Under the pieces are notes generated by a model. The model saw only the letters and a list, made by a program, of their open reading frames with translations, searched no databases and had not been told where the DNA came from. The position numbers and the translations under genes were made by a program. DNA of 63,446 nucleotides, counting the filler, from Reclinomonas americana ATCC 50394 (taxonomy: Eukaryota), in assembly GCA_048213135.1 (NCBI GenBank). It is 7 parts of one record of this genome, joined end to end, with 100 filler letters (N's around TTAATTAATTAA, not from the genome) between each part and the next. Parts side by side here need not be neighbours in the genome. Positions count along the whole stretch, not along the records: positions 22,090 to 50,400 come from PS015082.1; 6 more parts are not named here. One strand, 5' to 3'. This document shows positions 1-63,446 of this stretch, in pieces; positions within the stretch are counted from its first letter, which is position 1; every line of letters starts with the position of its first letter.

Positions 1-2820
1 GTCGTCGTCGTCCGGACTGACACGGATCTCGCAGCTGCTGCTGCCACTGACGCCGGCGCCACTTGGCTGCGGGTCACCGGCGAGGAGAGTGGTGTCGTCC
101 ACATCTGGCCACACATCGCACCCGTCCTCCACCACCACAAACATGTCGCGACCGTCGTCACGATCCCTCTCGCCAAGCTCGTCGTCGTCATCGTCGTCGT
201 CGTCGTCGGAAATGCCACGATCGGGCGACCGCAGCTTGAAGAGGCTGTCGAGCGTGATGCGCGGCGACTTGACCGATGCCTCCTGTGGCGCCGCTGCCTT
301 TTGCGGTGTCGACGGCGGTGGCGGCGGCGGAGAAGTGGGAGACGCGATTTGCGCAGACGCCACGGCGGCCATGGCCGCGGCCGACGATGCAAAGGCCGAC
401 GTGGCTGACGGCATCAACGTTGATGGTGGTGGTGGCGGCGGCGGCGGAGCGGGAAGAGTCTGTGCGGGAGCCGGTGCAGGCGCTCGGGCACTCCTGAAAT
501 ACGAAATGCGCATCGAGTCCATCATCATCGACTCCTGCACCTGCGCCATGTCAATGTCGCCATTGTCCACTGTCACGGCAGCAGCAGCAGCAGGGGTCGG
601 GTGAGACAACAGCCATCTCGATTGAAAAGAGCAGCACCTACGCAACTCAGCACCGATCCGTCGCACTCGATCTGACACAAGTCGTTCTGGATCCAGCCAT
701 TGGAGCGACCGCCGAACAGGAGGAGGCACGCGGAGGGATGGAGGCGGGTGTCGGTGGCCGGCATGCGCACAAACGACATGGCATGCTCCGACGCCGCAAA
801 CTCGGTGGCGCACACCAGGCTGCACTCGAACGTGCCTGCAGTCACACGACAAGTGAGGGACCGCGATTCGGTGGCACGTGTGTAGACAGGTGTGGCGCAC
901 GCAACGCAGACTGACGGCATACAGGCGACCGGTGGTCTGATCACCGGCGGTCTCGCGACCGCCATGAATCAGCAGCGTGTTGGGCGACGAAAAGACGGCA
1001 CTGGCGCCGCGCGAGGCCACAGGAATCTGACCTCGCAACACATGCTGCGTGCAAATGCCGGTGCGGGGGTGGATGGTGTAGGCCAGCGACGGATCGGCGT
1101 TCTGACCGGTCAGCGCGCAAAAGCCACCCCACACAAACACACGCTGGTCGGGCCCGTCGAGAGACACCATGCAGAACTCGGCCAGCGTCGGCGGCGGCAA
1201 GTCGCCATGCAGAGGCAGTGGCTGGCAATGCAACGTGTCTACACATCGTTGCCGCTGTCGTGAGTGCATGCCACACACCAGCGGCAAACAATGGACGAAA
1301 CTGCAGTCCAACACAAAGCCTCGCTGGTACGGATCGCTGCCCATGGCCAGCATGAACGCCCGCTGTCCTCCATCCAGCGGAGACGCCGCACGATACCGCG
1401 TCGGCACCGCTGGACCCGGATGCATCGTGGTCCGCACGCACTGCGCTCGCACATCCTTGTCTGCACATACACAGAACGGTGAGGAACTGGCCTCGGAAAA
1501 ACAACAACGTGCAAGCGAAAAGGCGTACCTGAGGTGGCACGCAAGGTGATCTTGAACACAGTACGTCCCGACAAGTTGCTATTGTCGTGCTCAGACGACG
1601 GCGTCGGTTTCCGATCCGACGATGGCGCCACCTCGGAGGCGGGAATCAACAATAACTCGACCACTTCATCCTCCTCCTCCTCCTCTGCCTCCTTCTCACG
1701 ACGACCAATAGTGAACGGCATGTGTCCGTGACCAACATCGTCGTCCATGAGCGCGGCAAATGCACCCGCGTCATCATCATCATCGCCCGTCGCGGAAGAA
1801 GAGGATTTGGCGCGAACGCGTGTCACGGGAATCACACTCACGTGTGACAGTGGAGGCATAATGTCACCGCATATGGGCACTGTCTGCCAGGCGCCATCCT
1901 CTGTGTGTGCACGGAGAGAGAGAGGCGGAGAGAGAAAGAGAGAGTGCGGAATGAGTGAGTGCGACTTCGTTTTGGGCAAGACAGTGAGAGAGTGGAGAAG
2001 GAAATGATGTGGAGAGGAACGTTGTGTGTGGCGGGAACCCGCACAATGGCGCAACTACCACCACATCACAGCAAGAAGAGTGTGTGAGTGTGCGAGGGAG
2101 AAAGGCGGAGAATCGTCACACACAACACCACAGCGGCAAATTGGTTTTTCGACACACACTCGTGCCGGATTATTTTCGAAATTCTTCTTCTGGGTTCTCC
2201 CTCCCTCTCTCTCTCTCTCATCCAACACCCCTTCCACACACGCACACCCTCGCTCTCAACGCACCGAGTGAGTAGATCCAGGCGTCGCCGAGGGCCGCGC
2301 GCTGCCCGGATCCGGCCGCCGAGACTCCGCCAATGACAAACATGGCCAATCGCGCACGATCCACTTTGCCTCTGTACGCGTGGGCGCCGGCACCAAAGAC
2401 CGCCGTCGCGTCGTCGCAAAAGTCTTGCTCGTCGTCGAGACCATGGCTAGTGGCGGCGTCGTCATCGTCGTCATCGTTACGCCGAATCGGACATCGGCGA
2501 GGAATCGTCAGCGAGACCATTGCGTGGCCGCACGAGGCGCGGCCAAGTGGCCAGCGATGTGACGGAGGTGCTCGTGTCACCGATCCTCCACTCGCCACCA
2601 GTCCACGCCCCGTCCCGGGGCTCTCCGCGCCTCCGCCTCCCGCCATGGTCGACGACGATCGCAACACCGCAAGGTCGGCAAACGCACTCAGTGGCACAGT
2701 CTTTACGCGAGGCACTGCTGAGGTGGCAGCAGGGGTCGTTGCGGCGGAGGTTCCTGACACATCGGTCGAAAGCGATGAGGAGCTTGACGACGAAATCGGG
2801 CGCGAATGCTTCTCGCCCAT
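1..2820 (-). CDS. Multi-exon kelch/beta-propeller-like protein with acidic and Pro-rich low-complexity inserts; 3' end lies outside the window
   Basis: Minus-strand exons give kelch-like motifs (GRASCGHAMVSL, MFVIGGVS..ALGDAWIYSL, GAWQTVPICGDIMPPL, LLLFGGRSNGWIQNDL), separated by GT-AG introns. Putative ATG (MGEKHS) at 2820. Confidence 0.6.
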
Positions 2821-2876
2821 TTGTTCTTCTCTCGCACAAAAGCGTGAAATCGTTTTTGGCGGGGAATTTTCGCAAC

Positions 2877-2920
<44 letters not shown>

Positions 2921-3081
2921 AGGAAGAAGAGAGTCATGTAACCGATCGCAAAGAGCTCGACACAGGGTGAGGCAGAGAGGGGGGTCTGTACGCTTGCAAT
3001 TGAGAGAGATTTAGAAAGAGAAGGCCTAGGGGAGAAAGAGAAAGACAACCAGAGAAATAGGAAGTGTGCGCGGGAGACGAT

Positions 3082-3124
<43 letters not shown>

Positions 3125-3476
3125 NNNNNNNNNNNNNNNNNNNNNNNNNNNNNNNNNNNNNNNNNNNNNNNNNNNNNNNNNNNNNNNNNNNNNNNNNNNN
3201 NNNNNNNNNNNNNNNNNNNNNNNNNNNNNNNNNNNNNNNNNNNNNNNNNNNNNNNNNNNNNNNNNNNNNNNNNNNNNNNNNNNNNNNNNNNNNNNNNNNN
3301 NNNNNNNNNNNNNNNNNNNNNNNNNNNNNNNNNNNNNNNNNNNNNNNNNNNNNNNNNNNNNNNNNNNNNNNNNNNNNNNNNNNNNNNNNNNNNNNNNNNN
3401 NNNNNNNNNNNNNNNNNNNNNNNNNNNNNNNNNNNNNNNNNNNNNNNNNNNNNNNNNNNNNNNNNNNNNNNNNNNN

Positions 3477-3518
<42 letters not shown>

Positions 3519-3687
3519 GAGGAGGGAGGGAGGGAGAGAGTGTATGGTGATGCAAGCAGAGTTGCTGTAACATCGAAGGCACGTCGTACACAGCATGAAG
3601 AAAAAGAGAAATGCACGGTAAACACATGAGGTTGGTACTATCCCAGTGTAGCACTCGAGATCTGCAAGACAGTAGTCGCCGTGCAGG

Positions 3688-5411
3688 TCAAGGGTTAAGG
3701 GTGACACAAACGTTATTGTCGCATGTAGCCCCACGGCAACAATCATCTGACGAAACGCAGCTGCCACCCTCGGCCTGACACACACACTGGCTATCGCGGC
3801 ATACGCTACTACAGCACTCAAAATCGTTCAAACAGGCCTCCCCCCCTGACTCGCAGCTGGAAACACACGACGAATAAACACAATGACCACTGCAGCAAAA
3901 ATTGGCGTTTTCACAGCTGTCGCCGATGGCACCCAGAGCGCACGGAGTGACACAGACGTTATTCTCATCGCAAGCCCCACTGCAGCAGTCAACATTGCCC
4001 GTGCACGTCACCCCGTCACCCCCGCAACTCAAACTACATAGCTGGCCAGTGCAGTAGCCACTGCAGCATTGGTCACTGGACGTGCAGCTGTCGTTGATGT
4101 CTCCGAGAGTGCACTGCACTGGCGTCGAGCACGATCCGTAGACACACACCCCACAACATTCTGAGTCGCCATTGCAAGCCCCGCCGTCTGCGCCGCAGGT
4201 GGCACTGCACGCAAACCCGACGCAAAAAAGACTGCAGCATTCGGTGGGCGACGAGCATGGATCGCCAATGGCACCCAGAGTGCATGGTGGCGCACACTGG
4301 CTGTTGCCGTCGCAATAGCCTGAACAGCACTCAGTCGAAGATGAGCACGAATCGCCAATATTTCCAAGAGTGCACGCTGGCGCGCAGAACCCGCTGCCGT
4401 CACAGTTCCCGGAGCAGCAACCCGCCGGGTCGTTACATGGATCACCGTCTGCGCTGCACTGCGGCGCACAGAAGCCGTTACCGTCGCAATAATTGGTGCA
4501 GCAATCAGCACTCGCGTCGCAAGCGCTACCGTTCTGCACGCACGGCCCATCGTGACAGGCGGAATTAATGCAAAACCCTGAACAGCACTGGCTTTCAACT
4601 CTGCAGGGGGCACCCAGGGGGCGGAGAGTGCACCCTCCAACGGGCGCGCACGTATCAGTGTTATTGTCACAAATTCCGGAGCAGCACTCTTCCCCACGGT
4701 TGCAGCTCTGTCCATCACTGCCGCAGCTTGAAGCACAAACCCCGTAGACACAAAAATTACTACAGCACGAATCGTTGGACCTGCAGCGCTCGCCCAGAGG
4801 CAGGTCGCCAACGCAAGCCGGCGCGCATTGATTATTGCCGTCACAATTTCCACTGCAGCAGTCACCCCCACTCGAGCAAGTGGTGCCATCAGTCGAACAC
4901 CCGCACTGCGCCGTGCCGTACGATTCCGAGCACTCACGACCCTCGGCACACTCGGCAACAATCTGAGTGGTGCCGTAGGCGCAGCTCAGCACCGCACGAC
5001 GGTTCAGCGAGCACGTCGTGGTGCCGTCGCGCAGCGTGCACACGCCGCAATTGGAGCCACTGTAGCCGGCAGGGCACGAGATCGGCGCACCTTGCGCCGC
5101 ACGACCAATCGCCGCCCACGTCACGTACACAATGTCCAACTCGCCCGCCCCACTGGCGCTGTACGAGATCGCCGTCACGTAGTCCTCGTTGTCGAGGCGC
5201 TTTGTGGTGAATTGCAGAGACTGCTGGCTGACGCTGTTTTGCACAGTGGCCGACGACGATTTCCAGCCGCGCAGGAACAGCTGCACGCTGATGGTGGCAC
5301 GCAGCAGGCCATTGGGGGTCGAAGGCGTCACCAGACTGGCGGTCTGCGTCGATGCGCTGCTGGTGTGCGTCGTTTCTGGACAAAATATTTTAGACAAAAT
5401 TTCTCAAATGC

Positions 5412-5460
<49 letters not shown>

Positions 5461-7176
5461 GAGTAGTAGTAGTAGTAGAAAGACACACACACACACACAC
5501 ACACACGCACAGACATGCAGCGAGAGAGAGGTCAGCGTGTGTGCGAGAGAGGTGAGCGTGTGTGCTCACCGATCGTGACTGAGAAAGACTGCGAGGATCG
5601 ATTGTGCTTCTTATCTTATCTCACTCGCGCTGCAATACTCTCTCACACATACACCTGAGAGAAGAGAGGAAGAGAGAAAGATATGACAGTAGCGGCGGAC
5701 AAAAGAACCTGTCCGCCGTCTGTGTTGCAAAGCACGCACCACCCGACAACATGACAAAGCCGCTGATGTTGGTGCTGTCAGGGCGCGTCGGTGCGACAGC
5801 AAAGCGCGCAGACACCGCCTCAATGCGCGAGTCGCCGATCACCGTGCCCTTGAGGACAAAGCTGGAGCGCGAGGCCGAGCTGCTCGACAGCGAAAAGTTG
5901 TCACCACGAATGCGCCCATCGTTGCCGGCAGCCGACTGGCGGATCGACAGAACACCCATCACGGCCACGGGGATCGACGGCACCGACGCGAACTGGTACG
6001 CGGACGACACGCTCACCAACTGTGCATCGCCGGGAAAGTGTTAACATCCAGCCCAGCTTGTGCATGCGGACACATGGGCGACAATAAACCAACAATGACG
6101 CAACAGATGAGCTGCTCTTGTTCACCGCATCCGTCAACCAAGCCTTGCTCGTCAGTGTGCGCTGACCGTCCATCGACAGAGCATTGGTCTGGTGCACATA
6201 GTACGCCAGGTAGCCTATCACAGAGAAGGGTGAGTCACACTTCTCCTCTCTCTATCTCTCCACGCGCTTCAGTAAACGCAACTCAGTGTGATGGTGGGTC
6301 CCGGCTGACCGTTAGTCGACACGCCATAGCAGCGAGATGACAGCCTCGCCACAGTCACCACCGGCTCCGCACAGAATGCAAAGGTGCCATCAGCCGGCTC
6401 GTTCGCCTGGGTGGAAATGCGTTCGTTGTCCTGGCTGCCGACACTGGCAAAGCCTAGCAACACGCGCGGACGGCGGAAGAACTGGCGCGCAAATGTGAAC
6501 TGGATGGTGGTCGTTGTCACCGCCAGTGTTGACAAGCTCGGCTTGGCGGCCAGAGGCGTCGACGAGGGCAAGGGGCTGCTCGGACTGAGGCCGCCGGCAG
6601 TCATAAACCCAGAGGTGAACGACTCCTCCGCCGCCTCGTATGGTCCGTTGTTGGCCGCCACGCACAGCTTAAAGGCACCGCCGCCAGTCGACCCGTTCGG
6701 TGTGATGGTCGCGCGGAACAGGCGGCAGCCAGTGATGAACTTGCACGCATCGGCACCGCCGCTCGCGAACACCGCGCCCACACTGCCCGCCAGCGTCGAG
6801 TAGTCCGACAGAGTGGAGCAGTCGGCGCCGGCCGGCACCAGCTTGAAGCTCGTGCAGTCAGTGAGGTTCTGAGCAGCGGAGCCAATCACAATCGGATTGG
6901 CGCTGCCATACTTGAGCACGGGCGGAGCGGCAAAAGAGATGATTGGTGTCGAAGAGGCGGCAGTCACGATCAATGGGACCGTCTGCAGGCGGTACACGGC
7001 GGTGCCGCCGGCCTGGAACCTGGCGGTTGGGAGAAGGGCAAACGTGAGGGACGGAGAGGGGAGAGAGAAGGCGAGTCAAGCACAGCGAAGAGGAAGGATA
7101 CGAGGACAACATATCCTGAAGTGCAATAAGAATCAGGAGAGGAGAAATGACAACCAAGTGGACAAAGAAGATAAGC

Positions 7177-7253
<77 letters not shown>

Positions 7254-8761
7254 GACGAACGAACGAACGAACGAACGAACGAACGAACGAACGAACGAAC
7301 GAACGAACGAACGAACGACGAACGACGACGACGACGTACGTACGTACGTACGTACGTACGTACGTACGTACGTACGTACGTACGTTACCGTACCGTACGT
7401 ACGTACGTACGTACGTACGTACCGTNNNNNNNNNNNNNNNNNNNNNNNNNNNNNNNNNNNNNNNNNNNNTTAATTAATTAANNNNNNNNNNNNNNNNNNN
7501 NNNNNNNNNNNNNNNNNNNNNNNNNAGAGAGAGAGAGAGAGAGAAAAGGCCATGCACAACCCAAGACAAAGCACACGCAAGAGAGACACCGACAAGATGT
7601 GGATCCCAAGATGATTTGTTCTCCACGGACTGCCTTTCTCTTGTCCCTCACACAACGCAACTTGCCACACAGATAGTACACGCCCGGCGACGCCAGCGTG
7701 CACGAACCAGTCGCCGTCGCACCGAGAGCACCCTGCGCAAACGCGGCGCCAGTGGCCACCGAGAACACAGCCTGCTGACCCGAAGCATCGCTGGTCGACA
7801 GTGTGGCGCTCGAGTTGGCAGCCGGCGATCCGCTGCAGTCGGCGGCCGCGTACAAGCCAAACGAGCCACCAGCGCCCAGTTGACGATTGGCAAAGTGATT
7901 CCCAGTCACCGTCAAGCGATAGTCGGCGAGACCATTCACCAGCTGCGGTGTCTTGTTTGCCGTGCTAATAGCGTCTGCGAGTGTCGGGAAGGAAGAGAGA
8001 GTCAGCGACAGAGTGATGATGATGACTGCGCGCATGTGTTGACTGAGACGCAACAGACAAACACCGTGGCGACAAACTCGTTGCGAGCGGCCGTCCCCGC
8101 ACCGTCCACGTCGATGCACAGGTAGTGCTCACCACCGTTGCCGTCAGCCGACGCGTTGAAGGTGAGCGAGGCAGCAGCATTGGAGACGACGACAGTGGTT
8201 GGCGACACGCCCGTGCACGAGCGGTCGAGAAAGAGAGTGGCGGTGGAAGCAGTCGACCAGGCAATGGCCGAGCCACTGACATTGATGTCGACGATCTGAC
8301 CAGCGGTGCCGGCCTTGATGGCGATGTTGGAGGGCGAGATGACTGAAAGAGTGCAAAGAAATGAGTCAACGGTCGGCTTTCGCATATGCTCGCTGCGAGA
8401 GGGATAACACGCACAAAGACGTGACGCCTTCACAAAGGCAATCGGCTTCGCACGCAATGAATGAGAGTGCGAGATTTGTGCAATAAGATACGCGCGAAAG
8501 GTACTTCTTGCGCACATGCGCATGCACGTGCACTTGAGCTCTCAACGGTTGACTATCGCGCGCAGAAGGAGAAAACCGCAGCGGGCGCAATAGACGGCCA
8601 CGTACACGAGGGAACGAGAGAGGGAGGAGGAGGAGGAGGAGGAGGAGGAAGGAGGAGGAGGAGGGAGAGTCAAGACTGGCGGAAAACTGCGCGTGTTGTT
8701 CGCAGCACATGCACGTGAAAAGGCACGCACGCTGTGTGTGCTCGTGTGCGCGTGCATTCAT
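3688..8761 (-). CDS. Large putative secreted/surface protein: Ig/TIG-like modules followed by a C-terminal Cys-rich tandem array (model crosses the contig linker at 7470)
   Basis: Exons encode S/T/G/A-rich beta modules ending in Y/F-x-L-C (EHYLCID, VYYLCGK, AFKLCVA) and a hydrophobic LLLLLLLL stretch near the 5' end. The terminal exon starts after ttgtccag near 5376 and runs without introns to TGA at 3688. The 5' boundary is uncertain. Confidence 0.55.
3706..4901 (-). repeat. 14 tandem C-C-CC-C-C (knottin/ICK-like) protein modules
   Basis: Translation of ORF 3688..5397 contains 14 units such as CTLGAIGDPCSSPTECCSLFCVGFAC and CSADGDPCNDPAGCCSGNCDGSGFC. Confidence 0.85.
7470..7481. other. Artificial contig linker TTAATTAATTAA flanked by N runs (also 14875-14886, 22034-22045, 50445-50456, 52368-52379, 57409-57420)
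   Basis: The same 12-mer with stops in all six frames sits between ~44-N runs each time. Confidence 0.97.
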
Positions 8762-9385
8762 GCAAACTCACGTGCAGCAGTTGCCGTGGCGCAAAGCACA
8801 GTCAGCGACAGCAGTGCAACGAGGCACAGCAGCGCTGTGGGGCGCAAGAGGGTGGGGCAAGCCATGTTGTCTCTCGATGTCTGCGCGCGAAAAGCACACA
8901 CAACAATTACAAGCAGAAGTAAGGCGTTTGCGTGCGAGATTCGTAGGGAGCAAGAGAGGCGGTTGAGAAGAGGCAAAGAATGACGAGGAGAGGTCGCGCG
9001 CGATAACATGCCGCAGCAGCGCGCGCTGCACGATAGCCGGCTGGATGTAACAGAGGAGACAGGAGACAACGAGGGGTGCGTAGAGGCAGCAATTACAAAA
9101 GGCGAGTATGGAGAGACTGCATAAGGCAACGAGGGGAGACACGGTGAGCGCTCACGAACCGCAATCAGAGAAACAAGATCAAACAGAGGACAAAGGTGGA
9201 CAAATGAGCGCAGCACAGAAAGGGAGGGGATGACAGTCCATCCCACCGACAGCTATTTGCCGTATCATTCGCGAGCTCAGTTTCTGCAGCTACCGTACGG
9301 AAGTACGTGCGACCATCGATGTGACATTATTTCGTCCTGTCAGTACGTACAATTGTCCAAATTCTTAGCGCCGAGAGACATCGCA

Positions 9386-10031
9386 ATGAGTCTCCGCTAC
9401 ACACGAGGCACCGCTGCACGTGAGGAGTTGGCCCTCAAGCCCAACTACCCCGCCATGACGGGCTCTCCCAGAACAACACACCAACAACAACAACAGCAAA
9501 GAGGAGGAGTCAGTCCGAGGAAGCCAGCGGCGCGTGCCGGTCAGTCTCTCTCTCTCTCTCTCTCTCTCTCCTCCCCTCACACACACACACACGCAATGCG
9601 CGCGTGACTTGATGTGCCTTTGAACATCATCATCACATTCTTGGTTTGGTTTTTTGACTGGTGGTGGTTGGCGATCATCAGGAGAGATTGGGTGGAAGGT
9701 GACGGAGCTGAATGAGCAGAAAGTCTACGCGGAGAAGGGTGCGTGTGTGTCGAATCACGCTTTCTCTCTCTCACACACACGTTCTCACTCTCTCGCTTGG
9801 CAGGTCGCACATCACCGCGTCATCTCAAACCGCAGCAGCCGGATGACCGGTTGCTCAAAGCCGATGAGGTGCTCTCCTGTTCCCCGCTTCGGTCTCTCGC
9901 TCACACTGTGCTCACTGTACTCACGCGGTGCGCAGGTGAAGAAGCACGAGTGGCTCGACCTGTCGCCAGTGTACATGACCAACATTCCGCGACTGCGACC
10001 GTGGATGGATCGGAACTTGCCTGCCAAGTGA
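9386..10031 (+). CDS. Small 4-exon hypothetical protein
   Basis: MSLRYTRG...ARAG | GEIGWKVTELNEQKVYAEKG | RTSPRHLKPQQPDDRLLKADE | VKKHEWLDLSPVYMTNIPRLRPWMDRNLPAK* joins in frame through three GT-AG introns. Confidence 0.5.
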
Positions 10032-10951
10032 TCCTCTTCCCTCTTGTCTCTGTCTCTCTTGCATTCATGTTTCAGCAATTGTACAGCCCTTTGTACATGT
10101 ACACACACCACAGTCCGTCTCTCTCAGTCAGTCGGCATCGGTGACCACACCNNNNNNNNNNNNNNNNNNNNNNNNNNNNNNNNNNNNNNNNNNNNNNNNN
10201 NNNNNNNNNNNNNNNNNNNNNNNNNNNNNNNNNNNNNNNNNNNNNNNNNNNNNNNNNNNNNNNNNNNNNNNNNNNNNNNNNNNNNNNNNNNNNNNNNNNN
10301 NNNNNNNNNNNNNNNNNNNNNNNNNNNNNNNNNNNNNNNNNNNNNNNNNNNNNNNNNNNNNNNNNNNNNNNNNNNNNNNNNNNNNNNNNNNNNNNNNNNN
10401 NNNNNNNNNNNNNNNNNNNNNNNNNNNNNNNNNNNNNNNNNNNNNNNNNNNNNNNNNNNNNNNNNNNNNNNNNNNNNNNNNNNNNNNNNNNNNNNNNNNN
10501 NNNNNNNNNNNNNNNNNNNNNNNNNNNNNNNNNNNNNNNNNNNNNNNNNNNNNNNNNNNNNNNNNNNNNNNNNNNNNNNNNNNNNNNNNNNNNNNNNNNN
10601 NNNNNNNNNNNNNNNNNNNNNNNNNNNNNNNNNNNNNNNNNNNNNNNNNNNNNNNNNNNNNNNNNNNNNNNNNNNNNNNNNNNNNNNNNNNNNNNNNNNN
10701 NNNNNNNNNNNNNNNNNNNNNNNNNNNNNNNNNNNNNNNNNNNNNNNNNNNNNNNNNNNNNNNNNNNNNNNNNNNNNNNNNNNNNNNNNNNNNNNNNNNN
10801 NNNNNNNNNNNNNNNNNNNNNNNNNNNNNNNNNNNNNNNNNNNNNNNNNNNNNNNNNNNNNNNNNNNNNNNNNNNNNNNNNNNNNNNNNNNNNNNNNNNN
10901 NNNNNNNNNNNNNNNNNNNNNNNNNNNNNGTCTCTCTCTCTCTCTGTATCG

Positions 10952-11180
<229 letters not shown>

Positions 11181-11237
11181 TGTGGGAGTATGTGTGCGCG
11201 TGTGAGAGTGTGTGTATGTGTGTGTAGGCCACGCAAC

Positions 11238-12128
11238 ATGCAAAAGCACGGAGATGGGATGGCGACCGCAGATGGTGTTGCGCGTCTCGCTCAGGTACTT
11301 GAGGAAACCGTCGGCGTCCAGCGCCTCGATGAGCTCCATGCCACGCTTGTCTAGCCGCTCGATGCTGCGATGGATCGGACCATCTCTCTCCTCGTAGTGT
11401 GTGTACCGGAAGCTGACACGCACGGCGTAAGTTTTGCACGCAAGAAAAACATGCGCGGACGAGACACACCGCTTGCCCCAGTGGCAAAAGTCGGAGGAGA
11501 TCACAAAGAGATTTTCCGAGGTGAAGTACGGCGCCAACAACTCGCCGTACATGGCCTCGGTGGCACCCGTCGTCGCCCCGACCATCAGCGGCACGATCGT
11601 GTACTCACGACTGCGTGTGCGCGCAAAAGCAGTTGTCTCAGTCGCGGTGAGCAAGCAGAGAGCATGGTTCTTCCTCCGCGACGTACGTACCCCGCCATCA
11701 GCTTGGCAATGTACGGCAGCTGCATCTCAATGCTGTGCTCCTCCTCATCGGCGTGCGCCTCCACCTGATCAAACTTGCCGGTGCGCGCCAGCTCTTGCAC
11801 GACTGACCGGGGCGCCAGAGAGAGAGAATCAGTGCCAGCAGAAAGAAGAGAGAGAAACACGCAGAATCGTGCACCTGCGGCATCAATGGTGAGGTTCCCC
11901 AGTGGCGTCTCGTACACCGACACACTCGGCAGGCAAATGTTCTCAAAGTACACGTGATGCGACGGGCCGAGGATAAACACACGACGACTAGGTGTGCGCG
12001 CACAGTCAGACGCCCGCAACCTACAAGAACGACGAGAGGAAGGGGAAAGCACACGCAACATGCCCTCTGGCGGGATGTGCTGGAACGAGTGTGCGGCAGT
12101 GGGCCCCGAGTACGAGTAACCCGCGTGT
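11238..12128 (-). CDS. MEMO1: MEMO1 family protein (partial, both ends in gaps)
   Basis: Motifs HAGYSYSGPTAA, RVFILGPSHHVY, YETPLGNL, DEEEHSIEMQLPY, FVISSDFCHWGKRFRYT and NTICGRHPI are recovered across GT-AG introns. Confidence 0.93.
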
Positions 12129-13004
12129 CTGCGTGTGTCGCCACCAGTCAGTCGGATCATACTCTCTCTCTTTCTCTCTTCACACACNNNNNNNNNNNNN
12201 NNNNNNNNNNNNNNNNNNNNNNNNNNNNNNNNNNNNNNNNNNNNNNNNNNNNNNNNNNNNNNNNNNNNNNNNNNNNNNNNNNNNNNNNNNNNNNNNNNNN
12301 NNNNNNNNNNNNNNNNNNNNNNNNNNNNNNNNNNNNNNNNNNNNNNNNNNNNNNNNNNNNNNNNNNNNNNNNNNNNNNNNNNNNNNNNNNNNNNNNNNNN
12401 NNNNNNNNNNNNNNNNNNNNNNNNNNNNNNNNNNNNNNNNNNNNNNNNNNNNNNNNNNNNNNNNNNNNNNNNNNNNNNNNNNNNNNNNNNNNNNNNNNNN
12501 NNNNNNNNNNNNNNNNNNNNNNNNNNNNNNNNNNNNNNNNNNNNNNNNNNNNNNNNNNNNNNNNNNNNNNNNNNNNNNNNNNNNNNNNNNNNNNNNNNNN
12601 NNNNNNNNNNNNNNNNNNNNNNNNNNNNNNNNNNNNNNNNNNNNNNNNNNNNNNNNNNNNNNNNNNNNNNNNNNNNNNNNNNNNNNNNNNNNNNNNNNNN
12701 NNNNNNNNNNNNNNNNNNNNNNNNNNNNNNNNNNNNNNNNNNNNNNNNNNNNNNNNNNNNNNNNNNNNNNNNNNNNNNNNNNNNNNNNNNNNNNNNNNNN
12801 NNNNNNNNNNNNNNNNNNNNNNNNNNNNNNNNNNNNNNNNNNNNNNNNNNNNNNNNNNNNNNNNNNNNNNNNNNNNNNNNNNNNNNNNNNNNNNNNNNNN
12901 NNNNNNNNNNNNNNNNNNNNNNNNNNNNNNNNNNNNNNNNNNNNNNNNNNNNNNNNNNNNNNNNNNNNNNNNNNNNNNNNNNNNNNNNNNNNNNNNNNNN
13001 NNNN

Positions 13005-15011
13005 TGCCATGTCAAAGTGCTCCGCAAACAGAGCATCCACCAATTCTTCAGCGACACAACACACCGTCAGATCACCATATACACGGCGTGTGATAGCAAA
13101 ACAGCAGTGCACCATGCTTCTGAGCTTCGTCCTCGAACAGCGAAGCTCGTGGACCAGTCGGACCAAGCGCACGAGCCACCACACCCTGCATGTCGATAAT
13201 GTGCAGATTCTTGCGAATGTCGCCCGTCGACAGAGGCGAGCCGCCGCGAGGGACGACACCGTTCAATGCACGCGAGAACTCCTCCTGTGCATGCGGACAC
13301 GATCAGCACTTTTTTTGCACGTCATCACTGGCACGCATGGAACACCGCCGACCTTGGCCTGCTCCAATACGCGAAGCCTCATTTCAAAGTCGCGTTCTTG
13401 CTGGAATAGGCGAAGCAGGGTGAGGCCGGCACGGCAGTAGTCACCCATCACTCTCTGGAAGCGAAGCAGGATGCGGTACTTGCGATCGTTGCTCAGCTTG
13501 CGACAGCACGCCAGCAGGTAGTTGTGCGATCGCGCCAATCCAGGGTCTGTAACAGCAACAGCAAGCAGTCAGCAAGGCAAAGTAACTGAGCACGTGACGC
13601 CATCATCACACGCACCGCGGGCGGCGACTTCGGCGAGCAGCTTTTCAATTTTGCCGTGGCTCCACGCATACGACAGCAGCGTGTCGACAAAGAACGCCTC
13701 AGTGACGCTGGAGTCCAGGCACAGTTGAATCGCGTCTTCCAACAGGTGGTGTCGCACATAAAAAGCGCACACAGACGCCTCATTTCCCAGCAGGCGGATG
13801 TAGTAGAGACACTCGTTGAACCAGGACGCATCCTTGTCGGGACCTGACGCAGCATCGTGGCTGGACGATGAACTTGAGCCGGAAGCTGTGCCGCGAATCT
13901 CACGTCAGCAAACCATCGATATGTGCAGCCACAACAATCACCCTCGTGCGCAACGTGAGAGGCCCGACGGCAGCAGGGAGCGCGGGTTCTTGCTGCTTTC
14001 CAGTACTTGAAGAATGCGACTCAGCAACAACTTTTGCTGGTACGACGCACCTCCTGGGCATACAAACAAAGAGAGTCAAGAATAGAGCGACCACGCGGTG
14101 TGTGAATGCGGGAATGGCGCACCACTGCAGTACTTGAACTTGGCGCGCGCCTGCTCGTATTGCGACGGGCCACATTTGATGAGCGTGAGGCCCCACTCAC
14201 TCCACACTGGCTCGCTTTCGATGCCGCAAGTGGTGCACAGTGCCATGGCCAGTTGCATGTGATCGTTCTTCACCAACTGGTCACGCAGCTGGCGCAGCTT
14301 GTTGGCGTCGGACAGATCGCTTAGCCGAAGTGGCAGGTTGACGCGTTGCAAGAGGAGCGACTGCAGGGCACGGACGAGAGCACAGTAAGCAAGAGGAAGC
14401 GGGAAACCCGCAGCGAGCGTTCGCACCTTCATCAGTTCCACACGCGAGAGCAAAGTGTCGCAGAACGACACCGTGCCGGAAGAGTCCGCATTCTGCAATT
14501 GTGGAGAGCGCGTGAGACGCGGACACGACGTGAGAAGCACCGCGAGCCACAAGACCTTCAGATACAGCGTCTTGGTGTAAAAGATGAGTTGCGTCACGGT
14601 GGACAGCAGGAACATGTGGTACTCGGGCAGCACTTCGGGGAGCCGCGATGACAGCGTATCGGCAAGATCCACACAAAACGTCCCCGTCTTGTGGTAGTCG
14701 GAACACAGATCCAGGATCTTCTTGCCGAGTAGAATCGACGGGCTGTTGGGGAACTGGTGAGCGCGTCGAATGGCGTCGTTCTGCCGCTCGTCCAGCGTGA
14801 ATGCTGCAAGGTGCGAGACGTTCAGTACCANNNNNNNNNNNNNNNNNNNNNNNNNNNNNNNNNNNNNNNNNNNNTTAATTAATTAANNNNNNNNNNNNNN
14901 NNNNNNNNNNNNNNNNNNNNNNNNNNNNNNCAGGCGCGACACGTCGGCGAGCGCCTTTCGTGCGTACTCAACAACATTTCGGGTCCGTCGATCCAGACAG
15001 AGTAAGCGAGT

Positions 15012-15048
<37 letters not shown>

Positions 15049-18000
15049 ATCTCCCTATCTCACATCCGTATGGACAACACGCACCTCAAGCTCGGGAATG
15101 TGTCGGTACAAAGCGCGGACATGTTCCGTCTCTTCCCACATCAGCAAGTTCTCGGCAATTGCTTTCGGCCGCCCCAGCAAATGCGAAAATGTCTGCGCAA
15201 AGTTGGTGCCCAGCGCCGACAGCACCTGGAAGCCGGTGCGCTCGTACACCAAATGACCACGCTGCTGCTCTTTCAGCAAGCCACTGTACCGCGTCAACAC
15301 CGTATTGACAACGGCCAGTTTGTGGTCGACATCGGAGAAGCGCGGTATGGCGGCCACACAGACACGGAGAGCCAGATCGTCACTCAGCGAGTTCATGCGC
15401 TCGAGGAACACATCGGCACCTGCAGTATTGTTAGCGACAAACCGAGCCGGTCCGCGAAGAAAACAAACAAGAAGGAGGCACGCAACTCTCTCCCTTGTCG
15501 GGCAGCAGCCACTCCAGATCCATGTCGTCGTGGTGCTCTCGAATGAATGGCAATTGCAGCAACTGCAACCATCAACAAGCATTCAGCCATGCAGCGTGAG
15601 AGAAACACGTATTCCACCGAGGAAAATGAGGCAGACCTCCGACGCCTCCTGGTAGTGCCCACGTGATGCCAAGTGTCGCAGAACTTGTGACGGAGAGCGC
15701 TCGAGAACGGAGAAAATCACGTGCCAACCCGTTTCCGGCACGCGAATGGCACTGGCATTCAGTGCCGGCGGTGTATCCTGCGAGCTTCGACTGGCCTTAC
15801 TCTCAGAGATGGCTGGCGAAGCAGCTGCCGGTATACCACTACCAGCCGCGGCACGACTCGACGCGGTGTCACCTGTCAAAGATGTTCAGGAGAAGACTCT
15901 CCACCCCACATTCTCAGTCACAAATGCACACGCACGCACCGGTACGATCGTCCACGGCCTCGCTGAAAGACTGCGCAGAGTTGCGTCGAACGTGCTCTGG
16001 GCGAGACTTGCGTGGCTGTGGCGTGAGCAGTGCCATGTTGGAGGACGATGCTGTGCGCGCAGGGCTGGCCGGTTCACCGGTACCGAGAAGCGAGTTCAAC
16101 AACTCCGATTCGTCCGACGAGGAGGCGGCGGAGCCGGTGGCGGCTTCTGCTGTCGAGGCCGGCAGCGACGCAGCAACAATGACGCGCACGCGTTCCGACA
16201 GTTCCAACCAGCGCAGCAGCTGTTCGCACTTGTAATCGGCCGACACTTGATCGGTCCTGCAGAAACAGCAAGTGGAGTGAGTCCCGCGCGGCTGCTTCAC
16301 AAGAGAAGTGCCAACAATGAAGCGGGTGACAACGAACACTCCCGAGCGTGGCACCAGTGGCTGCAGCAGCGGTCTCGCGTGCTCACTGCCTTCGCCGTTG
16401 ACTGTGTCACTCGCGCCAGCCTCGCCGCCCTGCCTGGAGGCCGGTGCAGCCGCCAGTTGCACCACGTGCGCCTGCGAGTAATCGCAAATGCACGACTGCA
16501 GCATGTACCTGGTGCGAATGAATGCAGCGTGTTCAGTTGTTCTGTGGCACACAAACGTACGATGCCACATTAATCGCTCACCGCGCCACGTGGTACGGCC
16601 AGAAGCGGAAGTGCTCGCAGATCAGGCTTCGCCGCATGTCGGCATCTGCAGGAAAAAAACACACACTCGTGAGAGACATCGCACACGGAGCGTGCGACAG
16701 CAGACAGCGGCACGCACCCTGCATGCGCGCCACCCACAACCACGGCTGCTGATCGATCTCGCGAGACGCCTCGAGCATCATCATGCAGAAATCGTCAGTG
16801 TAGGGGACTTGAAGCCCGAAGGTGGCGGTCAGCAAGTGCAAGTCGTTGGTCAGCAGGCCGGCCTCGGCCACTCTCGCCGCCTGATGCATGACATGCGAAT
16901 CGTGGCCATGGTTGTCGGCCTCAAAGTTCGTATCAAAGTGCGCAGCAATCAGCTCTGGTCTCTTGCCAAGGTACTGGAACAGAGCTTCAAGCAACACGGT
17001 CTCGTCACTCTCTGCCGTGGTGTTCAACGCCGCCAGCAGCGCCGCAGGTGCCGGTGCTGCAGCAGCACGTGATGCGACAGCGATGAGCGTGTGATGACGA
17101 GGTGAAGATGTGTGACGCGAACTGACCTGGCTGCAGTGCGCCATTTCGACCCGGCAGCGAGGCAGCAAGAAGCGCGAGTGCCACACGCCGACGGACGTAG
17201 CGACCATACGCGAGCGATGTCTGACATACACAAGTGAGGTGAGCGACGACGCTCGCAAAATTGCCTGCAGACGCAGCCGGGGAGGTCACCTCACTGGCGT
17301 GTGCACATACGGCACGCATGAGCTCTGTCGGTGCCACTCGATGCGACGAAGAGCACAACAGGTACGCGAGACTCCGCAGGGCCGGTGACTTGGACGAGAA
17401 CAGTTCGTAGGAGTTTGTGGAGAACAAGGGGACCTCGAGAACCGAGTTCTCGTGATGCTATCAAAACGAGGTCAGCAGAATTCCACACGCAAAAACACTT
17501 TCTGGCCCACACCAACCTCCTGATGCTTCTCCCAGTCAATGTTGGAGGGGCAGGGCGTCCACATTCGCTCGGCATCCATCCAGTGCAACGGAGAGCCCTG
17601 TCGCGTCAGTCGATGAAGCTGTGCCATGATGCGCTGCACATCCATGTTGGCCAATTGGCCGAGTGACACGGCATCCGCCACAGACGAGAGGCCTGCAGAG
17701 GCAAGTCAGGACCGGCGGATTGAACGAGGCTACCAACACACCCCGCACTCCACCTTCGCCCTGCATCAGTTGCAGCAAGCTTGACAGCAGCGATGAGGAG
17801 ACGAGACGCGACCTGCGTACGTATGTAAGTGACACTTGTCAGAGAAATACAGCCAGCAACGCAGTCTTTCTCCGAAAGCGCGAATCGCAACTCTGATGCA
17901 CTGAAAAACTCGCGAATCGAAGTGGTGTAGCGCCAAAACTCTCGCGTCACAGAGCACAGGCTGAGCACACGATCCGGGATGGCCAGCACAGCTGCGTGCG

Positions 18001-21000
18001 TGATTCGTGCAGTTGAGGCACATTTGTCGCACCGGTTGAATCACAAACGGGATGCACAGGCGCACACACACCTTCGAGAGGTTCGGCTGGTGACGCACTG
18101 CGCAACTCTTCCGGGATGCGTCGCAGTGCATATCCCTGAGTCGCTGCACCGTCGGCACTCGACGACGACATGGGTGACAGTGGTCCGAGTGACCACATGG
18201 TCTGCACCGGCAGACTGGTGGCGTCCGCATCCCCATCGACAGCGGCACATGCTTCGATAAAGCTGCGCAGTGAGGACCGAACGCGATTGAGGACCGCTCG
18301 CGTCTCGTCGTCCACTTCGTCGCGGTCGTCGACCACATCCAGTGCTCGTCGAATCGCCGCCATGGCATCCTTTCGCTGAGCCGCGTCCTCGGCATCGGGC
18401 GTGCTGGCCACCAAACTTGACAAGACGTCCTCGGCAGAGTGCGCGTACTTGAGCGAGTCCGGGTACGCCTCATACGCGGTGGACAACAGCTCCTCTCGGG
18501 AACGCGGCTCCAGCGGTGCCTCCCACACGAGACTCAGCACACGCGCAAAGGCACGCGCACGCATAATCTCCGACATGGATTCTGCCGACAGGCCGTAGTG
18601 CGTCAGAACTTCGCCAGCCAGAGCATGGTTGCCGCTCGACAGCGCAGAGACGACAAGCGAAATGGGCTTCGAGAGCGCCAATCGCAAAACTCGCTCCACG
18701 TTGGTCGACAACTGAACATGCCAACGGTGCGTGAGAAAAACATGGTCTCCATCCTCGCTCTCTCTCTCTCTCTCATCGGCTCACCTGCGGCGTAAATGTC
18801 AACTTCCACTTGGCTTCGGCAACTTGGTCGGCGAGCAGTTTCAGTCGCTGCTGCAACAATGGTTGCTGCACCTCGTCCGACACCTCGGCCACCACCTGCT
18901 GCAGCACATTGACACACTGCCCGAGACACTCGAGCACGTACGCCACACGATCACGACAGAACACGTGCGTGGCGGCGGCGGCAGTCGACTTGTCCTGCTG
19001 CACGCTGTGGTAGTGCTCGACCACAGCCGCCACCAACAGCGACAAGATGCCCTCCACCACCCAAAACTGCCGATCGGCTGGAAGTAGCGAGAGCAGCTCC
19101 TCCACGCGCTCAAAGAGGTGAGCGTCCGGGTAGTGCCAGCACAGTGTGTACACGTAGAACGACACAAACAGCAATTCATCGCGCTCCTGCAAGAAACGAG
19201 GTCACTCTAAGAAGACAGCACACCGACAATCTCGAGTGACGCGCGGCGTACCAGCGCAGGAATGACTCGGCGCGACTGCTGCACGTGTTGGACGAGTTCA
19301 GCTGGCGGCAAATGCGGCAAATGATCGGCCAGTGCAAAAGCCAAACTGTGCTCGGTGAGCACCGAGCGCAGCCCCTCAACCAGACTGTCGATCTCTTCCG
19401 GATGCTCGCCAGACGCCGAGGTGTGATTCTCCCGAATGAACTGCAGCACGTGCAACTCGGCATACACGTGGTCGCTCTCGCTCAGCAGTCGACGGTGCAA
19501 CGGAGAGAGGCGATCGGTGGCCGGCGGCTGTGCAAAAAGAGTCGCNNNNNNNNNNNNNNNNNNNNNNNNNNNNNNNNNNNNNNNNNNNNNNNNNNNNNNN
19601 NNNNNNNNNNNNNNNNNNNNNNNNNNNNNNNNNNNNNNNNNNNNNNNNNNNNNNNNNNNNNNNNNNNNNNNNNNNNNNNNNNNNNNNNNNNNNNNNNNNN
19701 NNNNNNNNNNNNNNNNNNNNNNNNNNNNNNNNNNNNNNNNNNNNNNNNNNNNNNNNNNNNNNNNNNNNNNNNNNNNNNNNNNNNNNNNNNNNNNNNNNNN
19801 NNNNNNNNNNNNNNNNNNNNNNNNNNNNNNNNNNNNNNNNNNNNNNNNNNNNNNNNNNNNNNNNNNNNNNNNNNNNNNNNNNNNNNNNNNNNNNNNNNNN
19901 NNNNNNNNNNNNNNNNNNNNNNNNNNNNNNNNNNNNNNNNNNNNNNNNNNNNNNNNNNNNNNNNNNNNNNNNNNNNNNNNNNNNNNNNNNNNNNNNNNNN
20001 NNNNNNNNNNNNNNNNNNNNNNNNNNNNNNNNNNNNNNNNNNNNNNNNNNNNNNNNNNNNNNNNNNNNNNNNNNNNNNNNNNNNNNNNNNNNNNNNNNNN
20101 NNNNNNNNNNNNNNNNNNNNNNNNNNNNNNNNNNNNNNNNNNNNNNNNNNNNNNNNNNNNNNNNNNNNNNNNNNNNNNNNNNNNNNNNNNNNNNNNNNNN
20201 NNNNNNNNNNNNNNNNNNNNNNNNNNNNNNNNNNNNNNNNNNNNNNNNNNNNNNNNNNNNNNNNNNNNNNNNNNNNNNNNNNNNNNNNNNNNNNNNNNNN
20301 NNNNNNNNNNNNNNNNNNNNNNNNNNNNNNNNNNNNNNNNNNNNNNNNNNNNNNNNNNNNNNNNNNNNNNNNNNNNNNNNNNNNNNNNNNNNNNNNNNNN
20401 NNNNNNNNNNNNNNNNNNNNNCAAAACACGGCGCCACGGCACACCGTCGCGCATCCATTCGGCAGTCGGTCGCCCACTAGCGTGCGTATCACGCATTGGT
20501 GGAGGTTCAGTCATTGAGCCGCCGCGGTACTCACGCCAGATGGCCAACATGGCCGCCGGCGTCAACCCGAGAATACCCGACAGTTGTTCCAGCAGAGCAG
20601 TCACGCGCTGCGTACCACTCGCCGACGGGAAGCGGATCTGCATGCCCAGTGCAGTGCTGTCAGTGTCAGAGCACAGCACATGGCTGCATACGTGTGAGAC
20701 AAGATGCAGACCTGGTCCTGAAAGTTCTGTGCGAGAATGATGAGCTCGGCCTCCAGTCCCGCCTCCTCCAGCACCCGCGGTGAGAACTCCTGCTGCAGCT
20801 CCGCGTCGCACAGGATCGAATGCAGCAGCGCATAGTCTCGCTTCCGACTGTGCGAACACACCGTGAACAACAACAACAACAACACCAACCATGCAAGGAC
20901 GGAGACAATCGCCAACCTGAGCGTCGAGAAGGCCTCCAGTCGGGCCGCCTTATCGCGACCATGCCTAGCCATCTGCATCATCGCAGCCGTGCGCGGAGTG

Positions 21001-21930
21001 CGTGGGGTGGTGGCCGCCGCACGAGGCGTAGTCGGCGTAGACGCCAGTGCCGATGGCGCCACTCCGCGACCAATCAAGCGGAAGAATGCACGTGCCGCCT
21101 GTGATCACTCATCGACAGTCACGCCCAATGCAGAGATAGATAGCGAGGGAGGAAGAGACATGCACACACACACACACACACCTCAATCTGCGCCAGGCAC
21201 ACATGGTTCCAGAACGCCGACCGCTCGGCCTCGGCCACCGCACTGCCGAATCCCTCTCCACTCTCACCCCCTTCACCACCGCGATTGCTGCTGCGCGGAG
21301 TCAACAGACTGCCACGTGGCGTCTGCGGACCACCAGGACGCCCTCCACGTGACAGACTCGGAGGCTCCATTAGCTGCAAATGCACGAATGCGCGTGTGCG
21401 TGTGTGAGTGTGCGCGTGAAGTCAGACATGCTCACTGACACGCACGCTATGCACACACAGGCACATAGACAGGCGGACAGAGAGACGGAAGGAGAGCATG
21501 CATGTCTAAGAGAGACGCAACGATGGCCTCGCGTGTCGGTGAGTGACGACGAGTGACAGATTAATGTGTCCCGCGCGCGCGTCTCTGTCTCTCTCTCTCT
21601 CCGTCGATGCAGCGCCTGGGCGCCAGCGATGAAGAGGCGCTGGATGAGCTGGTAGAACGCTGCCTCAACCAGCTCTCTCGCACCGCGTTGCTATGGACGC
21701 TCAAGCGCTCAGTCAAGGCGAGCTGTCACGCACACACACGCACTCCCCCCCGATGCAAGTTGTTGTTGACATGCGTGACTGCAGGAGGAGATCATCAAGC
21801 CGAAGCATCGACTAGAGGACTTGAGCAGTGTCATACCCAACATCCTGCGCAACTCTGATCTGGGCCACGCACTGCGCAACAATGTGCAGCGATCGCTGGC
21901 CGAGTTGGGATCCGACAGGCATTCCAAACA
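13005..21930 (-). CDS. ZFYVE26: Spastizin (ZFYVE26/SPG15)-like protein, many exons, interrupted by gaps
   Basis: C-terminal segments LRDQLVKNDHMQLAMALCTTCGIESEPVWSEWGLTLIK..ARAKFKYC, FYVRHHLLEDAIQ..FFVDTLL, YLLACCRKL..YRILLRFQRVMGDYCRAGLTLLRLF and HQFPNSPSILLGKKILDLC match spastizin as I recall it. The N-terminal extent is uncertain. Confidence 0.8.
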
Positions 21931-22162
21931 GGTCTTGTCTCTCTCGCCCTCTCTCTCTCGTGCTGTGTGTTGATGTCTGACAGCAAGCGNNNNNNNNNNN
22001 NNNNNNNNNNNNNNNNNNNNNNNNNNNNNNNNNTTAATTAATTAANNNNNNNNNNNNNNNNNNNNNNNNNNNNNNNNNNNNNNNNNNNNCTTGTGTTGTG
22101 ATGTGGCACGAGGGGAGAAGGGACGCAGCGGCCTGACACGTGCGTATTGCCCGAACGCACAG

Positions 22163-23591
22163 CAATTCTACACGATTATTCCACACGATTTCGGCAACAA
22201 GATGCCGCCGCCAATCGACAACGAGGAGCTGCTGCAGAAGAAGGTGGCGACAGTGGACTCACTGCTGCAGATGGAGGTCGCCGCGTCGCTGCTCAAGTCC
22301 GACGGCTCTGCTGGTTCGCCGAGTGACACATCGCTCTCCTCGACAACCGTCCCCTCCCGCTGACCTGTGTATTTTTCGTGCCAGGTGGCTCAGAGGCGCT
22401 GCACCCGCTCGACGAGCACTACCAGCAACTGCGCACCGACATTGAGCCGGTGGAACGCAACTCGGAGGAGTGGCAGATGGTGGAGCGCTACGTGCGCCAG
22501 TCACACGGCTCGACGCACTCGCACTTCAAGCTGGCTGTTGCGTCTCACCTCATAGATGCAGTTGTGTGTGTGTTTTCAAGCTCTGATTTGTTGCGCTACA
22601 GCTGGTGGAGGTGTTCCGCATTGCTCGTGAGGGAGAGTCGGATCGGTACACGCCGTGGACCACGCTGCACAACCGCCAGCTGCTCTGGCACGGCTCGGTG
22701 CGCTGCTTCCTTTTTCTTGATGAGCTGCCCTCAGTCGCTCACTCGATGCACTCGTCGCAGCGCCTGACCAACTTTGTCGGCATTCTCAGCCAGGGTCTGC
22801 GAATCGCTCCGCCAGAGGCGCCAGTGACAGGCTACATGGTACGCGCACCTGCTGCAAGTCTTTCTCCGTGCACTGACTCACCTGTCCATTCCTTGTGTCT
22901 GCGCAGTTTGGCAAGGGTGTGTAGCGGCGGCGAAAGGCTCTCATTCTGTGTCGTCGCACTCTTCTCACACGTGATTGATCGTACAGGAATTTATCTCGCC
23001 GATCGCGTGTCGAAGAGTGCGCAGTATTGCTTCGCCCACTCGTTTGACAATCGCGGCCTCTTGCTGCTGGCCGAAGGCGCCCTCGGCAACATGTACGAGT
23101 GCACTCGCGCCAACTCGAGCCTCGCAAAGGCACCGCAGGGCTTCCACTCGACCAAGGGTGAGTATGTGTGTGGACGGCGCGAGTTTGCGAGCGTGATCTC
23201 TCTTGCTGACGCGCGGTGCGACGACGCAGGTGTGGGTCGCGTGCAACCCGACGAGAATACCTCCATCACCCTCCCCGACGGCGTTCTCGTCCCACTGGGC
23301 AAGACCAAGGAGCTGCCGGCATCGAGCACCACGCTGCAGTACAATGTTGCGCATCCATATCTATCGGGTTTTCTCTCGCAGCTTTTCTCACGCGCGCGCG
23401 TCTGTGTCGTGCACCTGCAGGAGTTTTGTCGCCGCCCCGCTTACGGTTCCCCGCCTCCGTCCCCTTTTTTCCATTCTCACCAAGCAATATTTTCGTTTTT
23501 GTGGCACAGATTTATCGTGTACGACATGTCGCAGGTCAAGCTGCGCTACCTGATCGAGCTCGACTTTACTGGCCAGGCGCGCCTGCTCTAA
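22163..23591 (+). CDS. PARP: Poly(ADP-ribose) polymerase, PARP1/2 type (regulatory + catalytic domains; 5' part lost at linker)
   Basis: Spliced product: FYTIIPHDFG..HNRQLLWHGS|RLTNFVGILSQGLRIAPPEAPVTGYM|FGK G|IYLADRVSKSAQYC..ALGNMYE..HSTKG..LQYN|E|FIVYDMSQVKLRYL. The H-Y-E triad is complete only if micro-exons 22907-22916 and 23421-23422 are used. Confidence 0.95.
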
Positions 23592-24088
23592 TCGGCACGC
23601 AAACGCCCCTTACTACTCCAGAGTCCAATCTGTGTGCGACCCTCCAATGAAAAATGAAGAATGCTGCTCCCCTCCCTCTGCGCCTCCCACAAGCCGCATC
23701 CCTCCACACGNNNNNNNNNNNNNNNNNNNNTTTTTGGTGGGTGTGGGTGGGTGTGTGTTTGGGTGCGAGCCGTGACAGAATGGGAGGCGCGGCGACGTGT
23801 CCTGTGCACAGAAAATTTGCTGGTATGTTTCGCGTGCGTGCTCTCCCTCTCTCGCGTGCGTGCATGCGGGGAAGGCAAGGCAGCGGCTGGAGTGGTGGGT
23901 GTATGTGCCACGTGTACTGGTGAGAGGAGGTGGAGCATGCCGACGTTGCGATATCGATTGTCCATGGTTTTGCGTTTCACAGGTGCCTTTGGGGTTTGTG
24001 GTGTGCCAGCTGTGGTTGCTCAAGCTTCATCCTCCAGGATGCATAATTTACCGGCTTGTGGCGATGGTTGGAGCAGGATTCGGCTTCC

Positions 24089-24115
24089 GGAATTCGAATT
24101 CGAATTCGAATTCGA
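24089..24115. repeat. (GAATTC)n self-complementary tandem run
   Basis: ggaattcgaattcgaattcgaattcga is visible directly. Confidence 0.9.
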
Positions 24116-24279
24116 CGGTGAGGGAAGCTGCGGAAGCAGAACGGAGACTGTGCGGAGACGGCTGGCAACCTTGCTGATCTTCCAAGGTTGAGCAGAGACG
24201 TCTATTACAGCAGAAGCGTGTGCTGCATCAGCCAAACCTGTGAAACCGGAGTTCAATTCAAGACTTGCAGTCAGCCGAA

Positions 24280-25830
24280 TTCGCGACTGCAAGATTTCCC
24301 AGGTCTGACAAAGGTGCCGCCAAGTAGAGGACATGGTGCCGTTTCAAATGGACCCCCGTCTTGACACTTGGAAATCGACCGTTCTGTTTCTGTGCAAGAA
24401 ACTAATGAATTTGATCGAACGGAAAGGGGTCCACGATTTTGCAGCTGTCTGAACTCGCGACTGGACGACTGTTGCGGNNNNNNNNNNNNNNNNNNNNNNN
24501 NNNNNNNNNNNNNNNNNNNNNNNNNNNNNNNNNNNNNNNNNNNNNNNNNNNNNNNNNNNNNNNNNNNNNNNNNNNNNNNNNNNNNNNNNNNNNNNNNNNN
24601 NNNNNNNNNNNNNNNNNNNNNNNNNNNNNNNNNNNNNNNNNNNNNNNNNNNNNNNNNNNNNNNNNNNNNNNNNNNNNNNNNNNNNNNNNNNNNNNNNNNN
24701 NNNNNNNNNNNNNNNNNNNNNNNNNNNNNNNNNNNNNNNNNNNNNNNNNNNNNNNNNNNNNNNNNNNNNNNNNNNNNNNNNNNNNNNNNNNNNNNNNNNN
24801 NNNNNNNNNNNNNNNNNNNNNNNNNNNNNNNNNNNNNNNNNNNNNNNNNNNNNNNNNNNNNNNNNNNNNNNNNNNNNNNNNNNNNNNNNNNNNNNNNNNN
24901 NNNNNNNNNNNNNNNNNNNNNNNNNNNNNNNNNNNNNNNNNNNNNNNNNNNNNNNNNNNNNNNNNNNNNNNNNNNNNNNNNNNNNNNNNNNNNNNNNNNN
25001 NNNNNNNNNNNNNNNNNNNNNNNNNNNNNNNNNNNNNNNNNNNNNNNNNNNNNNNNNNNNNNNNNNNNNNNNNNNNNNNNNNNNNNNNNNNNNNNNNNNN
25101 NNNNNNNNNNNNNNNNNNNNNNNNNNNNNNNNNNNNNNNNNNNNNNNNNNNNNNNGCATAAGCGTGGTTGACCAGTGGATTTGACGCAACCATTCTATGC
25201 AAGGGTTAGTAAGGCTTCCAACGGACCCCCATCTTGACCCTTGGAAATCAATCGTTGTGCCTGTACATGGAAAACTACGGAATTTTGACCGCAGAGGGGG
25301 TCCACGGGTTCGTAGTCAGCCGAACTCGTGACTGCAAGATTTCCCAGGTCGGACAAAGGTGCCGCCAAGTAGAGGACATGGTGCCGTTTCAAATGGACCC
25401 CCGTCTTGACACTTGGAAATCGACCGTTCTGTTTCTGTGCAAGAAACCAATGAATTTGATCAAATTGACAAGGGGTCCACGATTTTGCCGTCATCGAAAC
25501 TCGCGACTGGACAACTGTTGCGGTCTGTTACATGTACCATTCTATGCAAGAGTCAGTGAGGCTTCCAATGGACCCCCATCTTGAACCTCGGAAACCATCG
25601 TTGTGTCTGTACGCGGGGAACCATGGAATTTTGACCGAATTGACAAGGGGTCCATGATTTTGCCGTCATCAAAACTCGCGACTGAACGGTTTTCGTGGTG
25701 CGTTGCAGGTATCAATTTGTAGGAGACATGGTGGTGTTTCCAATGGACCCCCGTCTTGGCACTTGAAACCCAACAGTTCTGCTTGTACGCGGAGAAGAAA
25801 GGAATTTCGACCGAAAAGGGGGTCCGAACC
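24280..25830. repeat. ~175-bp satellite-like tandem repeat with A/B dimer structure and internal inverted repeats, spanning a gap
   Basis: The YGGACCCCC core recurs at 24349, 25222, 25394, 25569 and 25744, each followed ~75-80 nt later by GGGGTCC. 24281-24477 is nearly identical to 25326-25523. Confidence 0.85.
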
Positions 25831-26398
25831 AACCTCCGATCCCGATTTGCGTTGTGCTGCATTCGCGTGCAGTTATCCTTGTCCGGTACAACGACTTTCA
25901 CTTCAACATGACCTTTGTCGAGCCTACAAGCTGCGCGCCGAAGTGCAACCAAACATCGATATCGATCCAAAAACTGGCTGTGGTTCTTGTCAACCATGAT
26001 CGGGCCAAGAAGGCATAGTCCATTGCTCCGACCGCTGCTAGTCACCATCGCCGTCCTCTTCCTTCTGCACAGCGTGCTTAGACCGCCTTCGCCCGCAGCC
26101 AATCCGCACCGACCAACCAAAACCATCATTTGTTTCATTTCGCGAGCGAGAGAGCACACTGTCAACACCGACACTCATGCTGCGGAAAAAACACTCGGGC
26201 GGAACCAGTGGGAGCGGTCCATCACTCGGCGACCTACTTCGCACCGCCAAGGCTGCACGCGAACGGTGAGTTCTTATTGCACTCCTCTATCCTCAATCAA
26301 TTTCCGTCGACTTACTGAATCCACGACTCACTTCAATTGGGGTCCCAATATCACTGTCAAGACCGCCGCCAGTGCACATGCACCGGCAGGCGGTGCCG

Positions 26399-27878
26399 AT
26401 GCTGGTCTATACCACTGGCCCCGGGGTGCAATACATGACGCAGGGTTCGGGAGGCTGCACACTGACACAGGCCAGCCAGGCCGAGAGTGAGGAGGTCGAC
26501 GATGAGTACACGGCGTCGCAGTCGACCGCCATGTCGCCGGTCCTGTTGCCGGCGCCCACGGCGGCGTATCATGTGGCACGCACGCAGCGACGTCCTACCC
26601 TGGTGCAGCATGAAGTCGGACCGTATCACCATCACCACTACAGCAGCAGTCAGCAACCCGTCTACATGACGCAAACGGAAGTTGTCGCCCAGCCGCCACC
26701 ACCGCCGCCACCACCACCGCCACCGCCGCCACCACCGCCAGTTGTGGACCTGCAGCCCCTTGAACACAGTTACTCCTTTCGTGTTTTTTTTGCACGACAA
26801 TAGCGCGCGCGAGAGGCGACTTACTCATGCCATTGTACGAGCGCAGTGCTCCGACAGCACCTGGACAAGGTGGACGAGAAGATGAACGAGACATCTGGGG
26901 CGCTGTCGGCACGCGTCTCCAGCGCACTCGAGCACCTGCACGAAACCGTGAACTCGTCCCTGCAAACTCCGCCAAATGCGCCGCCGACTGAACCCGTGGT
27001 TCCATCGGAGCTGACCGAGTCGATCAAGACGCTGGAGACGCAGCTGGCGTCGTACAGGAAGGGCTGGAAGGTGATGCACGAAACTGTGCGCAGCCAGATG
27101 GGCGGCATCGCCACGCAGTTGACGCAGACGCTGCGCGAGGAGGTACGTTGTGCATGAAAGAGAAGGCCAGTAGTAGAAGCCTTCCACCATAACACCCGTG
27201 CACAACACCGCACAGATGAGTATCGTCCGGGAGGTGCCGCCGCTGCTGTTGCCACCACTCCCACCTCTCCCGCCGCCGCCACCCGCCCCGCCGACCGTGG
27301 ACACGCAAGACTTGTGCAACCAGCTCGTACGCCAGCTTCGCCAACCGCTCATCGCCATGGCCGAGGCGGCGCAAAAGGCAACCGAGCGCCGCCTGACGGC
27401 GCTGTTGGGCGAGGCAGTGCAGGCGATCCAGTGTACGCTGATGGCGCACATGGTGGCTCCCCCGCCACCACCACCACCACCACCACCAGTAGCAGCCCTG
27501 TGCAGCGAGACGACCACACTCACCACCTTCACCTCGTCCACCACCACGACCACCACCTCCTCCTCCTACGCCTCTCCTTTGCCGGCCGCCAGCCGCACCA
27601 CCGCCATCCAACATTGGCTCAACTCGCTGCAGACGGGCGACGGACATGTGACCACAGTGCACGACGACTGGAGCGTCGATTGCTGGCTGGACGCCGACGA
27701 GAGCGCCGAAGTGGTGACGGCCACTGCCACCAAGCGCAAGAAGCTCGTGTCGGGGCGGAAGCGGCCGCGCGAAAGCGAAGTTTGTCAGCAACAGCAGGAG
27801 CAACGAATGGTGGTGACTCGACGCTTCCGGAGATCGCACCACGCCGACGGAGAGCACGAGCTGCACAGTCTGCTCTAG
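26399..27878 (+). CDS. Pro/Thr-rich hypothetical protein with basic (NLS-like) C-terminal patches
   Basis: Three consecutive plus-strand ORF segments with polyPro tracts and KRKK/RKRPR. One clear intron gag|gtacgt...acag|atg lies near 27143-27216. No domain recognised. Confidence 0.4.
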
Positions 27879-28248
27879 AGGGAAAAAAACAACAGGCGGC
27901 CCAGACGCTCTGAGTGAACAATCAAACCAATATGCACTTCTTCCTTCTCACATAACACAGAATTCCACTNNNNNNNNNNNNNNNNNNNNNNNNNNNNNNN
28001 NNNNNNNNNNNNNNNNNNNNNNNNNNNNNNNNNNNNNNNNNNNNNNNNNNNNNNNNNNNNNNNNNNNNNNNNNNNNNNNNNNNNNNNNNNNNNNNNNNNN
28101 NNNNNNNNNNNNNNNNNNNNNNNNNNNNNNNNNNNNNNNNNNNNNNNNNNNNNNNNNNNNNNNNNNNNNACCCAACTTTTTTTGAGTGTGACAAACAAAA
28201 AGTCAGCAAAGAGGCAAAAGACTGTGCATGACAACAAGCAAGCGCAAC

Positions 28249-30290
28249 TCCACGCTTCAGGCACTCGCGAGAGACGGCCGGCATGAGGGTGGGAATGTAG
28301 GTCAGCACCGGGATAATGGGCGAATCGCGGTCACCAATGACCATGAAGCCCATCTCGATCAGGCGATCGCGGAAGTAGTTGGAGTTCTCCTTCAGCGCAT
28401 GAATGCGCTTCACACCGTCATCGGTGCCGTCCTCGCCGATAATGACCTCCAGAGCCGACAGCGCCATGCGCGCGCAGCCCGGCGCCATCTGGCACGAGTA
28501 CACCGAACCAAACGTGGTGCGGCGGAGGTAGTCGATCAGCTCGTGAGATCCCGCAATGTAGCCGCCCACCGAGCCGAAAGACTTGGTGAAGGTGCCCATG
28601 AGAATGTCCACGTCCTTCGGCTCCACACCGTGGTACTCGCACACTCCGCGGCCGCTGTGACCAATGGCACCAATGCTGTGCGCCTCGTCCACGTACAGGT
28701 AGCACTGCGGATGCGAGTCAGCAGGAGAACGGGGAGAAGAGTGTGCAGACAGGCAAACACACACACACACACACACACCTTGTACTTCTTCTTGATGGCA
28801 ACCACTGCAGGCAGGTCCACAATGTGGCCCTCCATCGAGTAAATGCCCTCCACCAGAATCCAAATGCGCTCCCACGGGCGGTGCGTGCGCGGCTGGCCCT
28901 CGACAATGCTCTCGCGAATGACGCGCTCCAAATCCTTCACATCTGTGTTGCATGAAGAAGAAGAAAAGAAAACACCGCATTGAGAAAATTGGTCCACGCG
29001 TCACGTGTCTGTGTCGCGATGCGTACAAACCTCCGTGCTTGAAGACGCGAATCTTGGCCGCACCTCCGCGGGCGCCGACCACCAACGAGGCGTGATTGAG
29101 GGAGTCGGAGATAATCAGAGTGCCCTTCGGTGCGAGCGCCGGAAGCACAGTCGAGTTGGTCGCAAAGCCCATGCCTGCACACCACCAAAAAGTTCGAACC
29201 CAGTCAGTCGTCCAATAACCGGAGCCACGTGTGTGTGGGTCCGTGAATGCAGCAGTCGACGACATGCAACGCACCGAAAATCATGGCTGCCTCCTTGCCC
29301 ACAAACGACGCAATCTTGCGCTCCAGCTCGCGGTGCACATCCGTGTAGCCCAAATCGCAGCTGGCACCGCACGTCGACACGCCCAAGTCATAGATCGAGC
29401 GCTCCACGTCGTCAATGCACTTGCCACCGGTCTGTGCAAAGCCCAGGTAGTTGTACGAGCCGAGATTGATCACTCCGCGGTGCACCTGTCCCTCCACGAC
29501 CCTGCAAAAAACAATCATGCATGTATGCATTGAGTCGCTTGCAGAAAACAGCAGAAAGCTGCGGCAAAGAGGCGAAACTTGAAGGTCTTGAAGTTGTCCT
29601 TGGACTCGCGCACCATCACATCGAAACGCGCACCAGGCACCGACTGGATGGGTCTACGCAAACGCACGATCAGCACAAAACGCAAGACATGTCGCGCTTT
29701 GAAAGGACGGAGAGAAAAGACGCACCGGTTCCAGCAGTCCTGAATGCGGTGGTACCTGAGAGGTGTGAGGGACACAGAGGGAGACGGTGTCAGCGAAAGA
29801 GACAAGGAGAGGGTGAGCCGCTCAAAAGCAACGCAACAGGTTGCGGCAGTAAAAGTCCTGCACACACACACACACGGAGAAGCAAGTATGCAGTTAGTGC
29901 AATGATGCAACGACACGCATGAGGCAACAGGCAGAGCAAGAAAGGGAGGGAGAGGGAGGGACGGGAAAACAAAACGACAGACATGTCCGCGTGTGTTTGG
30001 GAGCGTGATCAACGGCCGTCACATGCACTTGAGCGATACCACGCACGATCGCCGTCACACACGCACGTGCTCACGCAACGAATGCAAACACGCGGAGCGA
30101 GAGAGCAAGACAAAGAGAGAACGAGAGAACAAAGAGAGAGCAGGCAAGGATGCTCGTGGAAATGGCGGCTCGCAAGAACAGCGGAGAAGTGCGCGGAGTA
30201 CGGGCTCACCTCAAAGTCCGACACCAGTGGGCAGTAACCCGGTGGCGCCACATTAGTCCGGCGACGCAGGATCTTGCGAGCAAAATCCTG
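28249..30290 (-). CDS. LCB2: Serine palmitoyltransferase catalytic subunit LCB2/SPTLC2 (partial)
   Basis: Motifs [79 protein letters not shown] and the PLP-lysine motif MGTFTKSFG. Confidence 0.95.
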
Positions 30291-30990
30291 ACACGCAAAA
30301 GTGTGTGTTNNNNNNNNNNNNNNNNNNNNNNNNNNNNNNNNNNNNNNNNNNNNNNNNNNNNNNNNNNNNNNNNNNNNNNNNNNNNNNNNNNNNNNNNNNN
30401 NNNNNNNNNNNNNNNNNNNNNNNNNNNNNNNNNNNNNNNNNNNNNNNNNNNNNNNNNNNNNNNNNNNNNNNNNNNNNNNNNNNNNNNNNNNNNNNNNNNN
30501 NNNNNNNNNNNNNNNNNNNNNNNNNNNNNNNNNNNNNNNNNNNNNNNNNNNNNNNNNNNNNNNNNNNNNNNNNNNNNNNNNNNNNNNNNNNNNNNNNNNN
30601 NNNNNNNNNNNNNNNNNNNNNNNNNNNNNNNNNNNNNNNNNNNNNNNNNNNNNNNNNNNNNNNNNNNNNNNNNNNNNNNNNNNNNNNNNNNNNNNNNNNN
30701 NNNNNNNNNNNNNNNNNNNNNNNNNNNNNNNNNNNNNNNNNNNNNNNNNNNNNNNNNNNNNNNNNNNNNNNNNNNNNNNNNNNNNNNNNNNNNNNNNNNN
30801 NNNNNNNNNNNNNNNNNNNNNNNNNNNNNNNNNNNNNNNNNNNNNNNNNNNNNNNNNNNNNNNNNNNNNNNNNNNNNNNNNNNNNNNNNNNNNNNNNNNN
30901 NNNNNNNNNNNNNNNNNGAATGTCTTCACACGCAAACCAGAGACAAGTTGACACGTGTGCTGACAACTCGACCTCACTCGTCACTCACTC

Positions 30991-31401
30991 ACCAATGACG
31001 AATGGGCCGGCGGGCGGGCCCTCGCGCAGCCTCGTCTCGGCCTTGACCTCGACACGCATGCGCAGGAGGCCGCACAGGATCGGAATGCGGTCGGTCACGG
31101 TGAAGTCGACTTGCTCCTGTCGCCGCGAGTGCACCACAATGCCGTCGGCGAACGGGTGGCATTTGAGCACGTTTTCCGGCTCGTGGAACCAGAACCGCAA
31201 AACGTCTTTTGGTGGCGCGTCTGTGTGTGTGGAGAGAGAGAGAGAGTGATGAGCTTGATTGATCAAGAGTCTCTCTCAGGATCTCTCACCAATGTCTTGC
31301 TCCAGTGCGAATGTGAACGTGCTGCGCTTCTCGATCAGCACGTACACCACCGCAGCGAGCACGGCCAGCACAAGCAACCCCTCGGGCACACCGAGAATCA
31401 T
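30991..31401 (-). CDS. N-terminally anchored protein with possible SRPBCC/START-like domain (partial)
   Basis: MILGVPEGLLVLAVLAAVVYVLI hydrophobic segment, then APPKDVLRFWFHEPENVLKCHP..VDFTVTDRIP, which resembles the start of SRPBCC folds. Confidence 0.45.
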
Positions 31402-31490
31402 GTTTGGTCACGGGTTACAAACCGTAATTCCTCGCCGTAACCCCAGTTACCCTCATCTATCGCCGGTGCGCGGAGTTGCAGCCAAACCAC

Positions 31491-33118
31491 ATGGAGGAGG
31501 TGCGTGCGACACACACACATGCACAACAGTGTCATGACTCGCACTGCTGCGCATGTTCTTCCGCGTGTGTGCGCCTGTGTGTTGGCATGACGATCGACAT
31601 GGCACACAAACTGCTTCTTCCTCTCTCTCTCTCGCTCTCTTTCTCTCTTCCAGTCCTCTATCAATGTTCATGCCACACACCTGTCTCTTTCCCTCTCCTT
31701 CGCATCACTTGTGCTTTTTTTTCGCTGGATTCGTCGCGCATCGCATCGAAAAGTTCTCACTCTCTTCGCATTTTTTTCTGCGCAGATTGTGCACTTGCTG
31801 AACACGGAAGTGGTGGATCGCCTGATTCTGGGTGTCGAGCCGAACCCGGCCAACACTCCGCTCTCGTTCGACTACTCGGTGTGGCGCCAGGCGGCGCTCA
31901 TTTGGTCGCTGATCACCTTTGGCGGCTACATTGTTTGTTGCGTCAATTGCCTGGTCCTGCCTCCCTCTCATCTGCCTCTTGTCACTCACGCACCCCATGT
32001 GCGTTAGATTTCATCTTCTGCACCCTGTCGTACCTGTGGACGTTCAAGCTGTACAAGAACTACTACTTCCCGCAGGGTCTGGTGGTGCCGTGGAGCCAGC
32101 TCGGCAGCGAGATCTTCCTCTCCTGCTGGTCGATTCCCATCATGGGCTTGCTGACGGTGCCGCTGGAGGTACGCGTCTCTCTTCGTCGTTGTCGTTGTGT
32201 GCCGACTGCCAACTCACCTGCATCGGCAGCTGCTGGTGCTGTACGGCTACACCAATGTTTACTTTAATGTGTCGGACTACGGCATGGCGTACATGTTTGT
32301 GTCGCCGGTGCTGTTCCTCATCTTTACCGACTCGCTGATCTACTGGATCCACCGCGGCCTGCACGACATCCCGTGGCTCTACAACAACATCCACAAGCCG
32401 CACCACACCTTCAAGGAGGTGACGCCGTTCTCGGCCTTGTCGTTCCACCCGGTCGACGGCTGGGCGCAGGGTCTCCCCTACCACCTCTTCGTGATGGTGT
32501 TCCCGTTCCACTCGTACATGTACTTTGGCGCCCTCCTCGTCGTCAACATGTGGACCATCAACATCCACGATCGTTGGTCACTCGACATCCCCGCCGTCAA
32601 CGGTGCTTCGCATCACGACATTCACCACCGCAAGGTATGTGCGCGCGCTCCCAATAGTGTGCTGATCTCCTGTTCCAGTTGCTCACTCTCTTGTCCCTCC
32701 CCCCTCGCAGTATGTCGTTGCGTACAATGCGTCAACCTGCTGCTCGCACCCGTGCTTCCCCCTCATTGCTCACCTCTCTCTGCTCGTGTCATCTCATCGC
32801 CATGCACACCAGTACAACGTTGCGTCTCACTCACATTGGTTTGTTTGTCAAGCGTCGCGCCACTGACCCTTCCCTTCCCTCTCCCCCTACGCAGTATGGC
32901 CAGGTGCTGTCGCCCTCCCTCTGTTCTCTCACCCCAGCCTCTCATCTCACATTCACACACTTGCTCAGTACTTGACCTTCTGGGACAAGGTCTGCGGCAC
33001 GTTCCTCGACCCGGCGGTGCAGGCGGCCAAGGATGCCGAGGAGGAGAAGAAGTGGGGCAAGCGCTCCGGCTCGGTCTCCACAGGTGCCGGCAAGAAGAGC
33101 ACCATCAAGGCGGCGTAA
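31491..33118 (+). CDS. ERG3: C-5 sterol desaturase (ERG3/SC5D family)
   Basis: His boxes YWIHRGLH, IHKPHH, SFHPVDG, NIHD and HHDIHH, then YV|YN|YGQ|YLTFWDKVCGT from micro-exons 32711-32716, 32813-32818 and 32895-32903. Stop TAA at 33116-33118. Confidence 0.93.
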
Positions 33119-33323
33119 TGGAACTGGCGAAGGATTGTTATTGTTTTTTTGTTTTCTCCTCCCAAGAGTAAGTGTGTGCACAGTCACTGTCTGTGTGATT
33201 CTTTCCCCGTTCAACGTACGGAGAAGTGAAGACGCATGACAAAGGCGGTGACGGCATCCATACGTACACAAACACAGCTTATTTAATTGTATTGCTTTGA
33301 CTGCTCTCTCATGATTAACAATG

Positions 33324-36300
33324 TCACACTCGACTGGGCGCAAAAGCATGCGGCTGTCGCCCTGCAGCACTGGCGGCCGACGCAGCGCTGGCCAGGTCCG
33401 ACGGTGCTGGTAACCGTGGTGGCTGCGGTGGTGGTGGCGCCGCCGACAGGTACGACCGCGGGGCGTCACTGCGTGCGTCCAGCGAGGCCGTCGAGTTGGA
33501 CGCTGGCCGACCAAACAGTGGGTTGCTGACGTTCTGTCCGACCGCCGACGCACTACTGCCCAGTGGCGATGTGGCGGGGGTGGGCGGCACAGGTTGCGCC
33601 GGTGGCTGCGGCAGGCCAGCGGCCGATCGCACCGACTGACCGCGCAACAGTGACATGGTGTCGGGTGGCGTGGCCGGTGGCGTGCCATTCGTCGGCGACG
33701 ACGGGGGCGACTGCTGTGCGCCCGGACCCGCCGATGGCAGAGGTGCAGACACGCCTCCCCTGGATTCGCGAAGTCTGTACACGTACGCGCGCGCACGTCA
33801 GTTGCAAGAAATGCCTGGGTGCACGCACGCAAGAGTCGACGCAACTGTCGCATTTTTTGCCACTGCGCGGCAAGTGAACCGGCTGGTGGATCCGACGAGG
33901 ACTTGTCGCCGCCGCCACCGCCGCCACCGCCACCTCCGCTGCTGTTACCACGACCGAGTACACCGCCAAGAGTGGAAAGCGTGCCACCACCACCGCCACC
34001 GCCGCCGCCGCCACCACTACTACCACCGCCACCACCACCGCCGCCACCCGAAGGCAGACTGATGCCTCCGCCTCCACCGCCGCCACCGACACCGAACAGG
34101 CGAGAGGAAACCAGCACCAGACCTGCACTCAGAGGCATTAGTGATGTGCAGCAAAGTACGAACTCCTTCCCAAACTGTCTCTCACGCACCCGTGGTGATC
34201 ACAGTGGAGAACGCGTTGGTGCCGGCGCTGAGATACAGGAATGCCACGACCACAAAAGCGAGAATGCTGCCGAGTAGCAAGGCAGTCGACAGCACGGAGA
34301 CGAGGATGGTTCGGGTGCGATGTCGCACGAATCTACGAACGGGAGGGGGAGGGCGAGTGAGTATCGTGACGTGTCGTGTATGTGCGTGATCTGATCGGAA
34401 CTTGGTGATGGTTCTGAGCGCACGCTCCAGGCGCTGGCCCGTGAGACCACACGCTCGTTCGGCGACTTCTGCAGCCTCCTGATCCATCGGTGCTCCCGGG
34501 GCGTACAGGCGCTGCATTGACGGAGATTAATGATGGGGGGGCAGGTGACGTGGATGGTGCACACACGAACCACAGCCTCCTCGTCATTGAGCTCGTATCC
34601 GCCGCGTACGACAAACGTGGCCCGACGCAAGCTGATTTCAACCACATCCAGAGCGAGACCGGCATTGTTGGCCGAAAAGTAAATGGCAAACACCTGATCA
34701 AGGTCGGTGCAAGTGGGCACACGACATCGCACCACTCCATTGCGTGCAATCGCATCAGTCACACTCACCATCGCGCCCACTGCCGCCGCCGGCAGCAGCA
34801 CGGTCTGGGTGGCCACCAGCAGGCCGACGATGAACCAGAGACAAAACAAGATGATCGCCGCGATCACAGTGACAATCAGCACAAAGGCACTAATCTGGTA
34901 GAAGACTTCCAGGGTCCGCGACGGTACTTGTCCGTGCTTGAAGATGCGGTGCCAGCGACACGACGCCACCACCAACCAGAAAAGTGTCACCGACAGTGGC
35001 CACAGTAATAGCTGGTGACTCGCAGTGAGTGCCACCAGCAGCAGCACACGATCGCACAACCTCACAACGCACCACCAGCATGGCGGTGATATCTTCTTGG
35101 AACACAATCGGCGCCATGAAAATCCACGTGTAGAGAATGCTTGGTGCGCACAAGTTGACGATCAGCAGCCAGCGTTTTCGTGTCTTCAGGTCTCTGTCGA
35201 GCACCACCGAGTGAGTCCAGCAGTTGGCGAGAGGCGCGGTGGTGGCGAAGCAGGCACGCAACTCTTCCGACATGTCCTTCAGGTGCGATGCCTCCAGGAA
35301 CGACGATCCCGAGATACCGAGTGCGCGGAAAATCAACGTGGCCACATAGATACCACCGCCAATGGCACTGACCAACATCAGTGACAACAACACGATCCAT
35401 TCCGATTGCTGACACACATTGTGAATACACGGGCGAGTGTCATACACGCACACGCACACACACACAGAGCTGTGACTCATTGCGCAACTGAGGTCTTGTT
35501 GGGCGTGCAGATGCCCTGATTGTCGCAGCACTGCAGGTTGGGGTTGGAACCAATCACCTTTGGTACGACGGGGTCGCCAAAGCAGAGTGTCGGTGGCGCC
35601 GCCAATTTGGTGGTGTTGTACGCCTGCACAGGAGCAGCGATTGTCAGAAAACAAGAGAGACAGGAGAGAGATAGGAGAGTAATGCAATGAAGACGCACCG
35701 TGTACAGCGCCAACGCAATGGTGGTGATGCGGTAATCTGGCGTCGTATCGATGCAGAACGGCAACGACAGCTGAATCTGAGCCACATTGTAGTCGAATGG
35801 CACCAGGAACAAGGTGAAGAACTGCAACACCAAGTAAGCACACAAGTGATACGTGCGGGTACCGCGACGGAACAACACCAAACTTGGATGAGCTTAAAGT
35901 TGAACTGGTAGTAAAATGCATTGTCTGCAATCGCCTGCAACACGACGGCGCAAAAGAGACGAGCGACGAGTGAGTGCGTGCGCATGTGTGGAAGTACAGG
36001 GGCATGGAGAATAACGTCACCCAATGCTGTGGATAAACGCCACTGTACTGGGTCTTGAGATCTGTATCCAGGAGAACCGAGCTCAAGTCGCCATTCACCT
36101 GCGAATCGGAGACGCATACATCAGTGGTGGAGAGGGAAAAAAAGAGCGGAGCGTGCGCTGCAGCATTGCGCAACAGAAATGTTAATGAGCGTCACTGGGC
36201 GCAGAGGCGAAATGCTGCGCAACGCCGCCGAGAAATTCGTGGACGACACAGGGGCCACAGCTTGCGTGAGGTAGGATGTGGTGTTGACAGGCGGGTTGGG

Positions 36301-38339
36301 CAGCGGGTAGGTGGTGCACGCATCGTCTGCACAAATGGAAATGGGTGCGTGGTGGTGAGCGTCTGCAAACGACACGAAATCGGCTGACGACGCACGATTG
36401 GCAAAGGCGCTAAAGTACTGATCGGCGGTCGGGCAGTAACCGGCAACGTTGATGGCATTGCCGTAGCACTGCAGACTGCCGATGTTGAGAGGCTTGGTTA
36501 AAAACGTGTAGCCGAACGAAGGGCAGTTGACGCTGCCGGTGGCACACATGGCAACCAGCGTGGTCTGCACGGCAAGAAACACATGCCGCGGTGAGCAACG
36601 CCACCGAGTGTTCTGCAAGCACGAACGTTGCTTACCCAAGTGAGTAAGAGTGGTCTACCACCCACAAGTGGCGTGAGGATGTCGTAGTTGAAGCGTAGTT
36701 GTAAAGGCTGACCGCTCCCAGGGTTCACTTGACCGGCGGGGTTGGTGATGACCCACGACATGGTGTCGTCTTCGAGCAGATTCCACGTGCCATCCGGCTG
36801 GATGAACACAAGTGTCGTGATGGGCCCTGTACGTCGACGGTTGTGAGCGACGAAGGAATGTGTGGGGAGTTGAGGGAAAGCTGCGACGTACACATGCACG
36901 TGATGCGGACGTTGTTGCTCTGCGACTGCTGCTGAATGTCGTTGGAGCACCACGGCAGGTTGACTGGATTGCCCGAAGCGTCAATGACCGTCACATTCTG
37001 CGCGCCGCCAATGTTCAGCTTTCCTGATACCGACAAACAGAACAACAGCAAACAAGCAACGAGAAGCACACACCAGCGTCTGCGCCGACTCGAGATAATT
37101 TAGGGAGGAGCACGGCACGTAGTAGAAGCTTTGCGGCGGCACCAATTGCGGGCAGTTCAACTGTGCCGCGTAGCTCCAGCCAGAGAGGATCACCGAGTAG
37201 GCGACTGCGAGGCGCGTGTCAAGCATGGAAGATGATGAGATAGATTGTGAGAGCACGCACTGCCAATGGAGGGCGCCACTGTGGCCACCAGTGTGATTGG
37301 GACGAGAACGGGATTCGAGGTGACCAGCAAACTGGCCTGCAGCGGCTGCGCCGACGATTGCTGACCAATGTAGCCGACAAAGATGAGCTGCGAGAACACG
37401 GCCTGCCCGTTCACGGTGTTGACCGTGCTCTGGCCGATGAACGCGAAGCTGGGATTGCTGGGCGAAATGACGACGGCACGTCCATTGTCGCTCAGCACCA
37501 GATTGCCCCAGCCGTCCGTCACCTCAATCGTCATGGTGCGGAACGGCATGCCCACCACGGCGTAAAACAGCGCCTGAACTGAAGTGGCAGAGGCGCGCAA
37601 GCGAGTCGAGTCTGGAAACACAGCGTGTGTAAGAGAGGGATGGCACAGCACGACTCGTGCGGGGTGCGAGACGCAACATCCGTACTGTACGACCACGTTA
37701 ATGGTGGCGTCGAGGGCACACGAGGGATATTGGACGCGAACTTGTAGCGTCTCCTGTATGACGTTGCCGTTCAACACCGCACCGCAAGCAGTGTTCAGCT
37801 GACCGCAAAGCGTCCAGTAGACCTGATCGCCACAGCGGGTGTGGTGAGCCAGAGGTCTCCGCAAGAGCGCGAAGACCAAAGAAGAACGCAACTGCTTGTG
37901 AGACTGGATCGGAGGTGAAGGTGGAGGCCGCCGTGTACCCCTGCGTGCACACCTGCGCGCACCCTTGGCCAGGCGCCACACCTATCCGCGTGATGTTGAG
38001 CACCACCTGCGAGTTGAAGGTGATGGCCGGGGTGCTGGTGAAGCTGAGCGCATTGTACTGGCCCATGCGCATGGGATTGGTCGTGGTGTAACCCTGCAGT
38101 CCATTGACGATCGCCAGCGACATGAACGGACAGGCAGACGCACGCGGAACCACACTCGTGCTGGTGGCAGCCACTATTGCAAACGAGTCAGAAGGTGAGT
38201 TGCGTGCGCGGCGCGAGAGTGCAGTCACGAAACTCGAGGCCATTTGCATCGCCGCGGCCAGGTACACTGGGATGAGAAGCGCCACGACTGTAAACGTCAA
38301 GAGACGCGCAAGCGCGCCATCAGCACGGCGCTGAAACAT
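33324..38339 (-). CDS. Large multi-pass membrane protein: signal peptide, Cys-containing ectodomain, several TM helices, Gly- and Pro-rich cytoplasmic tail
   Basis: N-terminus MFQRRADGALARLLTFTVVALLIPVYLAAA. Many small GT-AG exons. Hydrophobic helices at 34200-35410. Poly-Gly at 33900-34090 and a Pro/Ser tail ending at 33324. Confidence 0.6.
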
Positions 38340-38458
38340 CCACCGAGCGCCGAGTGCGTTCTTTTGAATGCGAATGAATAGTCAAAGGATTGAGGACCGT
38401 GGGACGTGTGGGAACATCATGGGTTTAGTTCATTGTCGGAAGGCGTGCTGCCGCTGTT

Positions 38459-39187
38459 TTACGGGATGATGTATCCATCGGGGGCGCTGCCGCACCAGTG
38501 CTCATTGAGCCACTCCACTGCAATGCCAAACTTGCCATTCCAGTGCACGCCATCGCCATTGCTCGACGCGTTCGAATCTAAAACCCAAGGTCGTTAGCTT
38601 TTTCACACAAGACGACGTTCTTCATGCTTCTGTCTCGGTCACCTCCGATGGAGAGCGCGGCGTGACCATTGGAGCTGCATCCGCTCCAGAAGAGCACGGC
38701 TCCGGCGGGCACATTAGTGCCACTGTAGTGCGTCCAGCCGGCCTTTTGCTTGGCCACCGCCGCGCCTTCCTTGGCGCTGCCCTGGTCGAGGTAGTCGCGG
38801 CGGACACCAGCCGACGCGTAGGCGTCCTTCACAAAGCCGAGGCAGCGGCCGCTGTCAGAGAGTGTGAGGGCGCACAATAGAGAGAGAAGAGTGTGTGAGA
38901 GAGGAAGAGTTAGACGAAACGCGTAGGGCGCGGCCGACTTCTGGAACGCCTCGCGCTCAAACTCAATGGCTTGCTGGATGGCATCGCCCACTGGTTGCGC
39001 CTCCAGTTCCTCGGGCGCCTGCAGTGACAGCGAGAGCACTGAATGTGTGCGCGTGAGTGAGTGACAGCGTGTGAAGAGTGCTCTTGTGTGTGTAGAAGGC
39101 ACCATTCTCCTCGTCCACGACAACAGCGTGCGCGAACACGGCCGCGAGAAGCAGCGCGAGAGCGACAATCAACAACGAGCGCGTCAT
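38459..39187 (-). CDS. Secreted CHAP/NlpC-P60-like cysteine hydrolase
   Basis: Signal peptide MTRSLLIVALALLLAAVFAHA, catalytic-like YA|GRCLGFVKDAY, VPAGAVLFWS..NGHAALSIG, and C-terminal GYIIP*. Three GT-AG introns. Confidence 0.7.
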
Positions 39188-39675
39188 GTGTGCTCACAGA
39201 GAGAAGACAAAATGTGCGTGAGAGAGCGCGAGAAGTACCAATGCGTGGCGGAAATGGTGTGCACATCACCCGCTCCCTCCCGCGCGCCAGATTGGTGTGC
39301 AGGAAAGGAGAGGCTGCGGCGGCGGAGGAGGAGGAGCAGAAGTGCGCTATGGCTCCCAGCGACCGCGCGCAATGTTCGAGGTGGCGTAAATATTTCCGAA
39401 TATGGTGAGTTGCAAAGGCCGCCATGCCATCATGCCATCAGTGATGGAAGCGTGTGTAACCCCAACTAGTACTGCAAGTGCGCCCACGCCATCGCCGGGT
39501 GCCATGACACACTACACGAGCAGCATCACGATCGGAAAAATCTCGATATCGACTCGTCGCAACCTGGCTCGCGCCGCAAGCACATCCCAGCTCACCATCT
39601 CCCACGTACGCGCACAGCTCATCACACACGCGTAAAGAAGGTGCGTTTTAGTCAAATAAAAGGGGAGTTGTTCGA

Positions 39676-40381
39676 TCACTCCAACCTCGCCGCCGAGGTG
39701 ATTGCAAACAGCAGCACCAGCACAAACGGCAACGCCACACCAAACGTCCACGACAGCGCGTGACTCCATCCAAACGGTGAGCCAGTGCCGTACTGGTTGA
39801 CGAGGTAGCCGGTGCCGGCCACGACAAAAATGACTCCAATGAAACCGACCACGGAGAAGATGATGCGCGGCACCTTGGCCACTCCGCGCGGGTGGTTGCC
39901 CACCGACAGGAAGATGGCTTGCGCGCCAAAGATGGCCAGCAGCATGAGACCAATCGCGTTCACAATCAGTGTCTGTGCGCGCACAAATGAGCGCGCATCT
40001 CAATGACGAGTGACGCACACAGAGAGACGCAACCTTGAGGCCGACCAGTCCCGCGCCACTGCTCAGCGTGTACGACGAGGTGACGCACGATGACGAGCTG
40101 CGCGTGTGTGCGTGTGTGTCAGTGGCGGCAATGTTCCGACTCTCTCTCTCTCTCGCCACGCAACCTGCAGACATCGGCGTACACCAGTCCACCGCGGTAC
40201 TCGATGCCCTGTCATTGTTCATCAGTGTCAACATCACACCTCTGCAACCACGTCACAACACGCACACACATACCGAGGCCGTGCTGACGATCCAGAAGGG
40301 GAGGCCCGCTGCAATGGCCGCCAGCAGCACGCTGATCAGTGTGAGCACGCCCACAGGCAACCCAATCGCCACCGCCTTCAT
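39676..40381 (-). CDS. Four-TM claudin/PMP22-like membrane protein
   Basis: MKAVAIGLPVGVLTLISVLLAAIAAGLPFWIV first helix ending in W, three further hydrophobic helices, and YGTGSPFGWSHALSW before the last helix. Confidence 0.55.
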
Positions 40382-40500
40382 CGCTCGCTCACACACAGAG
40401 GGAATCACACAGACGGAGGCGGACGGACGCGAGAGCCGCTCCGAACGCGTTGCTGTCCACCGACTCGTCCGCCTCCTCTCTATCTGCAGTCAAACGATAC

Positions 40501-41455
40501 ATGCGCGCGCATCGAGTGCCCCTGCTGCTCATCGCCCTCGTGGCGACACTGCTCGTGCTCGCCTCTGAGGAGACACACGCGCAGTGCTTTGGCAACAACG
40601 GCCTGCTCGCCACCTCGTCGAGTCTGTCGTGCTCCGGCTCGGCCACCTCCAACACATCGCTGTCGTGCCTGCGCTCGTGCTACGCCTCCTTTACCATCTC
40701 CTATGCCACCTCCACCACGGTCACTGTCACGCCGAGCTCGTCTGTGTCAGGGTGCGCATCTTGAATGAGAGAGAGCGTGAGAGCAGTTGCTCACTTCCGT
40801 CTTCTGTGCAGCTGCTCGTGCTCGTCGTTGCAGTACCGCGGTCCGATTGACACTGGCTGCTTCCAGGCCACGCTGTCGCCGGTGACCACGCCCTCTGGCT
40901 ACAACACCACTCTCTCGCTGACGTACTCTGGCGGCAGTGTGACGGGCTCCATGAGCTTCACGCCCTCCGGAACCACCACCGCCACCACATGCTCGGCGTC
41001 GTACTTTTGCAACTCGAGCAGCAACACCAACGGATGCCTCTTTGTGTCGTGTTGCGTCTCACTCTCTCGCATGCCATGAGTGTGCATTTTTCCGCGCATC
41101 TCACTCACTATGTGAGAAACAGGGAGTGGATCGAGCCCGACGCCGACGCCGACGCCGAGCACCGGTAGCGCTGGCGACGGCAAGGCCATCACTGCGGGTG
41201 TGCTGGCGGGCTTGATTGGCGCCGGCTTCCTCTTCTCCGCGCTCGCCGGCGCGATTCACATGTCGAGTCGCAACAAGATGTCGCCGGCACCGGGGTCGCC
41301 CACGGCGGCGCCAATGGCCGGTGCCACCTCGCCACAGGCCAACACGGGCTACGTGACGGCGCCGCCGCCTGCCGCCCCGCAGCAGCCGTACTATCCGCCA
41401 CCGGCGCAGTATGGTGCGCCGCCGCCGTACGGACAGCCAGTGTATGGCCAGCCTG
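40501..41455 (+). CDS. Type I membrane protein with Cys/Ser/Thr ectodomain and Pro/Tyr/Gln-rich tail (3' end in gap)
   Basis: Signal peptide MRAHRVPLLLIALVATLLVLA, TM segment ITAGVLAGLIGAGFLFSALAGAI, and tail PQQPYYPPPAQYGAPPPYGQPVYGQP. Confidence 0.6.
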
Positions 41456-42119
41456 NNNNNNNNNNNNNNNNNNNNNNNNNNNNNNNNNNNNNNNNNNNNN
41501 NNNNNNNNNNNNNNNNNNNNNNNNNNNNNNNNNNNNNNNNNNNNNNNNNNNNNNNNNNNNNNNNNNNNNNNNNNNNNNNNNNNNNNNNNNNNNNNNNNNN
41601 NNNNNNNNNNNNNNNNNNNNNNNNNNNNNNNNNNNNNNNNNNNNNNNNNNNNNNNNNNNNNNNNNNNNNNNNNNNNNNNNNNNNNNNNNNNNNNNNNNNN
41701 NNNNNNNNNNNNNNNNNNNNNNNNNNNNNNNNNNNNNNNNNNNNNNNNNNNNNNNNNNNNNNNNNNNNNNNNNNNNNNNNNNNNNNNNNNNNNNNNNNNN
41801 NNNNNNNNNNNNNNNNNNNNNNNNNNNNNNNNNNNNNNNNNNNNNNNNNNNNNNNNNNNNNNNNNNNNNNNNNNNNNNNNNNNNNNNNNNNNNNNNNNNN
41901 NNNNNNNNNNNNNNNNNNNNNNNNNNNNNNNNNNNNNNNNNNNNNNNNNNNNNNNNNNNNNNNNNNNNNNNNNNNNNNNNNNNNNNNNNNNNNNNNNNNN
42001 NNNNNNNNNNNNNNNNNNNNNNNNNGCAAGCGTGAATCGTGAAGCCCTCATTCTTTTTGGTACACAAGAATTCTTCATTTACAACAACACCATCACCATC
42101 ACCACAGCAGTGTCGAGTG

Positions 42120-43442
42120 TCACCGCAGACCAATCACACCACCCATGGCCAGTGTGGCACCCTGCCGATCCACACCCTGGAAAATTGCGCCCTTCAAGTT
42201 GGCACCCTGACAACGACGAAAGAGCGTCGTGAGTACACAGCGTATGAGTGAGCGAGCAGGTTGGGGCACACGCACCCGCAGATCCGAATCGCGCAAGTCC
42301 ACGTCACGGATGATGGCGTAGGAGAGATTGGCGTTGGAGAGGTCCACGTTGCGCAGAATGGCATTGGTCAGCGTGCAGTACGACAAGTCGGCATTCTTCA
42401 TAATGGCACCCGTAAAGTCGGCGGCACAAGCGTCGGCACGGCACAGCGACGCTCCGGTCAGATCGGCACCCGTGAGCTTGGCACTGTTCAAACGGAATGA
42501 GACGAGAAGGAGAAGTGAAGAGCGGGGTGAACACGCACCTGGTGAGCAAGCTGTGCGACATGTTGGCGCCGCGCAGCGAGGCCGCCACCAGCTGCGTCGA
42601 GTGCATCTTGGCGCGGTGAAAGTTGATGCCCGACAGATCCAGATCGTTGAGCACCAGCGTGTTGAAGCAGATGCCCTGGAAGCGCAGTGGCGTGCCCGAT
42701 GTGGTGCTCATGATGCTCTGCAGGAGAGTCAGCCACACAGCCACACACAGCGATAGCACACCAGGCGCAGCGCAACTCGAACCACATCCTCGCGAGTGAC
42801 CTCCGGCTCCCGCTGCGAATTCGGCAGCGTGGCCTGTCGCGCCTCGGCAGCCTCGTCGGCATCGAGCATGCGCTGCACCGCTTGCTCCAACTGGCGGAAA
42901 CACGAGCCGTGGTGAGCAACCCCAGAAGCAAGAGCGCCAGAAACAAAAGACCAGCACGCACTGTTTCGACCCCGAAATACTGCGCCTCACGGAGGAGACC
43001 ACGAGTGGAGGTGCCCTTGTCGAGTCGCACCTCGCCCGTGCGCAAAAACGACAGGATCACATCAAAGTAGCGTGGATCTGTGGACGACGATCATCAGCGT
43101 GCCTGTGTGGCGATGCACACGCACGCACGCACGCACGCACCGCGATCAAACAGAATGCGTCCCTTGTCATCGCGCGAAAACGGGATGGAGCAGCTGTCCG
43201 AGGCGCCACTGTCGAGCTCAGCCAGATTGCGGAAGAGCGCGGAGCTGTCGTCCACAAGCAGAGTGGATCGCGTGGTGCAAAAGTACTCGCCGCCCACGTT
43301 GAAGTGAATCCACTGTGTGCAGGTGTGCGTAAGAGAGAGAGAGAGAGATGTGGAGATGCGGAAGACCGCAGCGCACCTCTGAATCGTCGGACGATGAGCG
43401 TGTGGGGGACTTGGAGGAGGCAGCGGTTTCGGCGGCACTCAT
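42120..43442 (-). CDS. KCTD9: KCTD9-like BTB/POZ + pentapeptide-repeat protein
   Basis: WIHFNVGGEYFCTTRSTL, ILFDR|DPRYFDVILSFLRTG, LLREAQYFG, LRFQGI..DLSGINF, then A(D/N)LxxA pentapeptide repeats. Confidence 0.9.
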
Positions 43443-43838
43443 GATGCGCTCTATGCACGCAAAAAAGATCGAGTACGAAAACAGCGACAACGAAGACACT
43501 TGTCGCAAACGCACGTGCGAAAATAGCTTTCAGACGCGCGCGTTCGAAGTGATGCAAGGCAGCGTGGCGTTGCGAGGGAGGCCAGGCGGTGGGTTACATG
43601 CAGTTTGCCAGGGTAGGCTCCTGTGCCTGGTCGAGCGCGTCCGAAACTGACGGCCTCGACGTTGTGATATCGATCGACGTCGACGTCGTCGTACATTCCC
43701 CGCGCGCCTCACCTTCTCCGCTTGCCCCACAGCTCCTCGACTAACACCACCACCACCGCCTTCTTGTTGTCCACCCGTCTTTCTTTCTGTCATCCATCTC
43801 GTCCCGCATTGGATCCATTTCCAGCTCCTTTTTGTTTG

Positions 43839-46800
43839 ATGGCCGACGAACAGAGTGCCGCCGCTGCCGCTGCACCTTCCGAGCCGCCCAGTCGTAGTTC
43901 TCTGCGTCCGCCTCCGCTCTTCCTGCGACCTCCGCTTGAACCGCTGACGCATCTTCCCGTCGCAGTTGCGCAGCGCTCAGCTTCTTTGCAGTTCGCATTG
44001 TTTTTCTCCTGCTGATTGCCTTGTCTCTCTCTGTTTGCAGCAGCACGACCCGAACGACGAGTCGGAAGACGACGAGGCCGATGAGGGCGACGACGGCGAG
44101 GAAGGCGAGGAGGGCGATGTGTTGATCGATGAAGAATGGGCGCGAACAGTGGCCTCCATGATTGAGATCTACGTGCAAGACTCGGATCTCACGCGCCCCG
44201 AGTCGGCGACGCGACGGCACAACGTCCCCGGACCGTGGATCGATCTGATCATGGCCTTTACTGAACTTGGCGGACTTTCCGAGGTGTGTGTCATGCATGC
44301 ATGCAAGCAGTCTGATCATTCACGTGGATCCACTCATGGATGAGGCGCGAGGGTAGTTTGTGAACGAGGAGAGTCGCGCGGTGCGTGGACTGTATCGGTA
44401 CTTGCGGCGCCTGTTCTCCACGTCGCCAACCGTCGAGTTCAAGCGATGTGGCGATGGGCCGGATCGAGTGCGCCGACGCGCTGTTTCTCGTTCGTGTTTT
44501 GTGCCCCTGTCTCTTTCTGTGGTGTGACGCTCATCGCTGCGTGCTTGCTTGCGGGCTGGGTGCAGAGGAGATTTTGATGCGACTGGAGGAGCTCTTTTTG
44601 TTGCTCCCGCGACCGGAGACCGCCATGGCGCCGGTCGACGAGGAGCCTCCGCGTGACGACGTGGATCTGCAGCGTCAGGACGACGAGGCAGCGTCGCTGA
44701 TGGTGGCCAGCTGGCTCAGTCGTGTGTTGCACCCTCCCGCCACCTATCCAGTGCTCGAGAGCGCGCGACTGGAGCATCCGCTCGGCTACGTGCCGATTCG
44801 TCTCGTGTTTGGTGCGTGTGTGCGGGAAATGAGAGCGACTCTGTGTGTGGCACTCACGTGCGTCTTGCAGCCGAGTGTCCACTCATTCAGCAGGCCTGCA
44901 TCAAGGCCGCCTCCACGACACCGGCTGCGGGCGATCCACTGGCGGCCAAGCTCAAGCGCACCAACAGCGCCGGCTCGTCCTCCAGTGGCGGCAGCAGCAG
45001 CGGCGGTAGTGGCAGCGGCAGTGGTGCTGTCGATGCCGCCGAGCACTACCTCATGTGGCTCATCGAGCGACAGCGACTCCGCGACGCCGGCTTCCTGCAG
45101 CTCGACGGAAGCTCACGTTCGCTGTACACGATCTCGCTGCATGAGCAGCTGTCGCGTCTCATTGTTCACATGTTTCACCCGGCCACCTTGCTCAAGGTGA
45201 CTGTGCTTTCCTCGTCACTGTGTTGTGTCTGCCTGCTGACCTGTTGCTGCATGACGCACGCAGCACACCACGTTGATGGCTGTCTGTGATCACCACCAGG
45301 GCAGTGCGCCGGTAAGTAGGAGCCACACTCCGCGTCGTTGACGCCGACTGACGTTCTTCCCCAACCACAGATTGAAGAGTTCGCCAAGATGCGCCGAGTG
45401 GTGCACGCGCTGCGTCACTTGCCTCGCGAGCTGTGGCTTTCTCGTATTGTTGCGTTGTCGCCACCTCATTCCATGCATTGCGGTGACTGACAGGAGACGG
45501 ATGGTAGGCCACTGCCGCCTCGCTGTGCCCTTCGATGGAGCTCGTGAGCGATGAATCCGGTCGGCAGCTGATCCGCGGCTACAAGGGCGATGCGTACATC
45601 CTGCGCCACCTGCAGGTGTGGTTCTCCGACGAATTCCTGCTGAGCCAGGACGGCCAGCTGTTGCGGACGCTGCTGGAGGAGGACGGCTCGGTGCCCATCG
45701 AAGTCATGTGCGGTTTTGACGCGTTTCGCGAAGAGCACATTTCAGCGGAGCAAGTTGTCGAAGCCATTCGCGGCCAGCCCAAGTTGCACAAGCTCAAGCT
45801 CACCAGAGAACGAGACGCGGTACAGCGCAAGACTCCGTTCAAACTGCAGACGGTGCCAAAGACGCCCGACGAGGTGGTTCGCATCGAATGGGGTGCCGCG
45901 GAGCCGATGCATCTGGTGTGTGTTGGGAATGAGATGCATGGTGCGGAGTTGTGAACTCACTGTCGCGCAGGATGTCGCACCGAGTGAGTCTGCTGCCATA
46001 TCGCCCATGTCACCGCTGCCCAGCGAGGGTCTGCCGCGTGACGAGCTCCTGAGCAAGGTGCGTCGCCGCATTGAATTCTGGCTCTCGGATCGGCATCTGG
46101 CGCTGGATGTAGTTGCGTCGCGCGGCATTGAGCGCCTCCTCAGCCGAGTGTGGAGGGCGGCCTGTGTTCAAACCCCTGTGTCCTTGTCAGTACCTGTCCT
46201 CGTTCCTGTACTCGTCTGGCGACGGATCCATCGGTATCTACGAGTTGCTCGGCTATCCTCCGCTGCTAGCGTGGCTGGCCGAGTACTCTGGTGTGTGATC
46301 ACGAGCCAGCTCCTGCTCTTGCCGAAGTGACTGAGATTCGATGGTCTTCTGACAGAGCGCACCACTATTATCCGCGAGGCTCTTCTCGAGTCGTCGGCGG
46401 TCGAGGTGTCACCGGACGGCATGCAGTTGCGGCGCGTCGACCTGCTGCCCGAGCTGCGTCGCGTGGTGCTGTTTGGCCCACTGGAAAATGCACGAGCGCT
46501 GATCGGCCACTCGAGTGCACTGCAAGCAAGTCAAGGTACAGTACAACTTTGTGTTCTCCGCACCTCTCCAGTCTCTCTCTCACACGTCAGCACGTGTGTG
46601 CTTGTGTGGCAGGCGCATCGTTCACCATGATGACGTACAACATTCTGGCCGAGTCGCTGTGCTCACCCACGTGGTATCCATACGCCGATCCATCATGTGC
46701 GCGACGAGCGTGCGTTGCTGCGCAGCGAGTGGTCTGTCGCTCATTGTGTTTTTTCTGTGACGCAGCTCTCGACTGGGAGAATCGTCGATGGGCGGTTCGG

Positions 46801-48377
46801 TGTGTGACTGCATTCTTGCATATGTTGTGACTGCTGTCCATTCCTCACGCCGTTCTACAGTCGCGAAATTCTGTTCTACGAGCCCGACATTCTCTGCCTG
46901 CAAGGTGAGAACGAAGAGAGAGGTCAACAACAAAAAGGCCATTGTGGTTGACTGTCATTGCAGAGATCCAAGCGCCCGGCAAGTGGGAGCAAGTGAGTCT
47001 CGATATCGTGCTGTATGCACTCCGTGCTTCGCCTCCCTCAACTCGTGTTCGTTCAGGGAGAGCATCCGTCGATCAATCATGCGCACTGGATGTTTAGGAC
47101 GCTGAGTGCTGCCGGCTACCGCGGTCGCTATTGCAGGAAGCGCGGCCGCAACGGACTAGTCATCCAGGAGCATGAGCCAGTGATCGGCAACATGCTGCTG
47201 TGGTTCGTCGGTACAGTGGTGGCAATGGTGGTGATGATGGCTGGATGACTGATCGTTGTATTCTGTCGCAGGAAGGACTCGGTGTTTGAGTTGGTCTCCA
47301 CACACTTCTTCAGCATGGTGCGTCTCCGCCGTCAGTCGATGCACAAGAGTGAGACGTGTGTCGTTTACATGTTGCGCGCAGGCCGATGCGGTCTACGAAC
47401 TGGCCACCGATCCGACTGTGAAGCGCACCATCGGCAAGGGACACACGCAGGTCGCGGTGTTTGCCGTGCTGCGCCATCGTGAACGTGGTGACCTCGTGCT
47501 GGCCGGCTCGACGCACATTTCGGCCAACTGGAAGCAGTCGTACATGCAGATGCGGCAGATGATTGTGTTGAGTCGCGAGATACACAGACTGCAGGGCGAG
47601 ATCAGTGCGCAAATCGGGCACCCGATTCCGGTGGTGCTCGGTGGCGACTTTAATGTGACACCAAACTGCGCCATGTACGGCTACTTGCGTCACGGTGCGT
47701 GGGGCCGTCCCTTCCCGCACAACTTGCATGATATGATGACTGCTCAACCGTTTCTCTTTGCAGGATTTGTGCCTCCGGATCACCCGCTGGTGACAGCCGC
47801 CGCCGACGGGTGCGCGGCGTCCGTTCTCGACTCGACCACTGGTGGATTTGTGAATCCTCGGCCGCTCCGCAGTGCCATGGAGACAGTGATCGGCACCGAG
47901 CCGCATGTGACGAACTTTACCGTGGAATGTTGCGTCTGTTGCCACACGATAAGTGCACTCTTTCCAGTTACTCATTCACTCTGTGGCCTTATTCACCAGA
48001 TCGCGGCACGCTTGACTACGTTGCGTCATTATTTCCTCATGTTGGCAGTGTGCGTTTCATGCCTTTCTCACGGTACCCCTCTGGCATGCAGTTGTTCTAC
48101 ACCGAGCCACTCATGCCGCTGGCGGTGCTCGACGTGCCCTCTGTGCAGACTCTATCAAAGGAAAACGGGTGTGTGCTTGCACGTTTTGTCAGTGTGACTC
48201 CGTCTTCGCCTGACTGCTTCTGCCCAGTGGCCTTCCCAACTCGCGTTTCCCAAGTGACCATCTTCCAGTTTTTGTTGCGTCGTCCACCGCTGACTCTCGC
48301 TTCTCGTGTCGCATACTAACAGCTTGCATTGTCGTTGTTGTACACAGGCGCGTTTCAGATTTCCGCCGCACTGGTGA
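43839..48377 (+). CDS. Protein with La-motif (winged-helix)-like domains fused to a CCR4/Angel/nocturnin-type EEP nuclease/phosphatase
   Basis: La-like ILRHLQVWFSDEFL..DGSVPIEVMCGF..VQRKTP and VRRRIEFWLSDRHLALD..DGSIGIYELLGY..EVSPDGMQLRR. EEP motifs TMMTYNILAESL, LDWENRR, PDILCLQE, THI, LGGDFN, TNFT..GTLDYLFY and FPSDHLP. Stop TGA at 48375-48377. Confidence 0.8.
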
Positions 48378-48559
48378 ACTCGGTCGTCCTCAATGAAAAC
48401 TGCGCCTGTCGCCAGTGCATCCTCCTCTCTCTGTCTTCAGCATGTTTTTTTTTTTACTTCGACGCAACAGCGACTCCACCGCCAGAACCAGAGCAGCGGC
48501 GTGTCGTGCCGTGTCGGCATTTTCCACCCTCAAACCATACACATGTTTCTTTCTTATCC

Positions 48560-50507
48560 TCAAAAGCTCAGCTCGCGGTCTACGAGTCCCTCCGCATTCC
48601 ACTGCTGATAATCGCCATCCTCCACCGATTCGTCCTCCATGGCCATACGGTCGTACTCGACACGTGCAAACTTCTCCCAGTCACTGCGCACGACGGTGAT
48701 GAGGACACAATCTCGCACGTGAGAGAGAGAAGATATAAACCTCAGAGTGTTGCTCTGGTTCTCCTGGTACACCAGGAACGGATCGCGGGTCTCGAAGGAC
48801 AGGAACTTGTTGAGGTTGGTGAAGGTATTGATAAACACGTCGGCTTGCTTGCATCGCTTGAGGTCGGAAATGTAAATGGCGGTAATGTCCACTGGCTTCA
48901 CCATGTCCAACCTGAGCGCACGACCACCACTGGCGGTGAGCATCGCGTGGAGCAAAGGTTTCGCGACAGACACACACGCAAACACGCAACATTTGACACA
49001 AAATGTCGTCAAAGGTGACAATCTCGGCCGCCAGATTCTCCATGCGCGTCAGCTGCTCCGAGTACAGGTACTCGAGCTCGTACGCGGAGAGAAGACCATC
49101 ATTGTCAATGTCCATGATACGGAACCAGTACTCGAGCGCCGTCGGCGACGTCTTGTCCTCCTCGGCAACGCAGAACCCTGCTCATCGCGGCATGAGAGAG
49201 ACGAGAGGAGCGGCTCGACCTTTGCGACAGGGGAACGCAACAGATAAAATCGCGATATGACATCATGCCACGACGCTCGCACAGGAATCGTCTCGGCGCC
49301 TGATCAAAGATGCGATCCACCACACGCGACGTTAGTGCGTAGTTGCTGTACGCGGAGAACTCCTGCACACATTCACACATACACAGTGAGCCAGTGTGGT
49401 CTACACCTGCGCTGTCATCATCATCATCGTCGCAACTTCCTTGTTGATCATGAAATCGTGGTCGTGATCGAGCTCCCAGAACTTGCAGTAGAGCACATAA
49501 AAGTGCTCGTACGAGAAGAAATCCATGATCTGGCACACACACAGTTCCAACGTCAGCCTAATCCCCCCACAAGCTGCATGAACTGTATTGTGGCGCAAGC
49601 ACACCTGATTAATGTCGTCTTCGGTGTCCAGCTTTTGCAGGGTGGCCAGCAGTTTTGAGTTCTTGAAGCTCTTGAAGTCTATTGCCTCCAGGTTGGTGCG
49701 ATCGAGAACGTAGAATATCCGTTCGACCACCGTCTCGGCTGTGTGCGCGTGACAGGTGAGCGTTACGTGCTCCGCCATTCCCCGCCACTCGACTCGACTC
49801 ACCGTATCGTTCTTGGAATTCGGGCGTCTGCTTGAGGAACTCGAGGCCCGGATGTCGTTCGAGAACCTCTGCAGAGACGAAACAGCGGGTGAGACCACAA
49901 CATCAGGCAGGTAGCATTGTGTCGCGAGCACGAGACCTTGTACCAAGTCGACAAATCCACTGCGAACAATAGTCTTGCCAGTGGGAGCACGGAAAATATT
50001 GTACACCTGACGCGCCTCCTCGTTGCCGGAGAGTTCACGCTGCCAGTACCGCAAAAACGACTCGAGGGTCACGGTGCCGGTGCCTGTCGTGTCCACTCGC
50101 CGGAAAAGTGTTCGATTTACATACGATGGCAGCTTCAGCACGTCTCGTGTCACGCGCAGCAGGCCCACTTCTTGCAGTGCGTTGCTGCTGAGACCAAATG
50201 CACTCCGAAGGCGAGCCTACATGGATACACCACCTGCCATCAGCATTCGAGAACCGGGAGAGTGTGTGGCGAGGCCTCCCACTTACCGGCACATCGCCAT
50301 CTTGTGTCCGCACCGGTGGAGGCTTGGGCTTGTAGAACGAGGGAATGATCTGCGTGCTGGCATGTGAGACACAGAAAGCCAGAGACTCTCTCTCTCTCTC
50401 NNNNNNNNNNNNNNNNNNNNNNNNNNNNNNNNNNNNNNNNNNNNTTAATTAATTAANNNNNNNNNNNNNNNNNNNNNNNNNNNNNNNNNNNNNNNNNNNN
50501 TTACTTA

Positions 50508-50573
<66 letters not shown>

Positions 50574-51297
50574 GCACCCTTCCCACAGTGTCTGCCGCCG
50601 GCCCCTTTGCTGCTGCCGCTGCCGTGCTCGTGGCGGTCGGTGCAGCAGAAGACGCGCCGCCCAGTGACGGTGCCGGCGTCGGTGCTGTGGCGCCCGGCGC
50701 ACCCACTCCCGCCGTCTTCGAGGGTCCCACAGTCGGCGACACCGACGACGGTCGATCGCCCGCCACTCCACCACCAACACTCCCTCCCATCTCGCCATGG
50801 TGCGCCGGTGATCGCGGTGGCGCCGTCGAACCAGGCGGTGCATGCCAATCGGCGCTCAGATGAGGTCCACCAGCCGAGGCCGCACCAGCCGCCGCTCGGT
50901 CTGTGCTCACCACCACACGTGAGCGCACAATGCACACGCGAAAGCAGCAAGCACCACAGAGGAGTGACGCAACTCTGCACCATCACCGCGCACGAGTCGA
51001 GAAACGTATCAATCTGTCGATGCGTGGACGGCAGCGTCAAGAAGCGCAGAAAGAGCTCCTGCAGCTTGCGCGAGGCCGCCAGGAACTGTGGAGTGCCCGG
51101 GTCACACGAGATCGAGTATGAAAACACAGAGCCATGCTCGCTGTCGATGCTTGCCGCGTCATCTGCTCAACCGAGTGAGCATGTAGTGTGCGTGCGCGTG
51201 GGAGAGAGCGAGGGAGACACACACACACACACACACCATGCGAACTGCCACCACGTGGTGGCTGGTGAGCGCCCTCTGTCCACGCGCTCGTGAGCAT
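48560..51297 (-). CDS. PPP2R3: Protein phosphatase 2A regulatory subunit B'' (PR72/PPP2R3 family, EF-hand)
   Basis: HPGLEFL..RYAETVVERIFY, FFSYEHFYVLYCKFWELDHDHDFMI, EEDKT..ALEYWFRIMDIDNDGLLSAYELEY, DILCQMLDMVKP, FTNLNKFL and SDWEKFARVEY. Confidence 0.93.
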
Positions 51298-51499
51298 GTT
51301 CTCCACCTCTCGCACTCACTCACTCGCTTTGCTGTCGCTCGATGCGCTGTCTCTTGCTCTCCAACACAGAGTGCGCACACACACACACGCAAACACACAC
51401 GCAAAGACACACAACAAGAAGAACCAACTTGAGCGAGAAAATTTCGCGCTCTTGTGCGTATTTGACCGTTGTGCCTTTTGGTGATAAATTGGTACGATC

Positions 51500-52266
51500 A
51501 TGCGCCGGCAATCGGCAACTCGCCTGGAGGCCCCTGATGAAGGTCCGCGTGTGTATAATCTTGCGTATTCCTTGCTTGTGTACTTAACAGGTCCGCGTAC
51601 ACAGTGTTTCCTGGGGTGTACTTGGGCTCGGTGTTTGCGGCGCAAAACGTGGAGGTGTTGCGTGAGCTCCGTATCACACACGTGCTGTCGATGGTCGGTC
51701 GCATCGACTTTGCCAGCTTCCCTGAGGTGTGTGTCACCGCAGCAGCAGCAGCAGCAACTAAGGAGTGTGTGTGACGGTTGTCCGCGTGTGCAGGAGTTTG
51801 AGTACATGACGGTGTCGTTGCGCGAGTGTGATGCCTCGCGACCGTTGTTGGAGGCGCTGCCGGGGTGTCTGGCGTTCATGGACGCTGCGTTGGACAGTGG
51901 CGGAGGTCGTGTGCTGGTGCACTGTATGATGGTGTGTGTGTGTGGTCGTTGAGTGCTCTCGTGTGTGTGTGTGATGATCACATTCCTCCGTGTCCCGATG
52001 CGCAGGGGCAATCGCGCTCAGCGGCTGTGGTGCTGGCATACATGATGGTGCGGCACGGGGCGACGCTGAACGAGGCAATGGATGCCGTGCTTCAGCGACG
52101 GCCGTCGGTGAAGCCGAATTTGCATCTGATGAAGCAACTGCGCTTGCTCGACAGGCAGTGCGAGAGGCGGAGGCGGCGGCAGGCGGCCGAGGAGTCCGGC
52201 TCACCGACAGCGCGGTCGTCGGTGGCTGTGCGAGCAGAGGCGGCATCGCAGCCGGCGTCGGCGTGA
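51500..52266 (+). CDS. Atypical dual-specificity phosphatase
   Basis: VFPGVYLGS..LRITHVLS and RVLVHCMM|GQSRSAAVVLAYMM (HCx5R), RRPSVKPN. The exact start is uncertain. Confidence 0.88.
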
Positions 52267-52423
52267 GGAGATCACCCCTCTCTTTCTCACACACACGCCG
52301 CGAAGACCGGTGGGAGTGGCGCANNNNNNNNNNNNNNNNNNNNNNNNNNNNNNNNNNNNNNNNNNNNTTAATTAATTAANNNNNNNNNNNNNNNNNNNNN
52401 NNNNNNNNNNNNNNNNNNNNNNN

Positions 52424-52888
52424 AGTCGATGTGTACACGTTTGCAGTGTCGCTGCACGTGGCTACTCGGCATAGATCATCAGGTAAGTACAGCGAACGAC
52501 GCATTTTGCCAACAACAATGGTGCACGCACCTCGCGTAAACATGATCGTGTCCGTCGTGCGCAGGCCAGTGCCAGTACTGAACGTCCCCATACCAGATGA
52601 GCAGGAGAATCAAGACACACTCAGCGGTCCACACTGTCACACGCAACAGAGTGAGCACGGCACCAATGTCCAACGTCGGAATGCTCGTGGGTGTGAAGCC
52701 CGTCAGGACCGCAGTATCTGCAGGCACATCGACGTGGGTCATTTTTCTTTTCAAAGAAGAGGGCCTTAAACAACAACTGACGCACTGACGGCACTCATTG
52801 TCGGCGACGACAACACCAGCGACGGCAGATTGCTGTTGACCTGCAAGCACACGTAATACGTCGCCGCTGTCGCCAGTCCGGTGCCGCC
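52424..52888 (-). CDS. Reverse-oriented 5' fragment of lectin-surface protein copy A
   Basis: The reverse complement is closely similar to 59562-60027 of copy B. It is bounded by a linker and a gap. Confidence 0.8.
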
Positions 52889-53505
52889 NNNNNNNNNNNN
52901 NNNNNNNNNNNNNNNNNNNNNNNNNNNNNNNNNNNNNNNNNNNNNNNNNNNNNNNNNNNNNNNNNNNNNNNNNNNNNNNNNNNNNNNNNNNNNNNNNNNN
53001 NNNNNNNNNNNNNNNNNNNNNNNNNNNNNNNNNNNNNNNNNNNNNNNNNNNNNNNNNNNNNNNNNNNNNNNNNNNNNNNNNNNNNNNNNNNNNNNNNNNN
53101 NNNNNNNNNNNNNNNNNNNNNNNNNNNNNNNNNNNNNNNNNNNNNNNNNNNNNNNNNNNNNNNNNNNNNNNNNNNNNNNNNNNNNNNNNNNNNNNNNNNN
53201 NNNNNNNNNNNNNNNNNNNNNNNNNNNNNNNNNNNNNNNNNNNNNNNNNNNNNNNNNNNNNNNNNNNNNNNNNNNNNNNNNNNNNNNNNNNNNNNNNNNN
53301 NNNNNNNNNNNNNNNNNNNNNNNNNNNNNNNNNNNNNNNNNNNNNNNNNNNNNNNNNNNNNNNNNNNNNNNNNNNNNNNNNNNNNNNNNNNNNNNNNNNN
53401 NNNNNNNNNNNNNNNNNNNNNNNNNNNNNNNNNNNNNNNNNNNNNNNNNNNNNNNNNNNNNNNNNNNNNNNNNNNNNNNNNNNNNNNNNNNNNNNNNNNN
53501 NNNNN

Positions 53506-56500
53506 GGTCCGCGGCAAGTGATCATGGACAGCTATGCCTACACCTCCAATGACGGTGGACCGAATCGACGCATGATAATCACCGTAGGCGGCATTGGGCT
53601 GCCAGTGGATAGCGCCAACACGGCCCAGACGTACAAGATCTGCTACACTGGCTACGTGGCCACGGGCTCTGCTTCTGCTACGCTGTTCTCTTCGCCGACG
53701 CTTACCTCAGGTGCGTTTCATGTTCTCACGTGGGTCTCATGAATGTTGAATATTGAATGGTATGAGTTGCGCAGTGGCGTTCTATCAGATCGACAAGTGG
53801 GCAGTGGACACGAGTTCGACTGCCGCGACAATCACCATCACTGGCGGTGTGACCACGAGTGACAAGGCCATTGTCGTGGCTGGGTACGATTGTCCGCATG
53901 CTGGAGTGAGTTCGGGTATCGTGAGTATCAATGGATCCAATGCTCTCACGTCTGTGTCGCTGAGTTCCAGTGGCAACGGTGAGTTTTTTGTGACTTGTTA
54001 CTGTGAACATTTGTCCGCTGTGCACACCAACGTGTTGTTTATCCATTCGATGGCGCAGGACCATACACGGTGTGCGTGTTGATTGGCGGCACGCAAGTGG
54101 GCGCTGTCAAGACGGTGCAGGTGTGGAATCCGGGATGGGGATATTCGACTGCAACTGGCTTGGCGACAGCAGGCGGCAGCGGTGCTGGCTTCACGATTGA
54201 TATCAGTGCGGTTACTGGCGGCATTCTGAGTGCCACCGTGGGAGCCGGCGGCAGTGGCTACGTGGTCGGCGACACACTCACCGTCACTGGCGGCGGCGGA
54301 TCCAGCGGCAAGGTTGTGGTGCTGACTGTAAACGGCAGCGCGGTGCAGACGGTGGCTGTACTCGCTGCCGGCAGTGGGTACGCGACTACAGCAGGGGCTT
54401 CCACCAGCGGCGGCACTGGGTCGGGCTGCACGGTCTACATCCTCTCGGGCACCATCTCCACGGTCGCAGTCAATGCCGGCGGCTTTGGCTATCAGGTCGG
54501 CGACATTATTGATGTGGTGCAGACGAATGGCGCCAGTGGCCAGTTGTTGGTAGTGGAGACAAGCACGGGAACCAACTGGCGCAAGATTGGTGACACTGCT
54601 CGTCCTCCGACTCCGATTGTGGAGAGTTGTGTTTTTTCGTCCTTGTGATCATCTCTCAGCAAGTCAAAGAACTCGCTCACCTTGCTTTTTGTTGTCCATC
54701 TGCAGAGTACGCGTTTGAGCCGCGGACGATTCCCGAATCGACTGCTGGTGCTGTGCTGACACTGACTGGTGCTTCGACGCTGGCGTCGGTCTCTGTCAAG
54801 GACTGTGGCAGTTCGACGATCATCTGTTCGGTGGCAGCTGGCGCCGACTGGGGACCGACGAATGGAGCATACTATGCATTGTGCACTACCAACTCCGTCG
54901 CAGCGGTTTGTATTTAGCGTGCATAGTGATGCATTCCTCGGCAGCCGATGCTGATGGAGTTTTGTGCGTGCAGGGCATCTATGATTTGTGCATCTCGTCG
55001 ACTCAAATCAACCAATCCGGGTGGCCGCTGATTGTGGGAAAGTGTGGCTGGTACAATATCAACTTCCGGCCGTCGCAGTACACCAACACGGTGCCCAATA
55101 TCACCACCCGCGCGCAGAGTGCTGGTGCCTGTGCAGGTGTGTGTTTCCTTTTCGTCCTTGCAGTGTCTTTTTTGGTGTGTCTCACTCTTGTGATTGTCAG
55201 GTGACACCACCATGAGTACCAGTGGATGCAAATGGTGTGAGATACTGCTGCATCCTGTCGTTGAGCTTGGTGTTGCTTGCTCACTACCAAGGCACTTTGT
55301 TGTGTCTCTGCAGGTGCAACCAATCTGGTCAGCTCCGTGCGCTGGGCGACTGGACAAAGTCGACACAGTCGTCAACGCGCGGTTACTGCGTCAACTCGGG
55401 CACATCTTGCAGCAACAGTGTCACTGGTATGACAGCCGCTGTGGACATGCTGGTCAACCAGGATGCTGTTGTGGCGTACCCGGTGCACGACAAGTGGAAG
55501 GAGAACGGCGACCAGGTGCTGGAGGAGGTGTTCCCGAACCGCTTTGCGTACTACAAGATTGCACCGCCGCATCGGTGAGTTGTTGTTTCTACAATCGCGT
55601 GCTATGATCTACTCTTTCTCTCCCCCTTGTACTGACTGCTGCCAACAAATATGCAGCAACTTTGATCTGCATGTGATGGCGCGTAGCATCGACTATCTGC
55701 GACTGGGCGACAACCTTGACATGTACATTCAGCGCAATGCGGCTCCGACAACGTCGTCGTGGGCGTTCACGTCAGTGCGCGAGAGCAATCCGTGGGCGAT
55801 TGACGTGTACTCTGAGGATTTGTGGGCGAACGGTTTGTTTTGCATTGTGTGCGAGTGGCGTGGTGTTGCAGAGCTCTCACGATCATGCCATTCTGTCGTA
55901 CAGCTGGGTGCACGACGTCTGGATGTAATCCGTACTACATTGGCGTGATGGGCGACAATCAGTTCCCGCAGAAGAGTGGGGCGTCGCAGTATCAGATGCA
56001 AGTGTGGCTTGGTGCGCTCGTGTTGATCGATGGTGGGGTTGCTGCCATTGTGTTGGTTTTGGCTTCTCACAGTCACTCATCTCACAGAGATGAACTTTAC
56101 TGATTTCACGTGCGCGGACGCCAGCAGCAACAACTGCCTCAATCTCAAGATCCGTGACGGTACTACGGTGTCGGCGGGCGTCACTGCCATGCTGCTGTCG
56201 ACGGCCGATTCAACCGGCAACGCAAATACTGATGCAGTGACGGTTCGTTGCGATTGGTGCCGGTGGCTTGTGACATGGACTCGAGTTGCTTACTTCCACT
56301 GCTACCATCGCGCACAGTTTGTTGCCGACGATTTGACGCCTGCCAACAATGTCATGCGGCTGACAAAGCAGAAGGCCGGGTCGATTCTATCGCTGACCGA
56401 CCGCCATCGCCGCTCGCACGTGTACTATGGTGACCAACTGTATCTGAAGAACGGATTCGAGGCTCGTTTCCGGTTCCGCATCTCGTCGCTGGGTCTCTGC

Positions 56501-57301
56501 ACAGAACTCGACGGGTGCGTACCTGTGTGTGTGCAAGGCGAGGTGGTGCCGAGTCGAGTGTCTGACATTGCCAGAATACGTGTGCAGATTCTGCGGTGGC
56601 GGCGACGGATTTGCTCTCGTGTTCGCCAAGAGCTCGACGACTTCCAGTCGTGTTCCGACGGCGTGGCAGACGGCAAATAAGTTTGCAGTGGGCAAGGGCA
56701 TTGGGTACGAGGGACTGTCGGATGTGTTGGCGATCGAGTTCGACACGTGGTTCAACAAGGACTACTACGACCCGAAGCAGGTTTCTTCTTGGATCTCATT
56801 ATTGTATCGCATGTTGACGAGAAGCACGCTGTACTCACTGAGGTGGTGCAGGGCGTGGAGCATTGGTGGATCAACGCGACCGAGTACGTGAGCTATGCCG
56901 ACAACCATGTGGCAGGTGAGTTTGTTGGTGATGGCAAAGATGAGACACAGCCTGTGATTGACCGTTGGGGTTTCCAGTGTTCTCGTCGCTCCCTGGACAG
57001 ACGGTGCAGGCCGACCACTCGTCGAACTCGCTGATTGGTGCGACACCATCGATCCCCAATCTGAGCGACGGTCAGATCCACGAAGTGCGCGTGTGGTGAG
57101 TTGGTCTTTTGTCGTCAGAAGGTGACGGCGTCAGCGCATCCGCATGATGCTGATCGGGAGCGCAGGTACCTGCCGCCGATGTTTGGGCATCCGGGATCGC
57201 TGTCGATCTTCATTGACAACACGGCACGACCGGTGCTTGTGGTGGACGTGACGCTGGACAGCGCGTACAGCTACTTCCCGAATCACTACATGATGCAGCG
57301 A
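53506..57301 (+). CDS. Secreted/surface protein copy A: Ig/TIG-like modules, Gly-rich GSGY repeats, PPC-like module, L-type (legume) lectin-like domain (partial)
   Basis: GFEARFRFRIS..GGDGFALVF..GIGYEGLSDVLAIEFDTWFN..DNHVAV..LSDGQIHEVRVWY are legume-lectin motifs. LDMYIQRNAAPTTSSW is PPC-like. Confidence 0.75.
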
Positions 57302-57311
57302 GTTGAGTGTG

Positions 57312-57354
<43 letters not shown>

Positions 57355-57464
57355 CGTTTCTGTGNNNNNNNNNNNNNNNNNNNNNNNNNNNNNNNNNNNN
57401 NNNNNNNNTTAATTAATTAANNNNNNNNNNNNNNNNNNNNNNNNNNNNNNNNNNNNNNNNNNNN

Positions 57465-57598
57465 CATTGCAAGACGCGCACTCCGCACGCAACAGCTTGT
57501 GGCAGAACGCCCACGACAGAATGTCCACATTCTGCGTCACATCGCCAACGCCAGCCGTGAATCCCATGTATCCGTAGCCATTCGAGTCCAGCACTCCC
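57465..57598 (-). CDS. Reverse-oriented exon holding the end of the lectin domain of this gene family
   Basis: GVLDSNGYGYMGFTAGVGDVTQNVDILSWAF corresponds to the L-lectin C-terminal motif (VGFSA..G..HxILSWSF). Confidence 0.7.
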
Positions 57599-58607
57599 TG
57601 TGAACACACACACGGGCGGGGCGAGTCAGCTTCGGNNNNNNNNNNNNNNNNNNNNNNNNNNNNNNNNNNNNNNNNNNNNNNNNNNNNNNNNNNNNNNNNN
57701 NNNNNNNNNNNNNNNNNNNNNNNNNNNNNNNNNNNNNNNNNNNNNNNNNNNNNNNNNNNNNNNNNNNNNNNNNNNNNNNNNNNNNNNNNNNNNNNNNNNN
57801 NNNNNNNNNNNNNNNNNNNNNNNNNNNNNNNNNNNNNNNNNNNNNNNNNNNNNNNNNNNNNNNNNNNNNNNNNNNNNNNNNNNNNNNNNNNNNNNNNNNN
57901 NNNNNNNNNNNNNNNNNNNNNNNNNNNNNNNNNNNNNNNNNNNNNNNNNNNNNNNNNNNNNNNNNNNNNNNNNNNNNNNNNNNNNNNNNNNNNNNNNNNN
58001 NNNNNNNNNNNNNNNNNNNNNNNNNNNNNNNNNNNNNNNNNNNNNNNNNNNNNNNNNNNNNNNNNNNNNNNNNNNNNNNNNNNNNNNNNNNNNNNNNNNN
58101 NNNNNNNNNNNNNNNNNNNNNNNNNNNNNNNNNNNNNNNNNNNNNNNNNNNNNNNNNNNNNNNNNNNNNNNNNNNNNNNNNNNNNNNNNNNNNNNNNNNN
58201 NNNNNNNNNNNNNNNNNNNNTCGAATCATGCTCACTCTTTTTCGTTCGTCTGCAGCGGCTGTGTGGCGTACTGAGATCTCTTCTCTCGTCTTCTGTCGCC
58301 TCTTGTATGTGTTGATGATTGTCGATGAATTTTCATTTGAGACTTATCTTATATTGCTTCCCATTGTTGCGTGGGAGCGGACGAGTTTCCCCGCTTTCTT
58401 CTTGCGTGTGGGGTGTTTGTGCATGTGTGGCGTATTCTTGTGCACTTGTGTCGCTTGTGTGTGCGCACGTGCGTTGTTGCTGTGTTTGTGTGTTTGTGTG
58501 CAACATGCCCGCTGCGCTCATGGCGATGCCCGACATCGCGCTCACGTTTTTTTCTTCCCCTGTGCCTCTTTGTGTGCGTCACTCATCGTGCAGTCGTACG
58601 GAACGCA

Positions 58608-61600
58608 ATGGGGAGTCTCACCTTTCACTTGGTGCTCGTCGCCTTGGCGCTTATGATGACGATGCTCGGCGCGGCAAATGGTGTGTGCAATATCAGACGC
58701 ATCGTTGCTGGTTTTTCTCGCAGCGCACGCTGCTGCTCACCTCGTCCGCCCTTGATGCGTGTGTCTGTGCGTTCAGCTGCCAGCGTGAGCTCGTTCTCGC
58801 CGCTTCATGCGCGCGCGGGCATTGGAAGCAGCGAAGACGTTCTCACCATCACCGGTGCGCGACGCGAACGTTTTATTGCTGACTGGCGAGTGCGTTTTCC
58901 TCATATTCCCCCCGCGCGCTGTGCAGGCACTGGCCTTGTCACCGGTGACTCCGTGTGTCTCAGTCTCGGCGGCTGCCCGGCCGCGTGTGCTGGCACGACT
59001 TCAACACTGACGAACGCGTCTACTGCGCTGAATGGTTGGTGACCGCGCTCAATGAGTGGCGGTTTTCTGTTCTCCTTGCAGTTGACTTCTCAACTATACG
59101 CACATGACAGGAGCGAGTGGCACCTCGACCGAGCACTACGTCAAGCTCACGAACATCTCGGCTGGCGAATACTACGTGTGCTCTGGACCTGGCGGCGGAA
59201 CCGTGACGTTGCGTTTCGGCGTCATCACTCGTTCTGAATCCTCAACATTGACACTTCGTATGCATGGCGTGCAGCCAAGTCGGCACTATGTTGCTGCGCT
59301 TGGTCAGCATCTCGGGCCTGTTGCCGCCCTCCATCACTTCGTTGGATCCGACTGCGGCGGTGATTGTGCAGGTGATTCGCGTTGCCAAGCAGCCTCGAAT
59401 GTGGTGTTTGTTGGCTCACCTTCTTCTTTTCACAGGGCCTGTACCTCAATCCAACCGACGTGGTACAGTTCTCGGCGTCGTCGACCTGTGCCGTGGTCTC
59501 TGCCACGGCGACAGGCATCACGACGACAAATCCGCAGCGTACCGAGCTGACGGCGTACATTGGCGGCACCGGACTGGCGACAGCGGCGACGTATTACGTA
59601 TGCTTGCAGGTCAACAGCAATCTGCCGTCGCTAGTGTTGTCGTCGCCGACATTGAGTGCCGTCAGTGCGTCATTTGTTGTTTAAGGCCCGCTTCTTTGAA
59701 AAGAAAGGACCCACATTGCTGTGTATGCATGCAGATACTGCGGTTCTGACGGGCTTCTCTCCCACGAGCATTCCGACGTTGGACATTGGTGCCGTGCTCA
59801 CTCTGTTGCGTGTGACAGTGTGGACCGCTGAGTGTGTCTTGATTCTCCTGCTCATCTGGTATGGGGACGTTCAGTACCGGCACTGGCCTGCGCACGACGG
59901 ACACGATCATGTTTACGCGAAGTGCGTGCGCCATTCTTGCTTGCAGAATGCTACATTCTTGGTGGTTGCTAATCTGGTGTGTTGAACAGACACGTGCAGC
60001 GACACCGCAAACGTGTACACATCGACTGGTCCGCGGCAAGTGATCATGGACAGCTTTGCCGGACCGAATCGACGCATGATTATCACCGTGGGTGGCATTG
60101 GGCTGCCAGTGGACAACCTCGGCGCGTCGCAGACGTACAAGATCTGCTACACTGGCTATGTTGCCACGGGCACTGCTTCTGCTGCTCTCTTTGGCACGAC
60201 TCTTACCTCAGGTTCGGTTTTTGTTGTCACGTTGGGTCTCATGAACGTGGTGTTAAAGGTGTGAGTTGCGCAGTGGCGTTCTATCAGATCGACACGTGGG
60301 CCGTGGATACGCATACGACTGCCGCTACGATCACCATCAGTGGTGGTGTGACCACGAGCGACAAGGCCATTGTCGTGGCTGGGTACGATTGCCAGCACGC
60401 CGGAGTACCTACGGCAAATTATTTGTCCATCTCCGGAACAAAGACGATCTCGGCTACTCTTCATTCAACCACTGTTGGCAACGGTGAGTGTGTTGTCATC
60501 CATTGTGATAAAAGTGCAGCTTACAGATATATACTAACATGGTGCTTGTTATTGTGATGACGCAGGAGCGTATACGGTGTGTGTGTTGATTGGCGGCACG
60601 CAAGTGGGTGCTGTCAAGACGGTGCAGGTGTGGAACCCCGGTTGGGGGTACTCGGTCGCAACTGGCTTGCCGACAGCAGGCGGCAGCGGTGCTGGATTCA
60701 CTCTTGACATTGTATCTATTGCCGGCGGCATTCTGAGTGCCACCGTGGCAACCGGCGGCAGTGGCTACGTGGTCGGCGACACAATCACTCTCACTGGTGG
60801 CAGCGGATCGAATGGCAAGGTTGTGGTGCTGACGGTAAACGGCAGCGCGGTGCAGACGGTGGCTGTGCTCGCTGTCGGCAGTGGCTACTTGACTACATCA
60901 GGGGCTTCCACCAGCAGTAGCCCTGGATCGGGCTGCTTACTCAACATCCTTGCCGGCAACATGATCTCCAGCTTTATCGGCATTCAGAGTGCCACAGTGC
61001 ACGCGGGGGGCGCTGGCAGTGGCTACGCAGCCAACGATGTGCTCAGTCTCACAAGTGGTGGCGGATCAGGTGGCGCGCTTCGAGTGCTGACAGTAGACGG
61101 CAGCGGCGCGGTACTGACGGTGTCGGTGTTGCTTGCCGGCAATGGGTACACGACTACGTCAGCGGCGACCACCAGCACCAATAATATGGGAATGGGCTGC
61201 ACAGTTGACATCACCGCCGGTACAATCCCCGCTATTGCAGTCAATGCCGGCGGCTTTGGCTATCAGGTCGGCGACATTATCGATGTGGTGCAGACGAATG
61301 GTGCCAGTGGCCAGTTGTTGGTAGTGGAGACGAGCACGGGAACCAACTGGCGCAAGATTGGCGACACTGCTAACCCACCAACTCCGATTGTGGAGAGTTG
61401 CGTTTTTCGTCTCTTGTGTGATTATCTCTCAACAAGTCAAAGAACTCGCTCACCTTGCGATCCGTTATCTGTCTGCAGAGTACGCGTTTGAGCCACGGAT
61501 GATTCCTGAGTCAACTGTGGGTGCTGTGCTGACACTGACCGGTTCTACGACGCTGGCATCAGCCACTGTTACCATTTGCAGCGGTGCAACTGTGTGCACG

Positions 61601-63446
61601 GTGGCAGCAGGCGCCAACTGGGGACCGACGAATGGAGCATACTATGCTTTGTGCACGACAAGCTCTGTCACAGCGGTTAGTATGCAGCGTTTATGGCGAT
61701 GCGTTTCTTTGAAATCGGTGCTGATTTATTGTGATTTTCGCAGGGTATTTACAACTTGTGCATCTCGGGGACTCAAATCAACCAATCCGGATGGCCGCTG
61801 ATTGTGGGAAAGTGTGGCTGGTACAATATCAACTTCCGGCCGTCGCAGTACACCAACACGGTGCCCAACATCACCACCCGCGCGCAGAGTGCTGGTGCCT
61901 GTGCAGGTGTGTTTTTTCCATTTGTCCTTGCAGTGTCTTTTGTGGTGTGTCTCACTCTTGTGATTGTCAGGTGACACAACCATGAGTACCAGTGGATGCA
62001 AATGGTGTGAGATACTGCTGCATGCGCAGCCTGTCGTTGAGCTTGGTGTTGCTTGCTCACTACCAAGGTCCTCTGTTGTGTCTCTGCAGGTGCAACCAAT
62101 CTGGTCAGGCTCGTGCACTTGGCGACTGGACAAAGTCGACACAGTCGTCAACGCGCGGTTACTGCGTCAACTCGGGCACATCCTGCAGCAGTGGCAGTGG
62201 TATGACAGCCGCTGTGAACATGCTTGTCAACCAGGACGCTGTTGTGGCGTACCCGGTGCACGACAAGTGGAAGGAGAACGGCGACCAGGTGCTGGAGGAG
62301 GTGTTCCCGAACCGCTTTGCGTACTACAAGATTGCACCGCCGCATCGGTGAGTTGTTGTTTCGGTGATCGCGTGCTATGGTCTGCTTTTTCTCTCCCCCT
62401 TGTTCTGACCTCCACCGACCACAATGCAGCAACTTTGACCTGCATGTGATGGCGCGGAGCATCGACTATCTGCGACTGGGCGACAACCTGGACATGTACA
62501 TTCAGCGCAATGCGGCTCCGACAACGTCGTCGTGGGCGTTCACGTCAGTGCGCGAGAGCAATCCGTGGGCGATTGACGTGTACTCTGAGGATTTGTGGGC
62601 GAACGGTTTGTTTTGCATTGTGTGCGAGTGGCGTGGTGTTGCAGAGCTCTGACGATCACGCCATTCTGTCGTACAGCTGGGTGCACGACGTCTGGATGCA
62701 ATCCGTACTACATTGGCGTGATGGGCGACAATCAGTTCCCGCAGAAGAGTGGGGCGTCGCAGTATCAGATGCAAGTGTGGCTTGGTGCGCTCGTGTTGAT
62801 CGATGGTGGGGTTGCTGCCATTGTGTTGCTTTTGTCTGCTCACAGCCACTCATCTCACAGAGATGAACTTTACTGATTTCACGTGTGCGGACGCCAGCAG
62901 TAACGACTGCCTTGTCCTCACGATCCGTGACGGGACTACACTGGTGCCGGGCACCACTGGCATGCTTCTGTCGACGGCTTCTTCTAGTGCCTACACTGAT
63001 GCAGTGACGGTTCGTTGCGATTGGTGCCGTTGGCTTGTGACATGGACTCGAGTTGCTTACTTCCACTGCTTCTGGCGTGCACAGTTTGTGACAGACGACT
63101 TGTCCAACAAAGTCATGCGGCTGACGAAGCAGAAGGCCGGGTCGATTCTGTCGCTGACCGATCGCCATCGCCGCTCGCACGTGTACTATGGTGACCAACT
63201 GTATCTCAAGAACGGTTTCGAGGCTCGTTTCCGGTTCCGCATCTCGTCGCTGGGTCTCTGCACAGAACTCGACGGGTGCGTGCTCGCGCAGCGTGTGTGT
63301 GCAAGGCGAGATGGTGCCGAGTCGAGTGTCTGACATTGCCAGAATACGTGTGCAGATTCTGCGGTGGCGGCGACGGATTTGCTCTCGTGTTCGCCAAGAG
63401 CTCGACAGGTTCCAGTCGTGTTCCGACGGCGTGGGCGACAGCGAGC
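58608..63446 (+). CDS. Secreted/surface protein copy B (paralog of copy A), runs off the window end
   Basis: Signal peptide MGSLTFHLVLVALALMMTMLGAA, repeated LTxTGxGLxxxD..C..YxxC modules, a GSGY-repeat exon at 60566-61396, and the same exon-intron structure as copy A. Confidence 0.8.

Follow-up and report, generated by a model that had tools for sequence, protein, structure and literature searches.

A predicted two-nucleotide exon within the catalytic glutamate codon of a PARP1-like gene from Reclinomonas americana

The end of a PARP1-like gene in the draft genome of Reclinomonas americana raises the question of how its catalytic glutamate is encoded. Direct reading of the sequence places the 3' end of exon 7, CAG TAC AAT, at 23345, and the terminal exon begins at 23510 with A TTT ATC GTG TAC GAC, the first A being the third base of the Glu codon. 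The preliminary description of this DNA had laid out the junction as AAT, an intron, the two bases GA, a second intron and A TTT, and this layout matches exactly in coordinates and in sequence. It had also held that a single large intron would break the reading frame, as indeed it would, for 23346-23509 is 164 nt and 164 mod 3 = 2. By frame arithmetic and alignment, inclusion of GA together with the following A restores the frame and the conserved Glu, and exclusion leaves a broken protein. GA and A build the codon GAA, and the catalytic Glu is encoded only if the predicted 2-nt exon is spliced in.

Our estimate is a probability of about 65% that GA at 23421-23422 is a genuine 2-nt coding exon of this gene, lying between two U2-type GT-AG introns. 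We infer its inclusion in the mRNA from homology and splice signals only; the introns would be removed in order, and the protein would presumably be active.

A PARP1-like gene in a fragmented draft

The window, that is the whole stretch of 63,446 nt that was analysed, contains 23 N runs, of which six are contig linkers of the form N44-TTAATTAATTAA-N44. These linkers mark the window as a chain of separately assembled contigs, and gene neighbourhood across them is not trustworthy. The PARP contig itself spans 1.6 kb (22090-23710) between N runs, in an assembly that is a fragmented draft. The identification of the gene as a PARP, made in the preliminary description, is borne out by Pfam: PF00644 scores 134.4 bits (cut-off 26.7) and PF02877 scores 53.1 bits (cut-off 26.8). 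At Pfam gathering scores, the stop-to-stop ORF 22587-23591 matches PF00644 and the ORF 22046-22363 matches PARP_reg, PF02877. A model of nine exons was built from tblastn alignments with homologs and from GT-AG boundaries; its parts are given below together with the two candidate introns around GA.

22163-22313, plus strand: PARP exon 1, the first on the contig, end of the PARP regulatory domain (PF02877, tblastn, spliced model)
22385-22536, plus strand: PARP exon 2 (tblastn, spliced model), followed by a 65-nt intron with donor GTTGCG
22602-22697, plus strand: PARP exon 3, with the triad His codon at 22689-22691 in LLWHGS
22761-22838, plus strand: PARP exon 4 (spliced model, alignment)
22907-22916, plus strand: PARP exon 5, predicted 10-nt microexon, FGK and the first base of Gly (model enumeration)
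22987-23157, plus strand: PARP exon 6, with the triad Tyr codon at 22992-22994 in GIYLAD
23230-23345, plus strand: PARP exon 7, ending ...LQYN in phase 0
23346-23420, plus strand: upstream candidate intron, 75 nt, donor GTTGCG, 3' end CTGCAG, acceptor CAG
23421-23422, plus strand: predicted 2-nt exon GA, bases 1 and 2 of the catalytic Glu codon
23423-23509, plus strand: downstream candidate intron, 87 nt, donor GTTTTG, 3' end GCACAG, acceptor CAG
23510-23591, plus strand: terminal exon, base 3 of the Glu codon, then FIVYD..., with the TAA stop at 23589-23591

Joined, the nine exons encode 285 residues with 0 stops, comprising part of the regulatory domain and the catalytic C-terminus. The model is colinear, without notable gaps, with the catalytic fragment of human PARP1 (P0020) and with two long representatives. 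The likeness to human PARP1 runs from the end of the regulatory domain through the whole catalytic domain and takes in all three triad positions, the alignment covering LLWHGS (His), GIY[LF]AD (Tyr) and YNE[FY]IVYD (Glu); the His and Tyr of the H-Y-E triad are both present and aligned. The model differs from the PARP1 type in that the N-terminal domains are absent from the contig and in its 8 introns per 858 coding bases, an intron density so high that a tiny exon becomes more plausible than it would be in a typical gene.

The nearest homologs share 54-57% identity with the model over 278-286 aligned positions. A HMMER scan of 1.84 billion representatives of all lengths gave best identities of 59-64% over the matched stretches and returned no PARP protein of the same species; a word-index protein search limited to 183-585 aa gave a best BLASTP identity of 44%. 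No PARP profile match was found upstream of the nearest linker, in 20431-21989 (best E 1.6), from which it follows that the gene is 5'-truncated in the assembly. ATG-led upstream exons had been sketched before the linker at 21990-22089; they are unsupported by the PARP profile search.

Besides the PARP gene, the window contains the following features.

7426-7525, 14831-14930, 21990-22089, 50401-50500, 52324-52423 and 57365-57464: contig linkers
28177-30263, minus strand: serine palmitoyltransferase 2 gene, at least 5 short introns of 72-100 nt
32155-33168, plus strand: fatty acid hydroxylase, PF04116
42491-43090, minus strand: BTB_2 domain protein
48684-50216, minus strand: EF-hand protein, PF17958 and PF13499
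53557-56666 and 60061-63434: segmental duplication of about 3 kb, 85-89% identity

The best match of the serine palmitoyltransferase is that of the jakobid Seculamonas ecuadoriensis (51% identity, E 1e-99; the next match has 9e-80), which points weakly to a protist of Discoba type. The EF-hand protein resembles a PP2A B''-type subunit. The segmental duplication carries a gene of which the one ORF searched had no Pfam match. Rfam and tRNA scans of the window gave no match. The window, which comes from a GC-rich organism, is not that of Andalucia godoyi, for which PMC7050145 describes mostly intronless genes in an assembly of 66 scaffolds.

Two bases between two candidate introns

The residues predicted at the junction coincide with the catalytic-Glu motif of the family, as had been proposed. 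A contiguous YNE is found in 112 of the 120 listed homologs, none of these 112 showing an insertion within it, and 128 of 149 further representatives have a looser motif of the type [YFHW][NDSTG]E, the other 21 being mostly truncated or misread near that point. As a separate observation, four of these 149 PARP representatives (P0316, P0327, P0336 and P0337), all from other organisms, are broken off or turn to junk exactly at YN/E. Such breaks hint that in other eukaryotes too the Glu codon may be flanked or interrupted by introns, of differing phase.

For the junction (23300-23545), every splice model with 0-3 GT/GC-AG introns no shorter than 35 nt was enumerated, with the flanking frames kept open, and scored with a profile made from the 120 homologs. 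Among the 198 in-frame, stop-free models obtained, the one with the 2-nt exon ranks first, the preferred reading of the preliminary description thus scoring best of all. The leading models were as follows.

64.1 bits: 2-nt exon GA between introns 23346-23420 and 23423-23509
57.2 bits: runner-up, GC donor at 23349, the 2-nt exon also used
53.7 bits: single GC-AG intron 23351-23509, giving YN-VA-FIVYD with no Glu, the best model without the 2-nt exon
50.8 bits: 7-nt exon, acceptor at 23484
49.6 bits: downstream stretch retained

The same procedure gave a comparable answer elsewhere in the gene, where a predicted 10-nt exon (22907-22916) is flanked by introns of 68 and 70 nt. Around 22815-23010, 121 in-frame models were enumerated and the one with the 10-nt exon came first, at 163.4 bits against 155.3 for the runner-up. 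This predicted microexon would supply the FGKG of the invariant FGKG[IV]Y, colinear with human PARP1.

The two flanks of GA had been described as introns of ordinary size, and both are like the organism's own introns in donor type and branch motif as well as in length and composition. The reference was a small set of 11 introns (6 from the PARP gene and 5 from the serine palmitoyltransferase gene), defined by homology rather than by RNA; all 11 are GT-AG introns of 63-100 nt, with a median of 72. The candidate introns, at 75 and 87 nt, lie inside this range, and one intron of 164 nt would have 1.6 times the length of the longest reference. The donor GTTGCG at 23346 is identical to the donor hexamer at 22537, and donors beginning GTTT are found in 2/11 reference introns. 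A branch-like TTCTCAC occurs in each candidate intron (23385-23391 upstream, 23474-23480 downstream), its A standing 30 nt before the 3' end; the corresponding distances in the reference set are 8-43 nt within a search range of 8-45 nt. The T fraction is 0.32 in the upstream and 0.36 in the downstream stretch, as compared with 0.32 in the reference introns and 0.18 in the coding sequence, and the in-frame GC3 is 0.60 and 0.59, respectively, as compared with 0.81 in the coding sequence. Against the 2-nt exon, the last exon base before the two donors is T and A, respectively, whereas it is G in 9 of the 11 reference introns. The length of each candidate intron is divisible by 3 and no frame of either contains a stop, so that the reading frame would not penalise their retention.

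Some further features of the introns were recorded. The unusual hexamer GTTGCG begins 2 of the 8 PARP introns and probably also a palmitoyltransferase intron that enters a gap (minus strand, near 28240), and donors in this organism look weakly conserved after GT. The frame 22587-23591 is open for 334 codons through six introns, and 4 of the 8 PARP introns are multiples of 3. Stops occur in introns at a frequency of 1.9% per codon, with 22 of 36 intron frames stop-free, and the stop-free read-through of six introns was discarded as a sign of coding: its 145 open codons are expected in about 6% of cases by chance, which is not significant. The possibility that the candidate introns are duplicates of each other or copies of a mobile introner was likewise rejected, the 7-nt TTCTCAC being all that they have in common and 305 of 500 shuffles scoring as high; the rest of the window repeats neither of them except in matches of 11-18 nt.

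Other readings of the junction

Another splice pattern might be the real or the main one, whether retention, the 7-nt exon or the single GC-AG intron. All these patterns are in frame and stop-free, with scores of 47.8-53.7 bits. The whole read-through of 23346-23510 is 165 nt, in frame and without stops; retention of one stretch would place an in-frame insertion of 25 or 29 residues beside the Glu, each stretch being a multiple of 3 and stop-free in every frame, and the surrounding ORF stays open through six introns. Moreover, PARP family members without the Glu exist, and the GC-AG pattern, with its YN-VA-FIVYD, would make such a catalytically impaired PARP. Yet each of these patterns scores at least 10 bits under the model with the 2-nt exon, and each part of them meets an objection of its own. 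The homologs that carry YNE have no insertion of the kind that retention would create, and the stretches to be retained have the composition of introns, with GC3 near 0.6 rather than 0.81; the GC donor GCATCC at 23351 is unlike all 11 reference donors; and the acceptor at 23484 lies only about 5 nt downstream of the sole branch-like motif. This family of readings is unlikely, though well short of negligible. A Glu codon reached through non-canonical sites is extremely improbable; a 3-nt exon GAG with a downstream intron of the TT...GA type, giving AAT GAG TTT, would be one such case. The T run that follows GAG and precedes ATC would permit several equivalent boundaries of this kind that still encode Glu, but the window showed no non-canonical intron, all the reference introns are GT-AG, and the canonical GT and AG stand exactly where the 2-nt exon requires them.

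It is also quite unlikely that the assembly shows something other than a working gene here, whether because of an assembly or sequencing error near the junction or because the locus is a decaying pseudogene with a broken frame and one long intron, AG-GA-GT being then a coincidence. The patchwork nature of the draft, with its many N runs, the shortness of the PARP contig and the missing 5' part of the gene all favour this reading, and no independent copy of the locus was found among metagenome contigs: exon 6, used in a protein-guided scan, gave 499 pattern stretches, of which none was confirmed, and 28 bases of the terminal exon, sought as an exact match, gave 0 hits. On the other side, the long intron would exceed the longest reference 1.6-fold, and the coincidence itself is rare. 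In 40,000 random sequences of 164 nt, simulated with a first-order model of the window's own introns, AG-GA-GT occurred anywhere in 0.6%; it did so in only 31 (0.08%) when each half had to be 55 nt or longer and the internal AG had to be preceded by a branch-like motif at a distance of 8-45 nt. Given this level of mimicry, and given nine exon pieces that are otherwise intact and conserved over 285 codons without a stop or frameshift, coincidence is unlikely unless the gene is also broken.

Order of splicing and comparison with known systems

For a 2-nt exon, the acceptor AG (23419-23420) and the donor GT (23423-23424) would be only 2 nt apart, so that the factors recognising them would overlap and could not occupy both sites simultaneously. 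Instead, intron-defined splicing would take out the two introns in succession and leave the 2 nt behind. Were the downstream intron removed first, the upstream acceptor would face GAA TTT; were the upstream intron removed first, the remaining donor would stand in the context ...TGA|GTTTTG. Either order appears workable. The strict intron definition put forward in the preliminary description is a reasonable inference from the intron lengths of 63-100 nt and from the nearby 10-nt exon.

The same description had suggested that skipping of the exon could switch off the enzyme. This speculative idea holds in part, in that loss of GA would shift the frame: in the predicted frame, the last 26 residues would be replaced by 46 unrelated ones ending at 23650, and the Glu and the final strands would be lost. 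Nothing suggests that skipping is used or regulated. If it were, skipping would join the donor at 23346 to the acceptor at 23509, and ordered removal of the introns would set the balance of the two forms. It is very improbable that the 2-nt exon is not only real but also regulated in its inclusion, so that splicing would turn ADP-ribosylation on or off in this deep-branching (Discoba-like) eukaryote. The position of GA in the codon of the catalytic Glu is probably a coincidence, and one that would offer a clean functional read-out for a splicing assay.

Stepwise removal of this kind recalls two known arrangements. Recursive splicing uses ratchet points, which are zero-length exons with AG|GT adjacent, in the long introns of Drosophila and vertebrates. 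Ratchet points share with the PARP junction an acceptor and a donor too close for joint use and a stepwise removal. They differ in that they leave nothing in the mRNA and divide very long introns, whereas the PARP exon would keep 2 coding nt between short introns. A recursive splice site in the strict sense was rejected for this locus, where GA separates AG (23419-23420) from GT (23423-23424). In the stwintrons of fungi, an inner intron interrupts a splice signal of an outer one, and the likeness here consists of two introns in immediate proximity and of ordered excision. This assignment was rejected as well: the two PARP candidate introns are not nested, and each is complete with donor, branch-like motif and acceptor.

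Closer parallels come from plants. A constitutive 1-nt exon has been demonstrated by RT-PCR and reporter assays in the plant gene APC11 (Guo & Liu 2015, PMC4674806), and another in the plant gene VPS55 (Yu et al. 2022, PMC8831610), where exons of less than 3 nt are also described as hard to verify, usually absent from annotation and overlooked by standard aligners. A search of the literature for phrases on 2-nt or 2-bp exons gave, among the papers listed, none that looked relevant by title or start of abstract, which does not imply absence from print. Gene finders unable to place a 2-nt or a 10-nt exon will call this PARP truncated, frameshifted or catalytically dead, which makes the locus an annotation trap. 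If confirmed, the PARP exon would rank with the shortest coding exons on record outside plants, from a protist lineage that has been little studied, and would show sub-codon exon splicing to be widespread among eukaryotes with short, intron-defined introns. The plant exons and the predicted PARP exon are alike in being sub-codon exons between ordinary GT-AG introns and in being needed for the frame of a conserved protein. The plant exons are 1 nt long, belong to land plants, and are described in these reports as shared by many species and backed by RT-PCR, reporter and RNA-seq proof, whereas the PARP exon, 2 nt long and from a protist whose introns measure 63-100 nt, is a prediction from sequence only. 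Sub-codon exons are thus already known from plants, and the PARP exon would be a further, predicted case.

Follow-up and report, generated by a model that had tools for sequence, protein, structure and literature searches.

Shifted and bulged registers of pairing between U1 and the 5' splice site (donor) are established in humans at rare sites, according to the available portion of Tan et al. 2016 (PMC4856993). The shifted (+1) register, which Roca & Krainer 2009 described for U1 at atypical 5' splice sites of human genes, is summarised there, and the curated human bulge sites number 54 for the +2/+3 and 36 for the +3 register. Non-canonical registers of both U1 and U6 have been proposed in a study of the STAT3 tandem donors (PMC11162779, available sections), while an interdependence of the exon-end -1 G and the intronic +5 G is described for metazoan donors (PMC8283771, available sections). 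The Andalucia godoyi genome paper reports few introns, all of them GT-AG, and shows no donor logo in the available parts of its main text, and the accessible text of the Eukan paper mentions jakobids only as an unpublished use. Literature searches for GTTGCG or GUUGCG in an intron or splice context returned only unrelated papers, and those for jakobid or Reclinomonas introns returned no description of donor classes.

Donor layouts and the exon-end base

The donors in a single 63,446-nt window of DNA from the intron-rich protist Reclinomonas americana, the whole stretch analysed here, follow two layouts, which differ in the exon-end base they follow and by a one-base offset of the intronic profile. 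Among 145 introns predicted with a donor-blind gene finder, in which donor sequence is ignored, the commonest donor hexamers are GTTGCG (26/145) and GTGCGT (20/145). GTTGCG accounts for 1.1% of all GT hexamers in the window, against which its use in 26/145 donors gives a binomial p = 1e-23. It occurs 88 times in the window compared to 63.9 +/- 7.6 in shuffled sequence (at least 88 copies in 0/100 shuffles), and in gene spans predicted without a donor model 56 copies are found on the sense and 14 on the antisense strand. Donor classes were defined on intronic bases alone, with canonical donors carrying G at +5 and shifted donors T at +3 and G at +6, the latter mostly GTTGCG. A refined set of 136 donors, mostly predictions, was derived from coding potential, acceptor and branch signals and donor positions +3..+8 only, with position -1 never used, and a duplicate gene copy (52424-57420) was left out of the class counts. 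Shifted donors comprise 22-29% of the predicted donors (40/136 in the refined set) and 12/29 of those tested by homology. Canonical donors mostly follow an exon-terminal G and read GT-(G/T/A)-(C/T)-G-T, most frequently GTGCGT (G+3 67%, C+4 52% and T+6 78% in the refined set). In the second layout, the G-C-G-T element lies one base deeper, giving an intron that starts GT-T-GCGT after an exon ending in A or T, rarely C and hardly ever G (G+4 88%, C+5 98% and T+7 72% in the refined set). A signal-only scan, combining the donor motif with the best downstream acceptor, was discarded, as it separated introns poorly from random GT sites (median acceptor score of 3.4 in model introns; 90th percentile of random sites 3.3).

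The first-pass annotation had proposed that the intronic motif depends on the -1 base, with G/GTGCG-type donors (the slash marks the exon-intron boundary) following an exonic G and GTTGCG following T, C or A. This dependence is confirmed in the donor-blind set, where -1 G occurs in 46/66 donors with G+5 versus 2/29 with T+3/G+6 (p = 5.7e-9), in the refined set (59/81 canonical versus 2/40 shifted; Fisher p = 1.6e-13) and among the homology-tested junctions of the PARP, LCB2, sterol-desaturase-like and PP2A B'' genes (17/17 non-shifted versus 0/12 shifted, p = 1.9e-8, two of the 12 shifted donors, 28248 and 29578, being weakly verified). Compared to a codon-position null, the shifted donors are depleted in -1 G (2/40 versus 12.5 expected, p = 1e-4) and enriched in -1 A/T (33/40 versus 15.4 expected, p = 1.8e-8), while the canonical donors carry -1 G in 59/81 versus 27.4 expected. 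The remaining 22/81 canonical donors lack a -1 G, and the intronic consensus of this class is not visibly stronger when -1 is not G (p = 0.23). The individual sites on which the proposal had been based likewise carry the reported sequences: GTTGCG after T, C or A at 22537, 23346, 31937, 32717, 32819, 47929, 48020, 48274 and 61397, G/GTGCG at 22698, 31500, 47318 and 47695, and the exceptions T/GTGCGC at 46697 and G/GTTGCG at 40033 on the minus strand.

Homology-tested and predicted junctions

In the PARP gene (plus strand), the shifted T/GTTGCG donor at 22537..22542 is the best of nine alternative junctions when compared to four PARP homologues, the T/GTTGCG at 23346..23351, upstream of a 2-nt exon, is the sole frame-compatible junction, and the shifted-like A/GTTTTG at 23423..23428, following the 2-nt exon (23421-23422), ranks first of three. 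The homologue junction test also places canonical donors after exonic G at 22314 (GTTCGC), 22698 (GTGCGC), 22839 (GTACGC), 22917 (GTGTGT) and 23158 (GTGAGT), together spanning 22314..23163. Two of these introns, starting at 22698 and 23158, are in frame, and their removal raises the score against 4/4 homologues, and the spliced PARP protein aligns to a homologue without gaps. The sterol-desaturase-like gene (FA_hydroxylase; plus strand) contains a shifted T/GTTGCG at 31937..31942, which is the only alternative, and two rank 1 shifted C/GTTGCG donors at 32717..32722 and 32819..32824, which follow the 6-nt exons 32711-32716 and 32813-32818, respectively. Its non-shifted donors after exonic G, at 32169 (GTACGC), 32635 (GTATGT) and 32904 (GTGCTG; 32169..32909), are also of rank 1. 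In its spliced form, this gene scores higher against 8/8 homologues, and its protein aligns without gaps.

Three shifted or shifted-like donors occur in LCB2 on the minus strand. The T/GTTGCG at 29832..29837, after a 20-nt exon, was placed by homology and sequence reading, the donor-blind model being 5 nt off, while the other two are weakly verified: the A/GTTTCG at 29573..29578 ranks second (a donor 27 nt upstream scores 1060 versus 1034) and the A/GTTGCG at 28243..28248 ranks first of two, with a downstream exon of only 6 nt before an N gap. The canonical LCB2 donors after exonic G at 30209 (GTGAGC), 29725 (GTGCGT), 29274 (GTGCGT), 29030 (GTTTGT) and 28778 (GTGTGT; 28773..30209) are all of rank 1 in the homologue junction test, and tblastn with Seculamonas LCB2 adds to their evidence. 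In LCB2 loci of other eukaryotes from metagenomes (L066-L069 and L052), which are uninformative on this lineage, the donors read as GTAYGT- or GTGCGT-type and none as GTTGCG. By eye, the GTTGCG copies in these metagenome loci look exonic or non-donor.

The PP2A B'' gene (minus strand) was compared to ten homologues. The shifted A/GTTGCG at 49431..49436 ranks first of four, the T/GTTGCG at 49236..49241 ranks first of seven and the T/GTTGCG at 48985..48990 is the donor in both of the top-scoring junctions, so that uncertainty is confined to the acceptor. The homologue junction test places non-shifted donors after exonic G at 49936 (GTCTCG), 49802 (GTGAGT), 49604 (GTGTGC) and 48740 (GTTTAT; 48735..49936), and removal of the intron at 49604 improves 7/10 homologue scores and lowers three.

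Exceptions to the class rule do exist, as had been noted. The A/GTGCGT at 42956..42961 (minus strand) in a KCTD9-like gene is backed by alignment of its exon to human KCTD9 BTB residues 57-93, up to the second-last residue of the exon; a PDB search with the second KCTD9 exon gave no useful match. The only two G/GTTGCG donors, at 40033 and 40164 (40028..40164, minus strand), are predicted in the same gene, which has no Pfam match. T/GTGCGC at 46697..46702 (plus strand) is a predicted donor in a gene encoding La and nuclease regions, and the frame after its acceptor presumably fits a nuclease-family motif. The refined model further predicts shifted donors on the minus strand with first intron bases at 1301, 905, 646, 6282, 6104, 8054, 12059, 13954, 15486, 17891, 37892, 37677, 36174, 35488, 34401, 33845, 38920, 42776 and 50973, and on the plus strand at 41051, 43965, 46112, 47929, 48020, 48274, 59208, 59805 and 61397. 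Pfam searches with the largest exons named only seven genes, most exons having no family.

It is highly improbable that the pattern was created by manual or gene-finder choice of junctions. Most of the 136 donors are predicted, and the donor-blind model makes errors, with two LCB2 donors placed 5 nt off and in-frame introns and micro-exons missed. However, the -1 base played no part in junction choice, the significance of the donor-blind set stands by itself, and correction by homology reassigned aberrant donors to one or other of the two classes with the rule kept. Across the four genes, GT-AG junctions restore a reading frame that matches homologues, with the model donor best in 25/26 junctions.

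The suggestion that shifted donors may be what allows exons of 2-6 nt found no support. The micro-exons themselves are real (verified sizes of 2, 6, 6, 9 and 10 nt), yet both donor classes follow them: among exons of at most 30 nt, the next donor is canonical in 7/13 and shifted in 3/13, and the three micro-exons of the sterol-desaturase-like gene are followed by two shifted and one non-shifted donor (GTGCTG, class 'other').

Register of the second layout and its recognition

The introns are short U2-type GT-AG introns of about 55-90 nt, and the two classes share their remaining features. Median lengths are 69 nt (canonical) and 71.5 nt (shifted), the branch motif CT[CGA]A[CT] is found in 73% of canonical and 85% of shifted introns versus 17% at random AG sites, the branch A lies 21 and 22 nt from the acceptor, respectively, and the acceptor is CAG in 70/74 canonical and 34/40 shifted introns. 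The donor classes are spread over 21 of the 26 intron-containing predicted genes. The common length, branch motif, spacing and acceptor, together with the mixing of both classes in the same genes, point to a single machinery.

A historical origin, in which the GTTGCG introns derive from a mobile 'introner'-like element with this 5' end that inserted after A or T, was considered and rejected as very improbable. Several GTTGCG introns do begin with a common GTTGCGTCTC, and 33/40 shifted donors follow an exonic A or T. The interiors of shifted introns are, however, no more alike than those of canonical ones (mean local score of 7.40 versus 7.05, 95th percentile of 11 in both, maximum of 15 versus 17), and neither lengths nor branch sites differ between the classes.

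The one-base displacement of the TGCG element, also put forward in the first-pass annotation, is borne out by the profiles. An unsupervised two-component model of positions +3..+8 arrived at the consensus sequences GCGTGT and TGCGTC in 10/10 starts. When the shifted donors are scored on the canonical profile, the log-likelihood ratio is +54.1 at a shift of +1, compared to -145.4 at 0, -2.4 at -1 and -28.1 at +2. The exonic positions of the shifted donors favour register +1 (score of +10.5) over register 0 (-40.7). Most of this derives from position -1 (+8.8 versus -36.9), which thus resembles the canonical -2, while positions -2 and -3 contribute almost nothing (+1.7 versus -3.8). The offset fails past +7, where positions +8..+10 score -10.0 when moved by +1 and -1.3 when left in place.

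Which RNAs pair with these donors, and in which register, can be approached through the profiles and through pairing with a textbook U1 5' end. The reading we favour, with about an even chance of being right, is that one U2-type spliceosome recognises many of the donors, a large share of the total, in a register offset by +1, in which the intronic G+1 replaces the exon-end G. The same U1 snRNP would bind both layouts alike, but in the second it would be displaced downstream by one base with respect to the site of cleavage. G+1 would then pair at U1 C9, the usual partner of the exon-end G, U+3 would stand in for U+2 and G+6 for G+5, and cleavage would remain before the GU. The later contact of U6 with the YGU element would also have to tolerate one extra nucleotide. 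Some observations sit awkwardly with an offset register: C+5 is almost invariant in the shifted class though it would lie opposite a U1 pseudouridine, in contrast to the canonical position that matches it; the T at -1 in 38% of shifted donors is unexplained by pairing to U1 U10; and the textbook-U1 duplex of the shifted class is weak in any register.

The same intronic offset would result if U1 (and U6) paired normally with G+1 and U+2 while one U, at +2 or +3, was flipped out, so that G+4..U+7 paired as +3..+6 do elsewhere. Such a bulge appears unlikely. Bulges at +2/+3 are a described human register (PMC4856993, available text), the extra base here is always a T beside a T, which makes the bulge position degenerate, and a bulge is probably required anyway at the U6 stage. 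With the textbook U1, the shifted donors can form 6.53 pairs with a bulge at +3, 6.20 in the shifted register and 4.40 in the canonical register, compared to 7.40 for canonical donors; pairing number thus does not favour the shift over the bulge. A bulge would, however, leave -1 facing U1 C9, where G would be expected as in the canonical class (73%) and is found in 2/40 shifted donors, and the exonic positions score poorly in register 0. The absence of the exon-end G from shifted donors is therefore fitted better by the shifted register than by a bulge.

A further explanation, which we consider doubtful, is that the second layout co-evolved with variant snRNAs of the major spliceosome. An altered U1 5' end, or two U1 isoforms differing opposite +1/+2, possibly with a changed U6 ACAGAGA box, would allow GUUGCGU to pair fully with one of them. 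The shifted motif (G+4, C+5 and T+7) is more tightly conserved than the canonical one (G+3, C+4 and T+6), both classes favour a pyrimidine opposite the textbook U1 pseudouridine, and with a textbook U1 5' end, which may not be the organism's own, the mean duplex energy is -1.67 kcal/mol for the shifted and -5.99 kcal/mol for the canonical class. On the other side, the 5' end of U1 ranks with the most conserved eukaryotic RNA sequences, the two donor classes are intermingled within single genes and have identical branch and acceptor signals, and budding yeast donors, too, carry as a rule a +4 pyrimidine mismatched to U1. An Rfam search of the 63-kb window gave no snRNA match at gathering thresholds and, at E <= 1, only spurious microRNA matches, in a (TACG)n repeat (7334-7425) and at 21385-21457. 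Were U1 altered or dual, GUUGCGU would be fully paired, and its cleavage point in the U1 helix would lie upstream of the usual one by a single base. The major spliceosome would then be a dual-register, or dual-U1, one for about a third of introns, and tiny exons might be freed from any exon-side donor requirement.

Comparison with described donor systems

Offset or bulged pairing of the 5' splice site with U1 is not known other than as an uncommon reading of a small fraction of human sites. If the offset reading is correct, it would be a routine, selected layout in Reclinomonas, with its own tight consensus and exon-end rule, and would offer a natural system for studying what sets the cleavage site if both U1 and U6 bind one base out of step. 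The organism would also test the assumed invariance of the U1 5' end. Together with the verified micro-exons, the two layouts suggest that splice sites are recognised in an unusual way in this deep-branching group, which has been little studied. In such genomes, single-profile gene finders will misplace junctions by a few bases, as the donor-blind model did in LCB2, and annotation needs a two-class donor model.

U12-type introns offer one parallel, as they too occur in the same genes as ordinary introns and have donors of a second class, in which the intronic consensus is tighter and G is not preferred at the exon end. This identity was rejected for the shifted class, as its branch motif, spacing, length and acceptor are those of the main class, its frequency of ~30% greatly exceeds what a minor class would show and the minor-class donor motif is unrelated to GTTGCG. 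In the -1/+5 dependence of metazoan donors, there is likewise a statistical link between the base at -1 and the intronic portion of the donor. That dependence, as captured in classical maximal-dependence models, is compensatory within one register, whereas here the entire intronic motif is moved by one base where -1 G is lost. The STAT3 study, in its available sections, is comparable in that U6 besides U1 may bind out of its usual register, but concerns a single human tandem site rather than a whole donor class.

The human bulge +2/+3 registers, as given in the accessible part of Tan et al. 2016, resemble the shifted class in the extra nucleotide between GU and the paired +4..+6 and in the U beside U that renders its position degenerate. 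They predict a -1 G preference, which is absent in the shifted donors of Reclinomonas. The human +1 register is a further close parallel, according to the same source, as the pairing element lies one base farther from the cleavage site with all U1 pairs moved by one, pairing in the canonical register is poor, G stands at +6 rather than +5 and cleavage at GU is kept. The validated noncanonical human registers together comprise 1.5% of 201,541 sites in the available text (PMC4856993), compared to 40/136 predicted donors for the Reclinomonas class. The human sites are validated ones and those described here are drawn from sequence. The Reclinomonas class is set apart by a tight consensus of its own, GTTGCGT, and by how markedly it avoids -1 G.

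Two classes of splice donor

Splice junctions were predicted with a small Viterbi gene finder built on a three-periodic coding model and self-trained on the window, in which splice sites were at first GT and AG only; acceptor, branch and length signals were added in a second stage, still in the absence of a donor model. This donor-blind run yielded 145 introns, most of them 55-90 nt long, whose branch motif resembles CT[CG]AC, and the leading donor hexamers were GTTGCG (26), GTGCGT (20) and GTGTGT (10). With a share of just 1.1% among the GT hexamers window-wide, GTTGCG is in excess at donors (binomial p = 1e-23). An unsupervised two-component mixture over positions +3 to +8 of these donors gave the same outcome in 10/10 starts, with components GCGTGT (52%) and TGCGTC (30%) that represent one element at a one-base offset. 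A third, refined run, in which the mixture served as donor score and position -1 was never used, predicted 152 introns, with GTTGCG at 36 donors and GTGCGT at 27.

Donors were classed by intronic bases only, as canonical (C; G at +5), shifted (S; T at +3, G at +6 and no G at +5) or other (O), the duplicated gene copy at 52424-57420 being left out of the class statistics. G occupies -1 in 46/66 C and 2/29 S donors of the donor-blind set (p = 5.7e-9), and in 59/81 C and 2/40 S donors of the refined set (p = 1.6e-13). The two classes and their dependence on the -1 base are thereby confirmed, and the first-pass annotation's observation that donors are mostly of GTGCG and related types after exonic G and very often GTTGCG after T, C or A holds more strongly than its own tally indicated. 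Exonic G is followed by 59 C, 6 O and 2 S donors (n = 67), and A, C or T by 38 S, 22 C and 9 O donors (n = 69). Against a codon-position composition null, G precedes S donors less often than expected (12.5 expected, p = 1e-4) and C donors more often (27.4 expected), while A or T precedes 33/40 S donors (15.4 expected, p = 1.8e-8); the preference persists among the 14 S donors with -1 at a third codon position, 12 of which have A or T there, against 26% genomically.

The -1 effect is not carried by T at +3 alone; G|GTTTGT and G|GTTCGT each occur in the donor-blind listing, and in the refined set G precedes GTTTGT in 2/2 cases and GTTCGT in only 2/7. Nor is the rule absolute, having been put forward as a tendency with exceptions. 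A|GTGCGT at 42961 is backed by alignment to human KCTD9, T|GTGCGC at 46697, already listed as an exception, is consistent with the downstream frame, and both G|GTTGCG donors lie in a single gene without homologues, in ordinary-looking introns.

Beyond the defining bases (T at +3 and G at +6 in S, G at +5 in C), S donors carry A (45%), T (38%), C (12%) or G (5%) at -1, G at +4 (88%), C at +5 (98%) and T at +7 (72%), and C donors carry G at -1 (73%) and +3 (67%), C (52%) or T (35%) at +4, T at +6 (78%) and G at +7 (52%). When S donors are scored with the C profile at non-defining positions, a shift of +1 gives +54.1, as against -145.4 unshifted, -2.4 at -1 and -28.1 at +2, which supports statistically the one-base displacement of the TGCG element that had been proposed for GTTGCG donors. 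Taken by themselves, the exonic positions score +10.5 in register +1 (one base downstream) and -40.7 in register 0 (canonical), nearly all of it from -1. Contrary to the offset, positions +8 to +10 fit better unshifted (-1.3 versus -10.0), and -2 and -3 contribute little.

Gene content, verified junctions and micro-exons

Six identical linkers (7426-7525, 14831-14930, 21990-22089, 50401-50500, 52324-52423 and 57365-57464), each of the form N44-TTAATTAATTAA-N44 with a 12-base six-frame stop sequence between runs of 44 N, mark the eukaryotic 63,446-base window as a pseudo-scaffold of joined contigs, in which the order and orientation of adjacent pieces may be unreal; additional N gaps are present. 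Pfam matches identify a MEMO-like gene, PARP, LCB2 (serine palmitoyltransferase 2), a KCTD9-like BTB/pentapeptide gene, a PP2A B'' subunit and a fatty-acid-hydroxylase/sterol-desaturase-like gene. Among named homologues of LCB2 the best is that of the jakobid Seculamonas ecuadoriensis (78% identity across one exon), and on this one gene the organism is taken to be jakobid-like. A La domain match is weak and under the cut-off (E = 8e-4, 19.7 bits versus 37.1); it falls in 45535-48377 (+), apparently a single gene split in two by the gene finder, together with an endonuclease/exonuclease/phosphatase-like region, a putative nuclease by its motifs. A large gene with no Pfam match is present twice, at 52424-57317 and 59104-63292, as diverged copies that are either paralogues or haplotypes; in the former, the 5' piece (52424-52888) is in inverted orientation, with a linker on one side and a gap on the other. 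Their orthologous donors differ, with GTGCGT at 53711 against GTTCGG at 60212 and GTTGTG at 54626 against GTTGCG at 61397. A (TACG)n microsatellite at 7334-7425 attracts spurious sub-threshold microRNA-family matches on both strands.

Using homologues of LCB2, PARP, the sterol-desaturase-like protein and PP2A B'', all frame-preserving GT/AG alternatives within 30 nt were scored for 26 introns, and the model donor ranked best in 25, the sole exception being 29578, where an upstream donor scored marginally higher. Homology also set the LCB2 donors T|GTTGCG (29837) and G|GTGCGT (29725), at both of which the donor-blind model was 5 nt off. In the verified set, exonic G precedes 17/17 non-shifted donors and A, T or C precedes 12/12 shifted-type donors (Fisher p = 1.9e-8); ten of the latter are GTTGCG, with GTTTCG and GTTTTG once each, and two of the twelve are weakly verified. 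The 352-nt LCB2 intron at 29858-30209 (-), with an internal GTTGCG at 30074-30079, is apparently truly long rather than a chain of short introns, as its flanking exons join gap-free against homologues.

Introns divisible by three in length and free of in-frame stops keep the reading frame open, and gene finders easily overlook them. Three such introns were read through here: 22698-22760 and 23158-23229 (+) in PARP, the removal of which raises the score against 4/4 homologues, and a 75-nt intron starting at 49604 (-) in PP2A B'', for which the score rises against 7/10 homologues and falls against three. Signal-based candidates occur at 47695-47763 (+) and from 11469, 38233 and 35262 (-).

Judged from alignments, the very short exons are real. 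PARP aligns gap-free to its homologues only with two very short exons, one of 10 nt (22907-22916, +) and one of 2 nt, GA (23421-23422, +). The introns on either side of the 2-nt exon are ordinary, 75 and 87 nt long, and in our reading the exon encodes positions 1 and 2 of the catalytic glutamate codon. The sterol-desaturase-like gene contains three micro-exons in a row, of 6, 6 and 9 nt (32711-32716, 32813-32818 and 32895-32903, +), a stretch that the gene finder had fused into one 334-nt intron; their inclusion raises the protein score against 8/8 homologues, and the donors that follow them are two S and one non-shifted (GTGCTG, class O). Exons of 2-6 nt, as annotated at first pass, therefore stand, but the suggested link with the shifted donors finds no support: exons of up to 30 nt in the refined set are succeeded by C donors in 7/13 and S donors in 3/13 cases, a sample too small to decide for or against an enrichment.

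A probable shared machinery and possible U1 registers

C and S introns are alike in G+C content and CAG acceptor, and similar in median length (69 versus 71.5 nt), presence of the branch motif (73% versus 85%) and branch-to-acceptor distance (21 versus 22 nt). Both classes are mixed within most genes, at least one S donor occurring in 21/26 intron-containing predicted genes. A minor-spliceosome class is countered by the shared branch signal, and a mobile intron family by the S interiors, which are no more mutually similar than those of C introns.

The simplest account would be that S donors are read in a shifted U1 register, in which intronic G+1 would pair with U1 C9, U+3 with A7 and G+6 with C4, cleavage staying at GU; the exon-end G would then become unnecessary in just those donors whose motif is displaced. 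A bulged register with one U flipped out would displace the intronic bases equally, yet -1 should then still favour G; S donors lack that preference, and the absent G favours the shift. Pairing of S donors to a textbook U1 5' end is poor whatever the register, with 6.20 possible pairs (shift), 6.53 (bulge) and 4.40 (canonical) and a mean duplex energy of -1.67 kcal/mol, versus -5.99 for C donors. The near-invariant C at +5 would also mismatch U1 in the shifted register, and the T preference at -1 is left without explanation; together these features keep alive a reading in which variant snRNAs recognise S donors. No snRNA genes were found in the window (Rfam).

The searchable literature yielded no account of a GTTGCG donor class, nor of jakobid donor classes. 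S donors would represent noncanonical 5' splice-site registers, a known kind of donor recognition, here as a major selected class; their pairing partners are inferred. In human donors, validated noncanonical registers together amount to 1.5%, as given in a passage of Tan et al. 2016 (PMC4856993); the shifted U1 register is known there from rare sites and is proposed here for a major class of donors.

Follow-up and report, generated by a model that had tools for sequence, protein, structure and literature searches.

Introduction

The micro-exon genes (MEGs) of schistosomes encode variable secreted proteins, and this variation is produced by exon skipping. In plants, constitutive coding micro-exons of 1-15 nt have been described, among them a 9-nt exon of invertase and 1-nt exons of APC11 and VPS55, and a rice transcript contains adjacent exons of 5 nt and 12 nt (available excerpt of PMC8831610). 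Three micro-exons of 3, 18, and 22 bp follow one another in human RPS24, as reported in the accessible parts of PMC12207440 and PMC11162997. Here, we analyzed a stretch of DNA from Reclinomonas americana ATCC 50394 (assembly GCA_048213135.1), referred to as the window, which is 63,446 nucleotides long, filler included. From sequence and homology, we consider it very probable that positions 32635-32968 of the window consist of four short spliceosomal GT-AG introns, which separate three constitutive micro-exons in a gene of the ERG3/SC5D type.

Results

Gene Model and Predicted Identity of the Encoded Enzyme

The gene was rebuilt by script from the sequence of positions 31400-34200. It consists of eight exons at positions 31491-33118 of the (+) strand, and the model comprises 897 nt coding for 298 residues, interrupted by seven introns (Table 1). 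As putative start, the earliest ATG in frame was taken and joined to exon 2. Introns 4-7 are all of the GT-AG type and in phase 0, and a Tyr codon opens each of the exons that follow them.

Table 1. Exons and introns of the predicted sterol C-5 desaturase gene (positions in the window).
Feature	Position	Strand	Length (nt)	Characteristics
Exon 1, coding part	31491-31499	+	9	ATG GAG GAG; donor gtgcgt
Intron 1	31500-31785	+	286	GT..AG; CTCAC, its A 26 nt before the 3' end
Exon 2	31786-31936	+	151	31858-31936 covered by X1 contig
Intron 2	31937-32007	+	71	donor GTTGCGT; phase 1; joint in X1 contig
Exon 3	32008-32168	+	161	32008-32074 covered by X1 contig
Intron 3	32169-32229	+	61	gtacgc..ggcag
Exon 4	32230-32634	+	405	135 codons; three histidine boxes; ends CAC CAC CGC AAG (HHRK)
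Intron 4	32635-32710	+	76	gtatgt..tcgcag; phase 0; CTCAC with A 25 nt before the 3' end; 68% pyrimidine
Micro-exon 1	32711-32716	+	6	TATGTC (Tyr-Val); flanks CAG / GTTGCGT; predicted from sequence and homology
Intron 5	32717-32812	+	96	gttgcg..caccag; phase 0; CTCAC/CTCAT sites, A at 40 and 16 nt before the 3' end
Micro-exon 2	32813-32818	+	6	TACAAC (Tyr-Asn); flanks CAG / GTTGCGT; predicted from sequence and homology
Intron 6	32819-32894	+	76	gttgcg..acgcag; phase 0; CTGAC, A 28 nt before the 3' end
Micro-exon 3	32895-32903	+	9	TATGGCCAG (Tyr-Gly-Gln); predicted from sequence and homology
Intron 7	32904-32968	+	65	gtgctg..gctcag; phase 0; CTCAC/CTCAT sites, A 19-37 nt before the 3' end; 74% pyrimidine
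Last exon	32969-33118	+	150	includes stop TAA; starts YLTFWDKVCGTF; opens TAC TTG ACC TTC TGG GAC (YLTFWD)

Exon 4 alone matched the FA_hydroxylase family (PF04116) with an E value of 6.4e-20 and 72.3 bits (cut-off 31), and the match covered profile positions 2-113 of 132. The histidine boxes of such enzymes are defined as HX3H, HX2HH, and HX2HH. All three were present in the exon 4 translation as HRGLH, HKPHH, and HDIHH, and the box histidines were invariant in the alignment with homologues (alignment A1). A search of a large protein collection with exon 4 retrieved 92 longer homologues. The best homologues of exon 4 were 64-66% identical and carried no names. Those with names came from animals, fungi, a red alga, and transcriptomes and were labelled lathosterol oxidase, Delta7-sterol 5-desaturase, or C-5 sterol desaturase, with 44-63% identity over exon 4; relatedness to this subfamily, as opposed to other FA_hydroxylase subfamilies, is judged here by named matches. 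The best identity to exon 4 was 58% among proteins of similar length and 66% among longer proteins. On the basis of the domain, the histidine boxes, the named relatives, and the motif described below, the gene is predicted to code for a sterol C-5 desaturase of the ERG3/SC5D type.

The closest homologue, P0002, spans FA_hydroxylase positions 2-132, that is, it covers the profile to its end. The 19 positions that are missing from exon 4 therefore correspond to the micro-exons and the start of the last exon. The micro-exons would supply Tyr-Val, Tyr-Asn, and Tyr-Gly-Gln and, together with the start of the last exon, would complete the last 19 positions of the domain. The last exon used as a query gave no match in the protein databases searched, and the searches with exon 4 and the last exon found no transcript-derived proteins of close relatives. 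No sequence relative of exon 4 with a solved structure was present in the PDB. Placement of the product in a protein atlas reached the family level only, and no Rfam match was found in the window.

Motif Restored by the Predicted Micro-Exons

When joined, the micro-exons read YV-YN-YGQ, seven residues that link the third histidine box to the conserved Y-x-T-x-W-D segment. The 17 motif columns aligned gap-free with the spliced product in 89 of the 92 homologues, and N-[YFL]-G-Q occupied those columns in 90. The two exceptions were P0064, with a diverged C-terminus, and P0092, an N-terminally cut fragment. Column by column, the Asn of micro-exon 2 was found in 90/92 homologues, and the Tyr, Gly, and Gln of micro-exon 3 in 87/92, 90/92, and 91/92, respectively. 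The pattern N-Y-G-Q-[YF]-x-T-x-W-D at its fixed spacing after box 3 was obtained only with all three micro-exons joined.

All splicing paths through the 334 nt were enumerated under the rules of GT-AG ends, introns of at least 40 nt, and at most four internal exons of at most 45 nt each. This analysis revealed 538 paths, four of which give a 21-nt insert, and a single one, the path with exons of 6, 6, and 9 nt, yields the seven-residue motif correctly spaced. When the same 334 nt were shuffled 3000 times with dinucleotide content preserved, some 21-nt path was present in 2275 cases, any insert ending in ...GQ was found once, and ..[YFS]N[YFL]GQ was never found.

Eleven isoforms were scored in bits with a profile derived from the 92 homologues. 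The form with all three micro-exons scored best (383.4 bits), followed, among the forms made by skipping, by micro-exons 2+3 (375.3), 1+3 (370.6), 3 only (366.1), 1+2 (363.3), 2 only (358.1), and 1 only (355.1), down to 351.9 bits when all three were skipped. Each micro-exon increased the score, by about 14, 9, and 8 bits; micro-exon 3 alone brought 14.2 bits over skipping all, and micro-exon 1 brought 8.1 bits on top of 2+3.

The original prediction held that three micro-exons build the YNYGQ motif of an ERG3/SC5D-type desaturase and that the spacing of the product matches the consensus of this family. Its letters, coordinates, and phases for the micro-exons proved exact when the window sequence was read again. 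Homology spacing, profile scores, and shuffles agree with the predicted motif, and the gap-free alignment bears out the spacing. Intron signals, codon bias, and the splicing of a GTTGCG donor at intron 2, presented in the following sections, also back this structural reading.

Intron Signals and Transcript-Type Support

A [CT]T[CGA]A[CT] site with its A located 13-40 nt before the 3' end is found in all seven introns, in most cases as CTCAC or CTGAC. The pyrimidine content of the introns is 62-74%, compared with 55% in the exons, and reaches 68-74% in introns 4-7. Intron 5 ends in caccag, and the pyrimidine tract at this acceptor is weaker than those of the other introns. In length, introns 4-7 (65-96 nt) are similar to introns 2 and 3. 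The GC3 of the coding sequence is 0.886, whereas that of the 334-nt stretch is 0.52-0.63 in any frame. By these features, the four intervals look like introns of the same gene. The RNA fold of positions 32600-33000 showed nothing unusual (z 0.45), and a special RNA structure bringing the splice sites together was rejected on this value. Elimination of TA-bounded DNA, as in ciliates, was also rejected, since cutting from TA to TA shifts the frame, whereas cutting from GT to AG keeps it.

Transcript-type support comes from one public run, X1, the RNA status of which is a guess; it holds 0.05 of the sampled words, and its 151-nt contigs are 95-99% alike. Two such contigs fall on the gene, a spliced one at 31858-32074 and another at 32228-32375, and none lies beyond 32375. 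The first joins position 31936 to 32008 and skips 71 nt with GT..AG ends. This joint confirms intron 2 and the use of the GTTGCG donor in a near-identical gene. No other intron of the gene has support of this type, and we infer the inclusion of the micro-exons in transcripts from sequence.

The Donor GTTGCGT

Both 6-nt exons are flanked identically (CAG/NNNNNN/GTTGCGT), and intron 2 begins likewise. In the window, this heptamer, GTTGCGT, is found 44 times, while 15.8 +/- 3.8 occurrences are expected (2.8-fold enrichment), and none of 100 shuffles reached 44. Coding-looking sequence lies upstream of most of the 44 sites, and a G directly before GTTGCG is rare (8 of 87 sites). Taken together, the enrichment, the coding-looking sequence upstream, and the rarity of a preceding G indicate that GTTGCGT is a favoured donor of this organism rather than a mark of copied introns, as far as can be judged from the window. 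A literature search for the GTTGCG donor returned primer matches only. A micro-exon scan based on signals alone found one of the three known micro-exons, and looser inspection of the 44 GTTGCGT sites gave further micro-exon candidates only.

Alternative Readings of the Locus

The micro-exons may be real and yet behave as cassettes, with in-frame skipped isoforms in use or tolerated as splicing noise. The frame is kept in all eight inclusion patterns, and very short exons are in general spliced less efficiently, according to the available excerpt of PMC8831610. The residues in question are nearly invariant in the family, however, and skipped forms would hardly be active enzymes. We regard cassette use as unlikely.

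The whole 334 nt, from the donor at 32635 to the acceptor at 32968, could also be removed as one intron from a decaying or diverged copy of the gene, with the short coding pieces as relics. The two outermost splice sites, the donor gtatgt and the acceptor ctcag, are valid, the frame is kept with a product of 291 aa, the length is possible, as intron 1 of the same gene has 286 nt, and the X1 contigs, none of which lies beyond 32375, do not speak against it. Against this, such splicing costs 31.5 bits relative to the homologue profile and removes residues kept in 90 of 92 relatives. It also turns the GT/AG flanks, the shared phase 0, and the separate branch-like sites and pyrimidine-rich bodies of the intervals into coincidence, and likewise the fact that the motif arose in 0 of the 3000 shuffles. 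Moreover, the gene is otherwise intact (GC3 0.886), and splicing of a near-identical gene is evident in the public run. A single intron is thus very unlikely.

Micro-exons with other boundaries were considered as well. One path starts with a 3-nt exon, TAT, and gives Y-YN-YGQ (376.7 bits); the other uses exons of 11, 1, and 9 nt and gives YVVAYGQ (377.1 bits). The 3-nt exon lies at 32711-32713 and is followed by the donor gtcgtt. Both paths obey the GT-AG rule and score 6-7 bits below the best form. The first, however, shortens a spacing kept by 89/92 homologues, while the second loses the Asn kept in 90/92 and requires a 1-nt exon. In addition, both abandon the GTTGCGT donor, which is enriched in the window and used at intron 2, and we give these paths very little probability. 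Reading through without splicing is practically negligible as an explanation: a frame of 338 codons in frame with exon 4 (32155-33171) does stay open to 33171, but long open frames are common at ~60% G+C (303 ORFs of at least 110 aa in the window), and the read-through tail has no likeness to the family (317.8 vs 383.4 bits), loses the YLTFWD exon by frame shift, and has a GC3 of 0.52.

Proposed Order of Splicing

For four introns with three constitutive micro-exons, the following mechanism is proposed. Each short intron would be recognised singly, by intron definition, through a strong donor, a branch site of the CTCAC/CTGAC type, a pyrimidine-rich body, and a CAG acceptor. Splice sites that lie 6-9 nt apart, an acceptor and the donor after it, could not plausibly be occupied together, and for this reason the four introns are probably spliced out sequentially, in such a way that each removal would lengthen the exon seen by the next step. 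Ordered splicing by intron definition is deduced from general splicing knowledge. The splicing machinery is described as unable to assemble at both sites of so short an exon at once (available excerpt of PMC8831610).

Clustering and Origin of the Introns

The gene contains seven introns in 897 coding bases, and four of them fall within 21 nt. Among 200,000 random placements in 896 positions, such clustering occurred 290 times (p 0.00145). The clustering of introns within the gene is non-random. The stretch offers eight phase-0 sites, four of which precede a Tyr codon, and the introns occupy exactly those four, for which the odds are 1 in 70.

Relatives encoded by 80 loci on metagenome contigs, 53-66% identical over exon 4, were used for comparison. 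The motif was uninterrupted in 80/80 of them, from N-I-H-D via the histidine box and N-Y-G-Q to W-D. Exon 4 was uninterrupted in the same loci too, and several of them lie on long contigs. These loci derive from intron-poor organisms or from transcripts. They show the motif as normally contiguous, but since these relatives are distant and exon 4 is also uninterrupted in them, the introns of the present gene are undatable from them.

Introns 2-7 were compared with each other and with the rest of the 63-kb window, and the best blastn E value was 0.03; these hits are splice-site or low-complexity matches. The direct repeats that turned up are splice signals and pyrimidine tracts. Recent duplication or an introner family was rejected, as no significant similarity among the introns was detected within the window. 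Two weak hints were noticed by eye: TACAAT, six bases into intron 5, resembles micro-exon 2, and the two ends of intron 4 are alike (CGCAAG/GTATGT and CGCAG/TATGT).

A second gene with a small exon, a relative of Exo_endo_phos, was found at 47382-48273 (+), with exons of 313, 165, 20, 77, and 46 nt, the first and last of which may be partial. Its 20-nt exon (48000-48019) has the same flanks, CAG and GTTGCGT, as in the desaturase. With this exon, the product aligned to its best homologue over residues 1-206 with 159 bits; leaving the exon out disrupts the frame, and the alignment then reaches only residue 160 with 110 bits. Small exons seem to be routine in this genome, judging from these two genes. 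If exon lengths were random with a mean of 112 nt, ~8% would be at most 9 nt long, and three in a row would have a frequency of ~5 in 10,000. Three such exons in a row are rare per site, yet a large genome with dense introns should contain a few such runs.

The original prediction had offered two causes, clustered intron gain or routine tolerance of micro-exons, and had proposed a comparison of intron positions with ERG3 orthologs. The clustering itself stands, but gain and retention are not separable by it. Routine tolerance is strengthened by the homology-supported 20-nt exon, which is one further case from a 63-kb window. The comparison with orthologs brought 0/80 related loci with an intron in the motif, and relatives at 53-66% identity cannot date a gain. 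The two causes are compatible with each other, and neither is favoured over the other. More specifically, the four introns could be the trace of sequence-targeted gain exactly before four successive Tyr codons, in an organism whose spliceosome routinely joins 6-nt exons via GTTGCGT; we regard this as a rather doubtful, though conceivable, account. The introns are flanked by G/TA or C/TA and are all in phase 0, and GTTGCGT resembles the common GTGCGT shifted by one base.

Discussion

Should transcripts confirm the structure, the gene would hold one of the densest intron clusters on record, with 21 coding bases cut by four introns and three successive constitutive exons of at most 9 nt set in a nearly invariant motif of the enzyme. 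The gene would then be a natural test case for a spliceosome confronted with an acceptor and a donor 6 nt apart, for the order of intron removal and intron definition, and likewise for the local accumulation of introns. A general occurrence of the Tyr-codon pattern or of donors of the GTTGCGT class would add to the interest of the case. Standard predictors would skip the short pieces or read through the open frame and report a desaturase that lacks the motif. Homology-guided models that are aware of micro-exons are therefore needed to annotate this genome and probably those of its relatives as well.

The gene shares with yeast ERG3, animal SC5D (lathosterol oxidase), and plant delta7-sterol C5-desaturase the FA_hydroxylase domain, the three histidine boxes, and N-Y-G-Q...W-D after box 3. 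It differs from its ERG3/SC5D relatives in that the motif, contiguous in all 80 loci, is cut here by four introns. A limited literature search, in which some sources were available as excerpts, returned no precedent for a catalytic motif with three constitutive exons in succession that are all at most 9 nt long.

Among known micro-exons, those of plants are similar in that they are tiny, lie inside conserved motifs, are missed by annotation, are found by homology spacing, and have strong flanking sites. As far as the available excerpt of PMC8831610 goes, they are RNA-verified and conserved across land plants, whereas the exons described here belong to a protist and are predicted from sequence; the longest run in that excerpt is two adjacent micro-exons, in contrast to three in a row here, all of at most 9 nt. 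Human RPS24 likewise has three micro-exons in a row, but its exons, by the accessible parts of the two reports, are alternative, lie at the C-terminal end, and two of them are much longer, while those of the Reclinomonas gene are presumably constitutive and lie inside a motif of the catalytic domain. Schistosome MEGs resemble the present gene in their runs of very short exons with lengths that are multiples of three; they code for variable secreted proteins, whereas the present gene codes for a conserved housekeeping enzyme with nearly invariant residues at these positions. The gene structure is an extreme example of an already known kind.

Open reading frames around the desaturase gene

The frame of exon 4 of the ERG3/SC5D-type desaturase gene remains open for 338 codons (32155-33171, plus strand), running across all four downstream introns and also across the last exon, which it reads in a shifted register. 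An ORF-based gene caller would report at this place a desaturase with a spurious low-complexity tail. The long triplet run that follows the gene lies inside a minus-strand open frame of 418 codons (32942-34198). The features located in the window are listed in the table.

Features located in the window
Feature	Position	Strand	Remark
Long GCC/ACC triplet run	33850-34110	+	immediately 3′ of the desaturase gene
Intron-dense gene, Exo_endo_phos (CCR4/nocturnin-like) relative	47382-48273	+	second such gene in the window
Open frame with poly(ADP-ribose) polymerase catalytic domain	22587-23591	+	PF00644, E 4.7e-39
Candidate 11-nt exon	about 37893-37903	-	pyrimidine-rich CAG acceptor before, GTTGCGT donor after
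Candidate 7- or 20-nt exon	upstream of 12059	-	pyrimidine-rich CAG acceptor before, GTTGCGT donor after
GTTGCGT example sites	31937, 32717, 32819, 47929, 48020, 48274	+	heptamer matches
Six 100-nt spacers	7426-7525, 14831-14930, 21990-22089, 50401-50500, 52324-52423, 57365-57464		44 N + TTAATTAATTAA + 44 N

The spacer core, TTAATTAATTAA, is a six-frame stop linker. Besides the six spacers, the window contains 11 other runs of N, from 20 to 876 nt long. Since the window consists of contigs joined in a row, neither the order of neighbouring genes nor the distance between them is reliable.

A small exon and further candidates elsewhere in the window

The exons of the Exo_endo_phos relative measure 313, 165, 20, 77, and 46 nt, the outermost two being possibly partial. 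Only with the 20-nt exon (48000-48019) are the reading frame and the conserved G-T-L-D-Y segment preserved. The PF00644 match is split over three stretches, and the open frame containing it is probably a read-through of several exons. Judged by their splice signals, the two minus-strand candidates are possible additional small exons.

Sequence likenesses at introns 4 and 5 of the desaturase gene

The two ends of intron 4 are alike (CGCAAG/GTATGT vs. CGCAG/TATGT, within 32629-32716). In intron 5 (region 32717-32735), a TACAAT located six bases from the intron start nearly matches micro-exon 2 (TACAAC), and the start of this intron, with a 9-nt piece removed, would resemble that of intron 2 (GTTGCGTCAA...). 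These sequence likenesses may be vestiges of intron origin or a coincidence.

The GTTGCGT donor

The GTTGCGT heptamer is a functioning 5′ splice site, as was shown at intron 2 by a spliced 151-nt contig of a near-identical gene from the public run X1, which joins window position 31936 to 32008. A count over the whole window gave 44 occurrences against 15.8 expected (2.8-fold enrichment). Among the 87 GTTGCG sites in the window, G is depleted at the preceding base (8 sites). Compared with the common GTGCGT donor, GTTGCGT seems to carry one additional T, a likeness that may be reminiscent of shifted-register donors.

Follow-up and report, generated by a model that had tools for sequence, protein, structure and literature searches.

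The region between 43839 and 48377 of the window (the whole stretch of 63,446 nucleotides of Reclinomonas americana ATCC 50394 DNA that was analysed, filler included) is one intron-rich gene, predicted to encode La motifs followed by a CCR4-type EEP domain. Given recognisable La motifs, an intact EEP domain, their presence in one chain, and the existence of homologues, we conclude from sequence that this architecture is real and conserved but rare, occurring also in a few uncharacterised environmental sequences. The fusion of La and EEP reported in the initial annotation is therefore confirmed, and the interpretation attached to it is partly supported.

La motifs read and protect the 3' ends of RNAs; they are almost always single and usually accompanied by an RRM. 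CCR4-type nucleases are normally targeted through partner proteins. The fusion thus raises the questions of whether a La motif can pass a 3' end on to an enzyme rather than shield it, and whether a CCR4-like enzyme can target itself without CCR4-NOT. No searchable paper describes a La+EEP protein, in line with the initial annotation, which knew of none, and a search for tandem-La proteins brought up nothing relevant. The family is also absent from the accessible part of a LARP survey of 345 proteins (PMC7928011). Being conserved, rare and absent from that part of the survey, it would extend the catalogues of both LARPs and deadenylases.

Gene model and domain content

The coding region opens with an ATG at 43839 and closes with a TGA at 48375-48377, and its 23 exons (Table 1) contain no in-frame stop. 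In this frame-keeping chain all 22 introns are GT-AG and measure 55-79 nt (median 68), and the GC content by codon position is 0.66/0.46/0.73 in exons versus 0.55 in introns. Neither N runs nor contig linkers lie inside the gene; apparent 'AT-rich islands' of the window are N runs. A 22-exon model of 1044 residues was dropped when the alignment with the homologue P0037 exposed one further intron. Reading through 48020-48091 adds 24 residues after 'LDY' that occur in no homologue, and removing it restores 'LDYLFYTE', which matches 'LDYIFYT'; the segment was therefore taken as an intron. The spliced model aligns with its homologues without gaps at the exon joints. By our own reading, an alternative exon 7/8 junction whose acceptor is 45493 leads to a stop. 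The model is least certain at the start codon and where exons 1 and 2 join, and exon 1 has a weak coding bias (GC3 0.55). A suggested link to U6 maturation and unusual splicing found no support: the gene's introns are GT-AG in 22 of 22 cases, and Rfam returned 0 matches over the whole window, so nothing ties the locus to U6 or another known RNA.

Table 1. Coordinates of the gene and of its features in the window.
Feature	Position	Strand	Details
Whole coding region	43839..48377	+	23 exons, 1020 aa, 22 introns
Exons 1-6	43839-43964, 44041-44283, 44357-44489, 44566-44811, 44871-45196, 45264-45311	+	
Exons 7-12	45371-45448, 45508-45915, 45971-46111, 46191-46290, 46356-46535, 46613-46696	+	
Exons 13-18	46766-46799, 46861-46904, 46964-46992, 47057-47202, 47272-47317, 47382-47694	+	
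Exons 19-23	47764-47928, 48000-48019, 48092-48168, 48228-48273, 48348-48377	+	
N-terminal ~336 residues	43839..45130	+	acidic low-complexity stretch, Gly/Ser-rich stretch, two La-like remnants
La-like remnants A, B	~44131-44482, ~44676-44917	+	La identity not supported
La motif C	45131..45558	+	residues 337-417, exons 5-8
La motif D	45598..45840	+	residues 431-511, wholly in exon 8
La motif E	46049..46453	+	residues 563-649, exons 9-11, adjoins EEP domain
Linker, motif E to EEP	46454..46519	+	short; contains 'LLPELRRVVLFG'
CCR4-type EEP domain	46520..48374	+	residues 672-1020, 13 exons
In-frame 72-nt intron in EEP domain	48020..48091	+	GTTGCG..CAG; easily mistaken for coding

Several comparisons support the identification of C, D and E as tandem La motifs. 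A family La profile, built from 14 homologue segments with the window left out (E-values computed for one sequence), gives 23.2 bits for C, 19.6 for D and 35.7 for E. None of 2000 locally shuffled N-termini attains 10 bits (maximum 5.3). With hhalign the three motifs reach 93.7%, 95.6% and 98.0%, whereas a linker control stays at 0.3%. The Pfam La profile (PF05383), run on unspliced pieces of the window in which introns split motifs C and E, matches motif D at 19.5 bits (gathering threshold 37.1; E 9.3e-4; profile positions 2-58 of 59). The check by HMM proposed earlier thus fell short of the Pfam thresholds on unspliced pieces, and profiles built from homologues do match the spliced protein. 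The two clear La segments of the initial annotation hold up as D and E on profile and hhalign evidence. Of its two degenerate candidates, 45130-45400 corresponds to motif C; the one at 44140-44280 scores below 0 bits with a low hhalign probability.

Motif D is predicted to fold as a La motif, an elaborated winged helix, in line with the structural check that had been proposed. Modelled from exon 8 alone with AF2, it has a mean pLDDT of 74.7. The first 18 Foldseek matches listed against the PDB (ranks 1-19) are all La-motif structures, with a best E of 3.9e-3 and a TM on target of up to 0.77. Against PDB sequences, all five matches of motif D are human La (E 0.017). In the predicted structure of P0037, by our own reading, the La order of helices and strands is repeated four times. 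The La motifs of the window are nonetheless much weaker than those of the homologues (20-36 versus 55-109 bits).

Upstream of these motifs, the family La profile gives remnants A and B less than 0 bits each, and their hhalign probabilities are 3.4% and 8.4%. An iterated profile that included the window's own motifs failed to recover them as La motifs, and their matches are limited to fragments of the 'GYVPIRLVF' and 'VEF..DG..VRRR' type.

The residues of human La that contact RNA are Q20, Y23, Y24, D33, F35 and F55 (PMC6439165). At these six positions motif C has L, H, M, H, T and M, and keeps none. Motif D has H, V, W, D, Q and F, with two identities (at the D33 and F55 positions) and one aromatic swap. 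Motif E has R, F, W, D, Y and Y, keeping the Asp and remaining aromatic at all four aromatic positions. The Gln20 position is lost in all three, and the Asp at the D33 position is present in D, E and 14 of 16 homologue modules. According to the accessible part of PMC2430598, D33 of La makes hydrogen bonds to both the 2'-OH and the 3'-OH of the terminal nucleotide, and the pocket requires a free 2',3'-diol. Judged by these positions, the 3'-end pocket of the window protein appears to be only partly kept, and eroded. Pfam matches of 14 exon translations (E<=10) include no RRM family, and none was found in the La+EEP homologues (E<=0.01) or in the metagenome sequence L001 (E<=0.001). DM15 is likewise missing from the Pfam matches of the exon translations, the La+EEP homologues and L001, the C-terminus being the EEP domain.

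Between motif E and the EEP domain, the linker aligns with P0037; its stretch 'PE.RR.V' is shared by the consensus of the family, where the Pro (P363 of P0002) is invariant. The predicted EEP domain is complete, as initially annotated. It scores 461 bits against an EEP profile built from homologues (positions 2-343 of 350) and aligns with 11 homologues with no gaps at the exon joints. The conserved active-site residues of the CCR4 family are Asn, Glu, His, Asp, Asn, Asp and His (PMC6158716). All seven are present, as N686, E731, H849, D893, N895, D969 and H1007, with D1006 beside H1007; in a motif alignment with homologues they sit in YNIL, CLQE, STHI, GDFN, LDY and PSDH. The largest EEP exon alone matches Pfam Exo_endo_phos (PF03372) at 15.6 bits (cut-off 24.5; E 0.014), and stop-to-stop ORFs give the same two weak Pfam matches as the exon translations, La and Exo_endo_phos. 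Blastp against proteins that pass PF03372 yields E-values from 1e-90 to 1e-30. The LRR domain, named in the initial annotation as a usual partner, is absent here, with no LRR among the Pfam matches of the exon translations (E<=10) or in the La+EEP homologues.

Homologues and phylogeny of the EEP domain

A single blastp HSP with P0037, a transcript-sized contig, covers the La motifs and the EEP domain (E 1e-90, 28% identity over 832 columns). It begins at residue 221 of the gene's protein and joins residues 221-1040 of the 1044-aa model to 106-824 of the homologue. Two metagenome contigs, L001 and L002, carry uninterrupted ORFs of 688 aa with three La modules and an EEP domain. The single HSP and these single ORFs agree with the initial reading of one continuous chain. 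All 35 of the nearest EEP representatives were scanned, and seven pass Pfam for both La and EEP (P0002, P0006, P0009, P0014, P0023, P0024 and P0030); P0002 reaches 124 bits for La over three stretches. With the two metagenome ORFs, at least nine other public sequences carry the architecture, which is not unique to this genome. Two of them are named 'Ccr4' in the JGI annotation. P0009 is the minimal homologue, with one La motif and an EEP domain in 475 aa; its alignment (E 3e-71) starts at residue 565 of the model and runs through to the end, and it offers a compact experimental system.

The EEP phylogeny that had been called for places all nine La+EEP rows on one side of a branch supported at 99/96, and the window pairs with P0037 (97/93). 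Ten of the 19 rows on the La-bearing side have no La module: two are fragments, and in the other eight the N-terminal region, 25 to ~560 residues long, gives no La match.

Broader searches added little. A word-indexed search of longer proteins with exon 8 as the query found no match at E<=0.01. With P0002, the matches listed comprised itself and one plant CCR4 homologue, and with an alignment as the query, one partial sequence (P0032) was added among the matches listed. In the ESM Atlas, the large clusters nearest P0002 are EEP-only (score 0.86), and the La region of P0037 has no usable named match there; neither result is proof of absence.

Proposed function and alternative readings

We consider it reasonably probable that the protein works on RNA 3' ends as an enzyme independent of CCR4-NOT, and that it carries its own modules for binding those ends. 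The La motifs would hold single-stranded 3'-terminal RNA, with E the best candidate and D a possible one, and this tethering would keep the RNA close to the EEP active site. The EEP domain would then shorten this end or remodel it, most likely taking off A- or U-tails in the 3'-5' direction. Because it has no LRR domain, the protein would work apart from the CCR4-NOT complex, with targeting, the role played by the LRR/CAF1/NOT scaffold or by zinc fingers in other CCR4-type enzymes, falling to the La array. RNA binding, substrate and exonuclease chemistry are features that we infer; likewise, the earlier description of a 'self-targeting 3'-end processing enzyme' is one that we infer from domain content. 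Genuine La binding shields 3' ends from exonucleases, which runs counter to a tail-trimming role.

The substrate does not follow from an intact CCR4-type active site. Nocturnin showed no poly(A) degradation in vitro (PMC6158716); by the titles of PDB entries, it has been deposited in complex with NADPH, and ANGEL2 has been deposited as a 2',3'-cyclic phosphatase. The same architecture could therefore serve another chemistry, that of an ANGEL2-like 2',3'-cyclic phosphatase, a PDE12-like 2',5'-phosphodiesterase or a nocturnin-like small-molecule phosphatase, although we regard this as fairly unlikely. The seven active-site residues are common to CCR4, nocturnin, PDE12 and ANGEL2 (PMC6158716), so that sequence cannot settle the substrate. 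For the largest EEP exon the best match is PDE12 (E 0.0014), followed by yeast Ccr4 (0.029) and ANGEL2 (0.095). The fold of P0037 is nearest CNOT6L in Foldseek (TM 0.88 on target), with nocturnin, PDE12 and ANGEL2 just behind. As a cyclic phosphatase, the EEP domain would make a 3'-OH end, to be bound in turn by the adjacent La motifs, and the need of the La pocket for a free 2',3'-diol, as given in the accessible part of PMC2430598, fits such a capture of the product. Full-length homologues, however, are clearly best against yeast Ccr4, with ANGEL2 far lower (134.6 and 117.5 bits versus 67.8 and 48.4); P0009 and P0037 rank yeast Ccr4 first, then PDE12, CNOT6/6L, nocturnin and ANGEL2. We also identified no ANGEL2- or nocturnin-specific feature in the protein.

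The La array may instead have decayed into a generic RNA- or protein-binding scaffold before an ordinary CCR4-like deadenylase, with no reading of 3' ends. The low scores of the window's La modules relative to those of the homologues point this way, as do the loss of all six pocket residues from C and of Gln20 from C, D and E, the two unrecognisable N-terminal units A and B, and the existence, on this protein's side of the EEP tree, of relatives that have no La module. Yet D and E retain the Asp that binds the terminal ribose, E is aromatic at every aromatic pocket position, the linker from E to the EEP domain is conserved, and D has a predicted La-motif fold; on this balance we think decay unlikely. 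That the splicing model has joined two neighbouring genes, one for a La-repeat protein and one for a CCR4-like enzyme, or has assembled a pseudogene, is highly improbable: every exon junction is inferred and exon 1 is weakly biased, but only one 77-nt GT-AG intron lies between the exon bearing motif E with its linker and the first exon of the EEP domain, the linker and domain order are kept in transcript-sized contigs and single-ORF genomic homologues, the 23 exons are free of stops, and the flanking genes on left and right are both on the opposite (minus) strand.

If the proposed 3'-end enzyme is taken further, the family could form an unrecognised sixth La-related branch, 'La-array nucleases', in which RRM-less tandem La motifs bind free RNA 3' ends and feed them to a covalently attached CCR4-type exonuclease; we put this forward tentatively, as rather doubtful. 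If true, several poorly sampled microbial eukaryotes would have a CCR4-NOT-independent enzyme that trims oligo(U) or oligo(A), and the La motif would present 3' ends to be trimmed, as opposed to the protection given by genuine La.

Comparison with known systems

Ccr4, CNOT6 and CNOT6L belong to the same EEP subfamily, the homologues being closest to yeast Ccr4 by sequence and to CNOT6L by fold. These enzymes carry an N-terminal LRR domain, which in Ccr4 docks the enzyme on Caf1, whereas the window protein has a La array in its place. With that array at the N-terminus and no LRR, it is unlikely to be a CCR4-NOT subunit. PDE12, nocturnin, ANGEL1/2 and plant-type CCR4 likewise combine an EEP domain with a lineage-specific N-terminal module. 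Unlike the window protein, PDE12, nocturnin, ANGEL1/2 and the zf-C6H2 CCR4 forms have no La motif. Two sequences from the same metagenome scan (L004 and L034) join zf-C6H2 to EEP, another case of a nucleic-acid-binding module before the EEP domain; the zf-C6H2 forms fall on the opposite side of the best-supported split of the EEP tree (99/96).

Among La proteins, genuine La and LARP7 are closest by sequence to the La motifs of the family and share the Asp that reads the 2',3'-diol. They have a La motif and an RRM1, whereas the family has no RRM and tandem motifs, typically three; binding by genuine La protects RNA 3' ends instead of offering them to a nuclease. In alveolates, the La motif is also joined to a non-RRM partner, DUF3223 (accessible part of PMC7928011). 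There the La motif is single and the partner is not known to be catalytic. LARP1, yeast Slf1/Sro9 and S. pombe Slr1 have, as here, a La motif without an adjacent canonical RRM; such solo La motifs are discussed in the accessible part of PMC7928011. The fold matches of motif D include the LARP1 La motif with oligo(A) or oligo(U), and that of Slr1. From LARP1 and the solo-La proteins, the window protein differs in having no DM15, several La motifs rather than one, and a covalently attached enzyme.

Gene model and surrounding sequence

The La-motif array and the CCR4-type EEP domain appear to lie in one eukaryotic gene, which starts with an ATG at 43839 and ends with a TGA at 48375-48377. We built its model from stop-to-stop frames first and then from all frame-keeping GT..AG introns between adjoining open segments, and the spliced protein was compared by script with the sequences returned by the database searches. 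A first model of 22 exons and 1,044 aa was superseded when the alignment with P0037, a homologue with La motifs and an EEP domain, revealed 24 extra residues. This insertion follows 'LDY', is found in no relative, and corresponds to an in-frame 72-nt intron (48020-48091) whose donor, GTTGCG, is shared with five more introns of the gene. In its final form the model comprises 23 exons, separated by 22 introns with lengths of 55-79 nt (median 68), and encodes 1,020 aa. The GC content of the exons by codon position is 0.66/0.46/0.73, and that of the introns overall is 0.55. There are no N runs or assembly linkers inside the gene. The EEP domain, spread over 13 exons, aligns with 11 relatives without indels at the exon joints, and the alignment of La motif C is gap-free over three proposed introns, so these junctions are supported too. 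The flanking genes, both on the minus strand, fit the proposed gene limits; the protein of the downstream one resembles by eye a PP2A B''-type regulatory subunit.

All 22 introns are GT-AG, with unusual donor sites: GTTGCG (6 introns), GTGTGT (5), GTGCGT/GTGCGC (4), and GTTCGT (2), with donors of the usual GTRAG form in just three (GTAAGT, GTGAGA, GTGAGT). At position +3, 20 of the 22 carry G or T, the acceptors are CAG (20) or TAG (2), and the introns, within 43965-48347, are A-poor (224 A in 1,476 nt). A link to U6 and unusual splicing, raised as speculation in the initial annotation, was not supported, as Rfam gave no match anywhere in the window and the introns are all of the GT-AG class, though their donors are unusual.

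Elsewhere in the window, six units consist of 44 N, TTAATTAATTAA (a 12-mer with stops in all six frames), and another 44 N. We take them to be contig linkers, across which adjacency would be uncertain and which point to a draft assembly made of scaffolds. Simple repeats, (TACG)n, (AG)n, (CT)n, (CA)n, and (TG)n, occur at several of their flanks. The long N runs and linker units total 6,629 N. Low-GC 'islands' and six-frame-open ORFs in the composition profile turned out to be N runs, not true AT-rich DNA.

Coordinates of the gene, its domains, and other features of the window
Feature	Position	Strand	Residues	La profile (bits)	hhalign probability (%)
La+EEP gene	43839-48377	+	1-1020		
La motif C	45131-45558	+	337-417	23.2	93.7
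La motif D	45598-45840	+	431-511	19.6	95.6
La motif E	46049-46453	+	563-649	35.7	98.0
EEP domain	46520-48374	+	672-1020		
BTB_2 and pentapeptide-repeat gene (upstream)	42120-43090	-			
EF-hand_13/EF-hand gene (downstream)	48681-50216	-			
Kelch repeats, ORF piece	1-1578	-			
PARP catalytic domain, ORF piece	22587-23591	+			
Class I/II aminotransferase, ORF piece	28170-29280	-			
Fatty-acid hydroxylase, ORF piece	32155-33171	+			
Linker units	7426-7525, 14831-14930, 21990-22089, 50401-50500, 52324-52423, 57365-57464				
Long N runs	3125-3476, 10152-10929, 12188-13004, 19546-20421, 24478-25155, 27970-28169, 30310-30917, 41456-42025, 52889-53505, 57636-58220				

Tandem La motifs and a CCR4-type EEP domain

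Searches with unspliced pieces gave evidence for La motifs that is weak but specific. Exon 8 (45508-45915), the sole exon with a complete La candidate, scores 19.5 bits against Pfam La (E 9.3e-4, profile positions 2-58 of 59; curated threshold 37.1 bits), and its PDB sequence matches are all human La (5/5, best E 0.017), spanning the whole La motif. Its AlphaFold2 model has a mean pLDDT of 74.7, and the first 18 PDB rows that Foldseek listed for it, at ranks 1-19, hold La-motif structures throughout. They come from human La, Slr1, LARP7, LARP1, LARP6, and c-Mpl-binding protein (La domain) and include the La N-terminal domain 1s29. The E-values of these matches are modest, from 3.9e-3 upward, with TM-scores on the target of up to 0.77.

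The homologues proved decisive for the La motifs. We made a La profile from 14 segments, all taken from the La segments of the seven La+EEP homologues named below and leaving out the window, and calculated the profile E-values of motifs C, D, and E for one sequence. None of 2,000 locally shuffled N-termini reached 10 bits (highest 5.3), and a linker used as hhalign control gave 0.3%. The tandem arrangement in the initial annotation is supported for these three motifs by profile and hhalign. Two N-terminal candidates (~44131-44482 and ~44676-44917) are not supported. They scored below 0 bits, also when motifs of the window itself were taken into an iterated profile, and gave hhalign probabilities of 3.4% and 8.4%, where short remnants alone were matched.

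The EEP domain scores 461 bits against the family EEP profile. The seven conserved active-site residues of the CCR4 family, Asn, Glu, His, Asp, Asn, Asp, and His (PMC6158716), are all found: N686, E731, H849, D893, N895, D969, and H1007. By sequence, the nearest known enzyme to P0037 and to P0009, a minimal homologue with one La motif and EEP, is yeast Ccr4 (117.5 and 134.6 bits, respectively), followed by PDE12, CNOT6/6L, nocturnin, and ANGEL2. The best fold match of the P0037 model (pLDDT 75.9) is CNOT6L, with a TM-score of 0.88 on the target. No LRR, RRM, or DM15 domain turned up in the window's exon translations (E<=10) or in the La+EEP homologues.

Relatives with the same architecture

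With the largest EEP exon as query, a full HMMER search over 1.84 billion representatives yielded 35 proteins at E<=1e-3, with identities of at most 41%. All 35 were scanned with Pfam, and in seven (P0002, P0006, P0009, P0014, P0023, P0024, and P0030) La and Exo_endo_phos both exceed the curated thresholds. One HSP (E 1e-90, 28% identity over 832 columns) joins the spliced protein, residues 221-1040 in first-model numbering, to residues 106-824 of P0037, and it takes in three La motifs together with the linker and the EEP domain. P0009 matches the first model over residues 565-1043 (E 3e-71). In the metagenome scan, we kept 80 of 263 related loci and ran the family La profile on all their 1,463 ORFs of at least 120 aa. 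Only two loci, L001 and L002, have La modules, and each encodes three of them followed by EEP in one unbroken 688-aa ORF. The claim that La motifs and a CCR4-type EEP domain share one polypeptide is supported by the single P0037 HSP and by these single ORFs. Several La+EEP proteins come from contigs scarcely longer than the CDS (e.g., 778 aa on 2,416 nt), which are probably transcripts. For the La+EEP clusters, Logan, ENA, and JGI/IMG are given as sources, with NCBI and UniRef absent from the list, and two clusters are labelled 'Ccr4' by JGI.

Family members typically have three La motifs (range one to three). In the linker between the last one and the EEP domain, a 'PE.RR.V' stretch is conserved and its proline is invariant. 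Past the last La motif, P0037 (~455-465) and the window (46454-46519) have '...RRxxxxPE.RR.V.FG', which recalls the 'RR..KPLPE' at the close of the human La motif and also the initial strand of the RRM1 next to it; the stretch might be what is left of an ancestral La module. AlphaFold2 places a short strand at P0037 460-462.

Pfam assigned 15 locus ORFs to La+EEP (1, L001), zf-C6H2+EEP (2), EEP with an unassigned N-terminus (11), or no match (1). The zf-C6H2 forms (L004:304-2175 and L034:3-2105) are CCR4-type genes in which the EEP domain follows a MYND-like, mRNA-binding finger. Near-identical marine-metagenome loci form a large group (L009-L080), and their EEP proteins have an unassigned N-terminal region of ~250 aa. 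Among the 35 nearest EEP representatives, P0025 (461 aa) carries EEP, then WW, then NUDIX domains and is a further unusual fusion of RNA-end-related enzymes.

We inferred a maximum likelihood tree of 29 EEP domains. It leaves out 20 of the 49 searched sequences, which cover less than 80% of the domain profile and include P0023 (La+EEP) and the plant homologue P0040; near-duplicates (P0002, P0038, P0039), low-complexity sequences (P0007, P0015), and the 65-aa P0036 had been removed before that search. All nine La+EEP sequences fall on one side of a branch with supports of 99/96, separate from the zf-C6H2 forms, and the window protein pairs with P0037 (97/93). The La+EEP side also has 10 sequences without a detectable La module, two of them fragments and eight with N-terminal regions giving no La match, so that in some members the La array either was repeatedly lost or has become unrecognisable.

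Proposed function and known systems

We infer that the window protein would serve as a self-targeting RNA 3'-end enzyme independent of CCR4-NOT, the most likely of the readings considered and one that we hold to be somewhat probable. La motifs bind single-stranded 3' ends, and Asp33 of human La forms hydrogen bonds to both hydroxyls, 2' and 3', of the terminal nucleotide (PMC2430598). CCR4-type EEP enzymes comprise Mg2+-dependent 3'-5' exoribonucleases and related phosphoesterases (PMC6158716). The La array would tether the RNA, and the EEP domain would then shorten or remodel its end. The main RNA contacts of the La motif are made by six residues (PMC6439165). Motif E (R,F,W,D,Y,Y) has aromatics at all four aromatic positions, and the Asp at the D33 position is retained in both D and E, as it is in 14 of the 16 modules of homologues. 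Against a self-targeting 3'-end enzyme speaks the erosion of the La pocket, partial in motif D (H,V,W,D,Q,F) and full in motif C. La binding, moreover, normally protects ends from exonucleases, and nocturnin and ANGEL2 have the same active site but other substrates.

Nothing relevant came from full-text searches that combined the two Pfam families, that paired La motifs with deadenylase, EEP, CCR4, or Angel, or that looked for La motifs in tandem or in several copies, and no large La+EEP cluster was seen in the ESM Atlas, which is weak evidence. A LARP survey spanning 135 species and 345 proteins deals with five families (PMC7928011), and a term search of its text gave no instance of 'nuclease', 'CCR4', or 'phosphatase'. 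The component families are known, and their combination was not found described in the literature searched. La+EEP is thus a rare, conserved domain architecture, undescribed in that literature.
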